A stretch of DNA of 64,000 nt from Escherichia phage vB_Ec-M-J, in the sequence record OQ718158.1. One strand, written 5' to 3'. Below the pieces are notes generated by a model. The model had not been told where the DNA came from, ran no database searches, and worked only from the letters and a program-made list of their open reading frames with translations. This document shows, in pieces, positions 1-64,000 of this stretch. How positions within the stretch are numbered: position 1 is the first letter of the stretch; every line of letters starts with the position of its first letter. The position numbers and the translations under genes were made by a program.

Positions 1-2
1 CG

Positions 3-176
3 GTTGTGTCTATGTACAATGATGTGCAGCATGGAATTATCCCTGAAATTCTTCAAGATGGTCTAAATATTAACACAAAGATTCCAGCACAAGAGCCTGA
101 AGAGGTTGTTCAGCCTGAACCAGAACCTCCTATACGTAAAGTACTGGATCTGTCTGGCATCAAAATTAACATCTAA
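3..176 (+). CDS. hypothetical protein, 5'-truncated by window edge
   Basis: Frame +3 open from window start to TAA at 174-176; Pro/Glu-rich tail. Confidence 0.35.
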   Translation, partial: VVSMYNDVQHGIIPEILQDGLNINTKIPAQEPEEVVQPEPEPPIRKVLDLSGIKINI

Positions 177-198
177 AATACATTCAATAGGAGAAGTA

Positions 199-348
199 AT
201 GAGTAATCAAAAAATCGACTTAGTAGTAAAACTTCAAGAGATTCAAGCACTAGCTAAAGAACTTGATGAAAAACGTGCAGCAGCAGTTGATTCACTGTGT
301 GCAACAATTCTGACTGTTTTTGCAGATTACGAAAAGAAATCTGATTAA
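199..348 (+). CDS. hypothetical small protein
   Basis: ATG at 199 preceded by AGGAGAAG; hairpin terminator follows. Confidence 0.55.
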   Translation: MSNQKIDLVVKLQEIQALAKELDEKRAAAVDSLCATILTVFADYEKKSD

Positions 349-360
349 ACATTACTTTAT

Positions 361-388
361 ACCCAGTCTAGTACTGGGTATTTTTTTA
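361..388 (+). terminator. intrinsic terminator
   Basis: acccagtctagtactgggt hairpin followed by T7 run. Confidence 0.6.
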
Positions 389-398
389 AGGAAATAAA

Positions 399-791
399 AT
401 GACTGAATCAGAACTACATGAAATGATAGATTTCATTTATGAAATGATACAAGATAAAAATAACATCAATACAATTATTTCTGGTCCAAGACAAATTGGT
501 AATCAAATGACATATTCTTTATCTTTATGGATAAAACAGAACTACAAAGTTGATTGTTTGTATTTCCGTCCTGATATTGATGCTTATTATTTTGTCAATC
601 ATGATGCATTAATGAAACCAAATAAGCGTCCAGTTGATGATACCTTTGTGACACACCCATTTTACCTGGCTGATTCCGAAGAAGATGAGTTTCAAAAGAA
701 CACAACGTTAAGCCCAGGTGAAATTTGCATCCCTTACACACTAAAAGATAAAATGATTTACATCACAGAAGTTATGAAAACATGCTGGTAA
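399..791 (+). CDS. hypothetical protein (EE-FQ motif family)
   Basis: ORF with AAGGA SD; contains SEEDEFQKNT motif shared with dispersed paralogs. Confidence 0.65.
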   Translation: MTESELHEMIDFIYEMIQDKNNINTIISGPRQIGNQMTYSLSLWIKQNYKVDCLYFRPDIDAYYFVNHDALMKPNKRPVDDTFVTHPFYLADSEEDEFQKNTTLSPGEICIPYTLKDKMIYITEVMKTCW

Positions 792-839
792 GTGCAATGA
801 AACTCTGATATAATACAAATAATGATAATAGGAGGATAT

Positions 840-1058
840 ATGAAATTTATTAATTTTGATATTTCTAAGGTCAAAGAATTATTTGTAAGAAATGCAGTTT
901 ATGATATCATGTTACATAACGGTACTGTACAAGAAGATGTTGTATTGTTTTCGTTTGATGGTGAAAATCTCGAAACTATATATAAATTCAGCAACTTAGA
1001 TGGTGACTTTTGGGAAACCAGTGCTGTTAAAATGTATAGAATTAAAAAGGAGCAGTAA
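840..1058 (+). CDS. hypothetical protein
   Basis: ATG at 840 after AGGAGGA SD; track ORF 822 trimmed to SD-supported start. Confidence 0.6.
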   Translation: MKFINFDISKVKELFVRNAVYDIMLHNGTVQEDVVLFSFDGENLETIYKFSNLDGDFWETSAVKMYRIKKEQ

Positions 1059-1059
1059 T

Positions 1060-1548
1060 ATGCCAATTCGTGGTGTACCAGAACCATTAATGGAAGTTAT
1101 TAAGCATGTTCGCATTGGAGATCGAGAAGTTAATCTTCGCCGTAATAACATTTTTTACTTTAAAACTTCAGAAATGAGTTCTGTACAGATTGTCATTGGT
1201 ACATCTATTAAGATTACTCGTGTACTTGATGGTAGTACTGACTTCGTTGAATATAATGTACTTACTAATAAAGTAACGCATATATATAAATGGAGTGGGT
1301 ATAAAACTATTAAGTATGAATTTGACTTAGCTAGAACTGAAGAAGAACGATTTATGCTGAGTACTATCAATCCAGCAAACTATCCTGACCTTGATGCATT
1401 TTTGCTAATTTTAAAATTGTATAATGAAGCAAATCAGAAAGCCAAAGATTATGATAGAATCATGTATGAACGCCGAAAAGAACGTGCACAAAAAAGTTAT
1501 GATCTGTATGATAGCCCATACGTGAAATATAGTAAGGGGTCGAAATGA
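1060..1548 (+). CDS. hypothetical protein (EE-FQ motif family)
   Basis: ATG at 1060 after AAGGAG SD; TEEERFMLSTI motif. Confidence 0.6.
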   Translation: MPIRGVPEPLMEVIKHVRIGDREVNLRRNNIFYFKTSEMSSVQIVIGTSIKITRVLDGSTDFVEYNVLTNKVTHIYKWSGYKTIKYEFDLARTEEERFMLSTINPANYPDLDAFLLILKLYNEANQKAKDYDRIMYERRKERAQKSYDLYDSPYVKYSKGSK

Positions 1549-1949
1549 ATAAAGAAGTTCAAATTATCATAACTCCACCTATACAAAGTCTGGATGTATC
1601 CATTAGTGATTTTTTGGAAAAATACTATGAATGGTTTAATGAAGATTCAGTAATTTATAACCATTCATTACCTGATGGTTTCGTTGAGCTTATTGAATTA
1701 AATGCCAAATCACTATACTTCTGTGTTGAATACAATGATTATATGACAGATGAAGCATATCGTTTTCGTTGTACATTGTATCCTAACCATTTTTCCATTG
1801 GTTATAAAGACTATCAGTACTGCACCACAAACTATAGTGTAGAGGAAGAATTTCAGTACAATTTACTTTATCCTGATTTGGATTATACGATTGCAGTACT
1901 GTTGACTAAAATCATGGATTTTTATAAAGATAAATATAATGCAGCCTAA
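1545..1949 (+). CDS. hypothetical protein (EE-FQ motif family)
   Basis: ATGA overlap with upstream gene; VEEEFQYNLL motif. Confidence 0.6.
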   Translation: MNKEVQIIITPPIQSLDVSISDFLEKYYEWFNEDSVIYNHSLPDGFVELIELNAKSLYFCVEYNDYMTDEAYRFRCTLYPNHFSIGYKDYQYCTTNYSVEEEFQYNLLYPDLDYTIAVLLTKIMDFYKDKYNAA

Positions 1950-2124
1950 GACATTTGATGAGTGGTTTAATCTACACTATAATATAAATGCAGCAGATAT
2001 ATACTATTTTAAGCTTGAATTGTATATATCATTGCGTAACCCAATTGAGTACTATAACAACATTATCAATTGTGATGATTTTGGTACATATTTTAGTATA
2101 GCAGTCATGGACAAAATAAGATGA
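1939..2124 (+). CDS. hypothetical small protein
   Basis: 61-aa ORF overlapping neighbours. Confidence 0.45.
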   Translation: MQPKTFDEWFNLHYNINAADIYYFKLELYISLRNPIEYYNNIINCDDFGTYFSIAVMDKIR

Positions 2125-2294
2125 CACACAAAGAATGGTTAGATGAACTAAAATTTAAACATAATCCTTTTGGTTTTGGTATACGCCAAGGTCATTATGA
2201 TGTGTTAAAAGATAAACAACTTTTCAAATCATTTGTACTTGATGAGGATAGTAATCACTGGTACATCTATGAGCTTGCAATTAGGAAATAGAAG
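2121..2294 (+). CDS. hypothetical small protein, MTH(E/K)EW family
   Basis: 57-aa ORF, ATGA overlap; N-terminus MTHKEWLDEL similar to the tandem 54-aa genes at 3620-4106. Confidence 0.5.
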
Positions 2295-2301
2295 ATATAG
2301 T

Positions 2302-2651
<350 letters not shown>

Positions 2652-2664
2652 CGAGGAATCCAAA

Positions 2665-2862
2665 GTGACTAAAGCAGAACTTGTAGCATTATTGGAATCA
2701 TATCCCGATGATGCATGTATTGAAGTTGTTCATAGTGCGAGACATTTTGACATTGAAGATGTAGTACGTTATAATGATAAAGGTGTACTCATCATGGAAC
2801 TATGTATTGGTGAAATGAAAACTGTACCCGAATCAGAAAAACGTAAAAATAGTAAACCGTAA
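2665..2862 (+). CDS. hypothetical protein
   Basis: GTG start after ACGAGGAAT SD. Confidence 0.55.
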   Translation: MTKAELVALLESYPDDACIEVVHSARHFDIEDVVRYNDKGVLIMELCIGEMKTVPESEKRKNSKP

Positions 2863-2872
2863 GGAAAATAAA

Positions 2873-3091
2873 ATGGAATCTACTCTATTAGAAGTTATTA
2901 ACTCATTAAACGCTGGCGACAATGTTCAAGTACTCCTACAGGGATACCGTGTAAAAGGTTCAGTAGTTTTAGTTAATGACACCACTGTTGTTGTAACTGA
3001 AACTAACCCGTTTGACAGTAATGAACTTGCTAATATCCATATTGATATTAAAAGTATTATTGGTGTTGGTGTAACTAAACCACAAGAATAA
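2873..3091 (+). CDS. hypothetical protein
   Basis: AAGGAAAA SD then ATG. Confidence 0.6.
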   Translation: MESTLLEVINSLNAGDNVQVLLQGYRVKGSVVLVNDTTVVVTETNPFDSNELANIHIDIKSIIGVGVTKPQE

Positions 3092-3112
3092 CAATTGTTA
3101 TTGGGGATTACT

Positions 3113-3379
3113 ATGCATTTTGAAAAATTCAATACAAATCGTAACACACGCATTGACGTTCTTTATGAAACACAAGACTCAATAAGCATTCGTACACGTA
3201 GTGGTGATGTATATCATGACTGTACTATTGGTTGGGAACAGGGAAGAACACGTAGTGCAGAATTCGATAACTATCGCTTCTACCAAGGGGACACCACAAT
3301 CTGGCCTGAAGACGTAGAAGATATTGCGTTTGAAGATGAACATAAAGATGAATTTATAAAATTTAATCCCGAATCATAA
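3113..3379 (+). CDS. hypothetical protein
   Basis: ATG at 3113 after GGGGA; track start 3095 is TTG. Confidence 0.55.
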   Translation: MHFEKFNTNRNTRIDVLYETQDSISIRTRSGDVYHDCTIGWEQGRTRSAEFDNYRFYQGDTTIWPEDVEDIAFEDEHKDEFIKFNPES

Positions 3380-3396
3380 ATATTGGAACAGACTAT

Positions 3397-3512
<116 letters not shown>

Positions 3513-3516
3513 AAAT

Positions 3517-3602
<86 letters not shown>

Positions 3603-3619
3603 CAATTAAAGGTTAAACC

Positions 3620-3780
<161 letters not shown>

Positions 3781-3784
<4 letters not shown>

Positions 3785-3941
3785 CACATGAAGAATGGAT
3801 GAATGACATTAATTTTAGATATTCGGGTATCGGTAAATGGCTAAAGTATCATTGGGAATTCATTTCAGAGCCACATCTGTATGATAAACTTATCAACGAT
3901 CCAGCATATGAAATGTACTTAATTGAACTACTGGTACGAAT

Positions 3942-3945
<4 letters not shown>
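3781..3945 (+). CDS. hypothetical 54-aa protein, MTHEEW family copy 2
   Basis: Near-identical 5' half to copy 1; ATGA overlap. Confidence 0.55.
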
Positions 3946-4113
<168 letters not shown>

Positions 4114-4114
4114 G

Positions 4115-4536
<422 letters not shown>

Positions 4537-4540
<4 letters not shown>

Positions 4541-4565
4541 CTAAATAGTTCAGTACTGATATAAT
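4537..4565 (+). promoter_or_regulatory. sigma70-like promoter with cagtactg spacer
   Basis: TTGACT-N17-TATAAT. Confidence 0.6.
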
Positions 4566-4569
4566 GAAT

Positions 4570-4910
4570 TCCACAATCAGACGTATATGGTGTAAGTTAC
4601 GTCGATGTAATCCAGAACAAGATCTCTGGTACTCTAGGAAGTGGTGAATGTTAACCTAGACGGGTTTGATAATTGGACGATAGGCAATTATTACTTGACT
4701 AGCAGGTTTAAACTAGAGGTGACAGTCCTTTACCAAACTGGAAAACCGGATGGACTTTTATTTAAAAGGGTAAGGCGTGGAAATATGTTTACAGTAGTTG
4801 CTTTTAGTAGCCTGTACGCCCCACGTCAAGGTAGCCGAAAGGCAAGTTAAAACGGGTGGTTATAAAGCTGAATTAACAGCGGCGTTTAAAAGCGTCACCA
4901 TCCATTTTTT
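4570..4910 (+). ncRNA. candidate structured non-coding RNA (about 340 nt)
   Basis: Promoter-proximal, locally GC-richer, no convincing ORF, ends in T8 run. Confidence 0.3.
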
Positions 4911-4928
4911 TTAATTAAAGTTGGTGAT

Positions 4929-5568
<640 letters not shown>

Positions 5569-5572
5569 CAAA

Positions 5573-5730
<158 letters not shown>

Positions 5731-5755
5731 CAAAAAAAAACAATGAGAGGTATAA

Positions 5756-6253
<498 letters not shown>

Positions 6254-6254
6254 T

Positions 6255-6286
<32 letters not shown>

Positions 6287-6330
6287 GATTCCCGATTCAG
6301 TAGTTTTAAAGCAGACCCGTATGTGCCTAT

Positions 6331-6422
<92 letters not shown>

Positions 6423-6441
6423 AGAGGTACTTCGAGTATGC

Positions 6442-6493
<52 letters not shown>

Positions 6494-6582
6494 TCAGTAC
6501 TACTTTTTAATTGACATATCATTGGATGAGGTGTAATATGGTTCAAGAAGAAAACTGGGGTTTTTAACACAAAGAGGCCAAT

Positions 6583-6725
<143 letters not shown>

Positions 6726-6726
6726 A

Positions 6727-6766
<40 letters not shown>

Positions 6767-6882
6767 TCAGGTCGATTAGTTAAAAGAGTATAACACGGAC
6801 CTTGTAAGTCTGAATAATCAGTGCAATTCTGATATTGACCTCAAAAATGATATTTTTCTTACATATAAATACTCCATAATAT

Positions 6883-7290
6883 ATGGAGAACTATATGAAA
6901 GAAAAACGTTATTGTACATGTTGTAAAATTGAATTGGTTCGAAAGGGCCAAACAAAATATTGTAGTGTTGCATGTCAACAAGAGCTACAATATCAACAGA
7001 AAGTTGATAAATGGCTTAACGGTGAACATCCTGGATATAAAGGTATTACCATACAGTTATGTCCATTTGTGAGAAGATATCTACATGAAACACGCGGAAC
7101 TGCATGTGAAGAATGTGGATGGGATAAACGTCATCCAATAGATGGTGCAGTACTGACAGAAGTTGAGCACATTGATGGTGATGCTACAAATAATGACCTA
7201 CCAAATTTAAAAATCCTTTGCCCTAATTGTCATTCGATGACACCAACATTCAGAGCAAGGAACAAGAACTCCGCAAGGAATCGTAAATAA
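6883..7290 (+). CDS. HNH homing endonuclease
   Basis: N-terminal Cys cluster plus EVEHIDGD...NN...LCPNCHS HNH motif. Confidence 0.75.
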   Translation: MENYMKEKRYCTCCKIELVRKGQTKYCSVACQQELQYQQKVDKWLNGEHPGYKGITIQLCPFVRRYLHETRGTACEECGWDKRHPIDGAVLTEVEHIDGDATNNDLPNLKILCPNCHSMTPTFRARNKNSARNRK

Positions 7291-7306
7291 TTTTTTAAGG
7301 TACAAT

Positions 7307-7726
7307 ATGACATACAACATTGTTAAAATGGTGAACTACGTATTAAAAAACAACGCATGGTCACTGCATGATGTACAATTAGAAGATATTGGTGAAGTTA
7401 GAGTTTTTTGCTATGATGACGATTTGAACGAAACCACAGATTTGAGTAAATGTTTTAATATTTTTCTTGGTTATGAAATCGATAATCATTTTTATTCATT
7501 TGATGTGTATGTTGAACGAGTTAAAATCAGAATTTCTAATGTAAATAGTGATTATTTTGACACTATTATGATTGAATTGAATTTTGACGATATTGATACT
7601 GAAGAAAAATTCTTTCAGTACTGTCTCGTAAACGATCTAAATGGATTGACATTTGAGGACATTAAAGCTATACTTATAGTTCAAAGATTAATTCCAGAAG
7701 AGGTTATAAATCCCTTTAATGACTAG
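7307..7726 (+). CDS. hypothetical protein (EE-FQ motif family)
   Basis: TEEKFFQYCLVNDLNGLTFEDI motif; paralog of next gene. Confidence 0.6.
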   Translation: MTYNIVKMVNYVLKNNAWSLHDVQLEDIGEVRVFCYDDDLNETTDLSKCFNIFLGYEIDNHFYSFDVYVERVKIRISNVNSDYFDTIMIELNFDDIDTEEKFFQYCLVNDLNGLTFEDIKAILIVQRLIPEEVINPFND

Positions 7727-8078
7727 TTTAATAACTCGTATAATGCAAGATGTTCGTAAGAATCTTCATACTGGTAATTTTGATGATCCTAACATAAAAA
7801 TATTATGTTATGATGTATTCACACTGGTACACCCATCTGAATCTAATAATATATACATAGCATATACTTCTCCTAATATTTTGTATCAATTTGACTTATA
7901 TAGTACAATGGCTAAGATAACATTAGATGTTTCTAAGGAGCCATTTTTTATAGCAGTACGTGATTTTGAGTACACAGAAGAGTCATTATTCCAGTACTCA
8001 ATGATAAATGACATTGGTGACTTGACATTAGAAGAGATAAATGTTATAGTTGGTATGTGTCGTTTGATTAATCCATAA
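7719..8078 (+). CDS. hypothetical protein (EE-FQ motif family)
   Basis: TEESLFQYSMINDIGDLTLEEI motif; overlaps upstream gene by 8 nt. Confidence 0.6.
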   Translation: MTSLITRIMQDVRKNLHTGNFDDPNIKILCYDVFTLVHPSESNNIYIAYTSPNILYQFDLYSTMAKITLDVSKEPFFIAVRDFEYTEESLFQYSMINDIGDLTLEEINVIVGMCRLINP

Positions 8079-8091
8079 CTCGGAGCTTAAT

Positions 8092-8283
8092 ATGTTTTTG
8101 AATTTGTTATGCTTATTTGGTCGTACATTGGTTCTTGCTATTATTCATACACCTGGTATTCGTAATTATGTTTCTTATGAATTTAAGAAAAATTACCACA
8201 ACAATACTGAAGTTCGTGCAACTAAGATGTGCAAAGACTTCAATGGAGATGTTCCACCATTCAAGAAGTACGAGGATGAATAA
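8092..8283 (+). CDS. hypothetical protein
   Basis: GGAG SD; TAATG coupling to next gene. Confidence 0.5.
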   Translation: MFLNLLCLFGRTLVLAIIHTPGIRNYVSYEFKKNYHNNTEVRATKMCKDFNGDVPPFKKYEDE

Positions 8284-8567
8284 TGGAATTTATTGTTGCA
8301 CCTGATGAACTAAAAACATTCACGTTCCGAGACAATAACAATTATCCTTATACAAATCATTCATTGAATTCATTGCATGTTATTTCAATCATTGCATCTG
8401 AATACAGAGACAATCCATGTATTGATTTTAAAACCACTGATGGTGAATATACATGGGTAGTTCCGAACGATAAATACAGTTATCAGGGTGCAGTAGAGAT
8501 CCGCGACTCGATTCTAAAGCAAATCGAAGATGGACATACTCATCCTAAACTAAACATTCAGTACTGA
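8283..8567 (+). CDS. hypothetical protein
   Basis: TAATG overlap start. Confidence 0.55.
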   Translation: MEFIVAPDELKTFTFRDNNNYPYTNHSLNSLHVISIIASEYRDNPCIDFKTTDGEYTWVVPNDKYSYQGAVEIRDSILKQIEDGHTHPKLNIQY

Positions 8568-8726
8568 AATCGTTTAACCGGATAGCTTCTAGTCGGTACT
8601 GAATTCCTCCTTTTGTCTAGAAGCTATCACTCTTTTAAAGTATAATGATATCACCCTCATGGTTCATTATATTCGTTACCCTCTAACAGTATCTTTTTAT
8701 TCCTCTTTGATACTGTATTTTAGAAG

Positions 8727-8756
8727 TTGACATTTTTACTTCTACTGTGTTATACT
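8727..8756 (+). promoter_or_regulatory. sigma70-like promoter
   Basis: TTGACA-N18-TATACT. Confidence 0.5.
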
Positions 8757-8759
8757 TAA

Positions 8760-8795
8760 GGCTGATTCATTATGAATCGGCCTTTTTTCTTGTGG
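8760..8795 (+). terminator. hairpin plus T-run immediately downstream of promoter (attenuator-like)
   Basis: ggctgattca..tgaatcggcc stem followed by TTTTTTC. Confidence 0.4.
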
Positions 8796-8806
8796 GGATT
8801 AATGTA

Positions 8807-9223
8807 ATGAATAAAGAAGTTATTAGTTTAATGGATGAGTATATCAACCAAACATATCGTTTTATATTTTTTAATGCATTTGAGTCCAGGACAACGTATC
8901 ATTCTGGTGAATATGAGATAATAACTGGATCATTTCTTAACGGATACATGGAGTTTTTAGAACAAAGCGATAATGTTTTCATTTCCATATCTGAAAAACA
9001 TGGTGATGATTATGTTATTGATGTATGGCCTAATAAAGTAGAGATTGACACTACAAAGAAAATTGTAATTGATGTGGACGAATCATTGTATGATTTAACT
9101 GAAGATATGTATATGCAACTAAATTTCGTATACGATCTAACTAACATAAGTTATTCTAATCTAAGTAAATTATTTTATATTTGTGGTGTACTACATAAAA
9201 ACGTACAACAAAATAAAGGATAA
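8807..9223 (+). CDS. hypothetical protein (EE-FQ-like motif)
   Basis: ATG at 8807 (MNKEV); track ORF 8747 trimmed; TEDMYMQLNFVYDLTN motif. Confidence 0.55.
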   Translation: MNKEVISLMDEYINQTYRFIFFNAFESRTTYHSGEYEIITGSFLNGYMEFLEQSDNVFISISEKHGDDYVIDVWPNKVEIDTTKKIVIDVDESLYDLTEDMYMQLNFVYDLTNISYSNLSKLFYICGVLHKNVQQNKG

Positions 9224-9234
9224 ACATTTAAATG

Positions 9235-9263
9235 TTGACAATTGACAACATAAATGGTATCTT
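9235..9263 (+). promoter_or_regulatory. sigma70-like promoter
   Basis: TTGACA-N17-TATCTT with TG extension. Confidence 0.4.
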
Positions 9264-9295
9264 TGAAATTGCCAGAAACCTACGAGGAATATGAT

Positions 9296-9703
9296 ATGGT
9301 CAAAATTTTAAGTGACAATGCGGTTGATATTGTCATTGATGTACTTGAAAACAGTAATACATTTGAGAAGAAACACAGTACTGTATACTTCGGTAAAGAT
9401 TGTTGGCTGAACTATACATCTGATAGTTCATTTATAATTCGTGTTGAGAAGGGTGATATTGGATTAACGATACATGCTTCCTATACTAAAACAATCACTG
9501 TTATTGCCAACAAGCCAAGTACTTCTGATTTCTGGGATAGAATTGATGATTGTGACCATTTCATGTCAACATTCTATAAAACAGAAGAAGAACATTTCAT
9601 GGATAGTACTGTCAAAGAATTAGCTATTCCATTTAAACTTATGAAAGCAGCAAGAGATTTTATTTTAAAATACAAAAAAATAGGAGTTGATGATGCAATT
9701 TAA
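9296..9703 (+). CDS. hypothetical protein (EE-FQ motif family)
   Basis: ATG after ACGAGGAAT; KTEEEHFMDSTV motif; alternative start at 9254. Confidence 0.5.
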   Translation: MVKILSDNAVDIVIDVLENSNTFEKKHSTVYFGKDCWLNYTSDSSFIIRVEKGDIGLTIHASYTKTITVIANKPSTSDFWDRIDDCDHFMSTFYKTEEEHFMDSTVKELAIPFKLMKAARDFILKYKKIGVDDAI

Positions 9704-10139
9704 TGGTAAGGTTTCTAAAGTAGGTTTAGTTTTTGAAAATTGTGAGTTCATTGAGATTGATGTAAAGAATGTTTTATGGATGCATATTGCTGACGTGAAA
9801 ACTCTTTGTAGTCGTTTTTCCAACGGTCTAACTATTAGTACTGGTATTGGTGAGTTCGGTATTGCATTGCGTAGTGATACTCCATCGGATTTCATGGATA
9901 ACTCTACACTGTTAGACCGTTTAAAAATGCGTGATGTTACACACGTTTATCTTTATGATACTAATGGTGTTGAACAGCGTTATGTAGTTGAATGGGCTAA
10001 TTATAACCTTAGTGATCAATATTCAGTAAACCAGCGTGTTCAACTCACCCCTGGTGGTAATATTGTGTTTGTTAGTTCAACTGGTAAATTAATCAGTGTA
10101 GATGATGAAAGTATTGATCTATTCACTTCATATAACTAA
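9690..10139 (+). CDS. hypothetical protein
   Basis: AGGAG SD; overlaps upstream stop. Confidence 0.6.
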   Translation: MMQFNGKVSKVGLVFENCEFIEIDVKNVLWMHIADVKTLCSRFSNGLTISTGIGEFGIALRSDTPSDFMDNSTLLDRLKMRDVTHVYLYDTNGVEQRYVVEWANYNLSDQYSVNQRVQLTPGGNIVFVSSTGKLISVDDESIDLFTSYN

Positions 10140-10150
10140 TACGAGATAAT

Positions 10151-10570
10151 ATGAAAACAATCAAAACACATTTCAAAGATACATGGACAGAAGTAAGTAC
10201 TGGTAATATTCAAGATATTTTATACAGTACTGAAACTATTCATGTATATGATGAAGAGACAGCAGCCGAGCAGTTAAAGGTATTGCATCGTAGTGTAGGT
10301 GAACACACCGAGTACGGTGTCAAACATACTCGTGAATTGGTAAGTACTGATCATATTGACACCCGCACTGTAAATCTATCAAAAGAAGAAATGTTTGATT
10401 TTATTCTAAACAATACTTTAGCAATTCAACCAGATGGTTCACTATACAGTAAAACAGATGGTACACAAGTTCGTAAAAAGTACAATGTGACCATCAATGA
10501 TACGGTGATGTCTGGATATGATTTAGTTGATGCAATCAACGAGTACGTTTCTATGCAGAGGTTGAAATGA
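10151..10570 (+). CDS. hypothetical protein
   Basis: 139-aa ORF. Confidence 0.55.
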   Translation: MKTIKTHFKDTWTEVSTGNIQDILYSTETIHVYDEETAAEQLKVLHRSVGEHTEYGVKHTRELVSTDHIDTRTVNLSKEEMFDFILNNTLAIQPDGSLYSKTDGTQVRKKYNVTINDTVMSGYDLVDAINEYVSMQRLK

Positions 10571-10932
10571 TTAATCTGATATATTTTACAATTATTTGTT
10601 GCATTACTATTGTACTTTGTCGTCTAATTCATGTATACTCATATCATAAAGCGTTGAGAATCGAACAAGAGATTTACAACGAAAACCGTGAGCCAGAGCC
10701 AGAGAAGCTACCCCGCTCACCATATGCATTGAAGCGTGAGATGCATTCGGAGAGTAAGAAGTGGGGTTATGCAATAACCAAGCATGGTTATATCTACACT
10801 GCTGCAAATGGCTATTTTCAAATTCACCATGATCTTTCAGTTGCGATTGGAATTTTATGGGAAATGGAGGATATAGGTGGTTATGAGCGTACTAAATTCC
10901 CAAACTTACAAAATGATCCAGGAACTTCATGA
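10567..10932 (+). CDS. hypothetical membrane-anchored protein
   Basis: ATGA overlap; hydrophobic N-terminal helix. Confidence 0.55.
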   Translation: MINLIYFTIICCITIVLCRLIHVYSYHKALRIEQEIYNENREPEPEKLPRSPYALKREMHSESKKWGYAITKHGYIYTAANGYFQIHHDLSVAIGILWEMEDIGGYERTKFPNLQNDPGTS

Positions 10933-11086
10933 AGAACATGATATAATTGTAGATGTAGAAAAGAAGGAAGTTGTTATGAAGAAGCAAGCATACCGCATCT
11001 TAGACAACTTCTATCTTAAGGCATTTATAATGAAGTTCTGTGCAGACGAGCACTTAACAGGACGTGTTATACGCAAGGAGTCGTAG
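10913..11086 (+). CDS. hypothetical small protein
   Basis: ATG at 10913 overlapping upstream gene end. Confidence 0.4.
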   Translation: MIQELHEEHDIIVDVEKKEVVMKKQAYRILDNFYLKAFIMKFCADEHLTGRVIRKES

Positions 11087-11428
11087 ATGGACATGAGTTC
11101 AACAATTCAGTACTTGAGCGAGAATTTTGTCAAAATCATTTCACGTGGTGGTATGATTGTGCATCCTGAAACTGAAGATATGTATATCATTCGTTTTGAT
11201 GCAAATTCTTATGATCAAGTACTTGTTGTTTCGAAATTAGTAGGTTATAATGAAGTCGTTCAGTTCTGCTGTACCGAGTTCGGTATCTATATTAAAGATG
11301 CAGAAACCAATGAGATTTCACATTATTTTTATCACACACTGATGGGTACTAAAGATTTTGGATTGAAATTCAATGATTTAGTACAATGTCACTATATGTT
11401 TAAAACATACCCAGCATCTGGGAAATAA
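11087..11428 (+). CDS. hypothetical protein
   Basis: AGGAG SD then ATG. Confidence 0.6.
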   Translation: MDMSSTIQYLSENFVKIISRGGMIVHPETEDMYIIRFDANSYDQVLVVSKLVGYNEVVQFCCTEFGIYIKDAETNEISHYFYHTLMGTKDFGLKFNDLVQCHYMFKTYPASGK

Positions 11429-11439
11429 GGAGTAACAAT

Positions 11440-12255
11440 ATGAGCAACATTTTCTTCAAAACCATTTCCTTCAAAAAAGAATCTTACTCTTACGCTTATG
11501 TAGATGGTAAAGTACTCAATATCGTTCTAGATGGTGTTGATGTGCCTGTTCAATTTACCAGTCATCAAGAAGCGATTGAGGGTGCTCAAGAGCTTAACAG
11601 CTTACTAAATGGTATTGAGAAGAAACCTGAAGTTAAATCTGACCTTGATTTATTGGTTGACAAAATTAAAAGTGGTGAACTATTATCAATTCTAGACCAG
11701 TGTAATGAAAAATTACGTGGTGTTGTTGGTGATGTACGTACTACAGTTCAAGATCGTCTACTTGAGCAAGCATTCAAAGAAGTTACTAAGAAAACTGAAG
11801 AACGTGTTGAAGGTATGATTAAAAACATTGATGACGTTCTCACTCATATGTTCACCAAGCCATACGAATCAAGTACTGATTCTGAAGAGAAACAAGAAGA
11901 ACCAGTAGAACGCACCAAGCCATCTATTGTTACTAAAGTTAAACATAGTTTTGGTTCACTGGATGATGTATTTGGCTTTACAAATGTACGTGTTAGTACT
12001 GATGAAAAACCAGAAGTTGATGAAATGCTAATTGGTGACATGACAACTGGACAACTCAAAAAAGAGATTGATACCTTTGTTAATGAACTAATTAGTTCTG
12101 AACGTGCTGAAAATATGTTTAGCAGTATTTCAGCAAACTTCGGTAAAGAAGCAACTGAGCAAGCAGTACAGGCATTCAAAGATTTGATTTACACTGTTGC
12201 AATTGCTAATCCAGAACAAACACTGGAAGAAGTTCTACGTAAAAACTTCAAATAA
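11440..12255 (+). CDS. hypothetical acidic protein
   Basis: 271-aa ORF with AAGGAG SD; followed by terminator. Confidence 0.65.
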   Translation: MSNIFFKTISFKKESYSYAYVDGKVLNIVLDGVDVPVQFTSHQEAIEGAQELNSLLNGIEKKPEVKSDLDLLVDKIKSGELLSILDQCNEKLRGVVGDVRTTVQDRLLEQAFKEVTKKTEERVEGMIKNIDDVLTHMFTKPYESSTDSEEKQEEPVERTKPSIVTKVKHSFGSLDDVFGFTNVRVSTDEKPEVDEMLIGDMTTGQLKKEIDTFVNELISSERAENMFSSISANFGKEATEQAVQAFKDLIYTVAIANPEQTLEEVLRKNFK

Positions 12256-12261
12256 GATATA

Positions 12262-12298
12262 GATAAAAGAAAAGCCACTACAATGTAGTGGCTTTTTT
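12262..12298. terminator. bidirectional intrinsic terminator
   Basis: gccactacaatgtagtggc hairpin flanked by A-run and T-run between convergent genes. Confidence 0.65.
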
Positions 12299-12299
12299 G

Positions 12300-13457
12300 T
12301 TATGCGTTATAACCAACAATGACTACAGTACAGCCAAATGGTTCAACAACTTTTAATACAACATTATCATCTGCATCGAGTTCAACTTCACTTAGAACAA
12401 CATGATTGTCTTCAGCATATACTTGAACTTGTGGGAGGATTTTACCATGTTCACTGACAGGAATGGACAGTGTGTACATAGAATCACCATCAACTACCCA
12501 ATCACTATCGGTATACGTGTTGTGATATGGAGTGGTGTGTAAGGTTTTACCAATAATACTCAATGAGATTGGAGCGTCATCAGTTTGGTACACAGTAATA
12601 TTACCGCTAGGATCTACAATGAGGTCTACTCCAATTTGGAATAAATCACCACTGTATGCTTGTAGAGCAAGATACTCACCACGCTCATGCACAGTAGCTG
12701 GTACAGTTGCCATGTACATACCATCGGACGTGTACTCAAACTGAGATAGAAGTACTGAAGTAACGAAGTCAATATCTTCGCCGCTTTCTAGTATATCAAA
12801 TTCAATAGTTTTGGTATTATATATGTCAGAAGTGAGTATGATGGTTCCTTTACCGGATTGAGTAATTGGATCAACTGGAATACTAAAAACATCATCAATT
12901 ATTTCAGTTGTGAAGTACTCGGTTCCGTCAGGAAGTATAACGGTAATACGCATTCCAGTTGTATCAATGGCTGAACCTGCGTTGAATAGGCGACCACCTA
13001 CCAAATCATCACCTACGAACGTTGGGAACATAAGGATGTTGTCTATATCTCTATCTATAATCCCGCATTCAGGGGTGTACATATTATATAGTGTTTGTGA
13101 ACTACCTAGAATTGTTTTGTGCAAAAGAAACTTATAAACAAACCCAGTAGGATCTGATTCAAGTTTAGCATCTGAGTATCCTCTTACGAAAAAAGAGTTC
13201 TTTCTTATTTCACTTAGGATTTGGTCATTAGTTTTGTTGTAGTTTAATTGATATCCTTGTATATCCTTTGTTGTAATTTGTACTTTACGATAAATTACAT
13301 TACTTACAGGATCAAGTAAATCATATAATCTATGGCTTCTCTGACGATAGATTCGAACATTTTTGAGTTTAGTCCCATCGTTGAGAATTGCACCATCGAC
13401 TACATATCCACATTCACCGAACTTATATCGTCCAGCAGCAGCAATCGATCTTGACAT
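12300..13457 (-). CDS. hypothetical protein (lone minus-strand gene in plus-strand block)
   Basis: 385-aa ORF with GGAGGG SD upstream on minus strand. Confidence 0.65.
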   Translation of the reverse strand: MSRSIAAAGRYKFGECGYVVDGAILNDGTKLKNVRIYRQRSHRLYDLLDPVSNVIYRKVQITTKDIQGYQLNYNKTNDQILSEIRKNSFFVRGYSDAKLESDPTGFVYKFLLHKTILGSSQTLYNMYTPECGIIDRDIDNILMFPTFVGDDLVGGRLFNAGSAIDTTGMRITVILPDGTEYFTTEIIDDVFSIPVDPITQSGKGTIILTSDIYNTKTIEFDILESGEDIDFVTSVLLSQFEYTSDGMYMATVPATVHERGEYLALQAYSGDLFQIGVDLIVDPSGNITVYQTDDAPISLSIIGKTLHTTPYHNTYTDSDWVVDGDSMYTLSIPVSEHGKILPQVQVYAEDNHVVLSEVELDADDNVVLKVVEPFGCTVVIVGYNA

Positions 13458-13517
13458 TCATCCCTCCATTGGTATAATTATTATAACGTATTTATTCTAG
13501 ATAGGTAAAAAAGCACC

Positions 13518-13546
13518 TTGACTGAGTTGTGTTTTTGACGTATACT
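13518..13546 (+). promoter_or_regulatory. sigma70-like promoter
   Basis: TTGACT-N17-TATACT. Confidence 0.55.
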
Positions 13547-13573
13547 TAAATGGAATATCAATAAGGGGATTTT

Positions 13574-14158
13574 ATGAGTGTTGTAGAAAAACGTTTAGTA
13601 CTGAAAAATGGTAAAATGACTGTTAAGCTATACAAAGATGAAGCTGATTCTTTTATGGCTAAAGCAATTGAGAAATCCGAACGATATAAAATTCTTGCAC
13701 CTGCAAGTAAATCGCCGTATGGGTTTAATCACGCTCACAGTCATTTTGTTGGTATGGTATGTGAACATGCTTCATTTGTACTTTTTAATGAAATTGAAAA
13801 CTATTCAGGTATTGCACTTAACATCGATCCAGCGTTCCAAAGTGATGGACGTGATGGGGAATGTGATATCAAAGTAAACAACTTAAGAATTGAAGTGAAA
13901 GGTATCAAGTACAAATCGTGGACCGACTTTGGACCATGTGTTAGTACTCGACAGTTAAAAAATATACAGAAAAAAGCTGACGTTATTCTGTGGGTATTGT
14001 ATAATGAGAAAAAGCAAGAATTCACATTTGAGGGATTCAACTATGTAAAAGACATTAGTTCGATTCCAGTTGTGCTAACAGGTGTACCAGGGCGACCAAT
14101 GATTGAAAATCACCCAGTACTGAGTATTATTAAACCACTTCAGGAGTTACCATTATGA
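13574..14158 (+). CDS. hypothetical protein
   Basis: 194-aa ORF after AAGGGG SD. Confidence 0.65.
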   Translation: MSVVEKRLVLKNGKMTVKLYKDEADSFMAKAIEKSERYKILAPASKSPYGFNHAHSHFVGMVCEHASFVLFNEIENYSGIALNIDPAFQSDGRDGECDIKVNNLRIEVKGIKYKSWTDFGPCVSTRQLKNIQKKADVILWVLYNEKKQEFTFEGFNYVKDISSIPVVLTGVPGRPMIENHPVLSIIKPLQELPL

Positions 14159-14382
14159 TTACTGCCACTGTATATCAAGATATTAATGAAGAATTTAATT
14201 CTAAAATTGCATTTTTATCCTTTCCCGTATTGCCAGCTATTGGTGCTACGTTGAATCTTACAATCTGTGGCTTTGAAAAATACTATGAAGTACTAGATAT
14301 TGAGTACTGTGCAGATGTTTATTCATGCAACAGTGAGATTGCTATTCCTGTGCAAATCGACATTATTGTAAAAGAGGTTTGA
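14155..14382 (+). CDS. hypothetical protein
   Basis: ATGA overlap. Confidence 0.55.
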   Translation: MITATVYQDINEEFNSKIAFLSFPVLPAIGATLNLTICGFEKYYEVLDIEYCADVYSCNSEIAIPVQIDIIVKEV

Positions 14383-14843
14383 TTATGTTTAAACACTTTC
14401 TAGTAATCACTGCTGTTGTATTCAGTACTTCCTGCTTTGTTGCACCAGTACATGCGGAAGACCAGCGTCAAACAATCAAGACGATTGGAACAGGGAAAGC
14501 CCAACCAAAACGTACTGCTGAAGAATACATGCCTGAGATGCGTGAACGTTACCGCCAGCAATACCGTGAAAAACATGCTAATGATAAGCCTATCAAAAAG
14601 CATAAATGGAATGTAGTCAAATCGCCATCGTTTTGTGCTGGGTATGCTAAGGTTAAGGATGAACAGCACAACAAACAGTACTATAAAGATATGTACACAT
14701 TCTATGATTCGAGGATCTCGGATGATGACATGATGGCTGCTAAGGTTGATAAAGAAGAATTTCTTCAGGGTTATGACATGACCGATGATGACAAGATCAT
14801 GGAATGTGTTGAAGTATATGAAAAATACAGAGGTTTTGAATGA
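14379..14843 (+). CDS. hypothetical secreted protein
   Basis: ATGA overlap; signal-peptide-like N-terminus ending VHAEDQ. Confidence 0.6.
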   Translation: MIMFKHFLVITAVVFSTSCFVAPVHAEDQRQTIKTIGTGKAQPKRTAEEYMPEMRERYRQQYREKHANDKPIKKHKWNVVKSPSFCAGYAKVKDEQHNKQYYKDMYTFYDSRISDDDMMAAKVDKEEFLQGYDMTDDDKIMECVEVYEKYRGFE

Positions 14844-15283
14844 CACTTTTGCTGATTCTAGGTTTATTAGTGTCATATTTCATTTTTCTTAACATCTTCT
14901 CTGATGCATCACATTTTGCATATGCTTCAGCTATTGCAAAACACGAAGGGATAAAGAAGTATATTCCTGCATTGTTATTCTCATATATGTACCATCCAAG
15001 GTACTTTACACTAGGTGTGTTTGACAAGTATGTATACGACGAAAAAGCACTCAATGAAATTGAATACTTTGTAAGAACTCATGCTAATAACAATCCAAAA
15101 TCATTAATTAACTTTACTGATAATCGCAAACGTGTTAGTATTAGAAGTGACTTGTATCCTACCAGTCACTTTCATCTAGGCGATTGTAGTGTGTACAGGG
15201 TTAGATACGAAAACTTACTGTTACCACCATCACATATAAGATACATAGAAAAATACTTGTTGAAATGTGTTGACTCCAAATAG
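14840..15283 (+). CDS. hypothetical membrane-associated protein
   Basis: ATGA overlap; N-terminal hydrophobic helix. Confidence 0.55.
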   Translation: MTLLLILGLLVSYFIFLNIFSDASHFAYASAIAKHEGIKKYIPALLFSYMYHPRYFTLGVFDKYVYDEKALNEIEYFVRTHANNNPKSLINFTDNRKRVSIRSDLYPTSHFHLGDCSVYRVRYENLLLPPSHIRYIEKYLLKCVDSK

Positions 15284-15336
15284 TAAATGGCAGTATAATA
15301 GCTTCGTACCGCAATAACTGACAAGAGGATTTAACG

Positions 15337-15795
15337 ATGGACGTATTAGCTACTCAATTCAAACGCAACGCAGAAGAACGTGAAGGTTACCTAAGTATCA
15401 GTGAAGTGGTTGAAGATGGATTCAAGCAGTACATTTTCAACAGTGCAATTAAACTGAAGCCAACAAAAGATTCACCGGACCGCAGCTTCACCAAGTGGAT
15501 TGCATTCTGGGAAGAGTCACCAATTGCAATCGAAATGACTGTCATCACTACAGTACTGGAAACTGGTTACATCAAAGCAATTGTAGTTGATAAGAAAGTT
15601 CGTACTCTTGATGAAATCGGGACATACCCAGCACGTAACTCTAAAGTATTTGGGTGTTTAGTTGATGGTAAGTTTATGATTGAAAAAGATGCTAAGAACT
15701 ATGTAATTGATAAACTACAAACCAGTGCTACTAAACAGGAAGTCGTAGACCAGAACGCAGTGGATGCTATTAAAAAGGCATGGGGTCTGAAATAA
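15337..15795 (+). CDS. hypothetical protein
   Basis: AGAGGA SD. Confidence 0.6.
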   Translation: MDVLATQFKRNAEEREGYLSISEVVEDGFKQYIFNSAIKLKPTKDSPDRSFTKWIAFWEESPIAIEMTVITTVLETGYIKAIVVDKKVRTLDEIGTYPARNSKVFGCLVDGKFMIEKDAKNYVIDKLQTSATKQEVVDQNAVDAIKKAWGLK

Positions 15796-16217
15796 TGTTC
15801 ACACTTAGCAATGCAAAGTATCTATTTCTTATTGCTATTATTGGTTGGGTGATGGCTCCAGTGCTTAATGCACTGGGGTTTCCAGACGGACATAAACTTG
15901 TAAATGTTTCAGGTGTAATCCAGGGCATTTCATGGTATTCATTGATTATATTTTCTATATGTATTCATACATTTGCACGTGATCACCGCCGTCTGCTTTT
16001 TGTTAAAGTATTCGGTACTAAGAGATATAGTTTTGTGTTTACATTTATTTTAATACCATGTATTATCTATGCTTTTGTATTTGATTACTATACTTATCTG
16101 TGGGTGTGTGGTTCTATGTTTGTTATGTTGGAATATACAAGAACTGTTCAAAACTCATATGCTGATGAGTATTATGATCTTGAAGTTAAACGAAAATTAA
16201 CGGAGCTAAACAAATGA
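15795..16217 (+). CDS. hypothetical membrane protein
   Basis: TAATG coupling; multiple hydrophobic segments. Confidence 0.55.
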   Translation: MFTLSNAKYLFLIAIIGWVMAPVLNALGFPDGHKLVNVSGVIQGISWYSLIIFSICIHTFARDHRRLLFVKVFGTKRYSFVFTFILIPCIIYAFVFDYYTYLWVCGSMFVMLEYTRTVQNSYADEYYDLEVKRKLTELNK

Positions 16218-16639
16218 GGGGATACAATAAGATTTGTATTTTTGTATTTTTAGTTTGTGCAATCAATACATTTGGATATTACTGTACTGAAAACAACATT
16301 TCATATGGTTTAAATCCTTTGTGGTTTACAATTGCCAATGTAGCACAAATTGGTATTGCTGTTATGTCTGCACTTATGTTCTGTCCAATTGTCACTATGG
16401 ATACTGATCATGAAAGGCTTGGATTTATCCGTGATACTGGAGACGAACCTTACAGTAGATTGATTGTGTTGTATCCATTTATTGTTATTTTAGGTACTAA
16501 CATCCAACTTGGGTCTTTATCTAATAGTGTTACTTCAGCAGCCATTACAGTCTTTGCATTCACATTTTTTATGGTACACAAATCAGTACTCAAATGGCAC
16601 ATCACCAAAATGGCAGAGAAAGGTACGGAAAACAGTTGA
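16214..16639 (+). CDS. hypothetical membrane protein
   Basis: ATGA overlap; multiple hydrophobic segments. Confidence 0.55.
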   Translation: MRGYNKICIFVFLVCAINTFGYYCTENNISYGLNPLWFTIANVAQIGIAVMSALMFCPIVTMDTDHERLGFIRDTGDEPYSRLIVLYPFIVILGTNIQLGSLSNSVTSAAITVFAFTFFMVHKSVLKWHITKMAEKGTENS

Positions 16640-16664
16640 CGTGAGTTATTGAGAGATATATAAT
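16636..16664 (+). promoter_or_regulatory. sigma70-like promoter
   Basis: TTGACG-N17-TATAAT. Confidence 0.55.
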
Positions 16665-16698
16665 TATTACATCAAAACTGGGAAATGGTAAGGAACTT

Positions 16699-16950
16699 AT
16701 GAACATCGATAAGGTCAAAGAACTTAGTGAAGCACTAATTAAGAACGAAGAAGCTTGTGAAGAACTTCGCAGTACTATCAAAGTTGAGTACGCACGTCTT
16801 CAAGCTATGCTTCAGGAATCCGAATGGGTTGTAACTAAATCTATCGAAGCAATCTATAAGGATATCGAATCCCTTTTCAACAAGAAAAGTAAGATTGAAT
16901 CTGATTCATATAACAAACGTAAAGAGTTATCTACTGCACTTGGTATCTAA
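16699..16950 (+). CDS. hypothetical protein
   Basis: AAGGAA SD. Confidence 0.55.
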   Translation: MNIDKVKELSEALIKNEEACEELRSTIKVEYARLQAMLQESEWVVTKSIEAIYKDIESLFNKKSKIESDSYNKRKELSTALGI

Positions 16951-16956
16951 AAGTAT

Positions 16957-16985
16957 TTGACTTAACCAATAACATGGAGTACAAT
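16957..16985 (+). promoter_or_regulatory. sigma70-like promoter
   Basis: TTGACT-N17-TACAAT. Confidence 0.5.
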
Positions 16986-17024
16986 GTGCTCCTAATTTAA
17001 TTATCAGCTAAAAAGGAAAACATT

Positions 17025-17285
17025 ATGAAATCTATTCTCGTTGCAGTTAACCTGGTTGCTTCCCCATCTTTTAACTTCAAACAAGTTGTTGCTGATAATC
17101 TGAAGAAGATCTGTCCAAACGCTGAATTGACTTTCTGTGTGTTTGATTCAGAAAAAGTAACTAAAGTTGATCTAAACTATCTTTTGAACGAAGTACAAAG
17201 TATTTCTGGTGAAAGTAGTTTGGAAGTACTGAATACGGTTGCTGATGACTATGATGATACACTGGTAATTTCGGAGAAATTCTAA
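17025..17285 (+). CDS. hypothetical protein
   Basis: AAGGAAA SD. Confidence 0.55.
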   Translation: MKSILVAVNLVASPSFNFKQVVADNLKKICPNAELTFCVFDSEKVTKVDLNYLLNEVQSISGESSLEVLNTVADDYDDTLVISEKF

Positions 17286-17290
17286 ATCCA

Positions 17291-17710
17291 ATGCTTAGAT
17301 TTATACATTACTTAATCAGTAAGTTCTTTGGTTATTATACTATTGAAGGTAAAGCTACGCTTGCACATAAAATCTTTGTAGCATTATGTGTGGGTGATTA
17401 TGACGTATTGAATAAGCACTGTAAATCTAAAGCATGTATTGACATAATGGCACTTCGTATCTATGAGTGTCAGTTCAATAGATATAATTTTTACCAGTAC
17501 AGATATGATAAAGATGATTTTGATAGCATTAAAATGCTAAAGAATTTATGTAATAATAAAAAGAATATGCATATATCTGAATTTGTTGCATTGTATTTTT
17601 ATTTAAAAAGTTCATTATACATGAATACACTACAACGCTTCGATACTAGAATTAATGTATTCAACGATAAAGAATTTTATATCTATGATAAATTTTTAGA
17701 TAAGGTTTAA
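17291..17710 (+). CDS. hypothetical protein
   Basis: 139-aa ORF. Confidence 0.5.
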   Translation: MLRFIHYLISKFFGYYTIEGKATLAHKIFVALCVGDYDVLNKHCKSKACIDIMALRIYECQFNRYNFYQYRYDKDDFDSIKMLKNLCNNKKNMHISEFVALYFYLKSSLYMNTLQRFDTRINVFNDKEFYIYDKFLDKV

Positions 17711-17711
17711 T

Positions 17712-18209
17712 ATGACAACTGTTTATATTGATAAACGCTTGGGAGTATTACTTACTGATTCAAAAGTGACATCAACTGAGCAACGTTCATTTTTGAACCT
17801 ATTCCCGTTGAAGCCAAAACTTAGTTATGGTGTAGTTTCACAAAAAACATTGTATGTACACGACCGACTGTTTAGTGCTTGCGGTGAGGTTAGTGAAATT
17901 AACAAAGTACTGAGATACTTGATTTCACAAGAGACTGTGATACCAGACCGCAAGGCGAGTTGTCACTGTGTTCTTGTGTCAAAAGATTACATCATTCACT
18001 TAATCGTTAATAAGGGTAAGTTTACCAAGAAGATTGATTATCTCCATAATGATTATACATTCTTTATGGGTAGTGGTGGTGAATACATGCTTGATGCAGC
18101 AGTACATGAAGAGTATAATACTCTTCTTGATAAGGTATTTGATACCTTCATGGATGTTCATAACCATGATATCTATACCGATGATAATATTAATGTATAC
18201 CGTTTTTGA
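17712..18209 (+). CDS. hypothetical protein
   Basis: 165-aa ORF. Confidence 0.55.
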   Translation: MTTVYIDKRLGVLLTDSKVTSTEQRSFLNLFPLKPKLSYGVVSQKTLYVHDRLFSACGEVSEINKVLRYLISQETVIPDRKASCHCVLVSKDYIIHLIVNKGKFTKKIDYLHNDYTFFMGSGGEYMLDAAVHEEYNTLLDKVFDTFMDVHNHDIYTDDNINVYRF

Positions 18210-18231
18210 TTTCATTCATTAGGAGAAGTAA

Positions 18232-19200
18232 GTGAAAAAGCTTGATTTAAATGCAATTTCTGAAGAAGTACTGGATGAGTGTTTTGCTAGTGAAGAAGTC
18301 AACGTATTAGAGGCTCTTGATTCCGTAGAAGAAGAAGAAGAACATGACGGTCACAAGTTTGAGAAACCAAAAACAGGTATCAGCTTAACTCGCCCTAAAG
18401 GGATAACGAATGAAATGCTCATCCAAGCAGTGCGTGATGGCATAGACGTTAAAAAGAACATTGACCTTTTGGTTCGCTACAACTATCCAATGGTAGTAAG
18501 TGTTGCACGTAAGTGTACATGTTTTATCCCATTTGAAGATAAGATTTCTTATGGTGTTGAAGGTTTAATGCGAGCAATTCATACGTTCGACACTACCAAA
18601 AATGTTAAGTTCATTACATATGCAACAACAACTGTGTACATGACAATCTATAACGAAAGTGCAGATGCTAATTATCTAGTGCATTTCCCACGTTATATGA
18701 GTGTTAATAACATTTATGTGAAACGTTGTGTTGAAGAGTATCAAAGGAAACATGGTAAATACCCAACTCCTGAGATGGTGTCAAAAGAGACTGGTATTGA
18801 GATTCAACACGTTAAGAATTGTCTAACTTACAATAACACTTATGTAGCATTGAATATGAAAATGAGTAATGATTCAGAAAGTACATTATCTGACATTGTT
18901 ACTTCAGTTGAACCTGATTACAACTTAGGTGTAGAAACTGTCAGTACCCCACTGGTACAAAGTATTGCAGAAATGATGAGTAACCTATCTACCAAAGACC
19001 GTGAATTGATTGAACGTGTACATGGTATTGGTTCTTATTCTGAACCAGAAACGCTACGAGAAATCATTGAGAGTGGTTTTGAAGATGAGAAGGGTAAGGT
19101 CATGACTGCTCGTTCTTCATTGCACCGTAAGTACTCTGAAGCAATGGAACGACTGCGTAAGATGGTTAAGACAAAAGGTTATGAGTTCGAAGATTTTTAA
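18232..19200 (+). CDS. RNA polymerase sigma factor, sigma-70 family (phage-encoded)
   Basis: GTG start after AGGAGAAG; region-2-like GVEGLMRAIHTFD...KFITYATTTVYMTI and region-4-like LSTKDRELIERVHGIGSYSEPETLREI; acidic N-terminus. Confidence 0.6.
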   Translation: MKKLDLNAISEEVLDECFASEEVNVLEALDSVEEEEEHDGHKFEKPKTGISLTRPKGITNEMLIQAVRDGIDVKKNIDLLVRYNYPMVVSVARKCTCFIPFEDKISYGVEGLMRAIHTFDTTKNVKFITYATTTVYMTIYNESADANYLVHFPRYMSVNNIYVKRCVEEYQRKHGKYPTPEMVSKETGIEIQHVKNCLTYNNTYVALNMKMSNDSESTLSDIVTSVEPDYNLGVETVSTPLVQSIAEMMSNLSTKDRELIERVHGIGSYSEPETLREIIESGFEDEKGKVMTARSSLHRKYSEAMERLRKMVKTKGYEFEDF

Positions 19201-19207
19201 GATTAAA

Positions 19208-19236
19208 GGGTTGACTTCGGTCAGCCCTTTTTTTAT
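19208..19236 (+). terminator. intrinsic terminator (PeSL-like hairpin lacking the -10)
   Basis: gggttgacttcggtcagccc UUCG-loop hairpin followed by T7. Confidence 0.65.
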
Positions 19237-19239
19237 GGG

Positions 19240-19760
19240 ACAAATTTATTAATGGTGATACAATGATCTATGTACAATCACAATGACAGTACTGGTACTG
19301 ACAATCTTCCCCTACTTCACTTGAAAATGTAAAGGATAGATGAGCTTTTCATTGTAGCGAACAGCAAAAGAAACCCGTTAGATGTGGGCATAGTTTGAAC
19401 CCCTCACGGCAATGCGGCTGTATAAAGAACCACGTTAGGATAGCTGGTGGTTCCTCGATAGACATATAAGGATAACACCTTACGAATTATCTAAGGGAGA
19501 GTTATCGAATTTTGTACAGGAAAGTTGCGTCCAAAATTTGAGTACTCACATTAAGTATTTGATTGCATAGATACTTAATGAAGATACACTATGTTTAAAA
19601 GTGTAGACCGTCATATGAAACTGAAGTAGAGAGAAACAGGATGACCCGCTTTCGCACTCGTTATGAGTAATCTTCAATGCAATAGCTCTGATACCATTAG
19701 CGTCAAATTTCCCTCCGTGCGGGGGGGAAGAAAAATCCCTTCCTCAAATCCCGTCAATAT
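19240..19760 (+). ncRNA. ORF-free structured region, candidate non-coding RNA
   Basis: About 520 nt with no ORF of 60 aa or more on either strand, locally GC-richer, between terminator and next promoter. Confidence 0.3.
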
Positions 19761-19769
19761 TAAAAGTCC

Positions 19770-19798
19770 TTGACAGTTATGATTCATTCGCGTAGAAT
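19770..19798 (+). promoter_or_regulatory. sigma70-like promoter
   Basis: TTGACA-N17-TAGAAT. Confidence 0.55.
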
Positions 19799-19862
19799 AC
19801 GTAGTATTAGAAGCGAACAGACATCTCGAAGAGATGGATGATTAACCACTAAGGAATATCTA

Positions 19863-20072
19863 ATGAATTCAGTAATCTTTTTAATTATTGCTCTTTCACC
19901 ACAATCTGGTGTACAAATCACCCCAATGAATTCAATGAATCAATGCATTGCAGTACGTGACAGTACGTATGAACAAGTAAACAGCGTTTCACTTAGAACA
20001 GTTGGTGAAGAATTAATGTGGTGTTACAATAGTAATACTAAAGAAAAACTAATTGTTGGACAAACAGAATGA
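19863..20072 (+). CDS. hypothetical secreted protein
   Basis: AAGGAA SD; hydrophobic N-terminus. Confidence 0.55.
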   Translation: MNSVIFLIIALSPQSGVQITPMNSMNQCIAVRDSTYEQVNSVSLRTVGEELMWCYNSNTKEKLIVGQTE

Positions 20073-20296
20073 GTTATGGTGTTCGTTTTGAGATTCGTTC
20101 TATTGTTATCAATGACGAGAAACAAGCATCGTTGGATGACGATATACGAGAACTATATCTATCATGTATCCGTGCAAAATCTGAAGCAGATGCATTATCA
20201 CAAATGATTGGTTTTAATTTCTTTCATGGATACTATTTGGTACGAGTTATCGAAGTTAAAAAAGTCACTTTTGAGTGTCTTGCTGGAGAAATATAA
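20069..20296 (+). CDS. hypothetical protein
   Basis: ATGA overlap. Confidence 0.55.
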   Translation: MSYGVRFEIRSIVINDEKQASLDDDIRELYLSCIRAKSEADALSQMIGFNFFHGYYLVRVIEVKKVTFECLAGEI

Positions 20297-20297
20297 A

Positions 20298-21092
20298 ATG
20301 AGCACTATAGATGAATTGATTCGCCGGAATTCAAAATACTACGAACCATCAGAAATTGTCGGCAACATTACTAAATCTGAGTTCGGACCAAATACTCGAA
20401 AACTCATTCATGTAATGTCACGTGATGGCTTTAAATGTGATTGTTGTGGTGAATCCAATGTGGTATTCACTTTACATAAGCACAGTACTAAAGACCGTTA
20501 TAAATTCAGACCTTATGTACTTAAAGGGAAACGCCTTGTACGCATGACGTTAGACCATAATGTACTAGACTGTCTTCAGGGCGGTAATGATAAAGAGAAC
20601 ATGACTGCATTGTGTGAGGATTGTAACGCATTACGCCAGCATAAGTTTGCTGAGTACAGTGAGTTTAAGTACTGGTATCATAACGCAGATCGTTCCATCG
20701 AGCCTGACGTTAACTACTGCTTCATTGAGTACATTAAGAATGCAAAAGATACATACATTCTAAAATCAATGTCACCTATTACAGTGTTCCCTGAGAATCT
20801 ATTCAGTACTATGCAGCGTGATTTTAAACGTGGTATCATTAATGCATTCAAACACTTAGACAAAGGTATCAAGCACTTTGAGGTGCAATGCTTAAATGAA
20901 GGAATGAATCGTTTAGTACAAATTTACATGAAATCATTTATAGGTGTTGACACCGCACGTCTACCAGTATATAATTACTTTATTGAAAGCGAAGAAGGTG
21001 AATCACTTCGTGATTATGGTGAAAGATTTAATAATAAAGTTTTCACTGCAATCGCAAACGAGATTCATTACTATAAACCATATGTAATTTAA
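20298..21092 (+). CDS. HNH-family endonuclease-like protein
   Basis: ATG at 20298; KCDCCGE...LDHNVLDC...ALCEDCNALRQHK Cys/His/Asn motif. Confidence 0.5.
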   Translation: MSTIDELIRRNSKYYEPSEIVGNITKSEFGPNTRKLIHVMSRDGFKCDCCGESNVVFTLHKHSTKDRYKFRPYVLKGKRLVRMTLDHNVLDCLQGGNDKENMTALCEDCNALRQHKFAEYSEFKYWYHNADRSIEPDVNYCFIEYIKNAKDTYILKSMSPITVFPENLFSTMQRDFKRGIINAFKHLDKGIKHFEVQCLNEGMNRLVQIYMKSFIGVDTARLPVYNYFIESEEGESLRDYGERFNNKVFTAIANEIHYYKPYVI

Positions 21093-21106
21093 TTAGAGGA
21101 TATATC

Positions 21107-21289
21107 ATGCAAATCATCATTCTTATCGTAGGTATCATTCTTGGTGTATATGGTCACTCCTGGATGAACGAGAAGTTCCCTAATACCCGTCCTGAGTATT
21201 GCAGTACTAATGTATTCCAGAATAGTGATAAACCAAAGGATAGTATTGGTAAGAAACTGGACAAAGTACTTGACGTAATCAACGAATAA
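21107..21289 (+). CDS. hypothetical small membrane protein
   Basis: GAGGA SD; N-terminal TM helix. Confidence 0.5.
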   Translation: MQIIILIVGIILGVYGHSWMNEKFPNTRPEYCSTNVFQNSDKPKDSIGKKLDKVLDVINE

Positions 21290-21298
21290 GGGTAAAGT

Positions 21299-21499
21299 AT
21301 GTTTAAATCAAATACAAATGTTGGTAAGAAGGTTCAATTACTTGAGGATGTATCCACTATGAGTGGAACCTTCACTAAAGGTCACATCATGACTATTATT
21401 GCCGAAACATCCCGTGGGTGGGATTTGGAAGATGCTGATGGTAATCGCATCCTTGAGGCTGGATTCTATGGTCATCGTGAATATAAAATCATTGATTAA
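21299..21499 (+). CDS. hypothetical protein
   Basis: 66-aa ORF. Confidence 0.5.
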   Translation: MFKSNTNVGKKVQLLEDVSTMSGTFTKGHIMTIIAETSRGWDLEDADGNRILEAGFYGHREYKIID

Positions 21500-21595
21500 G
21501 GATGCAACATGACTTTAGAGATTGTCTTTGGTATTGTTAGCTTAGTCGTCTGTGTGGGTTGGTTTGGGTATCTGATGATTTTTGGTGATTAATAC

Positions 21596-21623
21596 TTGAC
21601 ATAAGATATCAGTACTGTATAAT
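21596..21623 (+). promoter_or_regulatory. sigma70-like promoter with cagtactg spacer
   Basis: TTGACA-N16-TATAAT followed by gtttatatcaaa. Confidence 0.6.
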
Positions 21624-21668
21624 GTTTATATCAAACGACACCCACTTTAACAAATAATAGGAAATATT

Positions 21669-21947
21669 ATGTCTTTTACCAAAGAAGAACGTGACCTTAT
21701 TAAAAAAGCAATCTGGTTTTATGCTAATGAAGGGGAGTGCGATGAAGAAAAAGCACGTGAACTGTGTAATATCCTTGAGCAGAAACAAGAACTGAAAGTT
21801 TATCGTATCCGTGTTTTGGATGACGGGGATCGTATTGTCCTAGCTGAAACAAAAGAAGAAGCAGAACAAATCTTCACTGATAAAAACGAAAATCCACATT
21901 GGATGGAAGAAGTCTGTGAAGTAAAAAAAGGTACTTATATCGATTGA
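21669..21947 (+). CDS. hypothetical acidic protein
   Basis: 92-aa ORF downstream of promoter. Confidence 0.6.
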   Translation: MSFTKEERDLIKKAIWFYANEGECDEEKARELCNILEQKQELKVYRIRVLDDGDRIVLAETKEEAEQIFTDKNENPHWMEEVCEVKKGTYID

Positions 21948-21972
21948 CTGTACTGAATAATAGCAGTATAAT
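21945..21972 (+). promoter_or_regulatory. sigma70-like promoter
   Basis: TTGACT-N16-TATAAT followed by gtttatatcaaa. Confidence 0.55.
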
Positions 21973-22065
21973 GTTTATATCAAAGGGAATGCAGTGAAAG
22001 GAAAGACAGCATAATCGTACTCGTCACTGCGTTTCCACCCTTTTAAATTAAATGAGGAATTAACT

Positions 22066-22374
22066 ATGTTTCAAACTAACACTCAAGGTTTTGTAATCAT
22101 CGATTTGAATCAAAACAGCGGTTATTGGATGAAACCTACTGACGCATGTATGCAGTTTGATTTTTTAGGTTACAGGATTAGTGTAAGTACTGGTGCTTCT
22201 GTACTGCGTGGTGGTTGTATCGTTGAACATCTGGTAACTGATCCAGAAGGTCGTGAGTATGAAATCGCAGGTTCAGTACAAGATGCCATTATGTTTGTAT
22301 GTCAGCGTGAAATGAATAGTTCGAATTCAAATGCACTGACTCATGCTCTTTCTCAAGAAGTGGAGGTTCGTTAA
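22066..22374 (+). CDS. hypothetical protein
   Basis: GAGGAA SD. Confidence 0.6.
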   Translation: MFQTNTQGFVIIDLNQNSGYWMKPTDACMQFDFLGYRISVSTGASVLRGGCIVEHLVTDPEGREYEIAGSVQDAIMFVCQREMNSSNSNALTHALSQEVEVR

Positions 22375-22625
22375 TGAAATATATCGTAGCAGTACTCGTT
22401 GCATTTTTACTCACTGCATGTGACGCTTCAACCAAAGAACGCACAAGTGATTTTATTCTCCCTATTGAATTACAAGAAGCAGGATGTAAGATTTATCGTA
22501 TGCAAAAGGATGGTGCTGGCGTAACCTTGTATACAGTTTATTGCCCTAATGCAAATACCAGTACTGGATACAGCAGCGGTAAAACACGAATCAATACTTC
22601 AGTGATTAATGGAGTACAACAATGA
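22374..22625 (+). CDS. putative lipoprotein
   Basis: TAATG coupling; signal peptide with lipobox LLTAC. Confidence 0.6.
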   Translation: MKYIVAVLVAFLLTACDASTKERTSDFILPIELQEAGCKIYRMQKDGAGVTLYTVYCPNANTSTGYSSGKTRINTSVINGVQQ

Positions 22626-22990
22626 GCCTTGATACAACCCGTGCAACAGATTTATTAACTCGTATGAATAATGAAGAATTTCTTGCTGAAATAAAGTACA
22701 AGCTTGAAAAACTGGCACGAAGTGCTGAAGTAATTGAAGTTGAAGGTCACTTACCAATGGACCAATTCCATACGTTCAACGAAGATATGGTTTATTATCC
22801 AAATGAAATTTGGATTGAGTGGGAGTCATGGACTAACAAAACTCTACGCATTGAAGGTTATTGTGTGAATTATGAATCTGAACCTGGTGATGTTACAAAA
22901 ACTCTCTCCATTTGGTGTACAAAAACACATGAACTCGTTGAGGTGAATTTGAATTATATGAAAGGTTTCCGTTGGGGTGATGTTCAATGA
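22622..22990 (+). CDS. hypothetical protein
   Basis: ATGA overlap. Confidence 0.55.
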   Translation: MSLDTTRATDLLTRMNNEEFLAEIKYKLEKLARSAEVIEVEGHLPMDQFHTFNEDMVYYPNEIWIEWESWTNKTLRIEGYCVNYESEPGDVTKTLSIWCTKTHELVEVNLNYMKGFRWGDVQ

Positions 22991-23262
22991 TTAAAAAACT
23001 ATTGACAGTTGTCTTTGTATTCTGTACAATGTTTCTTACAGCATGTAATGATGACGGCAGGTTTAGTGCAAAAGACTTAGTTCGTCAGGATTGTACATTC
23101 ACAGGTAAGTCTTTTATTAACGAGTATGAAATATGTACACAATCAGGTCGTATCTGTGGTGGTTGGGAAAAACGTCAGGAGCGATTGTATGTATATGAAT
23201 GCCCTGGTCATCTCAACAAAGTACTAAGCACACACAAACTTGTTTATGATAAGGTTGAATAA
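22987..23262 (+). CDS. putative lipoprotein
   Basis: ATGA overlap; signal peptide with lipobox FLTAC. Confidence 0.6.
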   Translation: MIKKLLTVVFVFCTMFLTACNDDGRFSAKDLVRQDCTFTGKSFINEYEICTQSGRICGGWEKRQERLYVYECPGHLNKVLSTHKLVYDKVE

Positions 23263-23477
23263 TGACTACCAATGAAATGATGCAGGTTATTTGGGATAAA
23301 GGTTGCGATCTTAAAATCACCAGTACTGATGTTCGTGTATTCAAAACTGAATATATGGAGTACTTGGACCTTGATACTTATAATAATATTGTATCAATTG
23401 AACACAAAGGTGCAGTACTGGAAACAATTGACGTAGTACTGAAGAAAGCTACCGACCTATTAGGAGCGGCAGTGTGA
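23262..23477 (+). CDS. hypothetical protein
   Basis: TAATG coupling. Confidence 0.55.
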   Translation: MTTNEMMQVIWDKGCDLKITSTDVRVFKTEYMEYLDLDTYNNIVSIEHKGAVLETIDVVLKKATDLLGAAV

Positions 23478-23620
23478 ATAACAAAGAGTGGGAAGAGTAC
23501 CGTAAGAAGTGCAGGGAGTTTGATAAAGAACTAACTGGTACAGTGAATGCAGTAATGTGGGTATCTGTAATTATTGCAGTTCTTGCGTTGGGTGCTATTA
23601 TTATTAATAAATTATTCTAA
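23474..23620 (+). CDS. hypothetical small membrane protein (48 aa)
   Basis: GTG start overlapping upstream stop (GTGTGA); C-terminal TM helix; below track cutoff. Confidence 0.3.
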   Translation: MNNKEWEEYRKKCREFDKELTGTVNAVMWVSVIIAVLALGAIIINKLF

Positions 23621-23630
23621 GGCGAATATC

Positions 23631-23831
23631 ATGTTTACTTTATATCTCGCAGTAGTTCTCACCAATGGTGAAATCACTCGTACTATTGGTGAAGGTGTAT
23701 ATAAAACACCAGACCAGTGCTACTCTGCTACTCATTGGCCTCGCGATAGTGGGGATGAAACTCGCACTGAATTCAAATGCATGAAAGTAAAAGGTGATTT
23801 TGTTAACCTTAAGGTTATCGAGGCGAAATAA
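23631..23831 (+). CDS. hypothetical protein
   Basis: ATG at 23631 after AAGGCGA; track ORF 23574 trimmed. Confidence 0.5.
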   Translation: MFTLYLAVVLTNGEITRTIGEGVYKTPDQCYSATHWPRDSGDETRTEFKCMKVKGDFVNLKVIEAK

Positions 23832-24346
23832 TGGATATTAATGAGTTGTTGATCTTATTGTTTAATCGTGGAAATGATGTAAGACGTTCTGAATATCAAG
23901 ACAAAATTCACATTGAAACTGATAAATGTTATGGTAAAACAACTCATGAGATTTTGAAGCCAAATGGCAAACGATATGCCGATGTATGTTTTCATGAACG
24001 AAGTGATGGTAGTGAAATAATCAGTACTGAAATTGTGTTTTATGATAGATCCTCGGAAGGTTCGTATGAAATAGAACTTATATATTGTCCTGGTTCAGAA
24101 ACACACAATAAACGTCAGATATTATATGATGTTTATTCACCTCCAGGTGTAGCTGAATATTTTGTTATTGATTACAGTACTGAAGAAAGTGTGTTTCAAC
24201 AGAGCTTGATTCATAACTTCCAGTTGAATGATCCAAATGTACCAAAGTTGTTCAAACTACTCGATACTATCGATGTTGATTTTGAATTTGTTATGTGCAT
24301 TAGAACTTCCTTGATCGATGAATTTATGGAACTACTTAATATATGA
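23831..24346 (+). CDS. hypothetical protein (EE-FQ motif family)
   Basis: TAATG coupling; TEESVFQQSLIHN motif. Confidence 0.6.
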   Translation: MDINELLILLFNRGNDVRRSEYQDKIHIETDKCYGKTTHEILKPNGKRYADVCFHERSDGSEIISTEIVFYDRSSEGSYEIELIYCPGSETHNKRQILYDVYSPPGVAEYFVIDYSTEESVFQQSLIHNFQLNDPNVPKLFKLLDTIDVDFEFVMCIRTSLIDEFMELLNI

Positions 24347-24564
24347 ATCGTTACTACATTGTGTATGAGCATGTATCTGAGTTTAATAATGTACGTGGTT
24401 ATAAGAAAGAAGTACAGAAGATTGATGTATTTGTTCGTGCATTAAGTCCAACACATGCACTATTTAAATTGTTTGATGAAGTAACTAAGTACAACACACC
24501 AAAAACACAACGCTATATTGAAACAGTACATAGTGTAATACTCACTGAATATGATGGAGAATGA
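24343..24564 (+). CDS. hypothetical protein
   Basis: ATGA overlap. Confidence 0.55.
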   Translation: MNRYYIVYEHVSEFNNVRGYKKEVQKIDVFVRALSPTHALFKLFDEVTKYNTPKTQRYIETVHSVILTEYDGE

Positions 24565-24567
24565 CAA

Positions 24568-24786
24568 ATGAATTTATATCTAGTTGAAGGGTCAGTACAA
24601 GTATCCAAGCAAGACGGAGAAGGGTATCGTTTTTCACATGTAGAATATTTTAAGTACGTAGTAAAGGCCGATGGTCAGTACGACGCAGAAATTCAGGTTG
24701 AAGAATCATTCCGTAAGAAGAATGATATTGGTAAATTTGAATACCAAGACTTACAATTCACTGTATGGCCTAGCATTAATGACTAA
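24568..24786 (+). CDS. hypothetical protein
   Basis: GGAGA SD. Confidence 0.55.
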   Translation: MNLYLVEGSVQVSKQDGEGYRFSHVEYFKYVVKADGQYDAEIQVEESFRKKNDIGKFEYQDLQFTVWPSIND

Positions 24787-24787
24787 G

Positions 24788-24991
24788 ATGTGGTGGTGTC
24801 ATGGTGTCTACAATGTCTATGAATATGGTAGATTCAAAATGAGCAGCACCTATGCCAGACGTGTTAATGCGAAAAACCAAGTTGATGCTGCTTGTGAGAT
24901 TGTAGAGTGGTATGCAGAGTTCAATGCAATTGATTTTATGTACGAAATAGTTACAATAAATGTTGTACAAATTGACACGTCTTTGATATAA
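24788..24991 (+). CDS. hypothetical protein
   Basis: ATG at 24788 just after upstream stop. Confidence 0.45.
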   Translation: MWWCHGVYNVYEYGRFKMSSTYARRVNAKNQVDAACEIVEWYAEFNAIDFMYEIVTINVVQIDTSLI

Positions 24992-25025
24992 TAACTGTAT
25001 CAAAACAACCGCAACTGAGGATACT

Positions 25026-25688
25026 ATGTTAGTTAATCTTAATTTCATCACTTCTCCTGATTGGGCATTGCGTGGTGTTTCTTTGAACTTTAAAGAAACT
25101 AATTTCGACTACATTGGTGATTGTACTTTAGTTAATGCTAAATTTGATCCTCATCATCCTTTTTGGGCTGAAATTCATGATCCTAATGTAAACAATAGTA
25201 CATCTGTTATGACTATTGTACAGACGAAACATACAGGTATCCTCGCAGGTTACAGACCAGGACATGCGATTGAACACTTCACTGATTATGATGTAGTAGA
25301 TGAGTATCCAATGATCCATGAAGATGGAAGTTTATACACGTCAGAAGACTTCCGTGCTATCTTTAATAGTACTGATGACATTCTACCAAGTGGTCGTCCA
25401 CGTCCTGAGTCTTATCTTATGCACTCGTCTTATGGTGTAGCAGATACGCTTGAACAGATTTTGACGAAGTACAAGAACCTTATTGAAGGTCCAGAAGAAA
25501 TTGTCATGTGCTATCATCCAGTACTGAAGTCTGACCAACCAGAGAGTGGTGGGTGGCGTTGGCATAAGAATGGTGAGTACATCGGTACTAAGCGTAGTAA
25601 AGAACGCTTTGAGTACTTGTATGATGAGCCAGATGTTGAGGTTGTTTTATGTTATAATTTTCTTAAGGTGAAAAAGAAATGTATCTAG
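25026..25688 (+). CDS. hypothetical protein
   Basis: 220-aa ORF with GAGGA SD. Confidence 0.65.
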   Translation: MLVNLNFITSPDWALRGVSLNFKETNFDYIGDCTLVNAKFDPHHPFWAEIHDPNVNNSTSVMTIVQTKHTGILAGYRPGHAIEHFTDYDVVDEYPMIHEDGSLYTSEDFRAIFNSTDDILPSGRPRPESYLMHSSYGVADTLEQILTKYKNLIEGPEEIVMCYHPVLKSDQPESGGWRWHKNGEYIGTKRSKERFEYLYDEPDVEVVLCYNFLKVKKKCI

Positions 25689-25921
25689 TATTGAGTTTTG
25701 TAGTTGCATTATTGTTTATGTTCTACCCTACACTAGTAGCAGTAGCCACTAAACGAAAGCTGGTGGATATCACTACTGTATTCTTGCTAAACGTGGCACT
25801 CGTTCTAGTGTCTATTATAATTCCCGTGAGCTTTACGGTTATTGATATGGCATCTGTATTACTATTCGTCTTCAGTTATCTTATGCTTATTGAAGAAAAA
25901 CCTGTTGACAAACGTTTGTAG
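25679..25921 (+). CDS. hypothetical membrane protein
   Basis: Two hydrophobic helices. Confidence 0.5.
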   Translation: MYLVLSFVVALLFMFYPTLVAVATKRKLVDITTVFLLNVALVLVSIIIPVSFTVIDMASVLLFVFSYLMLIEEKPVDKRL

Positions 25922-25932
25922 TACTGTATAAT
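25905..25932 (+). promoter_or_regulatory. sigma70-like promoter
   Basis: TTGACA-N16-TATAAT overlapping upstream gene end. Confidence 0.5.
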
Positions 25933-25979
25933 GGTTCTTGTAGTCTGAAACTTAACACTTAAACTTGAGGATATAAAAC

Positions 25980-26306
25980 ATGTTATCAGTTCTAATTTCA
26001 ATTCCTGCTCTAATTCTGTTATGGGTTATGGTTTTCGAATTCTTCATTAAAGACGAAACCGAGCGTGATGAGTTTCGTGAGTTGTTTATGTTAGACTCAC
26101 CCATTGTACGAATCTTCTTCGTTGTAGTACTTATTTCAGTACTGTCATGGTTAGTAAATTTTGTATTACCAATTGGACCATTTGTTTCAATTATGAATTT
26201 AGTTGAGAACATTGTTGGTATTGTGTGGTTTACTAATGCATTGTTTGCTGGTAAAGTTTCCATTTGGTTTGATATCTTGAAAGATAAACTAACTAGTAAG
26301 AAGTAA
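25980..26306 (+). CDS. hypothetical membrane protein
   Basis: GAGGA SD; hydrophobic segments. Confidence 0.55.
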   Translation: MLSVLISIPALILLWVMVFEFFIKDETERDEFRELFMLDSPIVRIFFVVVLISVLSWLVNFVLPIGPFVSIMNLVENIVGIVWFTNALFAGKVSIWFDILKDKLTSKK

Positions 26307-26384
26307 CGTTCAAAAAGTCTCTAATAGTATTAAATACTTCTGTACAAATAATATGTGCAGAAGTATTGCTCGTTAGAGGTTATA

Positions 26385-26750
26385 ATGAAAAAATATATAA
26401 GAATGATAATGGTGTTTGTAGTATTCATGCTTTATTCAAGGTTCAGTACAGCCGTACCTGCTTACCTTGATTGTATGGGAAACGATGGAACATGGCATGT
26501 ACTTTCTAATGACCCACAAAATGGAAACAATATTGTCGTAGATAATGAGGTTTACCGTTTCAGGGCCGAGAGTTTGATTGGGAATAAAAAGGTATCGACA
26601 TATAAATCAGATGCTGGTATAATAGCAAATGTAATATTGATAGTGGACCCCAAGACAAAGGATGGGGATATTTACATAGTCATTTATCAAGATTCGTCGA
26701 ACAAACGCGATCAGGATATTGATAAATTGAATATTCATTGTGAACTGTAA
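26385..26750 (+). CDS. hypothetical secreted protein
   Basis: ATG at 26385 after AGAGG; signal-peptide-like N-terminus. Confidence 0.55.
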   Translation: MKKYIRMIMVFVVFMLYSRFSTAVPAYLDCMGNDGTWHVLSNDPQNGNNIVVDNEVYRFRAESLIGNKKVSTYKSDAGIIANVILIVDPKTKDGDIYIVIYQDSSNKRDQDIDKLNIHCEL

Positions 26751-26760
26751 GGTATAACAA

Positions 26761-27144
26761 ATGATAAACGATGTAATGCTTTATGTATTAATTACTCCGA
26801 TTCTTATTAACTCAGTAATAACTATTTCAATGGCATTATTTGGTATAGTAGCAATTGTTTATGCGGTTAGTACTGGAAAGTATACTTTAATTAGTAAGGT
26901 TGATTCATGGTTCGCATCTGATAGTGTACCATATTCAGCTAGTATGATTACGATTGGTATTCTAATCGTTGCATTTACACTGCACTGTATTGGTTTTATT
27001 AATACAAGTATTTTTTCAGTTTTTATTGGTCTATCATTATATCCATCACTTTGGTACTTGATTTATGTAATCGATGTTTGGTATAATAACTACAAGCAGT
27101 ACAAAGTGAAGAAATCCATTTTATCCAAAGGAAACAAATCATGA
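26761..27144 (+). CDS. hypothetical membrane protein
   Basis: Several TM helices. Confidence 0.55.
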   Translation: MINDVMLYVLITPILINSVITISMALFGIVAIVYAVSTGKYTLISKVDSWFASDSVPYSASMITIGILIVAFTLHCIGFINTSIFSVFIGLSLYPSLWYLIYVIDVWYNNYKQYKVKKSILSKGNKS

Positions 27145-27491
27145 AAGTAATTTTGTTTTTTGTTTGTATGATTATATGTGGTATGTCTTATGCAGAACCA
27201 TTACCTGGACTAGTCTGTACTGAAGGTGATATTAAACACATTTACCAAGGTGATAGCGATGACCATACTATCGTTTATATCGATGGTGAAGTGTATAATT
27301 TTGTTAAAGAACATACTGTAGGTGACATTAGTTTTACGCAGTACTCGAATGATACTGATCCCAATATGCTTGCATTTCTTCAAGTTGATGTATATGAAGA
27401 AAGTAATGGTGAACAGTATGTTAAACTTGTGATGATGCGTAAGGCAGCAAAACAGGCAACATTCGGTGGCTTGTGTAAATATGAGGACTAA
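27141..27491 (+). CDS. hypothetical secreted protein
   Basis: ATGA overlap; signal peptide. Confidence 0.55.
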   Translation: MKVILFFVCMIICGMSYAEPLPGLVCTEGDIKHIYQGDSDDHTIVYIDGEVYNFVKEHTVGDISFTQYSNDTDPNMLAFLQVDVYEESNGEQYVKLVMMRKAAKQATFGGLCKYED

Positions 27492-27495
27492 ACAT

Positions 27496-27687
27496 ATGTT
27501 GATTTATCAATGTGATAACATTCGTGTTATGCAGCATCCCTACTTACAAATCTTTGATGTGCAGCAGTATATGGAAGGTGATGACCCAAGAACCTATGGT
27601 CGTAAGTATGATTACTTCACTGTAAAGCAGTGTCATAACATCAAAGAAGTACGACAATTAGTTCAAGAACTTCAAAATAAAGGTTGA
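27496..27687 (+). CDS. hypothetical protein
   Basis: ATG at 27496 after GAGGA; stop overlaps -35 of next cassette. Confidence 0.5.
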   Translation: MLIYQCDNIRVMQHPYLQIFDVQQYMEGDDPRTYGRKYDYFTVKQCHNIKEVRQLVQELQNKG

Positions 27688-27713
27688 CTTCGGTCAACCT
27701 TTTTTGTTATAAT
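27681..27713 (+). promoter_or_regulatory. PeSL-like promoter/UUCG-hairpin cassette
   Basis: aggTTGACTtcggtcaacct hairpin containing the -35, T-run, TATAAT 18 nt downstream. Confidence 0.6.
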
Positions 27714-27742
27714 TACTTCATCAACTACTGGGGATTTTAATT

Positions 27743-28183
27743 ATGTACGTATATCGTTTTGAACTTAAATTCAGTTATATTGAACCTAACTTAGATCCAG
27801 CAAAAACAGTAGGGCCGTTCGCACGGTACTCTTCACGATACAGTACTAAAAATGGATTTGACCGTTTGTGCATGACCACGCCTTCGCAATTCCAACCAGA
27901 ACCAACTGAAGATGGAATCTATTCAATCAAACGTGGCTGGGCATTTGGCTGTCAGAGTTTGAATGATTTGTTTAAGTTCTTTACTATGGACTTGGGTAAA
28001 TTACATCGTGCAGGGTTTGCTGTATCAGTATATGAAGTTCCTGATAATCATGTTGACATTGGTCGTAGTCAGGTTCAGTACTATTGTGGTAGTGCCAATC
28101 TGGTTCGTATTATGTCAGTGAGAGAAGCAAAGGATGAGTACCGCCAAAGTAAAAGAGTAATACATGAGGCTGTATATGGATAA
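27743..28183 (+). CDS. hypothetical protein
   Basis: 146-aa ORF downstream of cassette. Confidence 0.6.
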   Translation: MYVYRFELKFSYIEPNLDPAKTVGPFARYSSRYSTKNGFDRLCMTTPSQFQPEPTEDGIYSIKRGWAFGCQSLNDLFKFFTMDLGKLHRAGFAVSVYEVPDNHVDIGRSQVQYYCGSANLVRIMSVREAKDEYRQSKRVIHEAVYG

Positions 28184-28520
28184 GACTCAAATAGAATTAA
28201 AAAAATTTGTATCGTTTTATCTACCCAATGACCCACGTTGTACACAATATGATGTTGCATATTACAATGCATTGACTACACAGTTAATGAAGAAATTCAA
28301 ACAGTGTTTGACTGTATTCAATGATGATGGTAGACGTAGATATAGAATCATTCCAATGAATGATGAAAACGATAACTACTTTGACTTTGATGTTGTTTTT
28401 CGAGCATATAATGATGATAGAATAAAATTAAATTATGAGCAAATAATGCTTGACCTCAGTGTTATCTGTGTTATAATTACTCACATAGCCGAACTTGATG
28501 GTTTAAAAGAATGGTATTAA
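28176..28520 (+). CDS. hypothetical protein
   Basis: ATG at 28176 overlapping upstream gene end. Confidence 0.5.
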   Translation: MDKTQIELKKFVSFYLPNDPRCTQYDVAYYNALTTQLMKKFKQCLTVFNDDGRRRYRIIPMNDENDNYFDFDVVFRAYNDDRIKLNYEQIMLDLSVICVIITHIAELDGLKEWY

Positions 28521-28534
28521 CTTAGAGGATAATC

Positions 28535-28801
28535 ATGAAGCTTAAATTACAATACAATGGTTTTACTTTGCGTAACGACACTGAGTTTGTCAATCGTTCA
28601 CCAGGTGCTGAGTTGTTTTTGCGAGAGATGAACATTCCTTTCGTCATCACTACTGTTGGTGACCGTGAAGTGCTACAATACGCAGAGCATCCAGTTATTG
28701 ATGTTCCGTGGTATTCTGAGCATATGTATATGGATATGGCCCGTCGCTACGACTGTAAGTTCGTAGTTGAAGGTGATAAAATTACAGTCCAATTCAAATA
28801 A
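28535..28801 (+). CDS. hypothetical protein
   Basis: GAGGA SD. Confidence 0.6.
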   Translation: MKLKLQYNGFTLRNDTEFVNRSPGAELFLREMNIPFVITTVGDREVLQYAEHPVIDVPWYSEHMYMDMARRYDCKFVVEGDKITVQFK

Positions 28802-28812
28802 GGTAACTTAAA

Positions 28813-29106
28813 ATGATCAGTACTTCAGTAAATGCAAGCATCGTGGCAGACGTAGAAATGGTTAAAGAATGTACAGACGAAACCCTTCGCAACATGTACA
28901 TCAATGATTTGATTTCAGAGTACGGAAGTCGTGGTGTTCATGAGTTTGTTCGCCTAAGCGGTGAATTGATGAAGAATCGCATTCGTATGAAGCTTAATGT
29001 GCATCCAAAAGCATGGGCGTTTACAATGAAGTACGCTGAAGATATTGTTGAGTTGCGTCGCAATGATGTGTATAATCGTTTACACAATGGTACATTAAAG
29101 GACTAA
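28813..29106 (+). CDS. hypothetical protein
   Basis: AAGG SD. Confidence 0.55.
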   Translation: MISTSVNASIVADVEMVKECTDETLRNMYINDLISEYGSRGVHEFVRLSGELMKNRIRMKLNVHPKAWAFTMKYAEDIVELRRNDVYNRLHNGTLKD

Positions 29107-29156
29107 ATTATAGGAATCCGTAAAAGGATTCCTGTTCTTGTTTATAAGGTAATAAA

Positions 29157-29381
29157 ATGAAATATCTAGTACTAGTACTGCTATTCTTGAGTACTGTTGT
29201 ATGTGCTAAACCAAAGTATCATGTAGTGTGTATCAACGAGATGGAAGGATATACTGAAACATATAAGAACCATATTGTTGAAGTTGCAGCCCAAGGTTCC
29301 TATGGGACCATCATCTTCCTTAAGAACAATGTGATTGTTCAGTACAAAAAAGATTCAAATTGTAAAGTGACTAAAAAATGA
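29157..29381 (+). CDS. hypothetical secreted protein
   Basis: Signal peptide MKYLVLVLLFLSTVVCA. Confidence 0.55.
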   Translation: MKYLVLVLLFLSTVVCAKPKYHVVCINEMEGYTETYKNHIVEVAAQGSYGTIIFLKNNVIVQYKKDSNCKVTKK

Positions 29382-29451
29382 TCTAGATCAATTTTTCAGA
29401 TATTCTCTGTAAATAATAGCAGTACAGAACATTATTTTACGGAGGTGTAAT

Positions 29452-29688
29452 ATGGAAACTATAATCATCATATGTGCGTTGTTTGCATTTTTGGTAATGT
29501 GGTCACCAACATTCATTGCATATAAAATGAAAAATAAAAATGCAGAAGCAATTATGTACGTAAACTTATGTTGCATACTAACTTATGGAATACTTTTATT
29601 CTTTACTGAATTTACATTAATCCCAGTAGTAGTTTGTTCATCAATGTTTATTTGGTTGTTTCTGCTTTATGAATCTATTAAAAAATAA
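29452..29688 (+). CDS. hypothetical membrane protein
   Basis: GGAGGTG SD; TM helices. Confidence 0.55.
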   Translation: METIIIICALFAFLVMWSPTFIAYKMKNKNAEAIMYVNLCCILTYGILLFFTEFTLIPVVVCSSMFIWLFLLYESIKK

Positions 29689-29742
29689 AAGATATAGGGT
29701 TGGTAATATGCCATCCCTTTTACTTTATGTGGGGTTTAATTA

Positions 29743-30315
29743 ATGAATAGAAAAGGTAAGTTCAAAGTATCAAAGAAGAACAAAAGTTCTAGATTTAGAC
29801 CTATAACTTTAACTTTTAAGGCTAAAGAAGAATTAACTGCACTTAGTAAAAAGATAATTTCATCTAAGATTAAAGTATCATACGTAAATTCGGTAAAATT
29901 TCAGAAGGTTAAACCACAAGACAAACTCATTTCACTTATATTTAAACGTAATGATTTTGAGATATTAGTAGATGATTATAGAGCCTATAATGCTGGATTC
30001 ATTCATGTCACTTGTAATACCGAACTAACTGAGTTGGAACATTTGACATGTATCATAAGTGTAGATAACGGTGTGGTGAAGTACAATTTTTTACATTTTA
30101 CCAATATCAATAATGGAATGGGTGTACAATCCAGACCTATAGTACCTACATGTGATGTGACTAATTTAGCAAAGCTCAATGAAGAAGAATATTTTCAAGA
30201 AAGCATTGTAACTGAGCATTTAGATGCTATAATAGCAACTTACAAAGAATGCATATGGGTTTTGAATGCGATAAAGCCCAAATTGTGTTTAATGAATGTC
30301 GTTCGTGATTTATAA
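29743..30315 (+). CDS. hypothetical protein (EE-FQ motif family)
   Basis: NEEEYFQESIV motif. Confidence 0.6.
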   Translation: MNRKGKFKVSKKNKSSRFRPITLTFKAKEELTALSKKIISSKIKVSYVNSVKFQKVKPQDKLISLIFKRNDFEILVDDYRAYNAGFIHVTCNTELTELEHLTCIISVDNGVVKYNFLHFTNINNGMGVQSRPIVPTCDVTNLAKLNEEEYFQESIVTEHLDAIIATYKECIWVLNAIKPKLCLMNVVRDL

Positions 30316-30328
30316 CTGGAGATGTAGT

Positions 30329-30772
30329 ATGGGTTGGATTAACGTTAATAGCATTGAACTAAATGAGCAAGACATATTTGCCTTTGTTAATTTGGTAGAG
30401 AACATTGCTATTAAAGGTCGTCTGTTTAGTTCATCGGACGGTAAAAAATGGATCTCTCTTATGAACGACAATGGCGAGATTTATGACGTTATGCAACTAC
30501 CTCATTGGGCTTATAAGAATACATCTGATGATGTGATGGCTGCTGTTATGCGTGAGTTTGAGAAGCTGCCAGGTGGTGATATTAAGAACATCGTATTCAA
30601 TGCAGAACGCATGAACTACACACCAGAGCAGCTTCAACAGTTGGCAATTGCTGCCTATCAAGCTGCCATTAAGAAACCTGAATGTGTGATATTAAAGTAC
30701 ACACCGAACTTGAAGTTAACACTAGAAGATATGGATTCCTTTATCTTCAGTTCAGAACTTAAACAGTACTGA
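30329..30772 (+). CDS. hypothetical protein
   Basis: ATG at 30329 after GGAGATG. Confidence 0.55.
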   Translation: MGWINVNSIELNEQDIFAFVNLVENIAIKGRLFSSSDGKKWISLMNDNGEIYDVMQLPHWAYKNTSDDVMAAVMREFEKLPGGDIKNIVFNAERMNYTPEQLQQLAIAAYQAAIKKPECVILKYTPNLKLTLEDMDSFIFSSELKQY

Positions 30773-30883
30773 TTTGACTTTGGAACAACCATTTCATATG
30801 TGATATAATCTTAAGTGTCTGTTGAAATAAACAGCACATGAAGTATAAATATTAAAGTAATTTATCTCTTTAAGGAGTATGAA

Positions 30884-31267
30884 ATGGTTGATAAATGGAA
30901 TAAGAAAGATCCATCGCATGATGTGGATATTTCTGGAATTGATAATGCACATAAGCATAAGTATCTTGATTCACTAGGTCTACTAAAGCCTGACCAAAGT
31001 CTTGCACATGATCGTCCTTCACGCGAAAAAGCTTTCAGTTTAGAATCACTAGGCCATGAATTGAATCGTGTATTTGAAGATCATCCAATTTATGTACGTG
31101 ATATCATTGAGAAACTTAAAGTGACTCCTAAAGAGCACTTCAAGGCAACAGTACACGCAGCATTCCGTGCACTACATGAAGCACTAAAGAAAACTCATAA
31201 CCTTCGTAAGATTCATGATGATATCGTGAACTCTATTGAAGGCGAAAAACATAAGTTTAAAAAATAA
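30884..31267 (+). CDS. hypothetical basic protein with SLGLL motif
   Basis: AAGGAG SD; KYLDSLGLLKP motif shared with 32115 gene. Confidence 0.6.
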   Translation: MVDKWNKKDPSHDVDISGIDNAHKHKYLDSLGLLKPDQSLAHDRPSREKAFSLESLGHELNRVFEDHPIYVRDIIEKLKVTPKEHFKATVHAAFRALHEALKKTHNLRKIHDDIVNSIEGEKHKFKK

Positions 31268-31274
31268 TTAAAAG

Positions 31275-31307
31275 GGGTTGACTTCAGTCAGCCCTTTGTC
31301 GTATAAT
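31275..31307 (+). promoter_or_regulatory. PeSL-like promoter/hairpin cassette
   Basis: gggTTGACTtcagtcagccc hairpin, TATAAT 18 nt downstream. Confidence 0.55.
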
Positions 31308-31354
31308 ATTTTCATCAAGTGATACAAAATACAAACAACGTGAGGTATTAAATT

Positions 31355-31468
31355 ATGCAAGGTACTAAATTCATCATCGCTGCCCTAATCGCTGCTGTTG
31401 TAGTGGGTACAGTATGTTATTCAATTGACACCTATATCAATACACCTAGTGTTGAACAAACCAAATAA
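31355..31468 (+). CDS. hypothetical small membrane protein (37 aa)
   Basis: GAGG SD; single TM helix; below track cutoff. Confidence 0.4.
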   Translation: MQGTKFIIAALIAAVVVGTVCYSIDTYINTPSVEQTK

Positions 31469-31476
31469 GGGATATC

Positions 31477-31740
31477 ATGGCTGAAACATTATCACTATAT
31501 GCGTTAGTACTGTTATTTGTCGGATTTCTTCCCGCACTCATTACAGCCATTCGTGTTGTTAAACATGAAGCTGCATTGATTGTATGTAGTATTGGGTCGA
31601 ACATTCTATTGTATTTCTTTTTGACAAACACTATTGTACTGTTCGCTTTCTTTATCATGATTCTGTGGGTACTTGTAATTCTCGGATTCTTCATTTGGTC
31701 ATTGGTTGATCCTAAGAAAAAAACAGGAGAAGTGAAATGA
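31477..31740 (+). CDS. hypothetical membrane protein
   Basis: TM helices. Confidence 0.55.
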   Translation: MAETLSLYALVLLFVGFLPALITAIRVVKHEAALIVCSIGSNILLYFFLTNTIVLFAFFIMILWVLVILGFFIWSLVDPKKKTGEVK

Positions 31741-32033
31741 AATTAATTATTGTAATGATGATGTTTTTGGCTTTCCCAGTACTGGCTACTCCTAATCTGG
31801 ACTGCACACTGTTGCGTTCAGATGGTGACACACTTGAAATCAACACATATGAACTCTTTGGTCCAAGTGTAGTGGAGAATGAAACCACCTACAATTTCAA
31901 AGCTATTGACTTTGAAGGTAATGTTCCAGTACTAACTACAATGACTATTGACAAAACTACTTTACTCGGACGAATCACCACACAACGCGGAGAAAGTAAA
32001 ACATTCACAGCGAAAGCTGACTGTAACTACTAA
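31737..32033 (+). CDS. hypothetical secreted protein
   Basis: ATGA overlap; signal peptide. Confidence 0.55.
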   Translation: MKLIIVMMMFLAFPVLATPNLDCTLLRSDGDTLEINTYELFGPSVVENETTYNFKAIDFEGNVPVLTTMTIDKTTLLGRITTQRGESKTFTAKADCNY

Positions 32034-32045
32034 TGGTATAGTACA

Positions 32046-32076
32046 GTGAAAATAGGGTTGACTTCGGTCAACCTTT
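32046..32076 (+). promoter_or_regulatory. PeSL-like promoter/UUCG-hairpin cassette
   Basis: ggTTGACTtcggtcaacc hairpin, TATACT 17 nt downstream. Confidence 0.55.
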
Positions 32077-32114
32077 TCTTTATACTATAAATATAGTCAT
32101 AGAGAATAAACAAT

Positions 32115-33626
32115 ATGAAATCTATGGAGAGAAATCAAATGCCAGGTCAATTTACTGATAAAAATGGCGGGAACATGGCAGGTCACTCTGATAAATGGAG
32201 TGAACGCAATCGTCGTCAAAATAGCTACCAAGCAGGACAGGGGTCACGTGGTTCACGTAATCAAGGGACAGGTTTAGCTGGTAAGGCAAACGCAGAAGCA
32301 GGTGAAGTTAAGAGTACTGAGAACATGACTGAGCTAGAAAAGCTACGTTATGTTAACTCATTAGGTCTTCTTAACGCAACACAGAAACAACGCCTTGCTG
32401 ATATGGAACGTGCTGAGAAAGAACAAGAAGTTCCTAAAGAAGAACCAAAACCAGAAGCTCCTAAAGCAGCTAACCCTGTTAAAGAGTTATCTGATAACTT
32501 AGGTAAGATCTTTGCTAACAAACCACAGTTGATTCAGGGTATTGTCAAAGCACTACAGGCAGTTCCTAAAGAAGAACTCAAAGGTAAAGCACAAGCTGTA
32601 CTTGATGCAATGAAAGGTAATAAGAGCACTGAACCTACTGAAGTATTCAGTACTATCATGCGTGCACTTGAAGGTACACACAAAGAAGATTCCAAAGAAC
32701 CTGAACAGGGTGAAGCAAGTCTTGATGGTATTCTTAAAACTTTTGATAGTATTGGTAAAGCAGACCGTGCTAATGCCCAGCAAGTCAAGAATGTACTGGC
32801 TAAACTTGAAAACCGTTTAGAAGGTAAAGATGATAAGGTTAAGCTCGTATCAGATGCAGTTAACAGTGCACTTAAATCTTATGTACAAGGTGAGAAAAGT
32901 CGCTTCGTAACAGCTATGGATGCTGCATTCAACACTATGAAAAAGTATGAAGCAGAACATGGTGAGAAAGTGACACCTGATGGATATCTACTACGTAAAG
33001 ATGAAGAAGGTGCAGTTGAACAGAAAGATGTTGAGCCTGAGCAAGAAGATCTACCTGATACCGTTGATATGGATGGATACATTCATCGTCCTGAGATGGA
33101 AGAGTTTGGGTCAGATAAAGAAGGTTTTGAACATGCAATGGCAGTATATAAAGCATTAGTTAAAAATCCAGATTATGCTAACCGTTTTGTTGACGAGTTT
33201 GATAGTGCATGGAATAACTACAAAGAGAAAGGTTATGATTTCCCTGCTGAAGCTGCATTCTTTGAACTTGGTAAACTATTAGCTAAACATGGAATTGACG
33301 TTGGTTCATCTGATTCCGAAGGTATGGAAGAAGAACATCTTGAAATGACTGATAAATCAATTCATGAACTTCAAAAGTTAATGATGTGGATATCCGAGAT
33401 TGGTAAAAAAGCAGGTGCTGATAGTAAAAGTATCAACAAAAATATTAGTTGGATTAAAGATAATGTTGGTAACAATGCTCGTAAACTTCAAAAGGCTTGG
33501 GCTGATTTAGTAAATGGTGCAGATGATGTTGACATTGAATCACCAGAAGCATATGAGTATGCACTAACTACACTTGATAACTCATTCAAAGAGTACGACC
33601 GTGGTGTTGGAAAGGATAAAAAATAA
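32115..33626 (+). CDS. hypothetical charged Lys/Glu-rich protein (503 aa) with SLGLL motif
   Basis: Long ORF; RYVNSLGLLNAT motif; start codon uncertain. Confidence 0.65.
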   Translation: MKSMERNQMPGQFTDKNGGNMAGHSDKWSERNRRQNSYQAGQGSRGSRNQGTGLAGKANAEAGEVKSTENMTELEKLRYVNSLGLLNATQKQRLADMERAEKEQEVPKEEPKPEAPKAANPVKELSDNLGKIFANKPQLIQGIVKALQAVPKEELKGKAQAVLDAMKGNKSTEPTEVFSTIMRALEGTHKEDSKEPEQGEASLDGILKTFDSIGKADRANAQQVKNVLAKLENRLEGKDDKVKLVSDAVNSALKSYVQGEKSRFVTAMDAAFNTMKKYEAEHGEKVTPDGYLLRKDEEGAVEQKDVEPEQEDLPDTVDMDGYIHRPEMEEFGSDKEGFEHAMAVYKALVKNPDYANRFVDEFDSAWNNYKEKGYDFPAEAAFFELGKLLAKHGIDVGSSDSEGMEEEHLEMTDKSIHELQKLMMWISEIGKKAGADSKSINKNISWIKDNVGNNARKLQKAWADLVNGADDVDIESPEAYEYALTTLDNSFKEYDRGVGKDKK

Positions 33627-33635
33627 ACATTTAAA

Positions 33636-33667
33636 AGGTTGACTTCGGTCAACCTTTTTTTGTAAAT
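33636..33667 (+). promoter_or_regulatory. PeSL-like cassette (weak -10)
   Basis: aggTTGACTtcggtcaacct hairpin plus T-run; -10 only GTAAAT. Confidence 0.45.
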
Positions 33668-33697
33668 ATTGTAGAGGGTTTTATAAGAGGTAATGCA

Positions 33698-33949
33698 ATG
33701 TTTAAATATGTTTTATTTTCACTTGTATTGTTTACTGATATAGTTTATAGTACTGAATACCAGTGCTCCATTGCTAGACAGGAGTTTAGAAACGGTGAGT
33801 TCTATACCAAGTCTTACACTAGAGGATTGGTACATGACAATAATAAAACTATAGGGTTCAATGCATTTGATAACAAAGATCGATATACGTCTGGAATACT
33901 ATCTGAACGTAAGTCTGATATACTAGGTATCGAGCGTGAATTCCGGTGA
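33698..33949 (+). CDS. hypothetical secreted protein
   Basis: Hydrophobic N-terminus. Confidence 0.5.
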   Translation: MFKYVLFSLVLFTDIVYSTEYQCSIARQEFRNGEFYTKSYTRGLVHDNNKTIGFNAFDNKDRYTSGILSERKSDILGIEREFR

Positions 33950-33959
33950 CACGGTTGCA

Positions 33960-34310
33960 ATGTGTAATGATATTGAGAGTACTAAGAAAGTATATACTAA
34001 TGGTGAAAATACTTTTAGATTCCACAATCTTACTACTAATGAAAGTTTATACTTCTACAACTGTAAAGAGTTCATTAAACCTGTGGATAACTCATGTGAT
34101 ATGCCGGAGCCAAAAGCTGCTGTATGTGAGGAACCACAATCCAAAGCTGACAAAGATTCAAAAGATAAGAAAGACAAAGCTGACAAATCGGATAAAAAAG
34201 AAAACAAAAAGAAAGCTAAAGATGATAAAGATAAAAAGTCCCCTAAGCCAAATCCATTTGAAAAGCCAAAGAATGAAAAGCCAAAACCAGACATGACATG
34301 TAAAATATAA
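33960..34310 (+). CDS. hypothetical Cys-containing protein with Lys/Asp-rich tail
   Basis: ATG at 33960; low-complexity KDKKDKADKSDKK tail. Confidence 0.45.
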   Translation: MCNDIESTKKVYTNGENTFRFHNLTTNESLYFYNCKEFIKPVDNSCDMPEPKAAVCEEPQSKADKDSKDKKDKADKSDKKENKKKAKDDKDKKSPKPNPFEKPKNEKPKPDMTCKI

Positions 34311-34317
34311 AAGAAAA

Positions 34318-34350
34318 GGGTTGACTTCGGTCGGCCTTTTTTGCTATAAT
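34318..34350 (+). promoter_or_regulatory. PeSL-like promoter/UUCG-hairpin cassette
   Basis: gggTTGACTtcggtcggcc hairpin, T-run, TATAAT, conserved leader catttcatcaact. Confidence 0.6.
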
Positions 34351-34376
34351 CATTTCATCAACTACTGGAGGCAAAC

Positions 34377-34790
34377 ATGTTAAAAGTTATTTTCCGTTCT
34401 ATCAGTTCATTACTTCTTATGATTAGTTCAGTTTGTTATGCAAATGAAGTATCTGATTTATTTGAGAAGAATTACCCAACTGCACAAGAGATGGGTGTTT
34501 TAAAATGCAAGCTAACTTCGTACAACATCATCGGCAGTAAACTTGTACTAGAACATGAACGTAGTACACCAATCCCTCTAGTAGAAGAAGGTAGTACCTT
34601 TAGCTTCAAGTACGGGGTGAACGTAACATCTGGTGTAATGAACAATGTTGATGCAGAGACTGGTTCAACATGGAGTACTAGCGGTAAAGATGTGTTTCAT
34701 CGTATGCGTGAAAATGGTAAACTGAAGTACGTATATGAAAGTTCATTCATGAAACGTGTATTCATTATAAAAAATTGTGTACCAGCATAA
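34377..34790 (+). CDS. hypothetical secreted protein
   Basis: GGAGG SD; signal peptide. Confidence 0.6.
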   Translation: MLKVIFRSISSLLLMISSVCYANEVSDLFEKNYPTAQEMGVLKCKLTSYNIIGSKLVLEHERSTPIPLVEEGSTFSFKYGVNVTSGVMNNVDAETGSTWSTSGKDVFHRMRENGKLKYVYESSFMKRVFIIKNCVPA

Positions 34791-34801
34791 GGAACAACAT
34801 C

Positions 34802-35077
34802 ATGCGTTCATTTGAAAACTTAATAGGTAAACTTCGCTTACAAGAAATTGAAGCTGATGTGAAGGAATTATCTGAAACTAAGAGTTACATTCATTTAGAT
34901 GAACTGTTTATTAAGTACGGTGAGATTGGTTTTAAGTCATTATTTGTGTTTGTCATGAAGGTGCATAGTTTAAAGTACTTTGATTTGAGTTCAAAAGACG
35001 GACAACCAAATCTGTATTACATGTATTATCTTAAGAACATAGACGAAGCTAATACATTATTCTTAGAATATATGTAG
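34802..35077 (+). CDS. hypothetical protein
   Basis: ATG at 34802 after AAGGAAC. Confidence 0.5.
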   Translation: MRSFENLIGKLRLQEIEADVKELSETKSYIHLDELFIKYGEIGFKSLFVFVMKVHSLKYFDLSSKDGQPNLYYMYYLKNIDEANTLFLEYM

Positions 35078-35086
35078 GGGTAAAAA

Positions 35087-35425
35087 ATGGAACAACATTT
35101 TGAATTAATTAATAAGGTATCATTTTATGTAGTATCATTAATTTGGGTGTATTACATGTTTTGTTACATTATTGCATTCTTCCGATACACGACCTTGTAT
35201 CAACGCATATACTACGATGCACCCATTTCATTTATGATGTTCTGTGCATGTACGTGGGGGATAATTGAAGCACTGGTATGTGGATATAGTACTGACGAAT
35301 TAAATCTCGTATCGGGGTTGACATTACTAACAATTGCCATTATGATAGCTACTGTTCCGATATTTTTGCTCTTTAAACTGCTTCATCGTATCGATGAGTG
35401 GCGTAATAAAATCCCTGAAAAGTAA
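35087..35425 (+). CDS. small 3-TM membrane protein, family copy A
   Basis: Three hydrophobic helices; C-terminal WRNKIPEK. Confidence 0.6.
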   Translation: MEQHFELINKVSFYVVSLIWVYYMFCYIIAFFRYTTLYQRIYYDAPISFMMFCACTWGIIEALVCGYSTDELNLVSGLTLLTIAIMIATVPIFLLFKLLHRIDEWRNKIPEK

Positions 35426-35434
35426 GGATTGATA

Positions 35435-35776
35435 ATGATTTTTTACACTAATGCGTTTGCTTATGCCGTTGCATCAATCTACATTGTGTACTTCTTATTT
35501 GGTGGAGTACTGTACTTCTTTAAGTACAAAACATTGTTTAACCGAATGTATCCAAATCACCCAATTGTAGTAGTACTTTTGATGATTTCTGTTGCTCACA
35601 TCATTGTAGAAACAATAATGGGTATCAGTGCAGTACATTACAGTCTAGGTACTATTGTGATTATTACTATGATCATCGCATACATTTTAGTAATGGGTTC
35701 TGGTTTATTTGGGAATGTAGCAATGAAATTGTATAATCGAATTAAAACCTTACGTGATAATCTACCGGAGCGTTGA
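35435..35776 (+). CDS. small 3-TM membrane protein, family copy B
   Basis: C-terminal LRDNLPER; tandem to copy A. Confidence 0.6.
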   Translation: MIFYTNAFAYAVASIYIVYFLFGGVLYFFKYKTLFNRMYPNHPIVVVLLMISVAHIIVETIMGISAVHYSLGTIVIITMIIAYILVMGSGLFGNVAMKLYNRIKTLRDNLPER

Positions 35777-35777
35777 G

Positions 35778-36122
35778 ATGTATAATTTAAATTTAATCTC
35801 ATATATCATAACAACACTGTTTACTTTCTATACCTTTGTCGGTATACTCCTACTGTACTTTAAATTTTATAAACTCTTTGACCGTTTATATCCATCATTG
35901 GAACATGAATTCTTATTGGTGATGTACATCTGTTTAACGTGTATGTCTACATTTTTCACTGTATTTGATGGTATCATCGGTATTAAAGCTGAAGATCCAA
36001 ATGGCAGTACACTTGTTGCCTTTATCCTGGTAGGATTCTTCGGTACTTATATCACTTTCATTTCAACATGGTCTGTGGTTGATTATCTCATTAGATTACG
36101 AGATAAAATGCCAAATCGATAG
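35778..36122 (+). CDS. small 3-TM membrane protein, family copy C
   Basis: C-terminal LRDKMPNR; ATG 2 nt after upstream stop. Confidence 0.6.
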   Translation: MYNLNLISYIITTLFTFYTFVGILLLYFKFYKLFDRLYPSLEHEFLLVMYICLTCMSTFFTVFDGIIGIKAEDPNGSTLVAFILVGFFGTYITFISTWSVVDYLIRLRDKMPNR

Positions 36123-36131
36123 GGGATTGCT

Positions 36132-36389
36132 ATGTTTGCATTGCGTAATAAAAATACAAAAGAGATTCTATGTATCTCAACAGTATGGGATTGTGCAGGA
36201 AGTGAAATGATCCTCGAAGAAGGTTCAGGTGATTGTGTTTATGTTGTTCATGATCGTCGCGAACTGGAATCATTACTTGATGAATTTAATGCTGGTGGAA
36301 ATCCTAAAAGTACTCAATTCCCTGAGATCAGGAATCCAGCACCACCAGGCTCTTATGAAATTCTACAACTGTGGGAGATGGATAAGTAA
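36132..36389 (+). CDS. hypothetical protein
   Basis: 85-aa ORF. Confidence 0.55.
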   Translation: MFALRNKNTKEILCISTVWDCAGSEMILEEGSGDCVYVVHDRRELESLLDEFNAGGNPKSTQFPEIRNPAPPGSYEILQLWEMDK

Positions 36390-36769
36390 TGCGACAAATG
36401 CACAAAGTAACCGAGCTAAACAAGCGTCTGATTAAACAATCAATGTTTGAGGATAAAGAGTCTTACTATAACTTCAAACGTGCTGTAGAGGCTGCTATCC
36501 ACATTCAGAAGCTTAAAGATAGTGGATGTATTATTCTCGAAAATGGTTCTGACGTTGTTACTGATGACTTCAGTGTAGCGTTTGATGTTTCACCTGATGG
36601 TTCGCTATCAATGCCACGCTTAGGGACTGGTGACATGACTGTGTGGGTAGGTTTCACTATGGGGAATGTACCAGGCACGGTGTATGTAGATGATGCTGAG
36701 TTGAAAGAAAGCTTTAAAAACTTATCGCATCTTGAACCACAATACGCACATGAAATGAATTTATTTTGA
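36389..36769 (+). CDS. hypothetical protein
   Basis: TAATG coupling. Confidence 0.55.
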   Translation: MRQMHKVTELNKRLIKQSMFEDKESYYNFKRAVEAAIHIQKLKDSGCIILENGSDVVTDDFSVAFDVSPDGSLSMPRLGTGDMTVWVGFTMGNVPGTVYVDDAELKESFKNLSHLEPQYAHEMNLF

Positions 36770-36770
36770 G

Positions 36771-36799
36771 TTGACAAACTCATTCAGTACTGTATAATG
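36771..36799 (+). promoter_or_regulatory. sigma70-like promoter with cagtactg spacer
   Basis: TTGACA-N17-TATAAT followed by gtttatcaa. Confidence 0.6.
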
Positions 36800-36845
36800 T
36801 TTATCAAGGGGATGAACTTCTCATCCCCACAATCGAGGAATTGTC

Positions 36846-37400
36846 ATGATTACTTTTAAGAAAACTGCTAACCACATCCATGAGATCTACATTAACGGTC
36901 ACAAAGCTGGCCTTCTTCGTTTACTCGCCCATCATCCGAATATTACCGTATCTGATAATGAACCTAAAGATTGGCGTGTATTTTTCTTTGGAAAGTACAG
37001 TGATTTTCAAGTATCAAACCTGAAGAACATTCGTTCAGTATGCACGTTAACTGAAATTAAAGAAAAGTTAACCAAAGCATTGAAAACTAATCCAGATGGT
37101 GTTCTTCCACCTGATAACTTTGTAGAGAAAGGATATGCCTTAGCTCATTTCAAAGATGGTACTATTCAATCTATCAGTACTGAATATGAATATCAATGGA
37201 CTGAGTACTTCACTTATGGATCGCGTAATACATTGATGGCTTCACGTAGTAAATTGGAAGAAGTACTGACTCGTATGAATGAACGCGAGCGTCAGTACTA
37301 TGACAAACCAGAAATGTGGAGTTCAACTTACATTGACCGTATTGACTATGTTATTATGACTCCAATCTTTGACACTGCTTACTATGATTCTTTGAAATAA
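36846..37400 (+). CDS. hypothetical protein
   Basis: CGAGGAA SD; 184 aa. Confidence 0.65.
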   Translation: MITFKKTANHIHEIYINGHKAGLLRLLAHHPNITVSDNEPKDWRVFFFGKYSDFQVSNLKNIRSVCTLTEIKEKLTKALKTNPDGVLPPDNFVEKGYALAHFKDGTIQSISTEYEYQWTEYFTYGSRNTLMASRSKLEEVLTRMNERERQYYDKPEMWSSTYIDRIDYVIMTPIFDTAYYDSLK

Positions 37401-37411
37401 GGATAACTTAT

Positions 37412-37588
37412 ATGAAACTACGTACTCGTAATCGACTGATGGATGCACTGTACCATGAACAGCTTTCACTGAATGAAGTGAAGCGACAGTTAATGTACAC
37501 ATATCTGTTACCCGCTCGCATTGCAAAACAACGTGCTAAAGAATTGCTGAAAGAAGCAATCGAGTACTGGGAATCTGATTCGTACTAA
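37412..37588 (+). CDS. hypothetical small basic protein (58 aa)
   Basis: AAGGA SD; below track cutoff; the overlapping antisense track ORF is rejected. Confidence 0.45.
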   Translation: MKLRTRNRLMDALYHEQLSLNEVKRQLMYTYLLPARIAKQRAKELLKEAIEYWESDSY

Positions 37589-37616
37589 TTGTCACGTTAA
37601 TTAAGTGAGGCGATAA

Positions 37617-37868
37617 ATGAAAATTTTATTAGTTCTAATACTACTAATTGTTTTACCATTTACGTTAGTATCCCCTGAACTTGCATGGAATGTGTTTGTG
37701 TACTTACTATGTACTATGATAGTAAATGGTATCTTGTTCTTAGTTCTATTCATAAATGGAATAGGACACGGTGGAGGATGGACCAGTACTGCTGATATTG
37801 TACATAAAACCACTATGTCTTTATTTGTAGTGTGGAATTTATTCTGGACTTGGTTTGTGTTCTTCTAA
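37617..37868 (+). CDS. hypothetical membrane protein
   Basis: GAGG SD; TM helices. Confidence 0.55.
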   Translation: MKILLVLILLIVLPFTLVSPELAWNVFVYLLCTMIVNGILFLVLFINGIGHGGGWTSTADIVHKTTMSLFVVWNLFWTWFVFF

Positions 37869-37878
37869 TTAAAAAAAT

Positions 37879-38250
37879 ATGAATATAGATTTGAAAGGTG
37901 CAACACGAACTGTCATACTCATTGGGGAATATGCTATCAAGATTCCAACCTTTAAAAGTTGGAAGCTATTCTTAACAGGGATGATAGCTAACCTCAATGA
38001 ACGTTCGTGGATGCAGTACTCCAAGCGTAGTGATACTGGTATCTGTCCTACTTTGTGGTCATCATGTACTGGACTAGTAACTGTACAGAAACGTTGTAAG
38101 CCAGTACAACATAGGGGTTTATTTTGGGTGGAGTTGTGTGCTTTAGCATTGAATTCAGAGTTAAGTACTGACTTCTTCTATTCAGATGCGAAGCCAGAAA
38201 ACTTTGGGTATCTGTGTGGTAAGTTGGTTAAACTTGATTATGGAGATTAA
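37879..38250 (+). CDS. hypothetical protein
   Basis: 123-aa ORF. Confidence 0.5.
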   Translation: MNIDLKGATRTVILIGEYAIKIPTFKSWKLFLTGMIANLNERSWMQYSKRSDTGICPTLWSSCTGLVTVQKRCKPVQHRGLFWVELCALALNSELSTDFFYSDAKPENFGYLCGKLVKLDYGD

Positions 38251-38251
38251 T

Positions 38252-38521
38252 ATGTACGCATTGTATAATAAAGAAAAGAAACGATTTGCTAAGGTTGAAA
38301 TTTCGATTGATACATTTGATATGTTGGAGTACTGTATTGTAACGGACTTATATGCTAACTTGTATTACGTTCTTGATGACGTATCAGTACTGCAACGATT
38401 GCTTGAGAATTCCAAAAGTCAATGCCAGGGCATCCATGATGGTTCATCTTATGAAACACCTGAGTGTTCCTACGGCTATCTGGACGGGTATGAGATTGTG
38501 AAGTTGGGGATTGTTGAATAA
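38252..38521 (+). CDS. hypothetical protein
   Basis: ATG at 38252 after GGAGA. Confidence 0.5.
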   Translation: MYALYNKEKKRFAKVEISIDTFDMLEYCIVTDLYANLYYVLDDVSVLQRLLENSKSQCQGIHDGSSYETPECSYGYLDGYEIVKLGIVE

Positions 38522-38533
38522 ATGGATTAAACA

Positions 38534-38947
38534 ATGAAGAAGTGTATCACGTGTAATATTGAAAAAGACATTAGTGAATTTGGTATAAGAAGTGATACTG
38601 GGAAACATAGAAATACATGCAAAGGTTGTAGTAATATTACCAGTAAGAAAACCAGAAATAAAAAAACTGATGTCAAAAAACTTGAAGAAATCAAAAGAAA
38701 AAATAAAGATTTCATGACCAGAGTTAAATCATTTTATGGTTGTAGTGTTTGTATGATGAAGTATCCAGAATGTTTAGACTTTCACCATCTTGACCCTAAT
38801 ACCAAAGAACATACACCAAGTTCTATGTTCAGTAAAAGTCGAGATGCTATCAAAGATGAAATTCGAAAGTGTATGATTCTTTGTTCTAATCACCATCGCA
38901 TGGTACATTCTGGTAGACTATGTTTGATTGAAAGAAAAAAGGGTTGA
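38534..38947 (+). CDS. HNH homing endonuclease
   Basis: CxxC pairs plus DFHHLDPNTKEH...ILCSNHHRMVH; stop codon lies within the -35 of the next cassette. Confidence 0.7.
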   Translation: MKKCITCNIEKDISEFGIRSDTGKHRNTCKGCSNITSKKTRNKKTDVKKLEEIKRKNKDFMTRVKSFYGCSVCMMKYPECLDFHHLDPNTKEHTPSSMFSKSRDAIKDEIRKCMILCSNHHRMVHSGRLCLIERKKG

Positions 38948-38973
38948 CTTCGGTCAGCCCTTTTTGCTATAAT
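38941..38973 (+). promoter_or_regulatory. PeSL-like promoter/UUCG-hairpin cassette
   Basis: gggTTGACTtcggtcagccc hairpin, T-run, TATAAT. Confidence 0.65.
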
Positions 38974-39001
38974 CATTTCATCGAAACGAGAGGATGAATA
39001 C

Positions 39002-39517
39002 ATGACACGCATTAACTTAGTACACGTTAAAGAACTTGCTGACCAACATCTGATGGCTGAATATCGTGAACTCCCACGTGTGTTTGGTGCTGTACAAAAA
39101 CATGTTCAAGCACGTAAGCGAGTCCGTGATTTCAAAATTAACAGTACTTACCTGTTAGGTTCAGGTCATGTAACATTCTTCTACAACAAGTTATTGTACT
39201 TACAGAAGCGTCATATTGATATTGTTAACGAATGTTTGCGTCGTGGTATGAAGATTCAAAACACTGAAGTAAACGACATTAGCGGATTCCCTGCTGAGTT
39301 TTGTAATGACTACGTACCATCGGAGTCAGAGATTAAAATGTCTCGTGAGCGTTTGATTGAGAAGCTCCAGATGAAGCCTACGTGGTATAAATTTACTGAC
39401 GTTGAACGCCCACAGTACGTTAAAGATATGCAGGACGTAAGTAGTAATATAGAATCTAGTACTGATATGTTAGACGAAATTGAAGAACAAATCAAAGATG
39501 AAATGAATAATTATTAA
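39002..39517 (+). CDS. denV: endonuclease V (pyrimidine-dimer DNA glycosylase/AP lyase), T4 DenV homolog
   Basis: N-terminus [35 protein letters not shown]...RVRDFKI...GHVTFFY closely matches T4 endonuclease V as recalled from memory. Confidence 0.8.
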
Positions 39518-39522
39518 AGGTA

Positions 39523-39540
39523 AGGGTTAACTTCGGTCAC
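39523..39540 (+). repeat. degenerate remnant of PeSL-like cassette
   Basis: gggttaacttcggtcac resembles the cassette hairpin but lacks T-run and -10. Confidence 0.35.
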
Positions 39541-39555
39541 ACAAAGGAACATAAC

Positions 39556-39750
39556 ATGTTATTAGTATATTCAAAGCGTTTCTGGATTTCTTTTATTGTA
39601 CTATCGCTTATCGGCTTCGGTGTGAGTATACTCTTTTCGTGGGATGAATTGGGTACATGGTATTATGAAGTTCCGTGGTACATGAAGATAGCTCCTTGTT
39701 ATGCGGCATTGTTCGTGTCATTCCTTATTGTTGTCTTCAGCGAGGATTAG
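39556..39750 (+). CDS. hypothetical membrane protein
   Basis: AAGGAA SD; two TM helices. Confidence 0.55.
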   Translation: MLLVYSKRFWISFIVLSLIGFGVSILFSWDELGTWYYEVPWYMKIAPCYAALFVSFLIVVFSED

Positions 39751-39801
39751 TTGATGTAGTAGGTGCTACACCAAAGTATTTGGATATTTGAGATATAAAC
39801 A

Positions 39802-39830
39802 TTGACACCTGTTCTATCTTTCTGTATTAT
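39802..39830 (+). promoter_or_regulatory. sigma70-like promoter
   Basis: TTGACA-N17-TATTAT. Confidence 0.5.
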
Positions 39831-39856
39831 GTACATCACCAAATGAGGAATACCAC

Positions 39857-40216
39857 ATGGCATCTTTAAGTGAAATCGCGGAATACAACCCACTAACAAT
39901 CTCAACAATTCAACGTACAAAAACTTTTTATTTCCGTCCTGCTGATGGATGGAAACGTGGAATGAATGGTGACTATCGAGTACTGGAAGATGCACTCGTC
40001 GAGCGTATCAACTCTGAACTACATAAGTATGAAGGTGTTAAAGTTGTGCGTTCAACTTCTCGTTATTTTGAGTACTACATTGAGTCTTCAACTGTAAATG
40101 AAAACTCATCATTCTCGGTGGATAACACTGATATTCTTCGCAATGCAGTTGGTCTGTTATGCAACATTGCTGAGGAAATGGGATTAACTATTACTACAAT
40201 GAGTGAATTAGAATGA
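39857..40216 (+). CDS. hypothetical protein
   Basis: GAGGAA SD. Confidence 0.6.
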   Translation: MASLSEIAEYNPLTISTIQRTKTFYFRPADGWKRGMNGDYRVLEDALVERINSELHKYEGVKVVRSTSRYFEYYIESSTVNENSSFSVDNTDILRNAVGLLCNIAEEMGLTITTMSELE

Positions 40217-40410
40217 TTAAAACTTTTATTCTTACTATGGTATTTGGGTCTTATGGGTATGGTGGTGGTGTAGCAACAGTTGAGTATCCATTATACGAAG
40301 ATTGTAAGGCCGCCGCTGAAGTGTTTGTAAAAACAACCAAAGATTTAGCAACTGTCACTGATGCAAAAGCTTGGTGTACAACTAAAAATACACCAGAAAC
40401 TAAGAAATAA
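40213..40410 (+). CDS. hypothetical secreted/membrane protein
   Basis: ATGA overlap; hydrophobic N-terminus. Confidence 0.5.
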   Translation: MIKTFILTMVFGSYGYGGGVATVEYPLYEDCKAAAEVFVKTTKDLATVTDAKAWCTTKNTPETKK

Positions 40411-40418
40411 AAAATAAA

Positions 40419-40451
40419 GGGTTGACTTCGGTCAGCCCTTTTTGCTATAAT
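40419..40451 (+). promoter_or_regulatory. PeSL-like promoter/UUCG-hairpin cassette
   Basis: Near-identical copy of cassette at 38941 and 41830. Confidence 0.65.
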
Positions 40452-40477
40452 TATTTCATCAACTGATGAGGTAACAA

Positions 40478-40714
40478 ATGAAACTATCTTTTATACGATT
40501 AGCTGAATTTTTCGGTACTAATGTAATTACTCTACAACAAATCGCAGATAATACATCATTAACTACTCAAGAAGTACTTGACTTAGATGTAATTCAGTGC
40601 GATAATACTTCCATCGATTACAAAGAAGGTCTTGTCGAAAAAGATAAGATTCAAGCTAAGATTAATGGTGCTGGACGGGTTCAGTACTGGAAAGGAGTTT
40701 TAAGTAATGTATAA
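40478..40714 (+). CDS. hypothetical protein
   Basis: GAGG SD in conserved cassette leader. Confidence 0.55.
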   Translation: MKLSFIRLAEFFGTNVITLQQIADNTSLTTQEVLDLDVIQCDNTSIDYKEGLVEKDKIQAKINGAGRVQYWKGVLSNV

Positions 40715-41822
40715 ATTTTATTTTAATGACGATGGTGAAAAAGTTTATTTCCACGAAGAACTTGGTATGCGTTTTGAATGGATGCACGCGGAAGACATTG
40801 AACAATTTTCTTGTGGAAAAACTGCCAAAGACCACGTTGATGACATAGAGGCATCATTCTATGATTTAGGAATAACTGATATCACAATTTTGGGTATTGG
40901 TGTGTCAAACGCAGCTGAATTTGGTATTTCTGGAAATTCACATGCTAAAATCGTCTTAAAAAAAGACGATATCATCTATAATAATTATAAAATAACTGCT
41001 TTTAAAACAAAGCTTAATAAGTTGTCAGAAGGTGATGGTATTAAGTTATCTTTTTCATACACAAATGATAATTATTACTATTACGTAACCAAACTTGCAA
41101 AATTACAATCTAAAAACTGTCATATACATCCAAATGAAATAATTGATAATGGAATTTCATCTAAAATAAAATTCACATATAGTGATGGTGTAACTGTACC
41201 TAGAAGAATAAATGATATATTGACAAAAACTAAAATTAATGTGAGTTATTTTGTAGATGATGATATTAGAGATGGGGTAGCTTTAAATCGATGTAGAGAA
41301 TTGAAATATCATTTTCAGTCTATTTACAAGCATGAGAATGGACGATACTTTGTAAAATATGAGTGTACTAGAGGTCATCAATGTGATCAAGACTATCATG
41401 CATTTACTGGTACAGCGAAGCAATCATGTGGTGTGTGTTCTAAACTTAAGACACACTCATATGGTCATAATGATACCATGAAATTTTTAAGGAATTTGCA
41501 TATTACAATAACGGAAAAAACTTTCAATGATTTGAAAGATAAAATGAAACTTCCATATGATTTTTATGTGAAAGATTTAAATGCGTTGATAGAATATGAC
41601 GGTAGTGATCATTTTAAAAATAAGTCATCTCGAAACAATTTTATTGATCGTCAGAAGAAAGATAAAATGAAAACGGAGTACGCAATCAACAATGGATATA
41701 ACTTCCTACGAATTGCATATTATGAAGGTCATCTTGAAGTACTGGAATCTTTCCTGAAACTCATCGAAGAGAACCCAGGAAAGCAAATCGTACAGATTTA
41801 TGGTGATGTGAAAATCATCTAA
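40707..41822 (+). CDS. putative nuclease with C-terminal Vsr/DUF559-like domain
   Basis: C-terminal ALIEYDGSDHF...RQKKD...NGYNFLRI pattern plus internal Cys cluster; family assignment from memory. Confidence 0.4.
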   Translation: MYKFYFNDDGEKVYFHEELGMRFEWMHAEDIEQFSCGKTAKDHVDDIEASFYDLGITDITILGIGVSNAAEFGISGNSHAKIVLKKDDIIYNNYKITAFKTKLNKLSEGDGIKLSFSYTNDNYYYYVTKLAKLQSKNCHIHPNEIIDNGISSKIKFTYSDGVTVPRRINDILTKTKINVSYFVDDDIRDGVALNRCRELKYHFQSIYKHENGRYFVKYECTRGHQCDQDYHAFTGTAKQSCGVCSKLKTHSYGHNDTMKFLRNLHITITEKTFNDLKDKMKLPYDFYVKDLNALIEYDGSDHFKNKSSRNNFIDRQKKDKMKTEYAINNGYNFLRIAYYEGHLEVLESFLKLIEENPGKQIVQIYGDVKII

Positions 41823-41829
41823 AACAAAA

Positions 41830-41862
41830 AGGGTTGACTTCGGTCAGCCCTTTTTGCTATAA
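41830..41862 (+). promoter_or_regulatory. PeSL-like promoter/UUCG-hairpin cassette
   Basis: gggTTGACTtcggtcagccc hairpin, T-run, TATAAT, leader catttcatcaactgatgagg. Confidence 0.65.
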
Positions 41863-41891
41863 TCATTTCATCAACTGATGAGGATAACGAA

Positions 41892-42662
41892 ATGACCAGA
41901 GAAGCACGTAGCATTCAAATCCAGAAAAACTTCAACTCCATGATGGTTGCTCTTGAGTGTTTGCTCGACGATAACAGTACTGTAAAAAGTATGGTTGTCA
42001 GCGGTGCACCTGGTGTTGGTAAGACTTACACCCTGTCACAACGCCTCCAGAAAGCTCATGACGCAGCAGAATGGAACGTAGCTACTATCAGTGGTAAGAT
42101 GACTACTCTTGCTCTGTACGAAGTTCTGTACAAGAATCGTCACAGCACTAACGTATTAGTACTGGATGATATGGACAGCATCTTTGATTCAGAAGACGGT
42201 ATGAACCTGCTCAAAGCAGTACTGGACAGCGGTAAACGTACTGTGTCTTACATGACTAGCTCTAAGTACTTAACTACCAACGGTATCCCTAACAGCTTTG
42301 ATTTTAACGGTCGTATCGTATTCATTACTAACAAAGATTTAGCACTGAATGCTAAAGCTAAAACCAAAATGTCTGCTCACTATGCTGCTCTTATGTCTCG
42401 CTCTGTGTATGTTGACTTACAGATCCAGACTAAAAGCGATATCATGATTCACATTGAAAACGTAATGAACAAGACCAACATCCTGTCAACTAAAGGTGTT
42501 AATAGTAATGGTAGCAAAGCAATCCTGAATTGGATGCTGAAACATGAAGATGCACTTCGTGCCCCTTCACTGCGTATGCCTCTGTTGATTTCAGCAGTAT
42601 ACAACAACAACCCGTATGATTGGGAAGAGCAGTGCGAAAACTTGTTCCTTGAGAAAATTTAA
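41892..42662 (+). CDS. P-loop NTPase (AAA-like ATPase)
   Basis: Walker A SGAPGVGKT, Walker B VLVLDDMD, sensor-like RIVFITN. Confidence 0.65.
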   Translation: MTREARSIQIQKNFNSMMVALECLLDDNSTVKSMVVSGAPGVGKTYTLSQRLQKAHDAAEWNVATISGKMTTLALYEVLYKNRHSTNVLVLDDMDSIFDSEDGMNLLKAVLDSGKRTVSYMTSSKYLTTNGIPNSFDFNGRIVFITNKDLALNAKAKTKMSAHYAALMSRSVYVDLQIQTKSDIMIHIENVMNKTNILSTKGVNSNGSKAILNWMLKHEDALRAPSLRMPLLISAVYNNNPYDWEEQCENLFLEKI

Positions 42663-42729
42663 TTACATGTATTGACAGCACTACACTATGGTAGTACTAT
42701 AACTTAATATTCACCACCGGAGATACGAT

Positions 42730-43068
42730 ATGCTTGAGTTTTTTAATTCAGATACAATGCTTAGTATTACTTTGATTTATCTGTTTGGTTTTTTCTTTTA
42801 TCATGCACTAGTTGTAGTACTATGGTATTTTAAAAAGAAAATTGTTTTCAAACTGTATCCTGATGGAAATATTTCACTACTTCTTTTCACTATTATCCAA
42901 GGTATGTTTGCAATTGTTGGTCTTATCGCACACTTAATTTATTGTGCTAATCCACAGTTGAACTCAATATCACAATATATTGTTTTCCTTGGATTACTAA
43001 TTTGGGTGCTGATATACTTGTTTAATCTCATCATTAATGGTAGAGCAAAAATTCGTGGGGACTTCTAA
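42730..43068 (+). CDS. small 3-TM membrane protein, family copy D
   Basis: GGAGA SD; three hydrophobic helices. Confidence 0.6.
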   Translation: MLEFFNSDTMLSITLIYLFGFFFYHALVVVLWYFKKKIVFKLYPDGNISLLLFTIIQGMFAIVGLIAHLIYCANPQLNSISQYIVFLGLLIWVLIYLFNLIINGRAKIRGDF

Positions 43069-43415
43069 TGTTTGAATCTTATCTTGAGTTTTTAAAGAGT
43101 AGTTCTGTTGCACATTCAATTGCAGGGATTATTCTAACAGGTTATGTAACATTTTGGGTAGTTATGTTTCTAGGATGGTATTTTAAACGACAATTCTATA
43201 AGCGTAATGGTGAAGATTTTATGAATTCTTTCATTAATCAATCGTTGTTTGCATCAACATTGATAGCATGTATTGTAGCAACACTCACAGGAAAGGTACT
43301 GCCAGCATTCTCCGCAGTTTACGGTACATTGGGTATGATATGTGTAGTTTTTTACTTGACCATTAAACTTTGTTGTGTTATGATTGAACTTCGAAACAAG
43401 ATACCGGAGGAATGA
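43068..43415 (+). CDS. small 3-TM membrane protein, family copy E
   Basis: TAATG coupling; C-terminal ELRNKIPEE. Confidence 0.6.
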   Translation: MFESYLEFLKSSSVAHSIAGIILTGYVTFWVVMFLGWYFKRQFYKRNGEDFMNSFINQSLFASTLIACIVATLTGKVLPAFSAVYGTLGMICVVFYLTIKLCCVMIELRNKIPEE

Positions 43416-43750
43416 TGGAATATTTTTTACACTTACTGCCGTGGTATATGAAAGTTAGTACTATGTACTATATTCTTAGTGCTGGATTCTACTTTCTGAT
43501 GTGGTTCTTCAAACGACCAATTTCAGTATTCATCTCTGATAACATGCTGCAATTAAAATTACACGCATGGTTTTTTATGGCGATGTTTATGCCTATTATT
43601 CACTACTCAATGATTAGTAGAGGTTTACGTTCTAATGGTGAACCAATTATATTAGTATTCTATTGGGGTTCAACTATTGCATATGTAAGTTTGTTGTTGA
43701 TCCCAGCCGTTCATAAATTGCGTTCTAAAGTTCCTGATGCGAGGTACTAA
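43412..43750 (+). CDS. small 3-TM membrane protein, family copy F
   Basis: ATGA coupling; C-terminal HKLRSKVPDARY. Confidence 0.6.
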   Translation: MMEYFLHLLPWYMKVSTMYYILSAGFYFLMWFFKRPISVFISDNMLQLKLHAWFFMAMFMPIIHYSMISRGLRSNGEPIILVFYWGSTIAYVSLLLIPAVHKLRSKVPDARY

Positions 43751-44064
43751 TGGATATCGTAACATTGATTTACACGTTGTATTCATTCTATTTTATTATG
43801 TGTTGGGTTGGATTTTTATTTGTACTGAAAATGTTTGATTATGTTGAAAAACAGATAAAAGAATTTTGTATTCCTTTTATTGGGTCAACCATAATTAGTA
43901 TTACTTGTTTGTATTATTTGGTATGTGATCCACCTGTTAATACAGCAATGATTGACTTCATGTTATTACCAACAACTGTTATTTTTTTATGTAGTCTGAT
44001 GCCACCGATTAGTCGTGGGCTAACCGAATTTAGACGCAATCAAAAGCGTAAACGAGGGATGTGA
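43750..44064 (+). CDS. small membrane protein, family copy G
   Basis: TAATG coupling; basic C-terminus. Confidence 0.55.
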   Translation: MDIVTLIYTLYSFYFIMCWVGFLFVLKMFDYVEKQIKEFCIPFIGSTIISITCLYYLVCDPPVNTAMIDFMLLPTTVIFLCSLMPPISRGLTEFRRNQKRKRGM

Positions 44065-44432
44065 TGGAAATTGCACTTATTATATTAACTGCTATGTTGT
44101 TTATTAGTACAATTGTTATTATTGGCAAGTTCTTCTGTGTATCCTTCTTGGAAACCGTATACGATGAAATTGCTGATGATTATGAATTACATGCGGGATT
44201 TTTTACTACGTATTGGATTAGTTTATTACTACTTATCACTGTATGGATTTTACATATATTCAAATGGGGTATGGTAGATGGTGATCCAGTACTGGCAATT
44301 ATCTGTGTAGTGTTTGGTCTACTCGGTGGTGCTGTCCATAATCTGATGGTAATTTGGCAAACCGTACAATATGTATTAGTTCCACATTTTCAGAGAATGC
44401 ACCAAAGCATCAAATACCGCAAACGAGGATAA
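44061..44432 (+). CDS. small membrane protein, family copy H
   Basis: ATGA coupling; basic C-terminus. Confidence 0.55.
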   Translation: MMEIALIILTAMLFISTIVIIGKFFCVSFLETVYDEIADDYELHAGFFTTYWISLLLLITVWILHIFKWGMVDGDPVLAIICVVFGLLGGAVHNLMVIWQTVQYVLVPHFQRMHQSIKYRKRG

Positions 44433-44433
44433 C

Positions 44434-44796
44434 ATGAATAATATTGAATTATCTTTTATTGGTCAATTAATGGTAATGGCGTATACATTTATCTTCTCAC
44501 TGAATGCATTCGTGTGCATTGGGAAGTACTTCCATAAGCGACCATTATCAAATATATATGATGTAATACAAAGGAGATATAGTCCAGCATATACTGTGTT
44601 GAGTACAGCATTCAATTTTGGTTTTATTCTAATGCTGGTTGCATTATTAACATCGAGTTCGAATTTTATAACATTTGGTATTATGGTATGTTCACTAACA
44701 CTGTGTGTGGTTATTCTCTGTGCATCAGTTGAGTTGATGGCGTGGATGTATAATAAGATTTCCGAAATCCATGAGCGTTTAGGTAAGAGGAACTAA
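44434..44796 (+). CDS. small membrane protein, family copy I
   Basis: GAGGA SD; basic C-terminus. Confidence 0.55.
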   Translation: MNNIELSFIGQLMVMAYTFIFSLNAFVCIGKYFHKRPLSNIYDVIQRRYSPAYTVLSTAFNFGFILMLVALLTSSSNFITFGIMVCSLTLCVVILCASVELMAWMYNKISEIHERLGKRN

Positions 44797-44797
44797 A

Positions 44798-45169
44798 ATG
44801 AGTTATCGTGAAATATTTTCGATCATTACTATTATTGTGTTTAGTTTAGGTTCTTTGATTTGGTTATTGTATTACTTCTGTGTAACCCCAGTATATAATA
44901 TGCTAAATTCAGTACGCTCTGATGTTGGTATTGTTTCTTTTATTATCTTCATGGCATATTATATGCTAAGTATCACAGGTTTGGTTTTGGTTGTTATCTT
45001 TGACCTTGGACCGAATCAAGATGGTATGGAGGTGTGGGAATTGATAACGATGTTTGCATGTATGATACCTGCATTTGGTGTATGTGCTGGTGTATTTTAT
45101 GGGTTATGTAAAGGTGTGAACTACTTAAAAAATATCCACAATACTATTCGTAAAAAACGTATGTTATAA
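44798..45169 (+). CDS. small membrane protein, family copy J
   Basis: AGAGGAA SD; basic C-terminus. Confidence 0.55.
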   Translation: MSYREIFSIITIIVFSLGSLIWLLYYFCVTPVYNMLNSVRSDVGIVSFIIFMAYYMLSITGLVLVVIFDLGPNQDGMEVWELITMFACMIPAFGVCAGVFYGLCKGVNYLKNIHNTIRKKRML

Positions 45170-45172
45170 TAA

Positions 45173-45205
45173 AAAATCCAGTACTATAATAGTACTGGAT
45201 TAATT
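45173..45205. terminator. bidirectional terminator between convergent blocks
   Basis: ccagtactataatagtactgg palindromic hairpin flanked by A/T runs. Confidence 0.6.
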
Positions 45206-46330
45206 TTAATTATCTAAGCCACCAATTACACTGAACTGTGTGGTAACGTCTGAACTATTATCTATGTAAGTTCTTCGACCAACATAATATAGTTGTCCTT
45301 TTGCTTGAATAAAAGTTACGGTCCCTGTATTGAATGTTATAATATCATTGTATGTAATGTCAGGTGGTAGTGCTGCTGATAATGCAGTAACAGCACTTAA
45401 TGCAGCACTAGCACTACCATTTATACCAGCAGCAATACTACCAGTACCATAGAACTTATTATCTTTACCAATGAATACGTTGGCTGATGCTTGTGTAGCT
45501 GATGTTATTGCCTTACCAATTTGGAATGCGGTTCCTATGGTGTATGGTGTGCTCCTGGCTGCGTCTATGCTTTGTGTATATCCATCCCCTAGCTGACCAT
45601 TAACTTTGTCACCACATGAGTATAGAGTACCATTGAGGCTGTATATGATCCCACGGTTAGAGAAGCTAACAGCTTCTGCATTAGTCCATACTGGTGCGGT
45701 GTATGAGTTTACACGACTAGCGGTAGTTCCTAGACCTAGTATACCATATGTGTTATCACCACATCCAAACCATTGTCCAGAACTGTTTTGATAGAACACT
45801 GAACGTTCTGTTGATTCCATGCGTACAGCATCCACAGCACCACTTTTAACGAACGAAGTGGATGAGGATGTAGTACCAGTACCCAATGCACCATAAGTGT
45901 TTGTACCAATCGCATAGATTGATCCTAGTGGTGTCATAACACGTATGCAGTTATATCCCAATTGAACTTTACATTCAAATAGGTTGTCCCATATTTCAGG
46001 AACAGCAGAAAATAAATTTGTAATTTCGAACCATGATGTTGTCGAACCAGTTAATCCTATACTGCTTTTGTTTCCTAAAATGAAAACAGTTTTGTCCTTC
46101 TTAATTATCCATGATGATAGAAAGCCTATCTCACAGCTATGAACATTTGATTCGATTTGGGTAATATAATACTTAACGGTGTTATCACCCATAAATGCCG
46201 CAGCACCAGATGCAAAAAGGTTTCCAGTTTGTTTATTTAAAATGTAGTTATTGTTTCCATATACACTAACATCATAAGAACTTTCTTGTTTTTCGTTCCC
46301 ATAATCAAATAACAATACGAAAGGTAACAT
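45206..46330 (-). CDS. MLPF-family beta-propeller protein, paralog 1 of 15
   Basis: N-terminus MLPFVLLFDYGNE; RCC1-like blade CGDKVNGQLGDG; AAGGAG SD. Confidence 0.7.
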   Translation of the reverse strand: MLPFVLLFDYGNEKQESSYDVSVYGNNNYILNKQTGNLFASGAAAFMGDNTVKYYITQIESNVHSCEIGFLSSWIIKKDKTVFILGNKSSIGLTGSTTSWFEITNLFSAVPEIWDNLFECKVQLGYNCIRVMTPLGSIYAIGTNTYGALGTGTTSSSTSFVKSGAVDAVRMESTERSVFYQNSSGQWFGCGDNTYGILGLGTTASRVNSYTAPVWTNAEAVSFSNRGIIYSLNGTLYSCGDKVNGQLGDGYTQSIDAARSTPYTIGTAFQIGKAITSATQASANVFIGKDNKFYGTGSIAAGINGSASAALSAVTALSAALPPDITYNDIITFNTGTVTFIQAKGQLYYVGRRTYIDNSSDVTTQFSVIGGLDN

Positions 46331-46407
46331 GATAAAATCTCCTTGTGTTATACTTTATTTAATCATTTTATAATGTACAATTTTACAGCGATTTAATTGA
46401 GGTACTC
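46331..46407. promoter_or_regulatory. divergent promoter region
   Basis: A/T-rich 77-nt spacer between divergent starts, SD on each side. Confidence 0.4.
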
Positions 46408-47058
46408 ATGAATAAAAGAAGTAAGTTCTATCAAGAATATTTCACTAAACAGAAACGATTCACAAAAAAATACTTTACATCATCCCACCGACCAGTTGCA
46501 AGTTACAAACGTCCTAATACTAACTATCTTACTGGTGGCAAGTTTAGTGCAAAGTTCGAATTACTTATGCGTGAAAAGAATATCAAGATGCATTACGCAG
46601 AGACAAGAAAAAACTCATCAATTATTTGTTCTGATTTTCTTGAGTACGGTTGCTTAACTTATAAATTCAATGATGTATATTTGTATATTGATGTTGATTG
46701 TAACAGTACTCGTATGTTTGAGATTTCAATTCACCCAAATCACAACCGTTATATAAACATTAACTTGGTTGATAAAGTACTGATTGGTATATCTAGTACT
46801 GATGGTGGTGGATTTGAATTTATTGCTTCAAAATATGATGAAGATTTCGTACTTTACCCAGTACTTGATGATGTGAAAGATATTCTCAATTCATTAAAAG
46901 GAAGTCAATACAAATTATCTGAAGAACAGCTATTTCAGTACTCACTTATTCATGATGATATCGAGATATACTTAGAGTGTGCGAGAATCTTGGAGTATCT
47001 TTATAATGAACTAACAACAACTGGTAAAGTGACAGCATTCACATTATATAATATGTAA
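46408..47058 (+). CDS. hypothetical protein (EE-FQ motif family) embedded in the minus-strand array
   Basis: GAGG SD; SEEQLFQYSLIHDD motif. Confidence 0.6.
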   Translation: MNKRSKFYQEYFTKQKRFTKKYFTSSHRPVASYKRPNTNYLTGGKFSAKFELLMREKNIKMHYAETRKNSSIICSDFLEYGCLTYKFNDVYLYIDVDCNSTRMFEISIHPNHNRYININLVDKVLIGISSTDGGGFEFIASKYDEDFVLYPVLDDVKDILNSLKGSQYKLSEEQLFQYSLIHDDIEIYLECARILEYLYNELTTTGKVTAFTLYNM

Positions 47059-47091
47059 AAGAAAAAGCCAGTACATAGTACTGGCTTTATA
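47059..47091. terminator. bidirectional terminator
   Basis: gccagtacatagtactggc hairpin flanked by A-run and T-run. Confidence 0.6.
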
Positions 47092-48225
47092 TTAAACTGG
47101 TGGAGAATTATATGGCTCAAATTTATAAGTTGTCGTAGCAGTACCAGCAATGGCGTTGTTAGCTAGTATGTACATAGTCCTATAGTCGATTACTACCACA
47201 GTAATACTACCACCAAAAGCATAGTCTGTTATGTTATTAGTGTTGAATGGTAAATTAGATGAACTGGTCCATGTATTAGCTGTTGTGCTATTTGTACCAT
47301 TGGAATAGCCGACACTAGATGCACCAGTTGTCCATAAGTTTCCATCATTGAACAACGATACATGGTTAGCTGTATATGATTTATTAGGTATAGAACTATC
47401 AATTGGCGTATTCCAAACTTTAGTAACCCATGTTGTGACGGCTGTATTATTAGTAACACCATTACCTAACGAACCATTTATTGGTATACCTCTTATATAA
47501 GAAGTGTTAGTACTAGGGTCAACATATCCAAATGTATATGTATCAAATGCAAATTGAAAACAATCAGAACTCGGTAATGTGTACAGTAATGTATATGAAG
47601 ACGTGATTATTGATGAATTTGTACCGTTCACGCCTTGGTATAAAATACCACTACCCAATATTTGATTATTATTTTTTGTTATAGCAGTCATAGATGGATA
47701 TGTTTTTACTTCACGCACATCATTAGTTACATATGTTTGTGTTGATAATGCAACATTACTACCATTACCAATAACACCTGTATTTGCACCGCTTCCATAA
47801 AGTGAACCATCATTCAAAAGTACCATTGTGGCATTACTATTTCCAGTAATTGTTTTAATATTACTAACATCCACCGCAGCAAATACAGTTGATGTTAAAT
47901 CAGTGAAACGTGTATAATGTGATGTTGTGCCATTGATTGGTGTCGCAAAACCAGAATACAAAATTCTATTTTCTTTGGTAATAAGGAATGTTCCAGTAAC
48001 ACCGTTTGAATGGATATCAATAATATTATCGCCCATTAATACCCAATCACTTACGAATGTTGTACCAGCACCCAACCCATATGTCGTATTGTATCCACGT
48101 CCATACACTCTACCATCACTGAGTAATGTTACCACACATTGACCACCACCACCAAGGATAACTTTTTGGATAGTACTCTTTACTTTTATATTCCCGTACT
48201 TAACCATTCTTGCAAAAGGTAACAT
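47092..48225 (-). CDS. MLPF-family beta-propeller protein, paralog 2
   Basis: MLPFARMVKYGNIKV; Gly/Thr/Asn-rich body; conserved upstream box. Confidence 0.7.
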   Translation of the reverse strand: MLPFARMVKYGNIKVKSTIQKVILGGGGQCVVTLLSDGRVYGRGYNTTYGLGAGTTFVSDWVLMGDNIIDIHSNGVTGTFLITKENRILYSGFATPINGTTSHYTRFTDLTSTVFAAVDVSNIKTITGNSNATMVLLNDGSLYGSGANTGVIGNGSNVALSTQTYVTNDVREVKTYPSMTAITKNNNQILGSGILYQGVNGTNSSIITSSYTLLYTLPSSDCFQFAFDTYTFGYVDPSTNTSYIRGIPINGSLGNGVTNNTAVTTWVTKVWNTPIDSSIPNKSYTANHVSLFNDGNLWTTGASSVGYSNGTNSTTANTWTSSSNLPFNTNNITDYAFGGSITVVVIDYRTMYILANNAIAGTATTTYKFEPYNSPPV

Positions 48226-48295
48226 AATTCCCTCCTTTATTCTTTATACTATATTTAATCAAAAAGAAAAGCCAGTACTCTGTACTGGCATTATT
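48226..48295 (-). promoter_or_regulatory. array intergenic module: hairpin terminator plus conserved TATAA/SD box
   Basis: Minus-sense gccagtacagagtactggc-TTTTCTTTTTGATTAAATATAGTATAAAGAATAAAGGAGGGAATT-ATG. Confidence 0.55.
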
Positions 48296-49456
48296 TTAAA
48301 TTGGTGAATCTTCAACAAATATAGTACTAGCAGTACCACCAGATACTAGGTTAGTACCACTTGAATATATTTTGTTTCCATCTGTCATATATGTTTTACC
48401 ATAGCAACTTTGGATTTTAACATCTTTGAAATTCAAATCAGGAGTAATAGATTTAGTGTAAGTTAATACGTTAGTAGTTGAACCTGTACTTAATTGTCCA
48501 TAGTATGAAGTCGCTGAGTTATTACCAGCAACGTATACACCTGTGTCAGTAATAACAAAGTTAGAGTAATATCCGTACCCATATCCTATATCTAATATAT
48601 TTCCTTGTGGTTGATTTGCCACAACAGTTGTCAATATGTTGGTTGATGCTGCTGTATTAGTAGCAGCCTGTCCATATGATTGGTCACCACCAGTATACAC
48701 AGTAACAACAGACGTACTATTGTTTCTAGCAATACCTTGAACCATACCATTAACAGTACTTATAAATGCTATAGTACTAACAGTTGCTGGTAATCTATCT
48801 GATAATGCGAATACATTATAAAAACTCACGGTTGAAGTACTGTTAGTATCACCCTTAACTTCACCTGTGTAATATAGTCTACCACTTTCGGCAATAAACG
48901 AACACATGTTTATACCTGCAATAATCCTTTTCGGAACCGCACCACTTGGTATAATTGATTGTACTAAAGTAGAGAAACTGTTAGAATAAGAAGCATTCCC
49001 AAGCTGCCCTCCTGTGTTATAACCACCACTCCAAATTGTCCCATTACTCATAAGTATTGAAATGAAGTTATTCCCTAGTGATATTTCTGAAATTGTTCCT
49101 TGGGAATTAACTTGATTAATAACAGTTTGCATAGAAGTCCATGCATTAACAGATGATGTACCCATACACACATTGTATTGTCGCCCTGTGTATTGATATG
49201 TACCATCTGATTTGTGAATCATTGTAGCATACTGACCACACCATACATCAATGACATCCGATGCAGTTACTGTCCATGATGTTCTGGTTGTATTGTCTCC
49301 TAAACCCAACTGACCACTTGAATTGGAACCACGGGTATATAATTTACCATTACTACCCAATACCATAACCCAGTTATACCCTGCAACTAATTTTTTAATG
49401 GCAGCAGGGGATGGTGCAATGTTCCCGTAATCAAACAATCTTACAAAAGGTAACAT
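48296..49456 (-). CDS. MLPF-family beta-propeller protein, paralog 3
   Basis: Start set at MLPFVRLFDYGN (track ORF extends 13 codons upstream); GQLGLGDNTT and GGQLGN blades; AAGGAG SD. Confidence 0.7.
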   Translation of the reverse strand: MLPFVRLFDYGNIAPSPAAIKKLVAGYNWVMVLGSNGKLYTRGSNSSGQLGLGDNTTRTSWTVTASDVIDVWCGQYATMIHKSDGTYQYTGRQYNVCMGTSSVNAWTSMQTVINQVNSQGTISEISLGNNFISILMSNGTIWSGGYNTGGQLGNASYSNSFSTLVQSIIPSGAVPKRIIAGINMCSFIAESGRLYYTGEVKGDTNSTSTVSFYNVFALSDRLPATVSTIAFISTVNGMVQGIARNNSTSVVTVYTGGDQSYGQAATNTAASTNILTTVVANQPQGNILDIGYGYGYYSNFVITDTGVYVAGNNSATSYYGQLSTGSTTNVLTYTKSITPDLNFKDVKIQSCYGKTYMTDGNKIYSSGTNLVSGGTASTIFVEDSPI

Positions 49457-49469
49457 TTTTTTCTCCTTA

Positions 49470-50618
49470 TTATATTGATGGCATATCCAACACATATGAG
49501 TTGCTAGTAATTGATGAATATGTAGAATTTAAACCTGTACTATAAACATAATCACCTGCCCATAAGAATGTTCTATCCAATGTTGTATGTATTTCAATAT
49601 CATCATATGATGATAATGATATTTGTGCTAGTGTATATGTAGTAGCATCAATGTTTGAACCAATACCCAAAGTACCATTGTATTGTGATTGGGAGTTTTG
49701 ACCAGTTGCATATATACCAGATTTGGTTATTAAATGCTGATTGTACATTGACGTACCTTTAAACAATTTAATTAAATTAGAGTTAGGTGTAGTTATTGGT
49801 GCAGGAGCAAGTATTGTTGTTGTAGTGCCACCATCACCTAATTGTCCATATCGTTGGTAACCACCAGCGTATACCTGTTTAACTCCAGCCGTAGTTTCAA
49901 TAATAAAGAATGAACCATAGCCAGTAGTATTAAAGTCTATAATTTTATTTGTACTCAAACCAACATTATATCTAGTAAATGTTGTTGCATTTGCTGAACC
50001 ACCAGCATTCCCACCTACCATTTGCCCACTATAATAAAATGCTCCAGTACTGTCAGTATAAGCCATACAGTTCTCACTACCATAGATTTTTACTGGTGTA
50101 CTGGGGAAACTAGAGGTTATATTCACACATGTATTATATTTTGCAGTAGTTCCAGTAATTTCACCATTGTTGTTTTGCCCAATTACCCAAACTGTGTCAT
50201 CCGAACGTATAGCCATTGAGCTATAAAACGAGGATACAAATTGTTTAATAAAGGAACCAGGGAGAGAAGTAAGCATACTATTGATTTGTGCACTCACATT
50301 GGTCCATGTATTCACAACTGAATTGACACCTGCGGCTGCACCTGAACCAGAACTCCACCATGATTCATCATTCTTTTTAATCAATGTACCATTAGCAGAG
50401 CAATAAACATCAGCAACTGAACTATTAACTAATATCCATGCCCTCGCTGCTGTTGTATTACCAGTACCTAGCTGTCCTGCTGCATTACTACCCTTAGCAT
50501 ATAAATCTCCATTCTGCGTTAAAAGCATAGCATGTTGGTATCCAGTTGACAATTTCTTTATTTTTGGTAATGCTGGTGCTTCATTTCCATAATCAAACAT
50601 TCTAACAAAAGGTAACAT
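49470..50618 (-). CDS. MLPF-family beta-propeller protein, paralog 4
   Basis: MLPFVRMFDYGNEAP; AAGQLGTGNTT and YGQLGDGG blades; C-terminal YVLDMPSI. Confidence 0.7.
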   Translation of the reverse strand: MLPFVRMFDYGNEAPALPKIKKLSTGYQHAMLLTQNGDLYAKGSNAAGQLGTGNTTAARAWILVNSSVADVYCSANGTLIKKNDESWWSSGSGAAAGVNSVVNTWTNVSAQINSMLTSLPGSFIKQFVSSFYSSMAIRSDDTVWVIGQNNNGEITGTTAKYNTCVNITSSFPSTPVKIYGSENCMAYTDSTGAFYYSGQMVGGNAGGSANATTFTRYNVGLSTNKIIDFNTTGYGSFFIIETTAGVKQVYAGGYQRYGQLGDGGTTTTILAPAPITTPNSNLIKLFKGTSMYNQHLITKSGIYATGQNSQSQYNGTLGIGSNIDATTYTLAQISLSSYDDIEIHTTLDRTFLWAGDYVYSTGLNSTYSSITSNSYVLDMPSI

Positions 50619-50689
50619 AATTCCCTCCTTTATTCATTATACTATATTTAATCAAAAAGAAAAGCCAGTACTCAAGTACTGGCATTATC
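50619..50689 (-). promoter_or_regulatory. array intergenic module: hairpin terminator plus conserved TATAAT/SD box
   Basis: Minus-sense gccagtacttgagtactggc-TTTTCTTTTTGATTAAATATAGTATAATGAATAAAGGAGGGAATT-ATG. Confidence 0.55.
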
Positions 50690-51868
50690 TTAAAATTGTG
50701 GTAGTTGGTATTCAGTTAATGTCCATGTACCTGTAACTGTTCCATTCGGGGACATCCCTGTGTAGTATAATTTGCCACCAGCGTATACAAATAATGCATT
50801 GTCATTAGCAGCAACCATCGAAGTTTCTGGATCAAATACTACAGAAATTGGTAATTGTGATTGAACAAATACTGACGCATTGGTAGTTGAATTGTTACCA
50901 AGTTGTCCATAGTTGTTATACCCAGTACTGAAAATACGGCTACCATTTCTATATAATATACCCCTAGTACTTTGTGAATGTAGATCTATAAATTCAAAAT
51001 CGGAAACATTAGTTAATTGCAAATAAGTACTTTGTGGAGTTAGTGCTGTCTTATTCGTATTGGTTGTAACTCCATTACCTAATTGACCGTAAAATTGTGA
51101 TCCTAAACCATATAGCGGATAAGTACCATCTGAATAAAGAACTATACCCAACATCTTATTATGTGAAAGAATATCTATTGGATATTTCCCTGTACCAAAG
51201 TCGTATCTAGTCCAAGACGTTAATGTAGCCGACGCTGCCCCAGTTAACAAAGTACCAGTGGTAGTTGTGCCACATCGCCACGCTGAATTATCATTCTTAA
51301 TTATCCAAGTTGGACTATTAAAAAATGAACTAACCTTTTTAACATTAATATTGACCTGGGTTAATTCTGTAAGCATTGATGAACTTGAACCCAACTCATA
51401 TGTGGAGTTATTACCTATTGCATAAAGAACCCCACTATTTGTTAGTACAAACAAATTACGAACATTAGGATATATCTCTTTAATATCATCAATATTAATA
51501 CCCGAAAAATAAGAAGTACATTCCACAAAGGTAGTACTTTGTACTTCACTCGATGCACCTGTCCAGGTGTTCCATCCTGCATAATAAAATTTATTATCAT
51601 TAGTCTGTACTAAGCTATATGAAGAGTTCCTAGTGCACCAGAAATTTTTCACATTTTGCATTAATCGAACCCATGATGTCTGTGTTGTAGTATTACCCAG
51701 TCCGAAAATACCAGCATTGTTTCCACCGATACCCCACAAATCACCGTTACTATACTGTAGCATCAATGTATTGTTGGTGAACGCTGATGGTGCTTGCATT
51801 TTAATTACATTAGCTGATGGTGCAGGTTTAATATTCCCGTACTTAACCATTCTTGCAAAAGGTAACAT
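50690..51868 (-). CDS. MLPF-family beta-propeller protein, paralog 5
   Basis: MLPFARMVKYGNIKP; YGQLGNG blades; C-terminal EYQLPQF. Confidence 0.7.
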   Translation of the reverse strand: MLPFARMVKYGNIKPAPSANVIKMQAPSAFTNNTLMLQYSNGDLWGIGGNNAGIFGLGNTTTQTSWVRLMQNVKNFWCTRNSSYSLVQTNDNKFYYAGWNTWTGASSEVQSTTFVECTSYFSGINIDDIKEIYPNVRNLFVLTNSGVLYAIGNNSTYELGSSSSMLTELTQVNINVKKVSSFFNSPTWIIKNDNSAWRCGTTTTGTLLTGAASATLTSWTRYDFGTGKYPIDILSHNKMLGIVLYSDGTYPLYGLGSQFYGQLGNGVTTNTNKTALTPQSTYLQLTNVSDFEFIDLHSQSTRGILYRNGSRIFSTGYNNYGQLGNNSTTNASVFVQSQLPISVVFDPETSMVAANDNALFVYAGGKLYYTGMSPNGTVTGTWTLTEYQLPQF

Positions 51869-51943
51869 ATATTTTTCCTCCTTTATTCATTATACTATAT
51901 TTAATCAAAACGAAATGCCAGCACTCAAGTACTGGCATTATTG
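51869..51943 (-). promoter_or_regulatory. array intergenic module
   Basis: Same hairpin plus TATAATGAATAAAGGAGG box. Confidence 0.55.
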
Positions 51944-53134
51944 TTATAGTTGTCTTGGAGTATCAAGTACATATCTATTTGTACTAGGACCACCATCATC
52001 ATAAGTTCCGGTTGAATATATATTTTTCATATCAGCAGTTAGGAAAGTACGTAACGACCCTCGATATATTTTTATTTTATCATACATAGAATATGTTATT
52101 TCTGACGGCAATGGACATGCAGTAAATTTACCAATGGTAACATTAGAACCAACACCCAATGAACCAGCATAACTACTCGCATTTAAACCTGTTGCATATA
52201 CACCAGAACTCGTAACTAGTATACTAGATTGTGCTGGGTATCCAGTATGAATTGAATACAAAGTACCGGGTGGTAAGGTTGTACTATTATTTCCTAATAC
52301 TGCTCGTGCTGTACTAGACGTAGTGTTATTACCCCATGCCCCATTATTGGCGTTCCCACCCACTAGGAACTGACGTGCTCCTGTACTTGGATTCTCCACT
52401 AAAGCACTGACTGCACCAATTGTACATACAACATATTGTAATGTTTTTGTATATGTTGTACTTGGCTGATATAAAGTATATTGATTGTATGGAGTCCATG
52501 TATCAGTAGTACTTATACCTGATGTACTACCACCAATATATAAATTATTTTGTGTATCATAAAACATTACACAGCTATTTGTTGACTGTATTCGTGCAAT
52601 ATCAACATTAGGCGTGACAGCTTTTACAAATGATCCATCTGTTATTTGCTGAGTACTACCAGTACCATCAGCGAATTGTCTAGCCCCACTCCAACCAGTA
52701 CTCCATATTGTATTATTATCCATTAAGAAAGTAAACCAAGTAGTACCTGCATACATCTGTTTAATTGAAGTACCTGAACTTTGTGTGTACAAATTTTCAA
52801 TATATTGGTTATAACTTAAAAATGATGTAGTACTAGTTTCTAAACCAATATGACTACCATATCCACAATAAAAATAATTTAAGTCCTTATCTTGAACTAA
52901 CAAAGTTCCTTGTGTCATCCAGCAATCTTTGACATTTTCTCTAATTAATGTCCACGACCTTACTGCATTATTATTTCCGCGACCGAACTTCCCATAACTA
53001 TTATTTCCTCGTGCGTATAGTTGACCGTCAGTATAAAGTACAACCACATCAGTATCAGTTGGTATTATTTTCTTAATTAGAAGAGGTTCAGGTGTGATAT
53101 TCCCATAATCAAACAATCTAACAAAAGGTAACAT
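51944..53134 (-). CDS. MLPF-family beta-propeller protein, paralog 6
   Basis: MLPFVRLFDYGNITP; C-terminal YVLDTPRQL. Confidence 0.7.
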   Translation of the reverse strand: MLPFVRLFDYGNITPEPLLIKKIIPTDTDVVVLYTDGQLYARGNNSYGKFGRGNNNAVRSWTLIRENVKDCWMTQGTLLVQDKDLNYFYCGYGSHIGLETSTTSFLSYNQYIENLYTQSSGTSIKQMYAGTTWFTFLMDNNTIWSTGWSGARQFADGTGSTQQITDGSFVKAVTPNVDIARIQSTNSCVMFYDTQNNLYIGGSTSGISTTDTWTPYNQYTLYQPSTTYTKTLQYVVCTIGAVSALVENPSTGARQFLVGGNANNGAWGNNTTSSTARAVLGNNSTTLPPGTLYSIHTGYPAQSSILVTSSGVYATGLNASSYAGSLGVGSNVTIGKFTACPLPSEITYSMYDKIKIYRGSLRTFLTADMKNIYSTGTYDDGGPSTNRYVLDTPRQL

Positions 53135-53204
53135 ATTTTCCTCCTTTATTCATAATACTATATTTAACCAAAAAGAAAAGCCAGTACTTGATACTGGCGT
53201 AATG
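53135..53204 (-). promoter_or_regulatory. array intergenic module
   Basis: gccagtatcaagtactggc hairpin plus conserved box. Confidence 0.55.
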
Positions 53205-54347
53205 TCAATAAGCTTCCCACGGTAAGGGTGTCTTCCTAAATCCATACCTGGTTGTGGTCGCACCATCACCAGCAATGTATCGACCGATACCACATTGGTA
53301 TAACTCTGTACTACTACATATAGCACCACCAATAGTACCACTACTCCACAGAATTATATTAGAATATGTTATTGGTAAATCACTACATTTAGTATATACA
53401 CCAACGGTAGCAGTCCCACTAATACCACCAAACATACTTCGGTTAGCACCAGTATAATATATACCATCTGGACTCATAAATGCAGAGGTGTAAGTTGTAC
53501 TACAATCCACTGGACTTCTTATAGTATTAAGATCGCCTGGGTATGTCCTGACACCAAAGGTGTATACATTACCATCAGTTGTAATACCATTACCTAACTG
53601 CCCACTGTTTTGTCCACCACATGTAAGCAACAATGCAGAACCAGAAACAATTGCAGTAGCATTATACGAAGTACCCATCGCAATAGAAGCACCAGACAAT
53701 AGTTTTGGAGTAACAATAGCTGTTGTATTACCCTGGCCTAATTCACCATTGATATTTCGTCCCCATGCGTATATAGAAGTTGTATCCAATCGACATAGTA
53801 CTGAACCATAACTAAACGTATATCGCATGTCAATTACCGCATTAGGCAAATTAACCTTAGTTGCAACACTAATAACACCACCAGTAACACCACTGTTTGC
53901 GTTCATGTTACGACCATATGCATATAAAGAACCATCTGAAGTTTTAATATGCATCATACCATCTGTACAATACAATGCATCTATACTATCCACTGCAACC
54001 GGACCCATACTGGTAGTTATATCGGTCCACCCAAGCGTGGTAGTACTGGAAATTAAGTTATTTCCGGCGTATAGTATTCTATTATTATTAGTAACTACAA
54101 CTGTATATCTGGCAGTAACACCAATTAATCGAACATCAGTATATATCTTAGACCACGCACCTAATGAATTGGTGTTTGCATCCAAAAAGCCCAACTGCCC
54201 ATCTGTATTGTATCCAATACCCCATACATCACCTGCACTGTCCAATAACACTTCATGTGAAAATCCAATCTTAAAATCTTTTATTGTAGGAACTACCGGA
54301 ACTGGTGCAATATTCCCGTACTTAACCATTCTAGCAAAAGGTAACAT
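53205..54347 (-). CDS. MLPF-family beta-propeller protein, paralog 7
   Basis: MLPFARMVKYGNIAP; DGQLGF, GELGQGNTT and SGQLGNG blades. Confidence 0.7.
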   Translation of the reverse strand: MLPFARMVKYGNIAPVPVVPTIKDFKIGFSHEVLLDSAGDVWGIGYNTDGQLGFLDANTNSLGAWSKIYTDVRLIGVTARYTVVVTNNNRILYAGNNLISSTTTLGWTDITTSMGPVAVDSIDALYCTDGMMHIKTSDGSLYAYGRNMNANSGVTGGVISVATKVNLPNAVIDMRYTFSYGSVLCRLDTTSIYAWGRNINGELGQGNTTAIVTPKLLSGASIAMGTSYNATAIVSGSALLLTCGGQNSGQLGNGITTDGNVYTFGVRTYPGDLNTIRSPVDCSTTYTSAFMSPDGIYYTGANRSMFGGISGTATVGVYTKCSDLPITYSNIILWSSGTIGGAICSSTELYQCGIGRYIAGDGATTTRYGFRKTPLPWEAY

Positions 54348-54423
54348 AATTCCCTCCTTTATTCATTATACTATATTTAATACAAAAAAGAAAAGCCAGC
54401 ACTCAAGTACTGGCATTTTAATT
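54348..54423 (-). promoter_or_regulatory. array intergenic module
   Basis: Hairpin plus conserved box. Confidence 0.55.
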
Positions 54424-55572
54424 TTAACGAGGTATAACTATTTTTTTGAATAATCCAGTATTTCCTGCATTTTCTTCTTCATATGGAATTGTACCCATAC
54501 CAGCAGTTCTGCCACCATTCCCTGAACCATACAGTTCTCCATTCTTAATCATGAATGTTATCATATAACCATGTGTCATTTTATCATATGGAACTGGTTC
54601 AGTTATATTATTACATGCTCGCCATGTACTAATAACACTAGAGTTCGTTATACCATCACCTGATGCGTTTCCTCGACCAGCGAAATACCATATCCCACCT
54701 GCTCTAACGTGTGCTTCATAATTAGAACCACCTATGTAATCAATCGCAGTACTAGGAATACTAGAAGCTGGTATCTTTGTGATTGTTCTAAGACTGTTAA
54801 TAGTGCCATTAGTACCATCACCCAACTGTCCATATATTTGTGAACCGAATACATATAGCCCATCACTCTTTAATACGTAATTAGCACTATATGCATTTTC
54901 TGAATTTACCTGTAATACTCCAGTAGTAACAGTAGTCAATGTGGTGGTAGTTGTACCAGTCGAACCAATACTAGATTTATTCCCACTGTACTTTAATATT
55001 CCATTATTGTATAATACAAATGAAGCATTATCAGCGGTTACACCAATATCTTTAACATCAACTTCTGGTGTCAATGTCAGTACTGATACTCTTTGGTCAA
55101 CAGCCCCAGTAAAAACTTCACCGTTGTTATTGTAACCCATCTTATATAATTTATTATCTATTGTTAATAATAATGTAACGCCGTTTCCTATAACTATTTT
55201 ACTATATGTGTCATTCACATCATCAAAAATACCAAGTATTTCTGTCCATACACGATAAGTAGTATTAACACCACGATAGATTTGAGCACCAGTACTCCAC
55301 CATGTGCCATCATTTTTACGTACTAATATTCCATGTGTATTACCAGTAGTCCAAAATTCCTTTACATCAGTTAAACATAAAACCCACTCTTCAACTATAG
55401 TAGGAGAACTACTACCAGTACCTAATTGATAGTAAAAATTATGCCCTCTGCCATATAATCTTCCGTCTTCTAATAAAATAAACACATTATTCTGTAAAAC
55501 TTTTACCATCTTTATACCAACTGGCACAGGTGCTTCATTCCCATAATCAAACATTCTAACAAAAGGTAACAT
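54424..55572 (-). CDS. MLPF-family beta-propeller protein, paralog 8
   Basis: MLPFVRMFDYGNEAP; YYQLGTG and YGQLGDG blades. Confidence 0.7.
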   Translation of the reverse strand: MLPFVRMFDYGNEAPVPVGIKMVKVLQNNVFILLEDGRLYGRGHNFYYQLGTGSSSPTIVEEWVLCLTDVKEFWTTGNTHGILVRKNDGTWWSTGAQIYRGVNTTYRVWTEILGIFDDVNDTYSKIVIGNGVTLLLTIDNKLYKMGYNNNGEVFTGAVDQRVSVLTLTPEVDVKDIGVTADNASFVLYNNGILKYSGNKSSIGSTGTTTTTLTTVTTGVLQVNSENAYSANYVLKSDGLYVFGSQIYGQLGDGTNGTINSLRTITKIPASSIPSTAIDYIGGSNYEAHVRAGGIWYFAGRGNASGDGITNSSVISTWRACNNITEPVPYDKMTHGYMITFMIKNGELYGSGNGGRTAGMGTIPYEEENAGNTGLFKKIVIPR

Positions 55573-55643
55573 ATTTCCCTCCTTTATTCATTATACTATA
55601 TTTAATTCAAAAAGAAAAGCCAGTATCAAGTACTGGCATTATG
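55573..55643 (-). promoter_or_regulatory. array intergenic module
   Basis: Hairpin plus conserved box. Confidence 0.55.
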
Positions 55644-56753
55644 TTATTTTGGTAAATCAATTTTAGTAAAGACTGCAACATCCTCGCTTGCCCCTGGGAT
55701 GGCGTAATAAGAACCAGTACTATATACATCTCCGTCTTTTGTTAATATTGAAGTTAAACCATCACTAAAAAGAACATCACTAATCTCACTAACTGAAACA
55801 GGTAATTGTAAATTAGTAGCACTATATATTGCACCAGTTTGAGAATTGTTTAATCCCAAACCACGGTTCGCCCCAACACCCTTCTGATATGTACTAGTAA
55901 TTATAATTTGTGTAGCAGTATTTAATGCAGGTGAATTCGTCATAAACAACGGAGAACTATTAGGCAAAGAACTTACAGGAACTGCACGAAATGTAGTTGT
56001 ATCTGAACTAAGAAAGTTTGGCGTTTGACCACATACGAAATATGATGTACCATTATAGTAATTAAATGCATTACCACCTATAGCTGCATCTATTACTCCA
56101 GTACTACGTAATCCCCACGTGTTAATTTGTGTTCGGTTCCCCGTGCCATGCTGACCCCTGTCATTCCACCCAGAACTATATAACTTATTATCTAATGTAA
56201 TATACATACTGTCATTTGAATTCGTCATTACTTTACGCACATTAGTAGCACATTGAGTTAATGTGTAAATTGATGATGAACCAATACCTAAAGCACCACG
56301 ATATCCATTAGCCCCTGCACCATAGAGTACTGAACTAGTGCTAAGTACAAATATTAAACCATACGAACATACTATATCAGCAATTTCATTTACCGATAGT
56401 ACACTCGTAAACCACGCAGTCCTATCAACTAATACAGTACTGTAAGAAGTCCCAGTAGAAGACGAAAACCAATAAGTCTCACCAGCAGTCCATATAGTAT
56501 TGTCACTCTTAATAACAACAACTGTACGATCACCAGCAAAAAAATTAGTAACTTCTGTACTCACTAATCTCCATGAAGATACAGTGTTGGTATTACCATT
56601 TCCAGATTCACCACCTTGATTTCTACCTATGTAATATAAATCATGTGAATCAGTCAATAAGAATTGACCCTGTGTAGACGCACCAACTTTTATTATATTT
56701 TTAGGACCAGGTGTGATATTCCCATAATCAAACATTCTTACAAAAGGTAACAT
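55644..56753 (-). CDS. MLPF-family beta-propeller protein, paralog 9
   Basis: MLPFVRMFDYGNITP; RGQHGTGNRT blade; C-terminal FTKIDLPK. Confidence 0.7.
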   Translation of the reverse strand: MLPFVRMFDYGNITPGPKNIIKVGASTQGQFLLTDSHDLYYIGRNQGGESGNGNTNTVSSWRLVSTEVTNFFAGDRTVVVIKSDNTIWTAGETYWFSSSTGTSYSTVLVDRTAWFTSVLSVNEIADIVCSYGLIFVLSTSSVLYGAGANGYRGALGIGSSSIYTLTQCATNVRKVMTNSNDSMYITLDNKLYSSGWNDRGQHGTGNRTQINTWGLRSTGVIDAAIGGNAFNYYNGTSYFVCGQTPNFLSSDTTTFRAVPVSSLPNSSPLFMTNSPALNTATQIIITSTYQKGVGANRGLGLNNSQTGAIYSATNLQLPVSVSEISDVLFSDGLTSILTKDGDVYSTGSYYAIPGASEDVAVFTKIDLPK

Positions 56754-56763
56754 ATTTCTCTCC

Positions 56764-57894
56764 TTAATTTAATAATGCCCCTGGCAAATCCACTTTGACG
56801 AATTGTGCATATGCTGAGGAATTTTGATCAAAGTTTGGTCCCAATCCATAAAATGAGCTAATGCCGTCTTCATTTGTGTATATGATATAAACGTTCTTTA
56901 CATCATTTCCGCATATAAATCGAATGTCTTTCGTTTGTGTTCCCGCTGGAACATTACGAAGGTTCACAACGCCATTACTTGCATTGTTATCAGCCGACGC
57001 AATTGGTAATTGATTTTGACCATATTGACCACGCATATTTTTTGCATCTAAACCAAACACAGTATCTGATACCGCACCAACTTTCAAAAATGAACCAAAA
57101 CTATTATTGAATGACTTTGGAAATGTACCACTATAAACACTTCTCCCATCTGATAATACCGCTGAACTGAATTTCCCGCTATTCGATATGGCAAATTCAT
57201 TGTAAGGAAGTGTACCCATTTTGGTATATACAGAATATGAATTAGTGGAAGTATTATCAATAATCTTATTACCATTATATCCAATACCATACTGGTATCC
57301 GTCTGCATCTTGAACTATACACAAAGGACCACTTGGGGTTTGTGTCAACGAAACAACACGTTCAACTTGTATATCACCAAATGTATTTCTTCGCCATGTT
57401 CTATCTATTATAGTACTAGTATTACCCAAAGATAATGCCACACTATATAATAGATTGTTTTCAGTAAAAATGGCAACATAATATGCGTGGTTAATAACTT
57501 GCTTCATCCCAGCATCAATAACTTCCTGTGGAATATGATCAGTAACATCCAACCAATCAAGGTTAGATGATGCAATATCTGGAGTACTGAATTTGTCAAA
57601 TCTAGTTGAGCCACAAACTAGCACTCTATCATCATTTGTCAAAGCCACTGTGCTAGTCTGCATATTAGAACTGAATGATTTAACATTACTAATGTTAGAC
57701 TTGTACCAACCCTTATCAGCAGCACCCACCGTGAATCCGGTTCCCATTGATCCACTTGTACTTGTACCATAAGCCCACATCTCACCACTATATGTTAGTG
57801 CCATACAGTGGCTTCCATTTGCTTGGAAATCCTTTATACCAGTGGGAGCAACCACTGTATTCCCATAATCAAACATTCTAACAAAAGGTAACAT
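56764..57894 (-). CDS. MLPF-family protein, paralog 10
   Basis: MLPFVRMFDYGNTVV; only 10 nt from paralog 9 start; C-terminal FVKVDLPGALLN. Confidence 0.7.
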   Translation of the reverse strand: MLPFVRMFDYGNTVVAPTGIKDFQANGSHCMALTYSGEMWAYGTSTSGSMGTGFTVGAADKGWYKSNISNVKSFSSNMQTSTVALTNDDRVLVCGSTRFDKFSTPDIASSNLDWLDVTDHIPQEVIDAGMKQVINHAYYVAIFTENNLLYSVALSLGNTSTIIDRTWRRNTFGDIQVERVVSLTQTPSGPLCIVQDADGYQYGIGYNGNKIIDNTSTNSYSVYTKMGTLPYNEFAISNSGKFSSAVLSDGRSVYSGTFPKSFNNSFGSFLKVGAVSDTVFGLDAKNMRGQYGQNQLPIASADNNASNGVVNLRNVPAGTQTKDIRFICGNDVKNVYIIYTNEDGISSFYGLGPNFDQNSSAYAQFVKVDLPGALLN

Positions 57895-57971
57895 AACTAA
57901 TTCTCCAAATTCAAATAATTATAATGTATTTACAAAAAAAATACCAGCACATATTTCAGTACTGGTATCAT
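57895..57971 (-). promoter_or_regulatory. array intergenic module (variant box)
   Basis: Hairpin with cagtactg core plus TGTAAATACATTATAAT and GGAG SD. Confidence 0.5.
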
Positions 57972-59153
57972 TTATGGTAAAATGATAGATTGTAACGAAC
58001 TCATACCCAATGCTGGAACACTAGCCTGTGGTGCTGGAGAATTCAATTTTGGTGATGAAACCGCATATGACATTCCTGAACCCAAATCTGGATCAAAAAC
58101 TACAGCACAATAATTCCCACTATATATAAGTCCATTCTTGTATCCTTGTGCACTTTGAATGCATTTCGTGAACGTACCAATATCTGTAGTGGCATTTATT
58201 AAGTTCCTCCCACGATAACCGCAGGTGTATATGAAATTATCATCGCCTATGTACATACTAGAATCCCCAGAAGAACTACATAGATACGACATATAAGCAC
58301 GCATGTTTTTAGGAGCAACTGACAATGTACCTGCATAGAATTTATTATTCGAACCCGTAATATCACCATCACCCAATGCACCAAAACTTCCCCAGCCAGT
58401 ACCATAATATCTCTTATCACTCAAGAATATAATACAGTTGTTATTACACATCTTGACTTGATATATCAATGAAGGATCAACCCCAGGGAATGATTCAGTG
58501 TATGTTAGAACAGCCAGATCAGTACTAGCATTACATTGATGATATGTATTAGTACCAGCGGACAAGATTGTTCCATTAGCTAACAGAATTCTCGCAGTAC
58601 CAGTACCAGCAGTACAAGCAACTGCACTTCCTGCACTTCCGGTGTATATTTGTCTGAAAGTAAAGAAACCAACAGTTTTACTTCCCTGCCCACTCCAACC
58701 AGTATTATCAACTCCACACGCCCATACTGAACCATCTTGCATGATCATCATTACACCAAAGCGTTCTATTGAAATATAAACAATCTTCGTTGTATCAACT
58801 GCACTAAATCTAGAAGTTATATCAGTCCATACCTTAACACTTACCGCCGTCGCACTGGAAGTAGGATCTTCACCAGCTATCATTATCCTCCCATTGTTAG
58901 TAAGATACATTGTCTGACTATAACCAGTACTACAAAACTTAACACTATCAGTCTCTGGAACTTTTAACCACTCGTTGTAACGTGTTACGTTAGTGTTATT
59001 ACCTAACTGATAATAGTTATTCATCCCAGATACATATAACACACCATCCTTTATTAAACTATAAGTCGCACTATAGTCACTACAGGTATAACGTGTACCC
59101 ACAGGTCGCTCAACGACGTTCCCATAATCAAACATTCTAACAAAAGGTAACAT
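57972..59153 (-). CDS. MLPF-family protein, paralog 11
   Basis: MLPFVRMFDYGNVVE; divergent body. Confidence 0.7.
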   Translation of the reverse strand: MLPFVRMFDYGNVVERPVGTRYTCSDYSATYSLIKDGVLYVSGMNNYYQLGNNTNVTRYNEWLKVPETDSVKFCSTGYSQTMYLTNNGRIMIAGEDPTSSATAVSVKVWTDITSRFSAVDTTKIVYISIERFGVMMIMQDGSVWACGVDNTGWSGQGSKTVGFFTFRQIYTGSAGSAVACTAGTGTARILLANGTILSAGTNTYHQCNASTDLAVLTYTESFPGVDPSLIYQVKMCNNNCIIFLSDKRYYGTGWGSFGALGDGDITGSNNKFYAGTLSVAPKNMRAYMSYLCSSSGDSSMYIGDDNFIYTCGYRGRNLINATTDIGTFTKCIQSAQGYKNGLIYSGNYCAVVFDPDLGSGMSYAVSSPKLNSPAPQASVPALGMSSLQSIILP

Positions 59154-59226
59154 AATAAAATCTCCGTAATTAAATTATATAGTATTTACAAAAAATACCA
59201 GTACATATTTCAGTACTGACCTATTA
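59154..59226 (-). promoter_or_regulatory. array intergenic module (variant box)
   Basis: Hairpin plus GTAAATACTATATAAT and GGAGA SD. Confidence 0.5.
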
Positions 59227-60348
59227 TTAAAAGGGCAACGGTAACTCAGTAAAAGTACTTACGTCCGGTAAACCATACATTGAATTAGCATCACCACAGT
59301 AATACCACTTCGTAGAATCATGTACCACCGATAAACGCTGTGCACATAACACTTCCTGTATGTCATTAAACACCATCGGGACTAACTCATATGTATCCGC
59401 AAATGAAGATACACCACCACTCGCATGAAAAGTATTCGTCCCAGCATAAAATAACTGATTAGTGTTCTTACCCACAGCAAATGTCATCAATATCCCATCA
59501 TTCTCCCATAAAGAAGAAAACTTATCAACACTACCAGAAAGCTCTGTGTAAGTACTCGTAATGGCACTCGCAGCCGCCGCATTACCCATCTGTTTATTCA
59601 AGTTCTGTCCAGCAATAAAATATCTCGTGCGTGCACTAGAATCAGTATATAATAACCCAGTGTTCGTAGTCATCATTCCAATGTCCTTAATCGTCATACC
59701 AGTCTGTGAATAACTTAGATACGAAGTTAAACTACCATTATTACCCAACGAACCGTTATCACTCATGCCACAACGATGTAATATACCACTTGTATCAACG
59801 TAGATAGTACTAACTAAACTCGTATACAACTCTTGTACATTATTCGCAATAAACACAGCAGTCGCCTTATTACTAACCCCACCAAATGATAGGTTATTAT
59901 CAAATCCCTTAGCGTATAATTGATTATTAGTAGTCAATAATCCAATCGTGAAATAAGACATTTTCATATCCCTTACTGTACTCAAATCTACTGCCCCAAA
60001 TTGGTGCGTAACATCTGTCCATGTGAAAATCTGTGCACTACCAACACCACCCGTTTCAAACCATTTGTCACCACAGTACAATATGCGATTACCCTTAGTA
60101 AAGATAACTGTTACCAATCCACTACCACACGCAAACTTTACATCACTTCTAACCTTCGTCCAATCAAGTACATAGGTAGTGGTGTTATTACCTATACCTA
60201 ACTTGCCATAACGGTTATAACCACGCACCCACAAATCACCACTCTTAGTAATTAATAGTAATGCGTCTCCTGTACTTATTATTCGAAATCCCGAACTAGG
60301 ATCAGGTACTTCATTTCCATAATCAAACATTCTAACAAAAGGTAACAT
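59227..60348 (-). CDS. MLPF-family protein, paralog 12
   Basis: MLPFVRMFDYGNEVP; C-terminal FTELPLPF. Confidence 0.7.
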   Translation of the reverse strand: MLPFVRMFDYGNEVPDPSSGFRIISTGDALLLITKSGDLWVRGYNRYGKLGIGNNTTTYVLDWTKVRSDVKFACGSGLVTVIFTKGNRILYCGDKWFETGGVGSAQIFTWTDVTHQFGAVDLSTVRDMKMSYFTIGLLTTNNQLYAKGFDNNLSFGGVSNKATAVFIANNVQELYTSLVSTIYVDTSGILHRCGMSDNGSLGNNGSLTSYLSYSQTGMTIKDIGMMTTNTGLLYTDSSARTRYFIAGQNLNKQMGNAAAASAITSTYTELSGSVDKFSSLWENDGILMTFAVGKNTNQLFYAGTNTFHASGGVSSFADTYELVPMVFNDIQEVLCAQRLSVVHDSTKWYYCGDANSMYGLPDVSTFTELPLPF

Positions 60349-60421
60349 ATATCCCTCCTTTATTCATTATACTATATTTAATCAAAAAAGAAATGCCAGT
60401 ACTCAAGTACTGGCATAGTAT
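60349..60421 (-). promoter_or_regulatory. array intergenic module
   Basis: tgccagtactcaagtactggca hairpin plus conserved box. Confidence 0.55.
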
Positions 60422-61549
60422 TCAAAAAGGTAAATCAATTTGCTTAGTAATAATAGTATCTAACGGTATTGAACACAATGAGAAATTCTTTCCACCCGTA
60501 TTTTCAGGATTATATCCATTCATCCATACATTATTACCTTCGTAAAATGTATTCCAGTATAAAGACCCACTATATCGTGTATTCGAATTGAACGATGTAA
60601 AATTGAATTCTTGAAATGCTGTAAAATATGGAAGGGAACTTGAACTACTTCCCGTAAATGGGGTATGCCCAGTTGCTATTAGTTTGTTTGTATCTGCATT
60701 AATTAAAAATACAACACTAGTCGAATAGTCCAACGAATCAGGATGATATATATTACTCATATCACCTATAGTAAAACCAACATCAAAAACTTTACTATGT
60801 GCACCACTACCAGCAAAAGTAGTTCCAGTTGCATATATTTTATTATCAGATGTTATCATTACAAAACCAACACCAGAAACAAAACTGCATTTTATATCAT
60901 AAGATATATCATCAAACAACGGAACAAATGTGGTTGCATCACCCGATGTTGCTTTAACTTGAAAGCTGTTATTTGAACCTGAACCATATACAGTTCCATC
61001 GTTTTTAATCTTAAACAATGTATCGCCAAGGTAACCGCCAAATATATTATCCACATTAGTGTCAAGTACAGTCCACGCTGAAACATAATTTTTATGTCCT
61101 AAACCTAATGTACCACTTCGATTCCATCCTCTTCCATAAAGTGTTCCGTCTTTCATTAATATAAATGCTGTATAACCACATAACATTTTTTTAATTTGGG
61201 TAACATCTATACCAGTGAAATACACAGCCCAGTCAGTATATCCTTGTTGGAAAGTATTAGAATTCGTGAATGCATATGTTGAACCTGAACCATATATTTT
61301 ATCACCTTTAATAACAACGGAAAACGATCCTAACCATAAGTCATCAACTTCAGTTGTGATTTGTTGAACTGCTCCTAACGATACAAACTGTGTACTTAAA
61401 CCCGCATTATAGTTTGAATCTTCACCGTGTGCATATACAGTGCCATCTTGCATTAGAAACATTTCAAGAGTGTAACTAACAACACTTTTCTTTATATTAT
61501 TAACTTCGATTATATTCCCATAATCAAACATTCTAACAAAAGGTAACAT
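60422..61549 (-). CDS. MLPF-family protein, paralog 13
   Basis: MLPFVRMFDYGNIIE; C-terminal KQIDLPF. Confidence 0.7.
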   Translation of the reverse strand: MLPFVRMFDYGNIIEVNNIKKSVVSYTLEMFLMQDGTVYAHGEDSNYNAGLSTQFVSLGAVQQITTEVDDLWLGSFSVVIKGDKIYGSGSTYAFTNSNTFQQGYTDWAVYFTGIDVTQIKKMLCGYTAFILMKDGTLYGRGWNRSGTLGLGHKNYVSAWTVLDTNVDNIFGGYLGDTLFKIKNDGTVYGSGSNNSFQVKATSGDATTFVPLFDDISYDIKCSFVSGVGFVMITSDNKIYATGTTFAGSGAHSKVFDVGFTIGDMSNIYHPDSLDYSTSVVFLINADTNKLIATGHTPFTGSSSSSLPYFTAFQEFNFTSFNSNTRYSGSLYWNTFYEGNNVWMNGYNPENTGGKNFSLCSIPLDTIITKQIDLPF

Positions 61550-61618
61550 AATTCCCTCCTTTATTCATTATACTATATTTAATCAAAAAAAGCCAGTATC
61601 AAGTACTGGCATATTAAT
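61550..61618 (-). promoter_or_regulatory. array intergenic module
   Basis: Hairpin plus conserved box. Confidence 0.55.
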
Positions 61619-62767
61619 TTACTGCAAAAATGACATATCGACTTCTGTATAATTAAGAACGTTCTGTCCAGAAATACCACCCATTACTACTATTGCAAGG
61701 CCACAATAATATAATTTTCCAGTATCAGTAAGTATAAGTGAACCAGATGGGGTGCGTACCAAATTACAAGAGGTATTAAACGAAGTATATGAAGGAGTAT
61801 AGGAGTACTGATTAATATTATTACCAACACCTAATTGACCAGACGCGTTGCTTCCAGATGCATAAAGTACTTCATCACCTTTAACTATATGTGATGCCAT
61901 GTTACCAACACAAGTATATAAACTATAAACACCTGCACTCAATAATGTGGGGGTTTTATATTGTATATCAGTAGAAGAGGAAGTACCACCTGTACCAAAT
62001 TCGTTCCCATATTGTGCACCGAACTGTTTACCACAAGCGTACAAATTATTATCCGATTTGATAAAAAATGTACTCTGATAACTTACATTAAAATCTATAA
62101 CATCCGAAGAAATCATCGTCACCCCAGTAATAGAAGTTTGATTACCCGTGCCCAACTGGTAGTAATAGTTAAAACCACAACCCCATAAAGTATTATCTTC
62201 TCGCAAATAAATGTTACCAACTGCCTTTTTAACCGAAGTTATAGTATCTACTCTTTTGAATGTGTTAAAAGAATTAATGTTTGTGCCATCACCAAATGAT
62301 GATATGTTCGATATATTGTTAGCTCCACAACAATACAATGTACCATCGTTTGTTATCAAATTCACCTTCATATCATAAAAACTACTCATGTATTTTATAT
62401 CAGAAACATTAATACCACTTGATGTTATCCACGTAGTACAGTCCGTCCACAAAGTTTTTCTATCAGTTACACCAGTGAATGCCTTCGTGTTACCAGTGAT
62501 AAAAACTTTTCCAGTACCTTTCTCTTCATACAATTGACAATCACTACTGTTATCTTCCAATAGAACTCGTTTAACATTCTCCGCACAAAGAATAAATTTA
62601 CTCGATGCTACACCTGTACCAGTACCCCAATTCGTCGCAGAAGATGCATACAACTTATCAGTATAAGTATCATGAAGATACATAGAATCACTGGAATATA
62701 TTTTAAAACGCCCAGAGTTGGTAGGTGCTTCATTCCCATAATCAAACATTCTTACAAAAGGTAACAT
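61619..62767 (-). CDS. MLPF-family beta-propeller protein, paralog 14
   Basis: MLPFVRMFDYGNEAP; YYQLGTGNQT and SGQLGVGNN blades. Confidence 0.7.
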   Translation of the reverse strand: MLPFVRMFDYGNEAPTNSGRFKIYSSDSMYLHDTYTDKLYASSATNWGTGTGVASSKFILCAENVKRVLLEDNSSDCQLYEEKGTGKVFITGNTKAFTGVTDRKTLWTDCTTWITSSGINVSDIKYMSSFYDMKVNLITNDGTLYCCGANNISNISSFGDGTNINSFNTFKRVDTITSVKKAVGNIYLREDNTLWGCGFNYYYQLGTGNQTSITGVTMISSDVIDFNVSYQSTFFIKSDNNLYACGKQFGAQYGNEFGTGGTSSSTDIQYKTPTLLSAGVYSLYTCVGNMASHIVKGDEVLYASGSNASGQLGVGNNINQYSYTPSYTSFNTSCNLVRTPSGSLILTDTGKLYYCGLAIVVMGGISGQNVLNYTEVDMSFLQ

Positions 62768-62779
62768 ATTTCCTCCAAA

Positions 62780-63685
62780 TTATTTAAAAACATACTGCGT
62801 ATTAACACGTGTCCCGTTGTCGTAACCAAGTACGTAAAATATTTCAGCACTATTATTAGAGCCAAATAATGCACCAGTACTATTACTCAACGTTGTATTG
62901 ATAGCTAATGGTATCCATTTGTTTTGCTCGGCATCATATTTTAATAAATTTAATGCACCATAAGATACTGCATATATACCTTTGTCATATCTATTGTAAA
63001 TTATCTTACTAGGGTTAGCTCCACCAACTGCTGCCATTCTTGACCAAACCGCACTCTCTATGTGATATTTTTGTGCAGGAGTAGATCCTTGTCCTGTAAA
63101 ATATATGTAAGTACCATCAGTGCACATATCACCACCACCATTGTTTGTTGTATTCCCAGTAGTACCTAACGATGTCCATGTATTAGTACTCGGCGTATAA
63201 CTATATAATGCAGTATTAGACGGTGAACCCCACAAATATATCTTATCCCCTGTAGTAATCATCTTACTATATACTGCCTGGTTAGGTTTGCCAACACTTG
63301 TATTATTCAGTGTCCATGTATCAGAGCTTATGTCATATACATAAAAATTATTATTAGCAACATTCGCTGCACCTAAACCACCGAACAAATATATTTTTCC
63401 TTGATAGGCACACAATGCACTTCCATAGGTGGATACTGGTGGTGATGATAATTGTACCCATATTCTAGAATTTAAATTAAAACTCCATAACTGATTATCC
63501 TGGTTCGAAGTATTCATTATACCACCAAATATATAAGCAGTATTTCTTGATGCATCATACGTATAACCAAAGTTATTTCGTGCTGAAGGTACTGGTGATG
63601 TGGTAAATTGAGTTCGTATACCACCATTTGGGGCTGGTAATGGAGCTTCATTCCCATAATCAAACATTCTAACAAAAGGTAACAT
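62780..63685 (-). CDS. MLPF-family protein with kelch-like repeats, paralog 15
   Basis: Start set at MLPFVRMFDYGNEAP (track ORF extends 30 codons upstream); kelch-like IFGG / IYLFGG / IYLWG units. Confidence 0.65.
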   Translation of the reverse strand: MLPFVRMFDYGNEAPLPAPNGGIRTQFTTSPVPSARNNFGYTYDASRNTAYIFGGIMNTSNQDNQLWSFNLNSRIWVQLSSPPVSTYGSALCAYQGKIYLFGGLGAANVANNNFYVYDISSDTWTLNNTSVGKPNQAVYSKMITTGDKIYLWGSPSNTALYSYTPSTNTWTSLGTTGNTTNNGGGDMCTDGTYIYFTGQGSTPAQKYHIESAVWSRMAAVGGANPSKIIYNRYDKGIYAVSYGALNLLKYDAEQNKWIPLAINTTLSNSTGALFGSNNSAEIFYVLGYDNGTRVNTQYVFK

Positions 63686-63733
63686 ATTTCCTCCTTTATT
63701 CATTATATCATATTTACCCCATAAACAAAACCC
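63686..63733 (-). promoter_or_regulatory. conserved TATAAT/SD box upstream of paralog 15
   Basis: Minus-sense TAAATATGATATAATGAATAAAGGAGGAAAT-ATG. Confidence 0.5.
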
Positions 63734-63762
63734 TTGACATCCTTTCAGTACTGGTGTACTAT
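63734..63762 (+). promoter_or_regulatory. sigma70-like promoter
   Basis: TTGACA-N17-TACTAT with cagtactg in spacer. Confidence 0.5.
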
Positions 63763-63787
63763 AGAAGGAATACAAGGAGAACTACAC

Positions 63788-64000
63788 ATGACAGCTACAC
63801 TTAAGTACTACATTAATACTCTAAATGAACTAGAGTACGGTAAGTTTCTCGCGGATAGTTCGTGGCTAATTGAGCTAAAAACACATAACAGTACTGGATG
63901 TAACCTTATGCTGAACAATGCACTTGATACCCTTGTAGTGAGTATTTTACACAGCACCATCTGCGGGGATAGCAATAAACAATTATCAAAAATCTTAGTA
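63788..64000 (+). CDS. hypothetical protein, 3'-truncated by window end
   Basis: ATG after AAGGAGAA; open to window end. Confidence 0.5.
   Translation, partial: MTATLKYYINTLNELEYGKFLADSSWLIELKTHNSTGCNLMLNNALDTLVVSILHSTICGDSNKQLSKILV

Follow-up and report, generated by a model that had tools for sequence, protein, structure and literature searches.

The stretch of DNA analyzed here (the window) comprises 64,000 nucleotides of Escherichia phage vB_Ec-M-J (OQ718158.1). It is 99% identical to fEgEco12 and 82-92% identical to 121Q (82-89% over the backbone). This similarity places its source among the 121Q/PBECO4-type (Rak2/121Q-like) jumbo coliphages of Asteriusvirus and not in the T4-type setting given in a preliminary description of the locus; gp17-, gp41- and gp44-like genes of the T4-like core are found in these jumbo phages. 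Between 19.2 and 41.9 kb, in a part of the window that includes denV and small accessory genes, a short element recurs. Searching for its core, GGTTGACTTCGGTCARCC, with up to three mismatches, we found ten copies against 0.01 expected from shuffles, all on the + strand, which is the sense of the genes. The cores start at 19209, 27682, 31276, 32056, 33637, 34319, 38942, 39525, 40420 and 41832, and the window outside 19.2-41.9 kb holds no copy. A covariance model run with its filters off recovered exactly nine intact copies and their minus-strand echoes, and nothing else in the window. The repeated hairpin cassette of about 55 bp proposed in the preliminary description is therefore real, and the copy positions given there stand to within 1-2 nt, apart from 32046, which should be about 32055. 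The individual copies are as follows.

19205-19234, + strand: hairpin-only copy, AAAGGGTTGAC-TTCG-GTCAGCCCTTTTTTT, with no -10 box (-18 kcal/mol, z -4.8); it lies 9 nt beyond the point where the phage sigma-factor gene (18232-19200) stops and is most likely a terminator only.
27679-27742, + strand: full cassette; -35 TTGACT at 27684-27689, TGTTATAAT, -10 at 27708-27713, leader, ATG at 27743.
31270-31354, + strand: full cassette whose loop has mutated to TTCA; -35 at 31278-31283, -10 TATAAT at 31302-31307 without TG, a longer leader, then a 37-codon ORF.
32054-32138, + strand: hairpin and TATACT (17-nt spacer) overlapping TATAAATA at 32086-32093, a T4-type late-promoter motif; the 121Q homologue of the downstream gene is annotated as a structural protein, and the copy is a probable terminator plus late promoter variant.
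33633-33697, + strand: hairpin, long T-run and weak -10-like TAAATA, then a Shine-Dalgarno site and ATG at 33698; predicted to be degraded or terminator-only.
34314-34376, + strand: full cassette; -35 at 34321-34326, TGCTATAAT, -10 at 34345-34350, ATG at 34377; two G.U pairs in the stem (GTCGGCC).
38935-39001, + strand: full cassette between an HNH endonuclease gene and denV; -10 at 38968-38973, denV ATG at 39002; the block common to the window and BF17, CMSTMSU and Ecwhy_1 resumes at 38936, in the cassette.
39521-39542, + strand: remnant that keeps the 5' arm, the loop and just the start of the 3' arm (GGTTAACTTCGGTCACAC); unrelated sequence follows and leads to the ATG of a 64-codon ORF; the remnant has neither terminator nor promoter and marks the junction of an inserted module.
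40416-40477, + strand: full cassette, followed by a 78-codon ORF and then by an HNH/homing endonuclease gene (40707-41822); the block 40416-40718 (cassette and 78-codon ORF) recurs in five relatives in different neighbourhoods.
41826-41891, + strand: full cassette, an exact match to the earlier consensus, before a P-loop NTPase gene (ATG at 41892); the conserved backbone resumes at this cassette in five relatives.

The geometry of the element is fixed. The upstream stop codon either overlaps the core or ends 9-11 nt 5' of it, and the next ATG, preceded by a GAGG-type Shine-Dalgarno site, follows 58-61 nt after the core start. Both the ORF upstream of the 27682 copy and the HNH endonuclease gene upstream of the 38942 copy stop at the TGA inside TTGAC, an overlap that had been noticed beforehand for some copies. 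The full 56-nt consensus is exact at 41828-41883 alone and near-exact at 40416, and its 36-nt part spanning hairpin and TATAAT is found with at most two mismatches at 34315, 38938, 40416 and 41828. The alignment suggested as a check confirmed that the copies share the ~55-nt element; beyond it their flanks are unrelated, so the copies do not belong to a segmental duplication.

Nine copies form a stable hairpin (-14 to -21.6 kcal/mol, z -3.6 to -6.9), and the tenth, the half-hairpin remnant at 39525, has no stable fold (-2.2 kcal/mol, z 0.18). On the minus strand the hairpins are weaker (-14.1 versus -19.8 and -18.7 versus -21.6 kcal/mol). All nine intact copies have the form of an intrinsic terminator: the stem is GC-rich and at least 5 bp long, the loop is short, and a U-run follows the stem immediately on the transcribed strand. 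A simple terminator scan lists three of the nine, probably because the A/U outer pairs consume part of the counted T-run.

The same sequence contains promoter-like signals. TTGACT is followed after 18 nt by TATAAT in six copies (27684, 31278, 34321, 38944, 40422 and 41834), five of which also have TG before the -10, and in each of the six a leader and a Shine-Dalgarno site lead up to an ATG. These six copies thus unite a stable stem-loop with a sigma70-like promoter in one short intergenic element, the two overlapping in the 11-bp hairpin. The description of a -35 box inside the stem with TATAAT 18 nt later holds for these six of the ten copies and fails for the remaining four. Three intact copies have no good early -10: it is absent at 19209 and 33637, and the 32056 copy has TATACT at the 17-nt spacer. 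Among copies in other phage contigs, TAnnnT stands at 17-18 nt in 75 of 86, a figure biased upward because the covariance model behind the matches includes the -10 region, and TG is present in 64. For sigma70, an 18-nt spacer is suboptimal. Our literature search found no transcript 5' or 3' end data and no transcriptome for this phage, its close relatives or any Asteriusvirus.

We analyzed base pairing in 37 distinct hairpins drawn from many phages. Overall, 97.3% of cells were paired, whereas slid controls reached only 21-61%. Both-sided (compensatory) changes occurred in 13 cells at three pairs, a level reached by none of 500 shuffles. One-sided changes in the stem are of the G.U type, functional on the + strand only; at one pair, for example, U.G occurs 31 times and U-A 5 times. 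Across the set TTGAC is invariant and the outer stem covaries. Selection for stem pairing acts on the + strand only, which fits an RNA terminator with a 5' arm that also serves as a -35 box.

Between denV and the ATPase gene, indels distinguish relatives at 98-99% identity. Of their 11 distinct breakpoints, four fall inside cassettes, whose footprints make up 3% of the region (P = 2e-4 against a uniform null and about 0.02 when gene junctions only are considered); the other seven lie at 38516, 38549, 38867, 39405, 39760, 40714 and 42444. The 3' end of denV is connected to three alternative downstream genes through a full or half cassette: in fEgEco12 a full cassette leads on to the ATPase gene, in BF17 a full cassette leads on to the 78-codon ORF, and in the window, Ecwhy_1, 121Q and JP4 the half hairpin leads on to the 64-codon ORF. 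These joins and breakpoints came from the comparison of gene content across relatives that had been recommended as a check, and they support exchange at cassettes. The fEgEco12 and BF17 topologies are what cassette-to-cassette excisions would leave behind. The genomes are mosaic here: the modules of the hot spot are 93-97% identical to those of 121Q and JP4, with the backbone at 82-89%. The cassettes had also been said to bracket denV, an HNH gene and the ATPase; denV does lie between one full copy and one dead remnant, and the HNH and ATPase genes have a cassette on one side only.

Among the relatives at 98-99% identity, none of the six cassettes from 19209 to 34319 is the site of an indel, so a cassette by itself does not suffice for a hot spot. 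Cassette-free parts of the window have indels as well (a second promoter repeat, the tRNA zone and a paralogue array), and homing endonuclease genes and other repeats likewise drive rearrangement in this genome.

Beyond the window, the first 170 kb of 121Q (1-169.8 kb) contain 13 copies, all in two small-ORF regions (nine at 90-113 kb and four at 145-154 kb); within that span the replication/structural part and the paralogue array are free of copies; the second half of 121Q was scanned with exact patterns only. Window and 121Q alike have many copies, concentrated in small-ORF regions. Copies at orthologous positions occur in 121Q and JP4 (82-89% identical) and in the other genera represented by CBB, RaK2 and GAP32. 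Orthologues have private variants in common, as in the 33637 copy and its 121Q counterpart, which both read AAAAGGTTGAC...GTCAACCTTTTTTTGTAAATAT. The GGGTTGAC-N4-GTCAGCCC architecture is also present in KVP40 and many other large phages, and contigs of KVP40 and VH7D have AAAAAAGGGTTGAC-N4-GTCAGCCCTTT..GTATTAT followed by a Shine-Dalgarno site and ATG, at 5-6 or more sites each.

Could the hairpins be intrinsic terminators only, their promoter likeness being incidental, with the denV-ATPase variation arising from homing endonuclease genes and not from cassette recombination? The hot spot of the window does contain two HNH/homing endonuclease ORFs (38534-38947 and 40707-41822), and that of every relative a different large endonuclease-like ORF. 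The breakpoints at 38516/38549, 38867, 39405, 40714 and 42444 lie at or inside genes adjoining endonuclease ORFs, as expected of homing with co-conversion, and the three hairpins without an early -10 would suit a terminator-only role. However, a -10 at a fixed 17-18 nt from TTGAC in six of nine copies, and in most copies in unrelated phages, is hard to square with incidental likeness, as is a TTGAC that stays constant while the outer stem covaries. Moreover, the joins in fEgEco12 and BF17 remove or exchange whole modules with both ends within shared cassette sequence, which homing alone does not predict. We therefore regard this explanation as unlikely.

Far less probable still is that the TTGAC-N4-GTCAA palindrome serves as a DNA site for a dimeric CRP/FNR-type regulator or a phage repressor instead of as an RNA hairpin. 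FNR-type boxes have the consensus TTGAT-N4-ATCAA, which the inner sequence resembles, and the palindrome shares bases with the -35 box, a position from which a bound protein could repress. Yet most copies read GTCAG and not GTCAA, losing the DNA symmetry while keeping the G.U pair of the + strand RNA. The conserved symmetric half-sites of a CRP/FNR-type operator are lacking, given the U.G excess and the covarying GGG/CCC and A/T outer stem with its both-sided changes at three pairs; the loop sequence varies freely, a T-run follows every copy, and the palindrome centre, computed from the promoter positions, lies near -29.5, which is not an activator position. We give the least credence, next to none, to the copies being the trace of one recent duplication or a small mobile element recently spread in the genome. 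The copies at 38942, 40420 and 41832 do share 36 identical nt and are all located within 3 kb of one another, but the duplication that the preliminary description had raised against its own reading is contradicted by the orthologous positions in 82-89% identical phages and in other genera, by the unrelated flanks and by the private variants of orthologous copies. As for a mobile element, the cassette interlocks with stop codons and Shine-Dalgarno sites; it shows neither inverted-repeat ends nor target-site duplications, and it has no transposase of its own.

T4-like phages were already known to carry elements of this kind; here they occur in a jumbo phage. PeSLs were described in 2014 (Comeau, Arbiol & Krisch) in Schizo-T-even vibriophages, nt-1/KVP40 being one compared pair, with the stem consensus A3-4 G3-loop-C3 T3-4 and the promoter consensus TTGYVH-N17-TAWWAT; half or degraded PeSLs and variants with other promoter classes (PmSL) were also part of that description (PMC4122927). 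Stem and promoter consensus fit the element described here, which like the nt-1/KVP40 PeSLs is intergenic, lies in small-ORF regions and adjoins indels between close relatives. In contrast to nt-1/KVP40, the genome is that of a 350-380 kb Rak2/121Q-like jumbo phage and not T4-like, the loop is almost always UUCG (variable in KVP40), the spacer is 18 and not 17 nt, copies per genome are fewer (13 in 170 kb of 121Q), and one copy is paired with the late-type TATAAATA motif. The T4-like myovirus genome, typical of the group in which PeSLs were defined, is where they were first seen and not a mechanistic requirement.

For RB49/phi1, experiments demonstrated that PeSLs act as promoters and terminators and give rise to circular excision products, or mini-circles (Arbiol et al. 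2010); a subclass has its stem-loop overlapping the -35, and recombination between copies deletes or swaps ORFs, with crossovers mapped inside the element, loop included (PMC2839356). In both elements a GC-rich stem-loop and a sigma70 promoter close to consensus stand between stop codon and Shine-Dalgarno/ATG. The stem sequence differs (GN-loop-CN in RB49), and the activities demonstrated for RB49/phi1 are predictions for the element here. A GC-rich stem, a stable C(UUCG)G tetraloop, a U-run and TGnTATAAT are also features of canonical intrinsic terminators and extended -10 sigma70 promoters; unlike in those signals, the terminator arm is fused as a -35 box and the fusion is repeated as a unit. 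As with phage morons and integron cassettes, accessory genes have their own expression signals and are gained and lost at repeated boundary sequences. Morons have no conserved repeat at their boundaries. Unlike in integrons, no integrase or attC-type site was seen here, and exchange presumably proceeds by general homologous recombination over 36-56 nt.

A more speculative idea, to which we lend little weight, is that a composite of ~35 nt (A-run, GGG, TTGAC, 4-nt loop, GTCAG, CCC, T-run, TGnTAT(A/T)AT and often a CATCGAAAC-type leader) is one shared linker circulating among unrelated large virulent phages and not a set of independent inventions. Its proposed carriers are Rak2-like jumbos, KVP40-like and Aeromonas 65-like T4 relatives, rV5-like phages and Brochothrix phage A9. 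If so, the nearly universal G.U wobble of the stem would be a shared derived feature, possibly retained since it abolishes a TTGAC -35 box on the opposite strand, and the linker would offer a common homology patch letting accessory genes move between phage families.

For the window itself, we consider it highly probable that each element is a PeSL-type composite of terminator and promoter that forms a transcription unit boundary. Folding, pairing, promoter spacing and the indel breakpoints in cassettes all support the link to PeSLs and gene shuffling drawn at the outset; what the sequences show is the architecture of the element, selection for pairing on the + strand and indel junctions within it, and from these we infer that it terminates transcripts, acts as a promoter, does so early and recombines with its neighbours. 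In the upstream mRNA, AAAGGGUUGAC-UUCG-GUCAGCCCUUUUU would form 11 base pairs capped by a C(UUCG)G tetraloop, with a U-run after the stem, as in an intrinsic terminator, and would also shield the 3' end of that transcript. At the DNA level, the 5' arm of the hairpin would act as the -35 box (TTGAC, the sixth position being the first loop base), with an extended -10 (TGnTATAAT) 18 nt downstream, so that a new transcript made by the host sigma70 RNA polymerase would begin about 7 nt past the -10, immediately 5' of the short leader, the GAGG Shine-Dalgarno and the next ATG. The upstream A-rich run may play a double role, as outer stem and UP-like element. The outcome would be insulated units of one to a few genes strung along a small accessory-gene region. 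Because 36-56 nt are nearly identical between copies, they would also act as homology patches, and recombination between them could delete, insert or swap the intervening genes while leaving the expression signals intact.

Ten matches to an 18-nt core, GGTTGACTTCGGTCARCC, lie in the window, all on the + strand, against 0.01 by chance in dinucleotide-preserving shuffles, and the same family was recovered by a repeat search of the window. A covariance model was built on the nine intact copies, and the whole window was scanned with it with filters off; it scored these copies at 52–76 bits and returned no other match above 32 bits besides their minus-strand echoes. The repeat family claimed in the preliminary description is thus borne out, and its coordinates are accurate to within a base or two, except for 32046, whose correct value is about 32055. 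The 56-nt consensus is exact solely at 41828 and near-exact at 40416, and repeat search and sequence comparison found the flanks of the copies mutually unrelated. An Rfam scan of the window yielded five tRNAs at 3.4–6.8 kb and nothing more, and the hairpin is therefore not a known RNA family.

Copies of the repeat in the window, each a core match named by its core start
19209, + strand, intact; 3′ of the phage sigma-factor gene (Pfam sigma70 regions 2 and 3), without a −10
27682, + strand, intact; upstream stop codon is the TGA within TTGAC
31276, + strand, intact
32056, + strand, intact; followed by TATACT, overlapping TATAAATA
33637, + strand, intact; −10 weak
34319, + strand, intact; precedes a gp204 allele 41% identical to that of 121Q
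38942, + strand, intact; upstream stop codon is the TGA within TTGAC
39525, + strand, half-hairpin remnant
40420, + strand, intact
41832, + strand, intact

All intact copies share the order A-run, G2–3, TTGAC, TTCG, GTCA(G/A), C2–3, T-run. Folded as RNA, the nine form 9–14-bp hairpins with a C(UUCG)G loop (−14 to −21.6 kcal/mol, z-scores −3.6 to −6.9); the remnant has no fold (−2.2 kcal/mol, z 0.18). TATAAT lies exactly 18 nt past TTGACT in six copies, five of which carry the TG of an extended −10. Where the upstream stop codon is not the TGA within TTGAC, it ends 9–11 nt 5′ of the core, and in complete copies the next ATG follows 58–61 nt from the core start, with a GAGG-type Shine-Dalgarno site ahead of it. 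In the ATPase cassette of the related phage WPEC3 (contig L002, 17637–17692), the loop ACTA replaces TTCG (GGGTTGAC-ACTA-GTCAGCCC); this gives a perfect TTGACA with the stem intact, so the first loop base is the sixth position of the −35.

Two observations concern the surroundings of individual copies. On the 3′ side of the sigma-factor gene, past its hairpin, about 650 nt (19235–19862) are poor in ORFs; this gap is also seen in 121Q, and no Rfam family matches it at the gathering threshold. The T4-type late promoter motif TATAAATA is found at 30844–30851, 32086–32093 and 6864–6871, three occurrences in the window against 11.9 ± 3.6 expected. Two of these sites lie 33–50 nt upstream of genes 30884–31267 and 32139–33626, both with 121Q homologues that carry a structural-protein annotation, and one is directly 3′ of hairpin copy 32056. 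This arrangement suggests late promoters within an otherwise early-type region, with TATAAATA selected against elsewhere.

The model, run over other phage contigs totalling about 350 kb, recovered 90 non-overlapping copies, and base pairing was tested on 37 distinct hairpins. Standard pairs filled 97.3% of cells, and sliding the partner by 1–3 columns lowered pairing to 21–61%. Both-sided changes occurred in 13 cells at three outer-stem pairs, a result reached by none of 500 shuffles. The inner stem, TTGAC/GTCA, was nearly constant across the 37 hairpins, as expected if it doubles as the −35 box. One-sided changes were of the G·U type (one pair, for example, is U·G in 31 rows versus U-A in 5); these stay paired on the + strand and become C·A mismatches on the opposite strand, so that the minus-strand folds are weaker, as computed. 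This supports + strand-specific selection for pairing, with the structure acting in sense RNA. A symmetric protein-binding palindrome, such as an FNR box, is disfavoured by the asymmetry and the covariation. More speculatively, G·U wobbles may stay prevalent because a perfect palindrome would make a TTGAC −35 box on the opposite strand. Loop sequences differ among phages (TTCG, TTAG, TACG, GAAA, AGAT and others). A TAnnnT hexamer lies 17–18 nt past the −35 in 75 of 86 distinct copies, with TG ahead of it in 64, both figures being biased upward because the search model covered the −10 region.

With fEgEco12, an Escherichia phage, and other 350–385 kb coliphages the window region shares 99% identity, and with 121Q and JP4, Rak2-like jumbo phages of the genus Asteriusvirus, 82–92% (backbone 82–89%); it has matches in 34 Escherichia records. 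By identity its kin are thus Asteriusvirus, and the phage is not of the T4 type; T4-like core genes are nevertheless present in 121Q. A model scan of 121Q from 1 to 169.8 kb located nine copies at 90.2–112.8 kb, the counterpart of the window, and four further copies at 144.9–153.8 kb, another stretch of small ORFs, with none in the replication/structural part or the paralogue array. Beyond this group, a 48-nt query matched 157 records of named phage genomes.

Phages matched by the 48-nt query
Rak2-like jumbo phages; hosts Escherichia, Klebsiella, Salmonella, Serratia, Yersinia, Erwinia, Pectobacterium and Cronobacter
Vibrio, 37 records; KVP40-like phages among the matches listed
Aeromonas, 16 records; 65-like T4 relatives among the matches listed
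rV5-like phages; CR3, CR9, PBES 02 and others
Brochothrix phage A9

In KVP40, AAAAAAGGGTTGAC-N4-GTCAGCCCTTT…GTATTAT followed by a Shine-Dalgarno site and ATG is present in at least six copies, and in VH7D in five. An exact 24-mer had just 7 matches in 185,579 bacterial and archaeal species genomes, mostly in MAG or Vibrio contigs, and this near absence argues that the element is not a common host signal. The occurrence of a near-identical 35-nt sequence across unrelated phage families makes convergence versus exchange a testable question.

In related jumbo phages and a 109-kb contig, a conserved motif, CTA(A/G)CCCA(Y)NGGGTGC…TATCT, lies about 25 nt past the cassette −10 (contigs L016, from 121Q, L006, L024, L031, L085, L092 and L098), at times with its reverse complement about 70 nt downstream. 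The L016 stretch bearing it has three hairpin copies by the model, and the record has four at 144.9–153.8 kb. This motif corresponds to no Rfam family, is not present in the window, and may be a small structured leader or non-coding RNA.

Composite elements of this kind are known as promoter-early stem-loops (PeSLs). They were defined in RB49 and phi1 as strong sigma70-like promoters fused to stem-loops, with subclasses in which the stem-loop covers the −35; the elements were shown to terminate transcription, to be located in hyperplastic regions and at indel junctions, and to form mini-circles by recombination (PMC2839356). PST/T4 and nt-1/KVP40 were later shown to have them too; in the nt-1 type the stem is A3–4 G3-loop-C3 T3–4 and the promoter TTGYVH-N17-TAWWAT, and degraded half PeSLs and middle-promoter variants are on record (PMC4122927). 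The window element fits the published PeSL feature by feature and is near-identical in sequence to the KVP40 copies. This fit supports, with corrections, the PeSL identity claimed in the preliminary description: the element belongs to the known PeSL kind, its promoter, terminator and recombination activities being putative, from sequence and analogy. In the literature covered, our search found no account of PeSLs in Rak2-like phages, and a literal sequence search found the motif quoted in no phage paper. The RaK2 genome paper is silent on promoters, the CBB paper describes 18 RpoD-like promoters with a UP-like element in the early region, and no stem-loop composite, and a jumbo-phage review cites the PeSL paper and no more.

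We aligned the window with fEgEco12, WPEC3, Turkey3, CMSTMSU, BF17, WPEC5 and Ecwhy_1 (about 98–99%), and with 121Q and JP4 (82–92%). Between 18 and 38.5 kb, window and close relatives are collinear except for one Ecwhy_1 indel at 21.6–22.0 kb; almost all their differences fall in a hot spot at 38.5–42.4 kb, from an HNH gene via denV to a P-loop NTPase gene. fEgEco12 matches window 24002–39539 and then 41828–44846, and the two segments overlap by 19 nt within the hairpin. Past its denV 3′ end (…aataattattaaagg[a/t]aag) come a full cassette, then the leader and ATG of the ATPase gene. In BF17 a full cassette also comes after this denV 3′ end, here with the leader and ATG belonging to a 78-codon ORF. 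A half hairpin and then a 64-codon ORF take this place, 3′ of denV, in the window, Ecwhy_1, 121Q and JP4. The block of cassette and 78-codon ORF (40416–40718) occurs in five relatives, in differing neighbourhoods and at 93–95% identity, and the backbone restarts at 41820–41828 in five relatives.

Among the close relatives, four of 11 distinct breakpoints (38936, 39539, 40416 and about 41825) fall in cassette footprints, which make up 3% of the 20.6 kb compared (P = 2e-4 under a uniform null and about 0.02 for gene junctions alone, with events clustered and not fully independent). At the 121Q/JP4 level, the breaks 31318/32049 and 40214/40411 also adjoin cassettes, and the 121Q counterpart of copy 34319 lies downstream of gp204, before a kinase gene absent from the window. 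The hot-spot modules are 93–97% identical to those of 121Q and JP4, closer than the backbone (82–89%), which indicates that lineages have exchanged them.

These junctions inside the elements uphold the proposed link between cassettes and gene shuffling, with other causes contributing too. The copies are orthologously placed and their flanks unrelated, grounds for rejecting both one recent duplication and a MITE-like reading. Seven of the 11 breakpoints lie outside cassettes, and the close relatives show no indel at the six cassettes outside the hot spot. PHROGs assigns two ORFs of the window hot spot (38534–38947 and 40707–41822) to HNH/homing endonucleases, with no Pfam domain in either. The interval holds a different endonuclease-like ORF in each relative, and homing is therefore a second, and probably major, cause of hot-spot variation. 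Differences between BF17 and the window are seen where no cassette lies as well, namely at one repeat of a second promoter type, which lacks the hairpin (4536–4566), in the tRNA zone and in a tandem array of RCC1-like paralogues. Cassettes are probably one among several short-homology types serving recombination in this genome.

The second repeated promoter class has the form TTGAC(A/T)-N10-AGTACTGTATAAT, with a conserved palindromic spacer, CAGTACTG.

Second promoter class in the window
4116, promoter
21596, promoter
25905, promoter
36771, promoter
2747, weaker promoter
4528–4570, related repeat
5288–5330, related repeat

In BF17 one such repeat contains the junction (window 4536–4566) of an additional module, about 350 nt long. 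The tRNA zone (3423–6841), with several indels versus BF17, has five tRNA genes amid small ORFs and three tandem 161-nt repeats (3601–3964). The array (46280–63701, − strand) comprises about 15 tandem RCC1-like paralogues of roughly 1.2 kb each with conserved starts, annotated in 121Q as ‘putative DNA condensation’, and BF17 has several rearrangements inside it. A separate repeated hairpin, AAAAAGCCAGTAC-N4-GTACTGGC, occurs seven times, once at 12264.

The composite is repeated at a fixed geometry, with an invariant −35 in the stem and an extended −10 at a conserved distance, and real junctions fall within it. Transcripts arriving from upstream would end in the T-run, about 13–17 nt before the next start site, and host sigma70 polymerase would initiate about 7 nt past the −10, the genes being expressed as insulated early units. 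The general recombination system of the phage could exploit the 36–56-nt identity between copies. Our results extend PeSL-type cassettes from T4-like phages to the Rak2/121Q jumbo group, and chart, in simple form, probable early transcription units and the borders of modules where nearly all genes lack a known function. The cassettes flag sites of gain and loss of accessory genes, including denV, endonucleases, the 121Q kinase and small ORFs, and may serve annotation, the reading of mosaicism and phage engineering, as safe insertion sites that bring expression signals.

Follow-up and report, generated by a model that had tools for sequence, protein, structure and literature searches.

The internal proteins of T4 (IPI, IPII and IPIII) are small, basic and late-expressed; their genes lie away from the head-gene cluster, in a variable region between promoter/terminator cassettes. 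They join a conserved N-terminal element, a targeting sequence (CTS) of ~10 residues, to a variable C-terminal part. The scaffolding protein of P22 binds coat through a C-terminal helix-turn-helix, a short helix-Gly/turn-helix element on a flexible tether by which the protein docks to the procapsid. In phiKZ, the inner body is built of paralogous families of head-internal proteins. A phiKZ-like inner body has also been detected by bubblegram in 121Q and phAPEC6. No phAPEC6 protein resembles the phiKZ inner-body proteins (PMC7247149).

The locus considered here lies in jumbo coliphage DNA of an Asteriusvirus, analysed as one stretch of 64 kb ('the window', in which all positions are given). A 127-aa open reading frame carrying HKHKYLDSLGLLKPDQ and a 503-aa one (32115-33626, plus strand) carrying EKLRYVNSLGLLNATQ share a short motif (Table 1), which the preliminary description took to be embedded in otherwise unrelated sequences. 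That part of the description was wrong: the two proteins align over ~115 aa (BLASTP, E=1e-8) and have an arm, linker and four-helix bundle in common. By HMM score both are members of phrog_16530 and phrog_20398 ('virion structural protein', head and packaging). For phrog_16530 the E-values are 7.7e-55 with the 127-aa protein (residues 6-124, profile positions 50-168) and 1.9e-40 with the long protein (residues 9-188, profile positions 1-165), while phrog_20398 is matched over most of the length of the long protein (E=7.9e-245) and weakly, via the common bundle, by the 127-aa protein (E=1.9e-4). Against a gp201-clade HMM, the 127-aa protein without its motif still reaches 23.4 bits, compared with a maximum of 7.9 bits in 1000 shuffles, so that BLASTP, PHROG and motif-masked HMM agree. 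On sequence grounds, then, the 127-aa and long proteins are diverged paralogues within one small virion-protein family. Because they are paralogues, the motif is inherited family sequence and not a signal acquired by unrelated proteins; given this paralogy and the family architecture set out below, it is the best-preserved remnant of common ancestry. For annotation, it marks paralogy and should not be treated as a common signal.

The short paralogue corresponds to 121Q gp199, phAPEC6 gp037c and JP4_541, and the long one to 121Q gp201, with homologues in phAPEC6 gp035c, JP4_543 and RaK2 gp260. Judged by its sequence matches, which comprise 69 phage records, all RaK2-like, and 34 clusters among 1.84 billion representative proteins, the family is confined to RaK2/121Q-like jumbo myoviruses. 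The related TH47 genome encodes two paralogues only, and tandem pairs of a long and a short gene recur in metagenomic contigs. The PHROG entries carry a generic label and do not describe the architecture of arm, motif helix, linker and bundle, the truncations or the long/short pairs, nor did a literature search find a paper that does. Searches of Pfam, NCBIfam and PDB sequences, and Foldseek against PDB, gave no meaningful match to a known domain, and Foldseek against BFVD returned same-family members only. Similarities to DARPin/ankyrin, designed-helical-repeat and SMC-type proteins were weak and compositional, as is also the similarity behind the label 'chromosome segregation protein' given to phAPEC6 gp035c. 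Solved PDB chains include no family member, which was counted as consistent with a head-internal location.

Table 1. Features of the two-gene locus, in window coordinates
Feature	Position	Strand	Evidence
TATAAATA T4-type late-promoter box, 32 nt upstream of the 127-aa gene	30844..30851	+	box search; also before 121Q gp199
Short paralogue, 127 aa, 14.8 kDa, pI 9.05	30884..31267	+	phrog_16530 match; MS in virions
Motif KYLDSLGLL, residues 26-34, short paralogue	30959..30985	+	six-frame motif search
Four-helix bundle, short paralogue residues 47-123	31022..31252	+	HMM domain
Hairpin GGTTGACTTCAGTCAGCC then TATAAT, PeSL-like terminator/early-promoter cassette after short gene	31276..31293	+	
PeSL-like hairpin GGTTGACTTCGGTCAACC upstream of long gene	32056..32073	+	
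TATAAATA T4-type late-promoter box upstream of long gene	32086..32093	+	box search; also before 121Q gp201
Long paralogue, 495 aa from probable start, 55 kDa, pI 5.1	32139..33626	+	phrog_20398/phrog_16530 matches; MS in virions
Basic disordered G/S/N/Q/R-rich N-terminal arm, residues 1-62, pI 9.8	32139..32324	+	alignment A1, composition
Motif RYVNSLGLL, residues 70-78 of the 495-aa protein	32346..32372	+	six-frame motif search
Four-helix bundle, long paralogue residues 107-182	32457..32684	+	HMM domain, AF2
Acidic Lys/Glu-rich helical C-terminal extension, pI 4.7, long forms only	32685..33623	+	composition, PHROG match
PeSL-like hairpin after long gene	33637..33654	+	

Virion association, on which the preliminary description had made its reading of the motif depend, is borne out by mass spectrometry of homologues in phAPEC6, JP4 and CBB. 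In purified phAPEC6 virions gp037c was detected with 5 peptides (48% coverage) and gp035c with 8 (28.8%; PMC7247149 Table 1), and in those of CBB the protein CBB_38 with 9 (56.6%; PMC5259590); these data concern whole virions, and the coverage figures by themselves are compatible with an N-terminus either retained or lost. JP4_541 and JP4_543 are likewise present in purified virions, with modest signals of 6 and 3 PSMs in a protein-level list without peptides (PMC12648861 supplement). The text of the RaK2 paper has no entry for the RaK2 homologue. The family is a conserved, late-type virion component of 350-kb phages that are used for therapy research.

The likeness to the T4 internal proteins is one of organization: small, basic, late virion proteins encoded outside the head cluster, in a variable region with promoter/terminator cassettes, with a conserved N-terminal and a variable C-terminal part, in a phage that has a gp21-type protease. 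Unlike the T4 proteins, the conserved N-terminal element here is ~80 aa and not ~10, the motif is internal, and no [LI]xE adjoins it; no match to an IP family was found in Pfam, NCBIfam or PHROGs. The likeness to phiKZ and SPN3US lies in the inner body and in paralogous proteins, with the difference that there are two paralogues per genome here (TH47). The P22 scaffolding domain exemplifies the kind of mechanism proposed below, as an analogy only: it is found at the other end of its protein, its sequence is unrelated, and it comes from another group of phages.

Although the mechanical reading frame of the long paralogue begins at 32115, the gene probably starts at ATG 32139 (MPGQF...), to judge from its sequence: the long-gene homologues all begin MPG.F, this ATG is preceded at 9 nt by a GGAG Shine-Dalgarno, and the annotations of fEgEco12 and 121Q use the matching start. 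Comparison of sequences and predicted structures suggests an ancestral protein of ~160-175 aa composed of an arm, a motif block, a variable Pro/Lys/Glu linker and a four-helix bundle, to which some family members add an acidic C-terminal extension. The far end of this extension is conserved in the long forms (..EAYEYALTTLDNSFKEYDRG), and a search for repeats of the bundle within it gave nothing significant. The motif block has the form (V/I)DT(S/T)xMxPxEKL(K/R)YFNSLGL(L/M), and is predicted to fold as a short amphipathic helix with an invariant glycine as its cap. Invariant W, K, Y and G residues are seen in alignments A1 and A2. The block occurs in 46 of the 48 listed sequences that contain the region, with a degenerate form in P0044 and P0046; P0021, P0041 and P0050 gave no motif-block match.

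Several short forms begin at or near the motif: P0045 (MSFKYYNKLGLL), P0046 (MSKLKYFNSLNLF), P0038 and the 127-aa protein of the window, the metagenomic P0045 and P0046 being the sole ones that begin right at it. They fall in three different clades of a tree of the bundle domain (neighbour-joining, ~75 residues, without support values), indicating three independent N-terminal truncations, in all of which the motif was kept. The short paralogue is one such truncated member, having lost most of the arm, of which a DKW remnant is left, and kept the motif helix. In P0049 the arm and motif are retained with a different C-terminal part, and in P0042, possibly a truncated reading frame, they are retained with no detectable bundle.

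The AF2 models of the two paralogues differ around the motif. In the short protein the motif helix (residues 21-30, then G32) is predicted at pLDDT ~50-57 within a flexible arm and is followed by a disordered linker (37-50), ahead of a bundle of helices 53-63, 68-79, 83-103 and 107-126 at pLDDT ~90. The arm of the long protein is modelled at pLDDT 45-52, with many near-invariant columns in alignment A1, and its motif (503-aa numbering) forms helix 73-83, the invariant G84 and helix 88-104, at pLDDT ~90; this second helix is found in the long subfamily only. Since the motif helix sits on a flexible tether and is the sole segment kept in the N-terminal truncations, we propose, with moderate confidence, that these diverged virion-family paralogues use it as a family-specific docking element for incorporation into the virion. 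By binding a conserved partner in the virion or procapsid, or else the paralogue, the Gly-capped helix would bring both proteins into the particle; their most likely destination would be the head interior, in the manner of the T4 internal proteins, with no obvious cleavage site adjoining. The basic character of the short protein and of the shared domains was counted as consistent with the head interior, as was the phiKZ-like inner body of 121Q and phAPEC6. An interaction role had been among the suggestions of the preliminary description, and it stays plausible insofar as the motif is the one element that no family variant has lost, and the arm that carries it is flexible.

The helical hairpin modelled around the long-paralogue motif could alternatively mean that the role of the motif is purely structural, the helix serving as a C-cap or packing on the bundle or within a helical hairpin, with no partner and no signal. 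This would fit the helix-Gly-helix prediction over residues 71-100 of the long protein, as well as the finding that motif and bundle always occur together in truncated forms. We consider it unlikely: the motif helix of the short paralogue is modelled with low pLDDT, a disordered, Pro-rich linker of variable length stands between it and the bundle, the second helix does not extend beyond the long subfamily, and P0049 and P0042 keep arm and motif where the bundle has been replaced or cannot be detected. Within the docking interpretation itself, the emphasis may have to shift, as conservation in full-length members is stronger still in the N-terminal arm than in the motif; for this reason it may be the arm, instead of the motif, on which function chiefly depends, and the short paralogue could then represent a degenerate copy. 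It is tempting to speculate further that the family is an inner-body component or ejected cargo of RaK2/121Q-like phages, that arm and Gly-capped helix form a new, long and uncleaved capsid-targeting module, a functional analogue, though no relative, of the T4 CTS, and that long and short paralogues co-assemble through it, a scenario to which we give only a small chance of being correct. Were arm and helix indeed the packaging determinant, they would open the 121Q-type inner body to molecular study for the first time, and foreign proteins might be loaded into jumbo-phage heads as has been done with the T4 CTS.

Doubtful, and more so than a structural role, is a motif that acts as a T4-CTS-like signal, directing the proteins to the prohead core and then being removed, or cut beside, by a gp21-type protease. 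The setting would suit such a signal, in that both virion proteins are encoded outside the structural module and have late promoters, a T4 gp21-like prohead protease is present (phAPEC6 gp227c), and the capsid protein has LNE|S at residue 43, fitting the change from 42.2 to 37 kDa reported for 121Q. The motif itself does not: the T4 CTS is a ~10-residue sequence at the extreme N-terminus, and the motif lies internally, from residues 26 and 70 (27 and 71 when counted from its Y; 495-aa numbering for the long protein). Processing, as envisaged in the preliminary description, accordingly finds no support in the sequence, for a conserved T4-type [LI]xE next to the motif is missing from the family alignment and from both window proteins, whereas such a site is found in the capsid protein at the expected position. 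By eye, those [LI]xE triplets that the two window proteins do contain fall within the folded bundle or far out in the C-terminal extension. An LxE does directly follow the motif in P0045 and P0046 (KLGLLE and SLNLFE); as these two are sisters in the bundle-domain tree, this amounts to a single event. Scanning TH47 revealed no other virion protein with the motif.

Expression signals bear on a further alternative, in which the two proteins are abundant, sticky, basic co-purifiers and not true virion components, the function of the motif being intracellular. The genes do have small early-type genes as neighbours, with sigma-70-like promoter/hairpin cassettes on either side; the BF and CBB homologues carry sigma-70-like promoter hairpins, and no exact TATAAATA was found at the homologues in RaK2, BF and CBB, that of RaK2 carrying AATAAATA instead. 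The JP4 signal, too, is modest. Even so, contamination of this kind is very improbable, given independent detection in three phages by three laboratories with coverage of up to 48-57%, and given an exact late box in common with capsid and scaffold-like genes. This box occurs three times on the plus strand of the window and never on the minus strand; in TH47 (352 kb) there are 11 sites where ~86 would be expected, and 9 of the 11 lie within 60 nt upstream of a reading frame, capsid, scaffold-like and lysozyme genes included. By these late-type boxes, both genes of the locus appear to be T4-type late genes.

That the motif is common to both proteins is real and non-random: when the 64-kb window is translated in all six frames, SLGLL and the longer pattern Y[LV][DN]SLGLL have two matches each, in both cases in these two reading frames. 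Coincidence between short peptides, for which one might cite the mean of 0.35 occurrences of SLGLL per window in 300 triplet-block shuffles, is ruled out as the origin of the motif by the absence of the 8-residue pattern from those same shuffles and by a similarity of the two proteins that reaches well beyond it (BLASTP, PHROG and the motif-masked HMM score). The preliminary description had suggested that the motif might be a shared signal, to be sought in the rest of the genome; the scan, made on the complete genome of the related TH47, found no other carrier, with no further family member by six-frame motif and HMM search (next HMM match E=0.13). Together with tblastn, which shows one N-module per genome, this rules out a general virion signal. 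The relaxed motif has one additional match in TH47, attributable to chance. A 2048-aa protein, P0047, was likewise rejected as a family member: it contains ~30 repeats of L(S/T)Y(I/L/V)NSLGV with a spacing unlike that of the family block, and is regarded as a fibre-like repeat protein whose resemblance to the motif is convergent.

The 127-aa and 503-aa ORFs that share the motif KY(L/V)(D/N)SLGLL encode paralogues. The preliminary description had regarded their sequences as otherwise unrelated, which is wrong: BLASTP aligns the short with the long protein over ~115 residues, far beyond the motif (E=1e-8); the 168-position profile phrog_16530 aligns by positions 1-165 with the long protein (E=1.9e-40) and by positions 50-168 with the short one (E=7.7e-55); and, once the nine residues of the motif are masked or excised, the short protein still scores 23.4-23.9 bits against an HMM built from the gp201-type clade alone, the maximum among 1000 shuffles being 7.9 bits. 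The motif is a reflection of ordinary paralogy. The short ORF is the counterpart of gp199 and the long ORF of gp201 in phage 121Q, both gene types carry the annotation 'virion structural protein', and direct profile tests place the window proteins in phrog_16530 and phrog_20398. The paralogue region is 99.2-99.5% identical to jumbo coliphages Turkey3, Ecwhy_1, BF17, fEgEco12, WPEC3 and WPEC5, and ~87% identical to 121Q and PBECO4 (genus Asteriusvirus).

A 21-sequence alignment, inspection of 48 family sequences and two AlphaFold2 models define the family architecture. An N-terminal arm of ~62 aa (MPGxFxDKNGxxxAGHSDKWSxxNRRxNSHxAGQGSRGSRNQGTGxAGKANT) is basic (pI 9.8), with G/S/N/Q/T/P making up about half of its residues, and is predicted to be disordered (AlphaFold2, pLDDT 45-52), yet contains many near-invariant alignment columns. 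There follow the motif block, (V/I)DT(S/T)xMxPxEKL(K/R)YFNSLGL(L/M), predicted to form an amphipathic helix, short and stopping at an invariant Gly; a Pro/Lys/Glu-rich linker of variable length; a four-helix bundle of ~75 aa (AlphaFold2, pLDDT 85-92); and, in long forms only, an acidic, helical extension whose C-terminal end is conserved. Across the family, both window paralogues included, the invariant residues are W, K, Y and G. In the short window protein little of the arm remains, namely DKW, and the motif block, linker and bundle are kept; the shared motif is the portion of the conserved N-terminal region that survives in this truncated copy. AlphaFold2 models the motif helix of the short protein at low confidence (pLDDT ~50-57), with disordered residues 37-50 between helix and bundle, and that of the long protein in a confident helix-Gly-helix hairpin, the second helix of which is limited to the long subfamily. 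Relative to the 417-aa alleles of phages JP4 and phAPEC6, the window's long allele has an extra block of ~80-85 residues at ~33000-33330 (..PDTVDMDGYIHRPEMEEF...GIDVGSSDSEGMEEEHLE..); the acidic extension is modular, since other long forms bear different inserts at the same point.

A tblastn search with the 82-aa N-terminal module matched 69 phage records, all RaK2-like jumbo myoviruses: Asteriusvirus, Alcyoneusvirus (RaK2, K64-1), Eneladusvirus (BF, fHe-Yen9-04, Erwinia phages), Mimasvirus (GAP32, CBB) and Xanthomonas phages XbC2 and XaC1, normally with one copy of the module per genome. Among 1.84 billion representative proteins searched exhaustively with a profile, no more than 34 clusters matched. 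No relatives were found in Pfam, NCBIfam or PDB, and Foldseek matches were confined to members of the same family. A metagenomic fibre-like repeat protein (P0047, 2048 aa), with ~30 copies of ..HYxDxDxL(S/T)Y(I/L/V)NSLGV(F/I)S(A/S)SAQ..., matched the motif region of the family profile in nine stretches (E=1.4e-6); this likeness is probably convergent, because the spacing upstream of the Tyr is unlike that of the family block. In the related Asteriusvirus genome TH47 (MT446416, an UNVERIFIED record) the gp199 homologue is split across two reading-frame segments (~134891-135313), and the long paralogue is a RaK2-type allele (MPSDYNNGDMKHRNG..., motif KYMNALGLL) in place of the 121Q type, which suggests allele exchange between genera.

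N-terminally truncated members begin at the motif or just before it, the motif lying at position 27 in the type represented by the window protein and 121Q gp199, at 19 in the metagenomic protein P0038 and at 5-6 in P0045 and P0046. In a neighbour-joining tree of the bundle domain, drawn without support values, truncated forms fall in three separate clades, each beside full-length relatives, and the arm would therefore have been lost at least three times, with the motif kept each time. Another metagenomic protein, P0049, keeps the arm and motif and has a different C-terminal part. Two metagenomic contigs encode a long form followed directly by a motif-first short form; in the window the order is short, then long. 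The recurrence of such pairs suggests that the two forms act jointly. The motif amounts to a Gly-capped helix, specific to this family and carried on a flexible N-terminal region; we propose that this helix, with the arm where present, may serve as a docking element that would bind the paralogue or some conserved partner as assembly proceeds. That it is a purely structural element appears unlikely to us.

The preliminary description had also entertained a shared processing, targeting or interaction signal. In a six-frame scan of the assembled, complete TH47 genome (352,450 bp), the family HMM matched only the two homologous genes, the next match having E=0.13, and the relaxed pattern Y[LIVMF][DNQKE][SAE][LI]G[LIVM] matched those two genes and one evident chance site (YIEALGV, within an ORF of 714 aa). 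The motif is absent from the other ~60 virion proteins and is therefore family-specific. A CTS-plus-cleavage signal is less probable still than a purely structural role. The TH47 capsid protein does bear a T4-type LxE site (...HRKLMLNE/SATSG..., slash marking the cut), which we take to align with the T4 gp23 cleavage site. Cleavage there, after E43, would remove ~4.9 kDa, matching the change from 42.2 to 37 kDa reported for 121Q (PMC5646251), and phAPEC6 gp227c is a T4 gp21-type prohead protease (PMC7247149). However, no conserved [LI]xE adjoins the motif across the aligned and inspected family sequences, and the triplets read by eye in the window proteins lie inside the bundle (IIE and LHE, short protein) or only far downstream (long protein). 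The sole suggestive case is an LxE directly after the motif in two motif-first metagenomic short forms (MSFKYYNKLGLLE, MSKLKYFNSLNLFE), a single evolutionary event since the two are sisters.

Both window proteins are late-type virion proteins. Virion mass spectrometry detected their phAPEC6 homologues, identified as such separately from the published table, as gp037c (14.8 kDa, 5 unique peptides, 48% coverage) and gp035c (46 kDa, 8 peptides, 28.8% coverage; PMC7247149 Table 1); in JP4 it detected JP4_541 (127 aa, 29% coverage, 6 PSMs) and JP4_543 (417 aa, 5% coverage; PMC12648861 supplement), and in CBB the sole family homologue, CBB_38 (172 aa, 9 peptides, 56.6% coverage; PMC5259590 Table 4). 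With such detection in three phages, the lack of virion association that the preliminary description had named among its grounds for refutation does not apply, and we consider it very improbable that the proteins are non-structural and co-purify. The 'chromosome segregation protein/SMC' label of gp035c appears to be a compositional artefact. In Eneladusvirus and Mimasvirus genomes an SPFH/Band-7 gene neighbours the only family gene, ~2.5 kb upstream of it in Serratia phage BF and CBB, and the Band-7 protein CBB_29 is itself among the CBB virion proteins (8 peptides).

An exact T4-type late box, TATAAATA, shortly precedes each window gene, as it does the 121Q counterparts; the boxes in the window number only three, all of them on the + strand. 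TH47 has 11 sites against ~86 expected by base composition, nine of them within 60 nt upstream of an ORF, among these the capsid protein, the adjacent scaffold-like coiled-coil protein, a T4 e-type lysozyme, the gp199 homologue and an 807-aa protein with a homologue in the JP4 virion list. The RaK2 homologue has AATAAATA, and those of BF and CBB have sigma-70-like promoter hairpins. In the interval 6864-7290, the third window box stands 11 nt ahead of an ORF of 135 aa that has Cys-rich and HNH-like motifs and probably encodes a homing endonuclease, suggesting that this selfish element is late-expressed.

Our guess, which we would put at somewhat less than even, is that the proteins are head-internal, like the T4 internal proteins. 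This would fit the small, basic character of the short protein and the shared domains, the location of the genes away from the structural module, in a variable region with cassettes on its flanks, the absence of family members from solved capsid or tail structures, and the inner body present in 121Q and phAPEC6. The likeness to T4 internal proteins is in lifestyle features; the window proteins lack the extreme N-terminal 10-residue CTS, the adjoining LxE and the sequence homology that define those proteins, and do not resemble phiKZ inner-body proteins. That the family exists and occurs in virions has been recorded before, whereas the architecture, the motif's survival of independent truncations and the pairing of long with short forms have apparently not been described in the papers searched; the finding is modest, but the family is worth an experiment.

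The motif itself was correctly noted as common to the two ORFs: in six-frame translation of the window, SLGLL and Y[LV][DN]SLGLL are both limited to them, and chance likeness can be dismissed almost entirely, as 300 triplet-block shuffles yielded SLGLL at a mean of 0.35 per window and the eight-residue pattern not once. ATG 32139 is almost certainly the true start of the long protein (MPGQF..., 495 aa), since all homologues begin MPG.F, GGAG lies 9 nt upstream and the same start is annotated in 121Q and fEgEco12; the upstream mechanical start (32115-32138, MKSMERNQ...) is probably unused.

Features of the paralogue region and hairpin sites in the window
Feature	Position	Strand	Remark
Late box TATAAATA	30844	+	exact, T4-type; upstream of short gene
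Short ORF	30884-31267	+	127 aa, carries HKHKYLDSLGLLKPDQ
87-aa ORF	31477-31740		multi-TM, between paralogues
98-aa ORF	31737-32033		signal-peptide-like N-terminus, between paralogues
Late box TATAAATA	32086	+	exact, T4-type; upstream of long gene
Long ORF	32115-33626	+	503 aa as mechanical ORF, carries EKLRYVNSLGLLNATQ
Hairpin GGTTGACTTCGGTCAACC	19209, 27682, 31276, 32056, 33637, 34319, 38942, 39525, 40420, 41832

The 18-nt hairpin GGTTGACTTCGGTCAACC, with a UUCG-type loop and an internal TTGAC -35 box, is present at 10 sites where 0.01 would be expected, and lies on both sides of each paralogue gene; at the three sites examined (31276, 32056, 34319) a TATAAT-like -10 box follows after 17-18 nt, so that early transcription is also possible. 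The arrangement resembles that of 'PeSL' cassettes, composite terminator/early-promoter elements reported from T4-like phages (PMC2839356, PMC4122927). The region between the paralogues (31356-32033) holds a 37-aa single-TM ORF (counterpart of 121Q gp200) and the 87-aa and 98-aa ORFs, which are missing at this position in 121Q and phAPEC6 and present in fEgEco12; the pair encloses an indel of small membrane/secreted-protein genes. Downstream (33698-34310), an 83-aa ORF, which fEgEco12 annotates as 'lytic conversion lipoprotein', overlaps a 124-aa ORF at its start; the C-terminal half of the latter is an extreme Lys/Asp/Pro low-complexity tail (KADKDSKDKKDKADKSDKKENKKKAKDDKDKKSPKPNP...).

Follow-up and report, generated by a model that had tools for sequence, protein, structure and literature searches.

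Ten genes in the DNA analysed here, a 64,000-nucleotide stretch of Escherichia phage vB_Ec-M-J (OQ718158.1; the window), encode small membrane proteins that, judged by profile comparison, all belong to one superfamily and constitute a new family. The phage is an Asteriusvirus, one of the E. coli jumbo phages of the 121Q/PBECO4 type. The most reasonable reading of these genes that we can infer is superinfection exclusion or an effect on membrane-based defence, on circumstantial grounds: predicted early expression, predicted inner-membrane location, fast evolution, variable copy number, and analogy with other small membrane proteins that phages make early. As a whole, the explanation as a lineage-specific early inner-membrane set serving exclusion or anti-defence is given a probability of about 0.35, and the picture of modular factors within it is a guess held with low confidence.

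All ten open reading frames are real genes. They lie on the plus strand, encode 104-123 aa and form two tightly packed arrays, as the sequence-only reading had described. Array A consists of A1 (35087-35425; 112 aa, C-terminus RNKIPEK), A2 (35435-35776; 113 aa, RDNLPER) and A3 (35778-36122; 114 aa, RDKMPNR). Array B, located 6.6 kb away in a separate operon, consists of B1 (42730-43068; 112 aa), B2 (43068-43415; 115 aa, C-terminus RNKIPEE), B3 (43412-43750; 112 aa), B4 (43750-44064; 104 aa, the most divergent of the ten), B5 (44064-44432; 122 aa, GKFFCV-type with the basic tail YRKRG), B6 (44434-44796; 120 aa, GKYFHK-type) and B7 (44798-45169; 123 aa, YYFCV-type). In 121Q, the corresponding genes are 207-209 and 224-232. 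Alternative starts exist for A2 (TTG at 35429, mechanical), A3 (GTG at 35754, mechanical) and B5 (GTG at 44061); the ATG starts are preferred and match the GenBank annotation of fEgEco12 and 121Q. The genes had been described as joined by ATGA or TAATG overlaps, which applies to about half of the junctions: B1/B2 and B3/B4 are TAATG, B2/B3 is ATGA, and B4/B5 is GTGA or, with the other start, an abutting ATG. The remainder have spacers, of 1 nt at A2/A3, B5/B6 and B6/B7 and of 9 nt at A1/A2. Since each of the ten genes is preceded by its own GGAG/GAGG-type ribosome-binding site, translational coupling within the arrays is plausible at most.

Pairwise similarity between the ten paralogues is mostly marginal, with A1-A2 reaching z=14.7, and the case for common descent is carried by profiles. 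Against the family profile the ten proteins score 52-75 bits with ATG starts (50.7-74.9 with the mechanical starts), whereas the best non-family ORF in the rest of the window and 13 other loci reaches 12.3 bits. Profile-profile comparison with hhalign gave 98% for A1-A2, 96% for A1-A3, 94% for B2-B3, 87% for B5-B7, 75% for A1-B2 and 68% for B5-B6, with B2 linking the clades; reversed profiles, used as control, scored no higher than 20.3. When the profile was built without a protein's own orthologue group and compared with 300 hydrophobicity-preserving block shuffles, scores were 24-48 bits (A1 32.1, A3 47.7, B1 26.5, B2 43.6, B5 34.6, B6 27.9, B7 44.3), and nine of the ten proteins exceeded all 300 shuffles. 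The exception is B4, whose 31.0 bits fall just short of the best shuffle (32.5); its support is borderline and the weakest of the ten. Single-linkage clustering (phmmer E<1e-3) unites 48 of 49 members, and at the metagenome locus L018 all 12 genes behind a conserved ATPase gene match the profile, 11 of which were absent from training. The proposal of ten strongly diverged paralogues is thus borne out by profiles, leave-one-group-out tests and clustering, and both a shared topology and similarity between copies are detected.

The shared topology is simple. Three hydrophobic segments are found in all ten proteins (Kyte-Doolittle, threshold 1.3), as had been proposed from the sequence, with the first two weak in B3, and the same number of TM segments is seen in 46 of 49 family members. 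AF2 models of B2 (pLDDT 77.8) and B5 (pLDDT 82) have the same helix plan. Lys+Arg residues are sparse at the N-terminus and in loop 2 (density 0.04 each) and denser in loop 1 (0.14) and the C-terminal tail (0.24), a charge distribution that predicts an N-out/C-in orientation. The tails, expected to be basic, have a net charge of +1 to +5 in nine proteins, but of -1 in B2; A1, A3 and B2 carry an exact copy of the C-terminal motif R(N/D)K(I/M/V)P(E/D/N) noted earlier for several members, while A2 (RDNLPE) and B3 (RSKVPD) have near-exact versions. Two further signatures define the family: a near-invariant Phe after TM1, in the context (W/K/Y)(F/Y)F(K/C), and L-x-x-(L/F/I)-(R/H)-x-K-(I/L)-(P/K) after TM3. 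The Phe is invariant across the ten window proteins and present in 102 of 104 sequences, the Arg/His in 99 of 104, and both are predicted to lie on the cytoplasmic face. About one fifth of the members carry acidic residues in TM2.

In size, three TM segments, predicted N-out/C-in orientation and basic C-terminus, the proteins fit the description of class I holins of the lambda S type, which are small proteins whose three TM helices are oriented N-out/C-in and whose C-terminus is basic and charged. They could then be holins, pinholins or antiholins that time lysis; no holin is annotated in phages of this group, and their endolysin homologue, which has a TM domain at its N-terminus, might require nothing beyond a depolariser of the membrane. 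Against this stand the number of genes and their surroundings. Ten to twelve conserved, non-redundant copies would, to our knowledge, be unprecedented among holins. No endolysin or spanin gene adjoins the arrays, the 121Q endolysin homologue being gene 532, far in numbering from 207-209 and 224-232. No Pfam holin family is matched at E up to 1, and sigma-70-type promoters precede the arrays among short early-type genes. In addition, the phAPEC6 products gp012c-017c are missing from the virion proteome list, which suggests that the family proteins are not virion proteins. Together, the missing Pfam match, the promoters, the virion-proteome absence and the endolysin distance disfavour a holin or antiholin role, which we consider very unlikely. 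Of the earlier interpretation, the descriptive part, diverged paralogous three-helix proteins in two packed arrays, stands, while its holin/antiholin option is disfavoured.

The family has a narrow range. When 1.84 billion proteins were searched exhaustively, only 37 clusters came back, all of 99-130 aa. Ten distant clusters that were looked up lie on contigs of 350-362 kb or on short fragments, and those whose contigs were checked are on contigs of about 350 kb or with RaK2-like synteny; the four metagenome contigs read all contain further family genes, behind the ATPase in three. As far as these searches reach, the family is confined to RaK2-like giant phages. Within them, array B follows a gene for a NrdC.10-like P-loop/AAA ATPase (41892..42662, plus strand; 256 aa, phrog_1250) in the window, fEgEco12, 121Q, A4, JNE01, Turkey5, ph0011, UE-S1, RaK2, Hallingskeid, L014 and L018; the ATPase precedes array B in all lineages examined, and array A is sited elsewhere. 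Copy number in array B varies from about three in L014 through seven in the window and A4, eight in 121Q, JNE01 and RaK2 and 11 in Hallingskeid to 12 in L018. An extra gene, B0, is present in 121Q and ph0011, and B4 is duplicated in JNE01 and split in 121Q, where a sequencing error in a homopolymer may account for the frameshift.

This arrangement invites the idea that the paralogues assemble into a single hetero-oligomeric complex in the inner membrane, such as a ring or channel, which may be anchored to or driven by the adjacent ATPase, with a coupled operon keeping its subunits in fixed ratios. The recurrence of array B behind the ATPase from Asteriusvirus to RaK2, Hallingskeid, L014 and L018, the partly conserved gene order between genera, the overlapping or abutting stop and start codons, and conserved motifs on the predicted cytoplasmic face, a possible docking side for the ATPase, are all consistent with it. 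However, the spread of copy numbers, about three to 12 through gains and losses in particular lineages, fits a fixed stoichiometry poorly, array A belongs to a different operon 6.6 kb off, and in the window the 67-nt gap between the ATPase gene and B1 holds a putative sigma-70-type promoter by consensus match (TTGACA-17-TACTAT, 42672..42700, plus strand). Moreover, the ATPase is widespread, with over 1,300 phage records (1309) and about 38% identity to its counterparts in T-even phages, and it is not followed by a family member in any of the three non-RaK2-like phages read, T2, Vibrio BX-1 and Pseudomonas Deifobo. We therefore regard a single complex as unlikely.

All ten genes are under purifying selection, with dN/dS of 0.10-0.40 against 121Q or ph0011 (A1 0.15, A2 0.15, A3 0.28, B1 0.27, B4 0.24, B5 0.10, B6 0.37, B7 0.18). 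By sequence divergence, the family appears to evolve fast: identity to JNE01 is 31-54% for the ten proteins, whereas the ATPase reaches 60% and DenV 96%. Several array B positions are orthologous across E. coli and Klebsiella phages, and B1 aligns over its full length with RaK2 ORF311 at 27.6% identity. The clustering of B3, B4 and B7 with their positional orthologues RaK2 ORF312, 313 and 315 indicates that the duplications are old.

A 32-nt cassette that combines a terminator hairpin with a sigma-70-type promoter (TTGACT-18-TATAAT) occurs in five copies in the window, with none expected by chance; one copy (34319..34350, plus strand) heads the array A operon of seven genes, orf137 - orf91 - A1 - A2 - A3 - orf85 - orf126, and another (41832..41863, plus strand) lies upstream of the ATPase gene. 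Overall, the region holds no more promoter-like sites than shuffles do; the strong intergenic sites and the repeated cassette alone stand out. The CBB paper takes RpoD-like promoters, where they lie among short ORFs, as markers of early genes (PMC5259590). Judged by promoter consensus, the arrays are probably expressed early. Neighbouring genes encode the ATPase, DenV, an HNH endonuclease, RCC1-like proteins and short hypothetical proteins, and further small envelope-directed proteins are encoded in the same operons and region. The second array had been said to abut a propeller array. RCC1-like genes are indeed adjacent, the stop of the first lying 36 nt from the end of B7, but they are convergent, a bidirectional terminator-like hairpin with a 12-bp stem (45175..45201) lies between, and another gene intervenes in 121Q and ph0011; a functional link between array B and the RCC1 'propeller' genes is not indicated.

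Early-type promoters, a predicted inner-membrane topology, other small envelope-directed proteins close by and the acidic TM2 residues of about one fifth of members would also suit general membrane-remodelling or viroporin-like proteins. Such proteins would aid replication through changes in permeability, proton-motive force, lipid organisation or the quality control of host membrane proteins, without target-specific exclusion or anti-defence. Yet a generic effect has no obvious need for 10-12 diverged paralogues, each maintained on its own by purifying selection from a time before the genera diverged, and no match to a channel-like family or fold was found; we rate this explanation as improbable.

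Searches of known families returned little. Pfam-A, at E up to 1, gave only chance-level unrelated matches, none of them to a holin family or to the T4 Imm family, which Pfam contains, and NCBIfam, PDB and fold searches found no match for the family. Among PADLOC defence models there was likewise no match, B6 reaching just E = 0.12 against a generic 2TM effector model. PHROG contains the same genes, but divided into at least seven unrelated-looking families of 'unknown function', matched at E 1e-46 to 1e-60 (A1 and A2 19285, B1 19454, B2 19046, B3 27396, B4 33258, B5 26405, B7 27618); the match of A3 is weak, and B6 has no significant one. GenBank entries for Asteriusvirus, RaK2, CBB and GAP32 carry them as 'hypothetical / putative membrane protein', and the CBB paper counted 43 'conserved putative membrane proteins' without analysis (PMC5259590). 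We found no description in the literature of the superfamily, its motifs and topology, its ATPase-linked synteny or its copy-number dynamics.

Exclusion and immunity families in Pfam, NCBIfam and PHROG were not matched either, the sole such Pfam/NCBIfam entry being Sip4 at E = 0.6. This result, together with the lack of a cognate toxin gene found nearby, weighs against immunity-type proteins that protect from pore-forming toxins (colicins, tailocins) or from the phage's own membrane-active proteins. In size and TM number the proteins do resemble immunity proteins to pore-formers, and variable, arsenal-like arrays resemble orphan immunity gene arrays, but we consider this role highly improbable.

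For the exclusion or anti-defence reading, we envisage the following model. Tandem duplications in an ancestor shared by the RaK2-like jumbo phages would have founded the family in ancient times, followed by gain and loss of copies. Sigma-70-type promoters would drive the two operons, A1-A3 within their seven-gene unit and B1-B7 downstream of the ATPase, and the products, probably early, would be placed in the host inner membrane and act on the cell envelope. Each would have a periplasmic N-terminus, three TM helices, a short cytoplasmic helix following TM1 and a basic cytoplasmic helix continuing from TM3. A common activity or partner may come from the conserved motifs on the cytoplasmic face (...F-K/C after TM1, L..L(R/H).K(I/L)P after TM3), and specificity from the variable TM2, TM3 and periplasmic parts, so that each paralogue would act largely independently on its own membrane-embedded target. 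Over the long cycle of a jumbo phage, the outcome would be an envelope closed to competing phages, or the neutralisation of host defences that act at the membrane. Two observations run counter to parts of this model. Conserved order between genera and tight packing would suit a multi-subunit complex too, and periplasmic regions have no clear excess of variation between orthologues (per-region conservation 0.40 at the N-terminus, 0.35 in loop 2, 0.31 in TM2 and 0.27 in TM3).

Finally, we would place the family among known systems. With class I holins it shares a length of about 100-120 aa, three TM segments, the predicted N-out/C-in orientation and the basic tail, but it differs in having no family match, at least ten conserved paralogues, early-type promoters and no lysis cassette. 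Immunity proteins to pore-forming colicins are inner-membrane proteins with three to four TM segments; the likeness extends to size, TM number, predicted inner-membrane location and variable gene sets, and the differences are the lack of a sequence match, the phage context and the lack of a partner toxin among the neighbouring genes. Superinfection exclusion in phages is mediated by inner-membrane proteins such as T4 Imm, HK97 gp15 and P22 SieA, which are made early in virulent phages. The family has no sequence match to them, comes in arrays of 7-12 instead of single genes, and has three TM segments where T4 Imm has two; like them, its members are small, phage-encoded, fast-evolving, probably non-structural and, by prediction, located in the inner membrane.

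All ten small open reading frames proposed for the window by the sequence-only reading are present on the plus strand, three in array A (A1-A3, 35087-36122) and seven in array B (B1-B7, 42730-45169), and in every relative's GenBank record they are labelled only as 'hypothetical protein'. The array limits follow from the ATG starts of A2 (35435) and A3 (35778), which match GenBank and have ribosome-binding sites. Between 42700 and 45200 the DNA matches Escherichia phages EC.P1, BF17 and fEgEco12 at 99% identity and 121Q, PBECO4 and phAPEC6 at about 85%, which places the window in Asteriusvirus, the RaK2-like E. coli jumbo phages of about 350-385 kb. The ORFs are real genes; dN/dS is 0.10-0.40 for all ten (against 121Q, and against ph0011 for B4). 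As predicted, the proteins are 104-123 aa long and each has three hydrophobic segments. The basic C-terminal tails ascribed to them are net-positive in nine and not in the tenth, and the R(N/D)K(I/M/V)P(E/D/N) ending noticed in several occurs exactly in A1, A3 and B2, with near matches in A2 and B3.

The ATGA or TAATG overlaps said to join the genes hold for part of the arrays: TAATG occurs at B1/B2 and B3/B4 and ATGA at B2/B3, but B4/B5 is a GTGA or abutting junction, B5/B6, B6/B7 and A2/A3 are separated by 1 nt, and A1/A2 by 9 nt. Each of the ten genes has its own GGAG/GAGG-type ribosome-binding site, which in array B (junctions 43050-44800) falls in the final 2-4 codons of the gene before it, for example CCGGAGGAATGA, read as P-E-E-stop, and CGAGGATAA, read as R-G-stop. 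The Arg/Gly/Glu-rich C-termini may thus be partly constrained by the embedded ribosome-binding site of the next gene; the final gene of each array retains its basic tail without this constraint. Array B was also described as abutting the propeller array. Only 36 nt separate B7 from an RCC1-repeat gene, but that gene is convergent and a bidirectional terminator hairpin lies between them.

Are these diverged proteins really one family? Smith-Waterman scores, judged against composition-preserving and hydrophobicity-preserving shuffles, gave clear homology for A1-A2-A3 only, with most other pairs inside the hydrophobicity-preserving range; pairwise comparison was therefore unable to settle homology, and profiles were required. 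With positional orthologues drawn from eight Asteriusvirus loci, Klebsiella phage RaK2 and Erwinia phage Hallingskeid, profile-profile comparison linked A1-A2 (98%), A1-A3 (96%), B2-B3 (94%), A2-A3 (90%), B5-B7 (87%), A1-B2 (75%), B5-B6 (68%) and B1-B2 (43%), and all 45 reversed-profile controls scored 20.3 or less. When each protein was scored against a profile of a 49-sequence alignment without its own group, the window proteins reached 24-48 bits, nine of the ten lying above all 300 six-residue block shuffles; B4 scored 31.0 bits against a shuffle maximum of 32.5. B4 shares with RaK2 ORF313 and related members a TEF(R/H)(R/N)(N/K)Q-K-basic tail and an F-x-L-K motif after the first transmembrane helix (TM1). 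Single-linkage clustering with phmmer joined 37 of the 49 members at E<1e-5 and 48 at E<1e-3, and the family profile gave at least 31.8 bits for every array member found and at most 12.3 bits for other ORFs in the window and 13 further loci. At an independent metagenome locus (L018), 12 of 12 genes 3' of the neighbouring ATPase match it. A word-indexed protein search with the 49-sequence alignment at a relaxed E-value returned close relatives only. Profile comparison, leave-one-group-out scores, clustering and the L018 locus together bear out the proposed paralogy, and from these sequence comparisons we conclude that all ten are paralogues, with support weakest for B4. The sequence-only observation is upheld and widened, and the interpretation given with it is supported in part. 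One conserved, expanding family of predicted inner-membrane proteins takes up about 3% of the window's coding capacity.

Lys+Arg density is low at the N-terminus and in loop 2 (0.04 each) and higher in loop 1 (0.14) and the C-tail (0.24), which by the positive-inside rule predicts an N-out/C-in topology. AF2 models of B2 (pLDDT 77.8) and B5 (pLDDT 82.0) have a common helix plan, in which TM1 leads through a short cytoplasmic helix to TM2 and TM3, the latter running into the basic tail helix. The two best-conserved columns are a Phe at the end of TM1 (102 of 104 family sequences; F39 in B2), in the context (G/L)(W/K/Y)(F/Y)F(K/C), and an Arg/His (99 of the 104; R109 in B2), inside L-x-x-(L/F/I)-(R/H)-x-K-(I/L)-(P/K) directly after TM3. 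Both columns would lie at the cytoplasmic face.

The family is narrowly distributed. When 1.84 billion representative proteins were searched exhaustively with HMMER and a 16-sequence profile (E <=0.001), only 37 clusters came up, all of 99-130 aa and matched over their full length, and no domain fusion was seen among them. The ten distant clusters that were traced to their contigs sit on ones of 350-362 kb or on short fragments, and the metagenome contigs that were read carry additional family genes. Array B is always found 3' of a 254-256-aa NrdC.10-like P-loop ATPase: in Asteriusvirus, in RaK2 (ORF307, then ORF309-316), in Hallingskeid and in the metagenome loci L014 and L018. The ATPase is present in more than 1,300 phage records, and the flanks read in T2, Vibrio BX-1 and Pseudomonas Deifobo, the three phages checked outside the RaK2-like group, hold no family member and no 3-TM proteins. 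The superfamily is previously undescribed and limited to RaK2-like jumbo phages. The ATPase of the window (41892-42662) aligns to positions 77-326 only of the 327-position phrog_1250, indicating that the RaK2-like form is without the N-terminal ~76 residues of its T-even homologues; that of T2 has 322 aa.

Across genera, B3, B4 and B7 cluster with RaK2 ORF312, 313 and 315, and B6 with a Hallingskeid gene, so the duplications took place before these genera diverged. Depending on the phage, about 3 to 12 copies are present: 121Q, ph0011 and UE-S1 have an extra B0 gene, B4 is duplicated in JNE01 and Turkey5, and the A-type gene is single in A4 and L014. In 121Q the B4 orthologue (10985-11300 of its locus) is split into two short CDS (genes 228 and 229) by one additional T in a T-run, and may be a pseudogene or a homopolymer sequencing error. 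The genes change faster than their neighbours, with dN of 0.04-0.30 against 0.02 for the ATPase; identity to the divergent Asteriusvirus JNE01 is 31-54% for the ten proteins, 60% for the ATPase and 96% for DenV. A comparison of periplasmic with cytoplasmic segments gave no clear signal that orthologue divergence is concentrated in the former. Two distant lineages carry a conserved 42-aa soluble ORF inside the membrane-protein array (Hallingskeid locus 7850-7978, L014 7738-7866; consensus MKPE.WIIED.R.MRS.K.RS..QE.YLNLL.WYVKVLN.KE), which the Asteriusvirus arrays do not have. In A4 (14164-14715 of its locus) and RaK2 (11131-11727) the next gene after the array is a homologous, lipoprotein-like one of ~190 aa (MKR..R..NVIR(D/E)RFRKV...C), unlike the window, where a different 216-aa gene (46408-47058) and the RCC1-like genes follow.

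When might the arrays be expressed? A 32-nt cassette, GGTTGACTTCGGTCAGCCCTTTTTGCTATAAT, occurs five times on the plus strand (27682-27713, 34319-34350, 38942-38973, 40420-40451 and 41832-41863; none expected by chance) and joins a terminator-like GC hairpin and T-run to a TTGACT-18-TATAAT promoter. Its -35 TTGACT lies within the hairpin arm and its -10 TATAAT past the T-run, a layout that points to a unit serving early operons as terminator and promoter in one. The copy at 34319 heads the operon containing A1-A3, that at 41832 precedes the ATPase, and a TTGACA-17-TACTAT site lies in the 67-nt gap 5' of B1. In the related phage CBB, RpoD-like promoters grouped in short-ORF regions were read as marks of early host-takeover genes (PMC5259590); by analogy, the arrays are probably expressed early. 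The B-array proteins of phAPEC6 (gp012c-017c) are absent from its 62 virion proteins, in a mass-spectrometry survey that easily misses small hydrophobic proteins.

Four further small membrane ORFs, at 26761-27144 (127 aa) and 31477-31740 (87 aa) with three hydrophobic segments and at 37617-37868 (83 aa) and 39556-39750 (64 aa) with two, match neither the profile nor the motifs; they lie outside the family, and the early region thus appears generally rich in small membrane proteins. Directly 5' of array A (33698-34790), ORFs 33698-33949 and 34377-34790 have N-terminal signal-peptide-like segments, and a Lys-rich ORF lies at 33936-34310; the first is labelled 'lytic conversion lipoprotein' in fEgEco12, belongs to PHROG 28901 (function not assigned) and has no obvious lipobox. 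The interval from DenV (39002-39517) to the ATPase, 39556-41890, varies between phages. It holds five ORFs in the window, one of 371 aa (40707-41822) without a Pfam match, and is empty in fEgEco12. Its gene content is different again in 121Q, in Turkey5, which has a DUF4379 protein, in ph0011, which has a methyltransferase among others, and in L014, where an opposite-strand DUF723-type gene sits directly 5' of the ATPase. Mobile or endonuclease-like insertions seem to favour this site as a hotspot.

We consider it most likely, with a tentative probability of about 0.35, that the arrays encode modular early inner-membrane proteins, each acting individually on a different membrane target and serving exclusion or anti-defence. 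Consistent with this are the gain and loss of copies, rapid evolution under purifying selection, and TM2 and TM3 that vary while the cytoplasmic face is conserved. Its chief competitor is a hetero-oligomeric complex with a link to the ATPase; synteny and tight gene packing speak for that reading, variable copy number and the separate array A against it, and we regard it as unlikely. General membrane remodelling seems more doubtful still, and immunity to a toxin is the least probable role we weighed. Taken further, individual action would make the arrays a diversified arsenal of membrane-embedded inhibitors, a modular, expandable system of counter-defence and exclusion peculiar to the RaK2-like jumbo phages; this extension is speculative and rather unlikely as a whole. 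In it, the variable TM and periplasmic surface of each paralogue would bind its own inner-membrane target, such as a channel through which the DNA of a competing phage enters, or an abortive-infection or defence effector that acts at the membrane, while the invariant cytoplasmic juxtamembrane motifs would couple all paralogues to one common partner, possibly the adjacent ATPase.

Jumbo phages carry hundreds of early genes without an assigned role, and this well-defined, easily tested and unusually expanded superfamily offers at least ten related, easily cloned candidates for envelope control in the host of a slow-growing giant phage. Were family members to block other phages, or defences based in the membrane, they would form a new class of exclusion or anti-defence factors, which would bear on phage-cocktail design, since Asteriusviruses are under development for therapy. 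A complex with the ATPase would instead give a first functional handle on a widespread NrdC.10-like protein that is present in T4-like phages too.

Finally, we would like to place the ten proteins among known families. They have no family match in Pfam, NCBIfam or PADLOC, and we found no paper that discusses these genes. In PHROGs they are spread over at least seven separate families of unknown function, whose weak cross-hits mirror the profile and clustering links and which are here merged into one superfamily. In ph0011 (9935-11450 of its locus), 'Phi92_gp231/233/234' notes attached to the ATPase gene, to the orthologue of B1 and to one gene close by suggest phi92 homologues; the genes of those names in phi92 are of other sizes and give no match to the family profile, so we treat these notes as an annotation artefact. 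Class I holins resemble the ten in size, TM number, predicted topology and charged tail, but differ in sequence membership, genomic context, promoter type and copy number, and the endolysin homologue (121Q gene 532) is distant from the arrays and has its own N-terminal TM domain; a holin or antiholin role is accordingly improbable. Superinfection-exclusion proteins, too, differ in sequence membership; the likeness lies in general features, the ten being likewise small and fast-evolving, probably non-structural and predicted to lie in the inner membrane.
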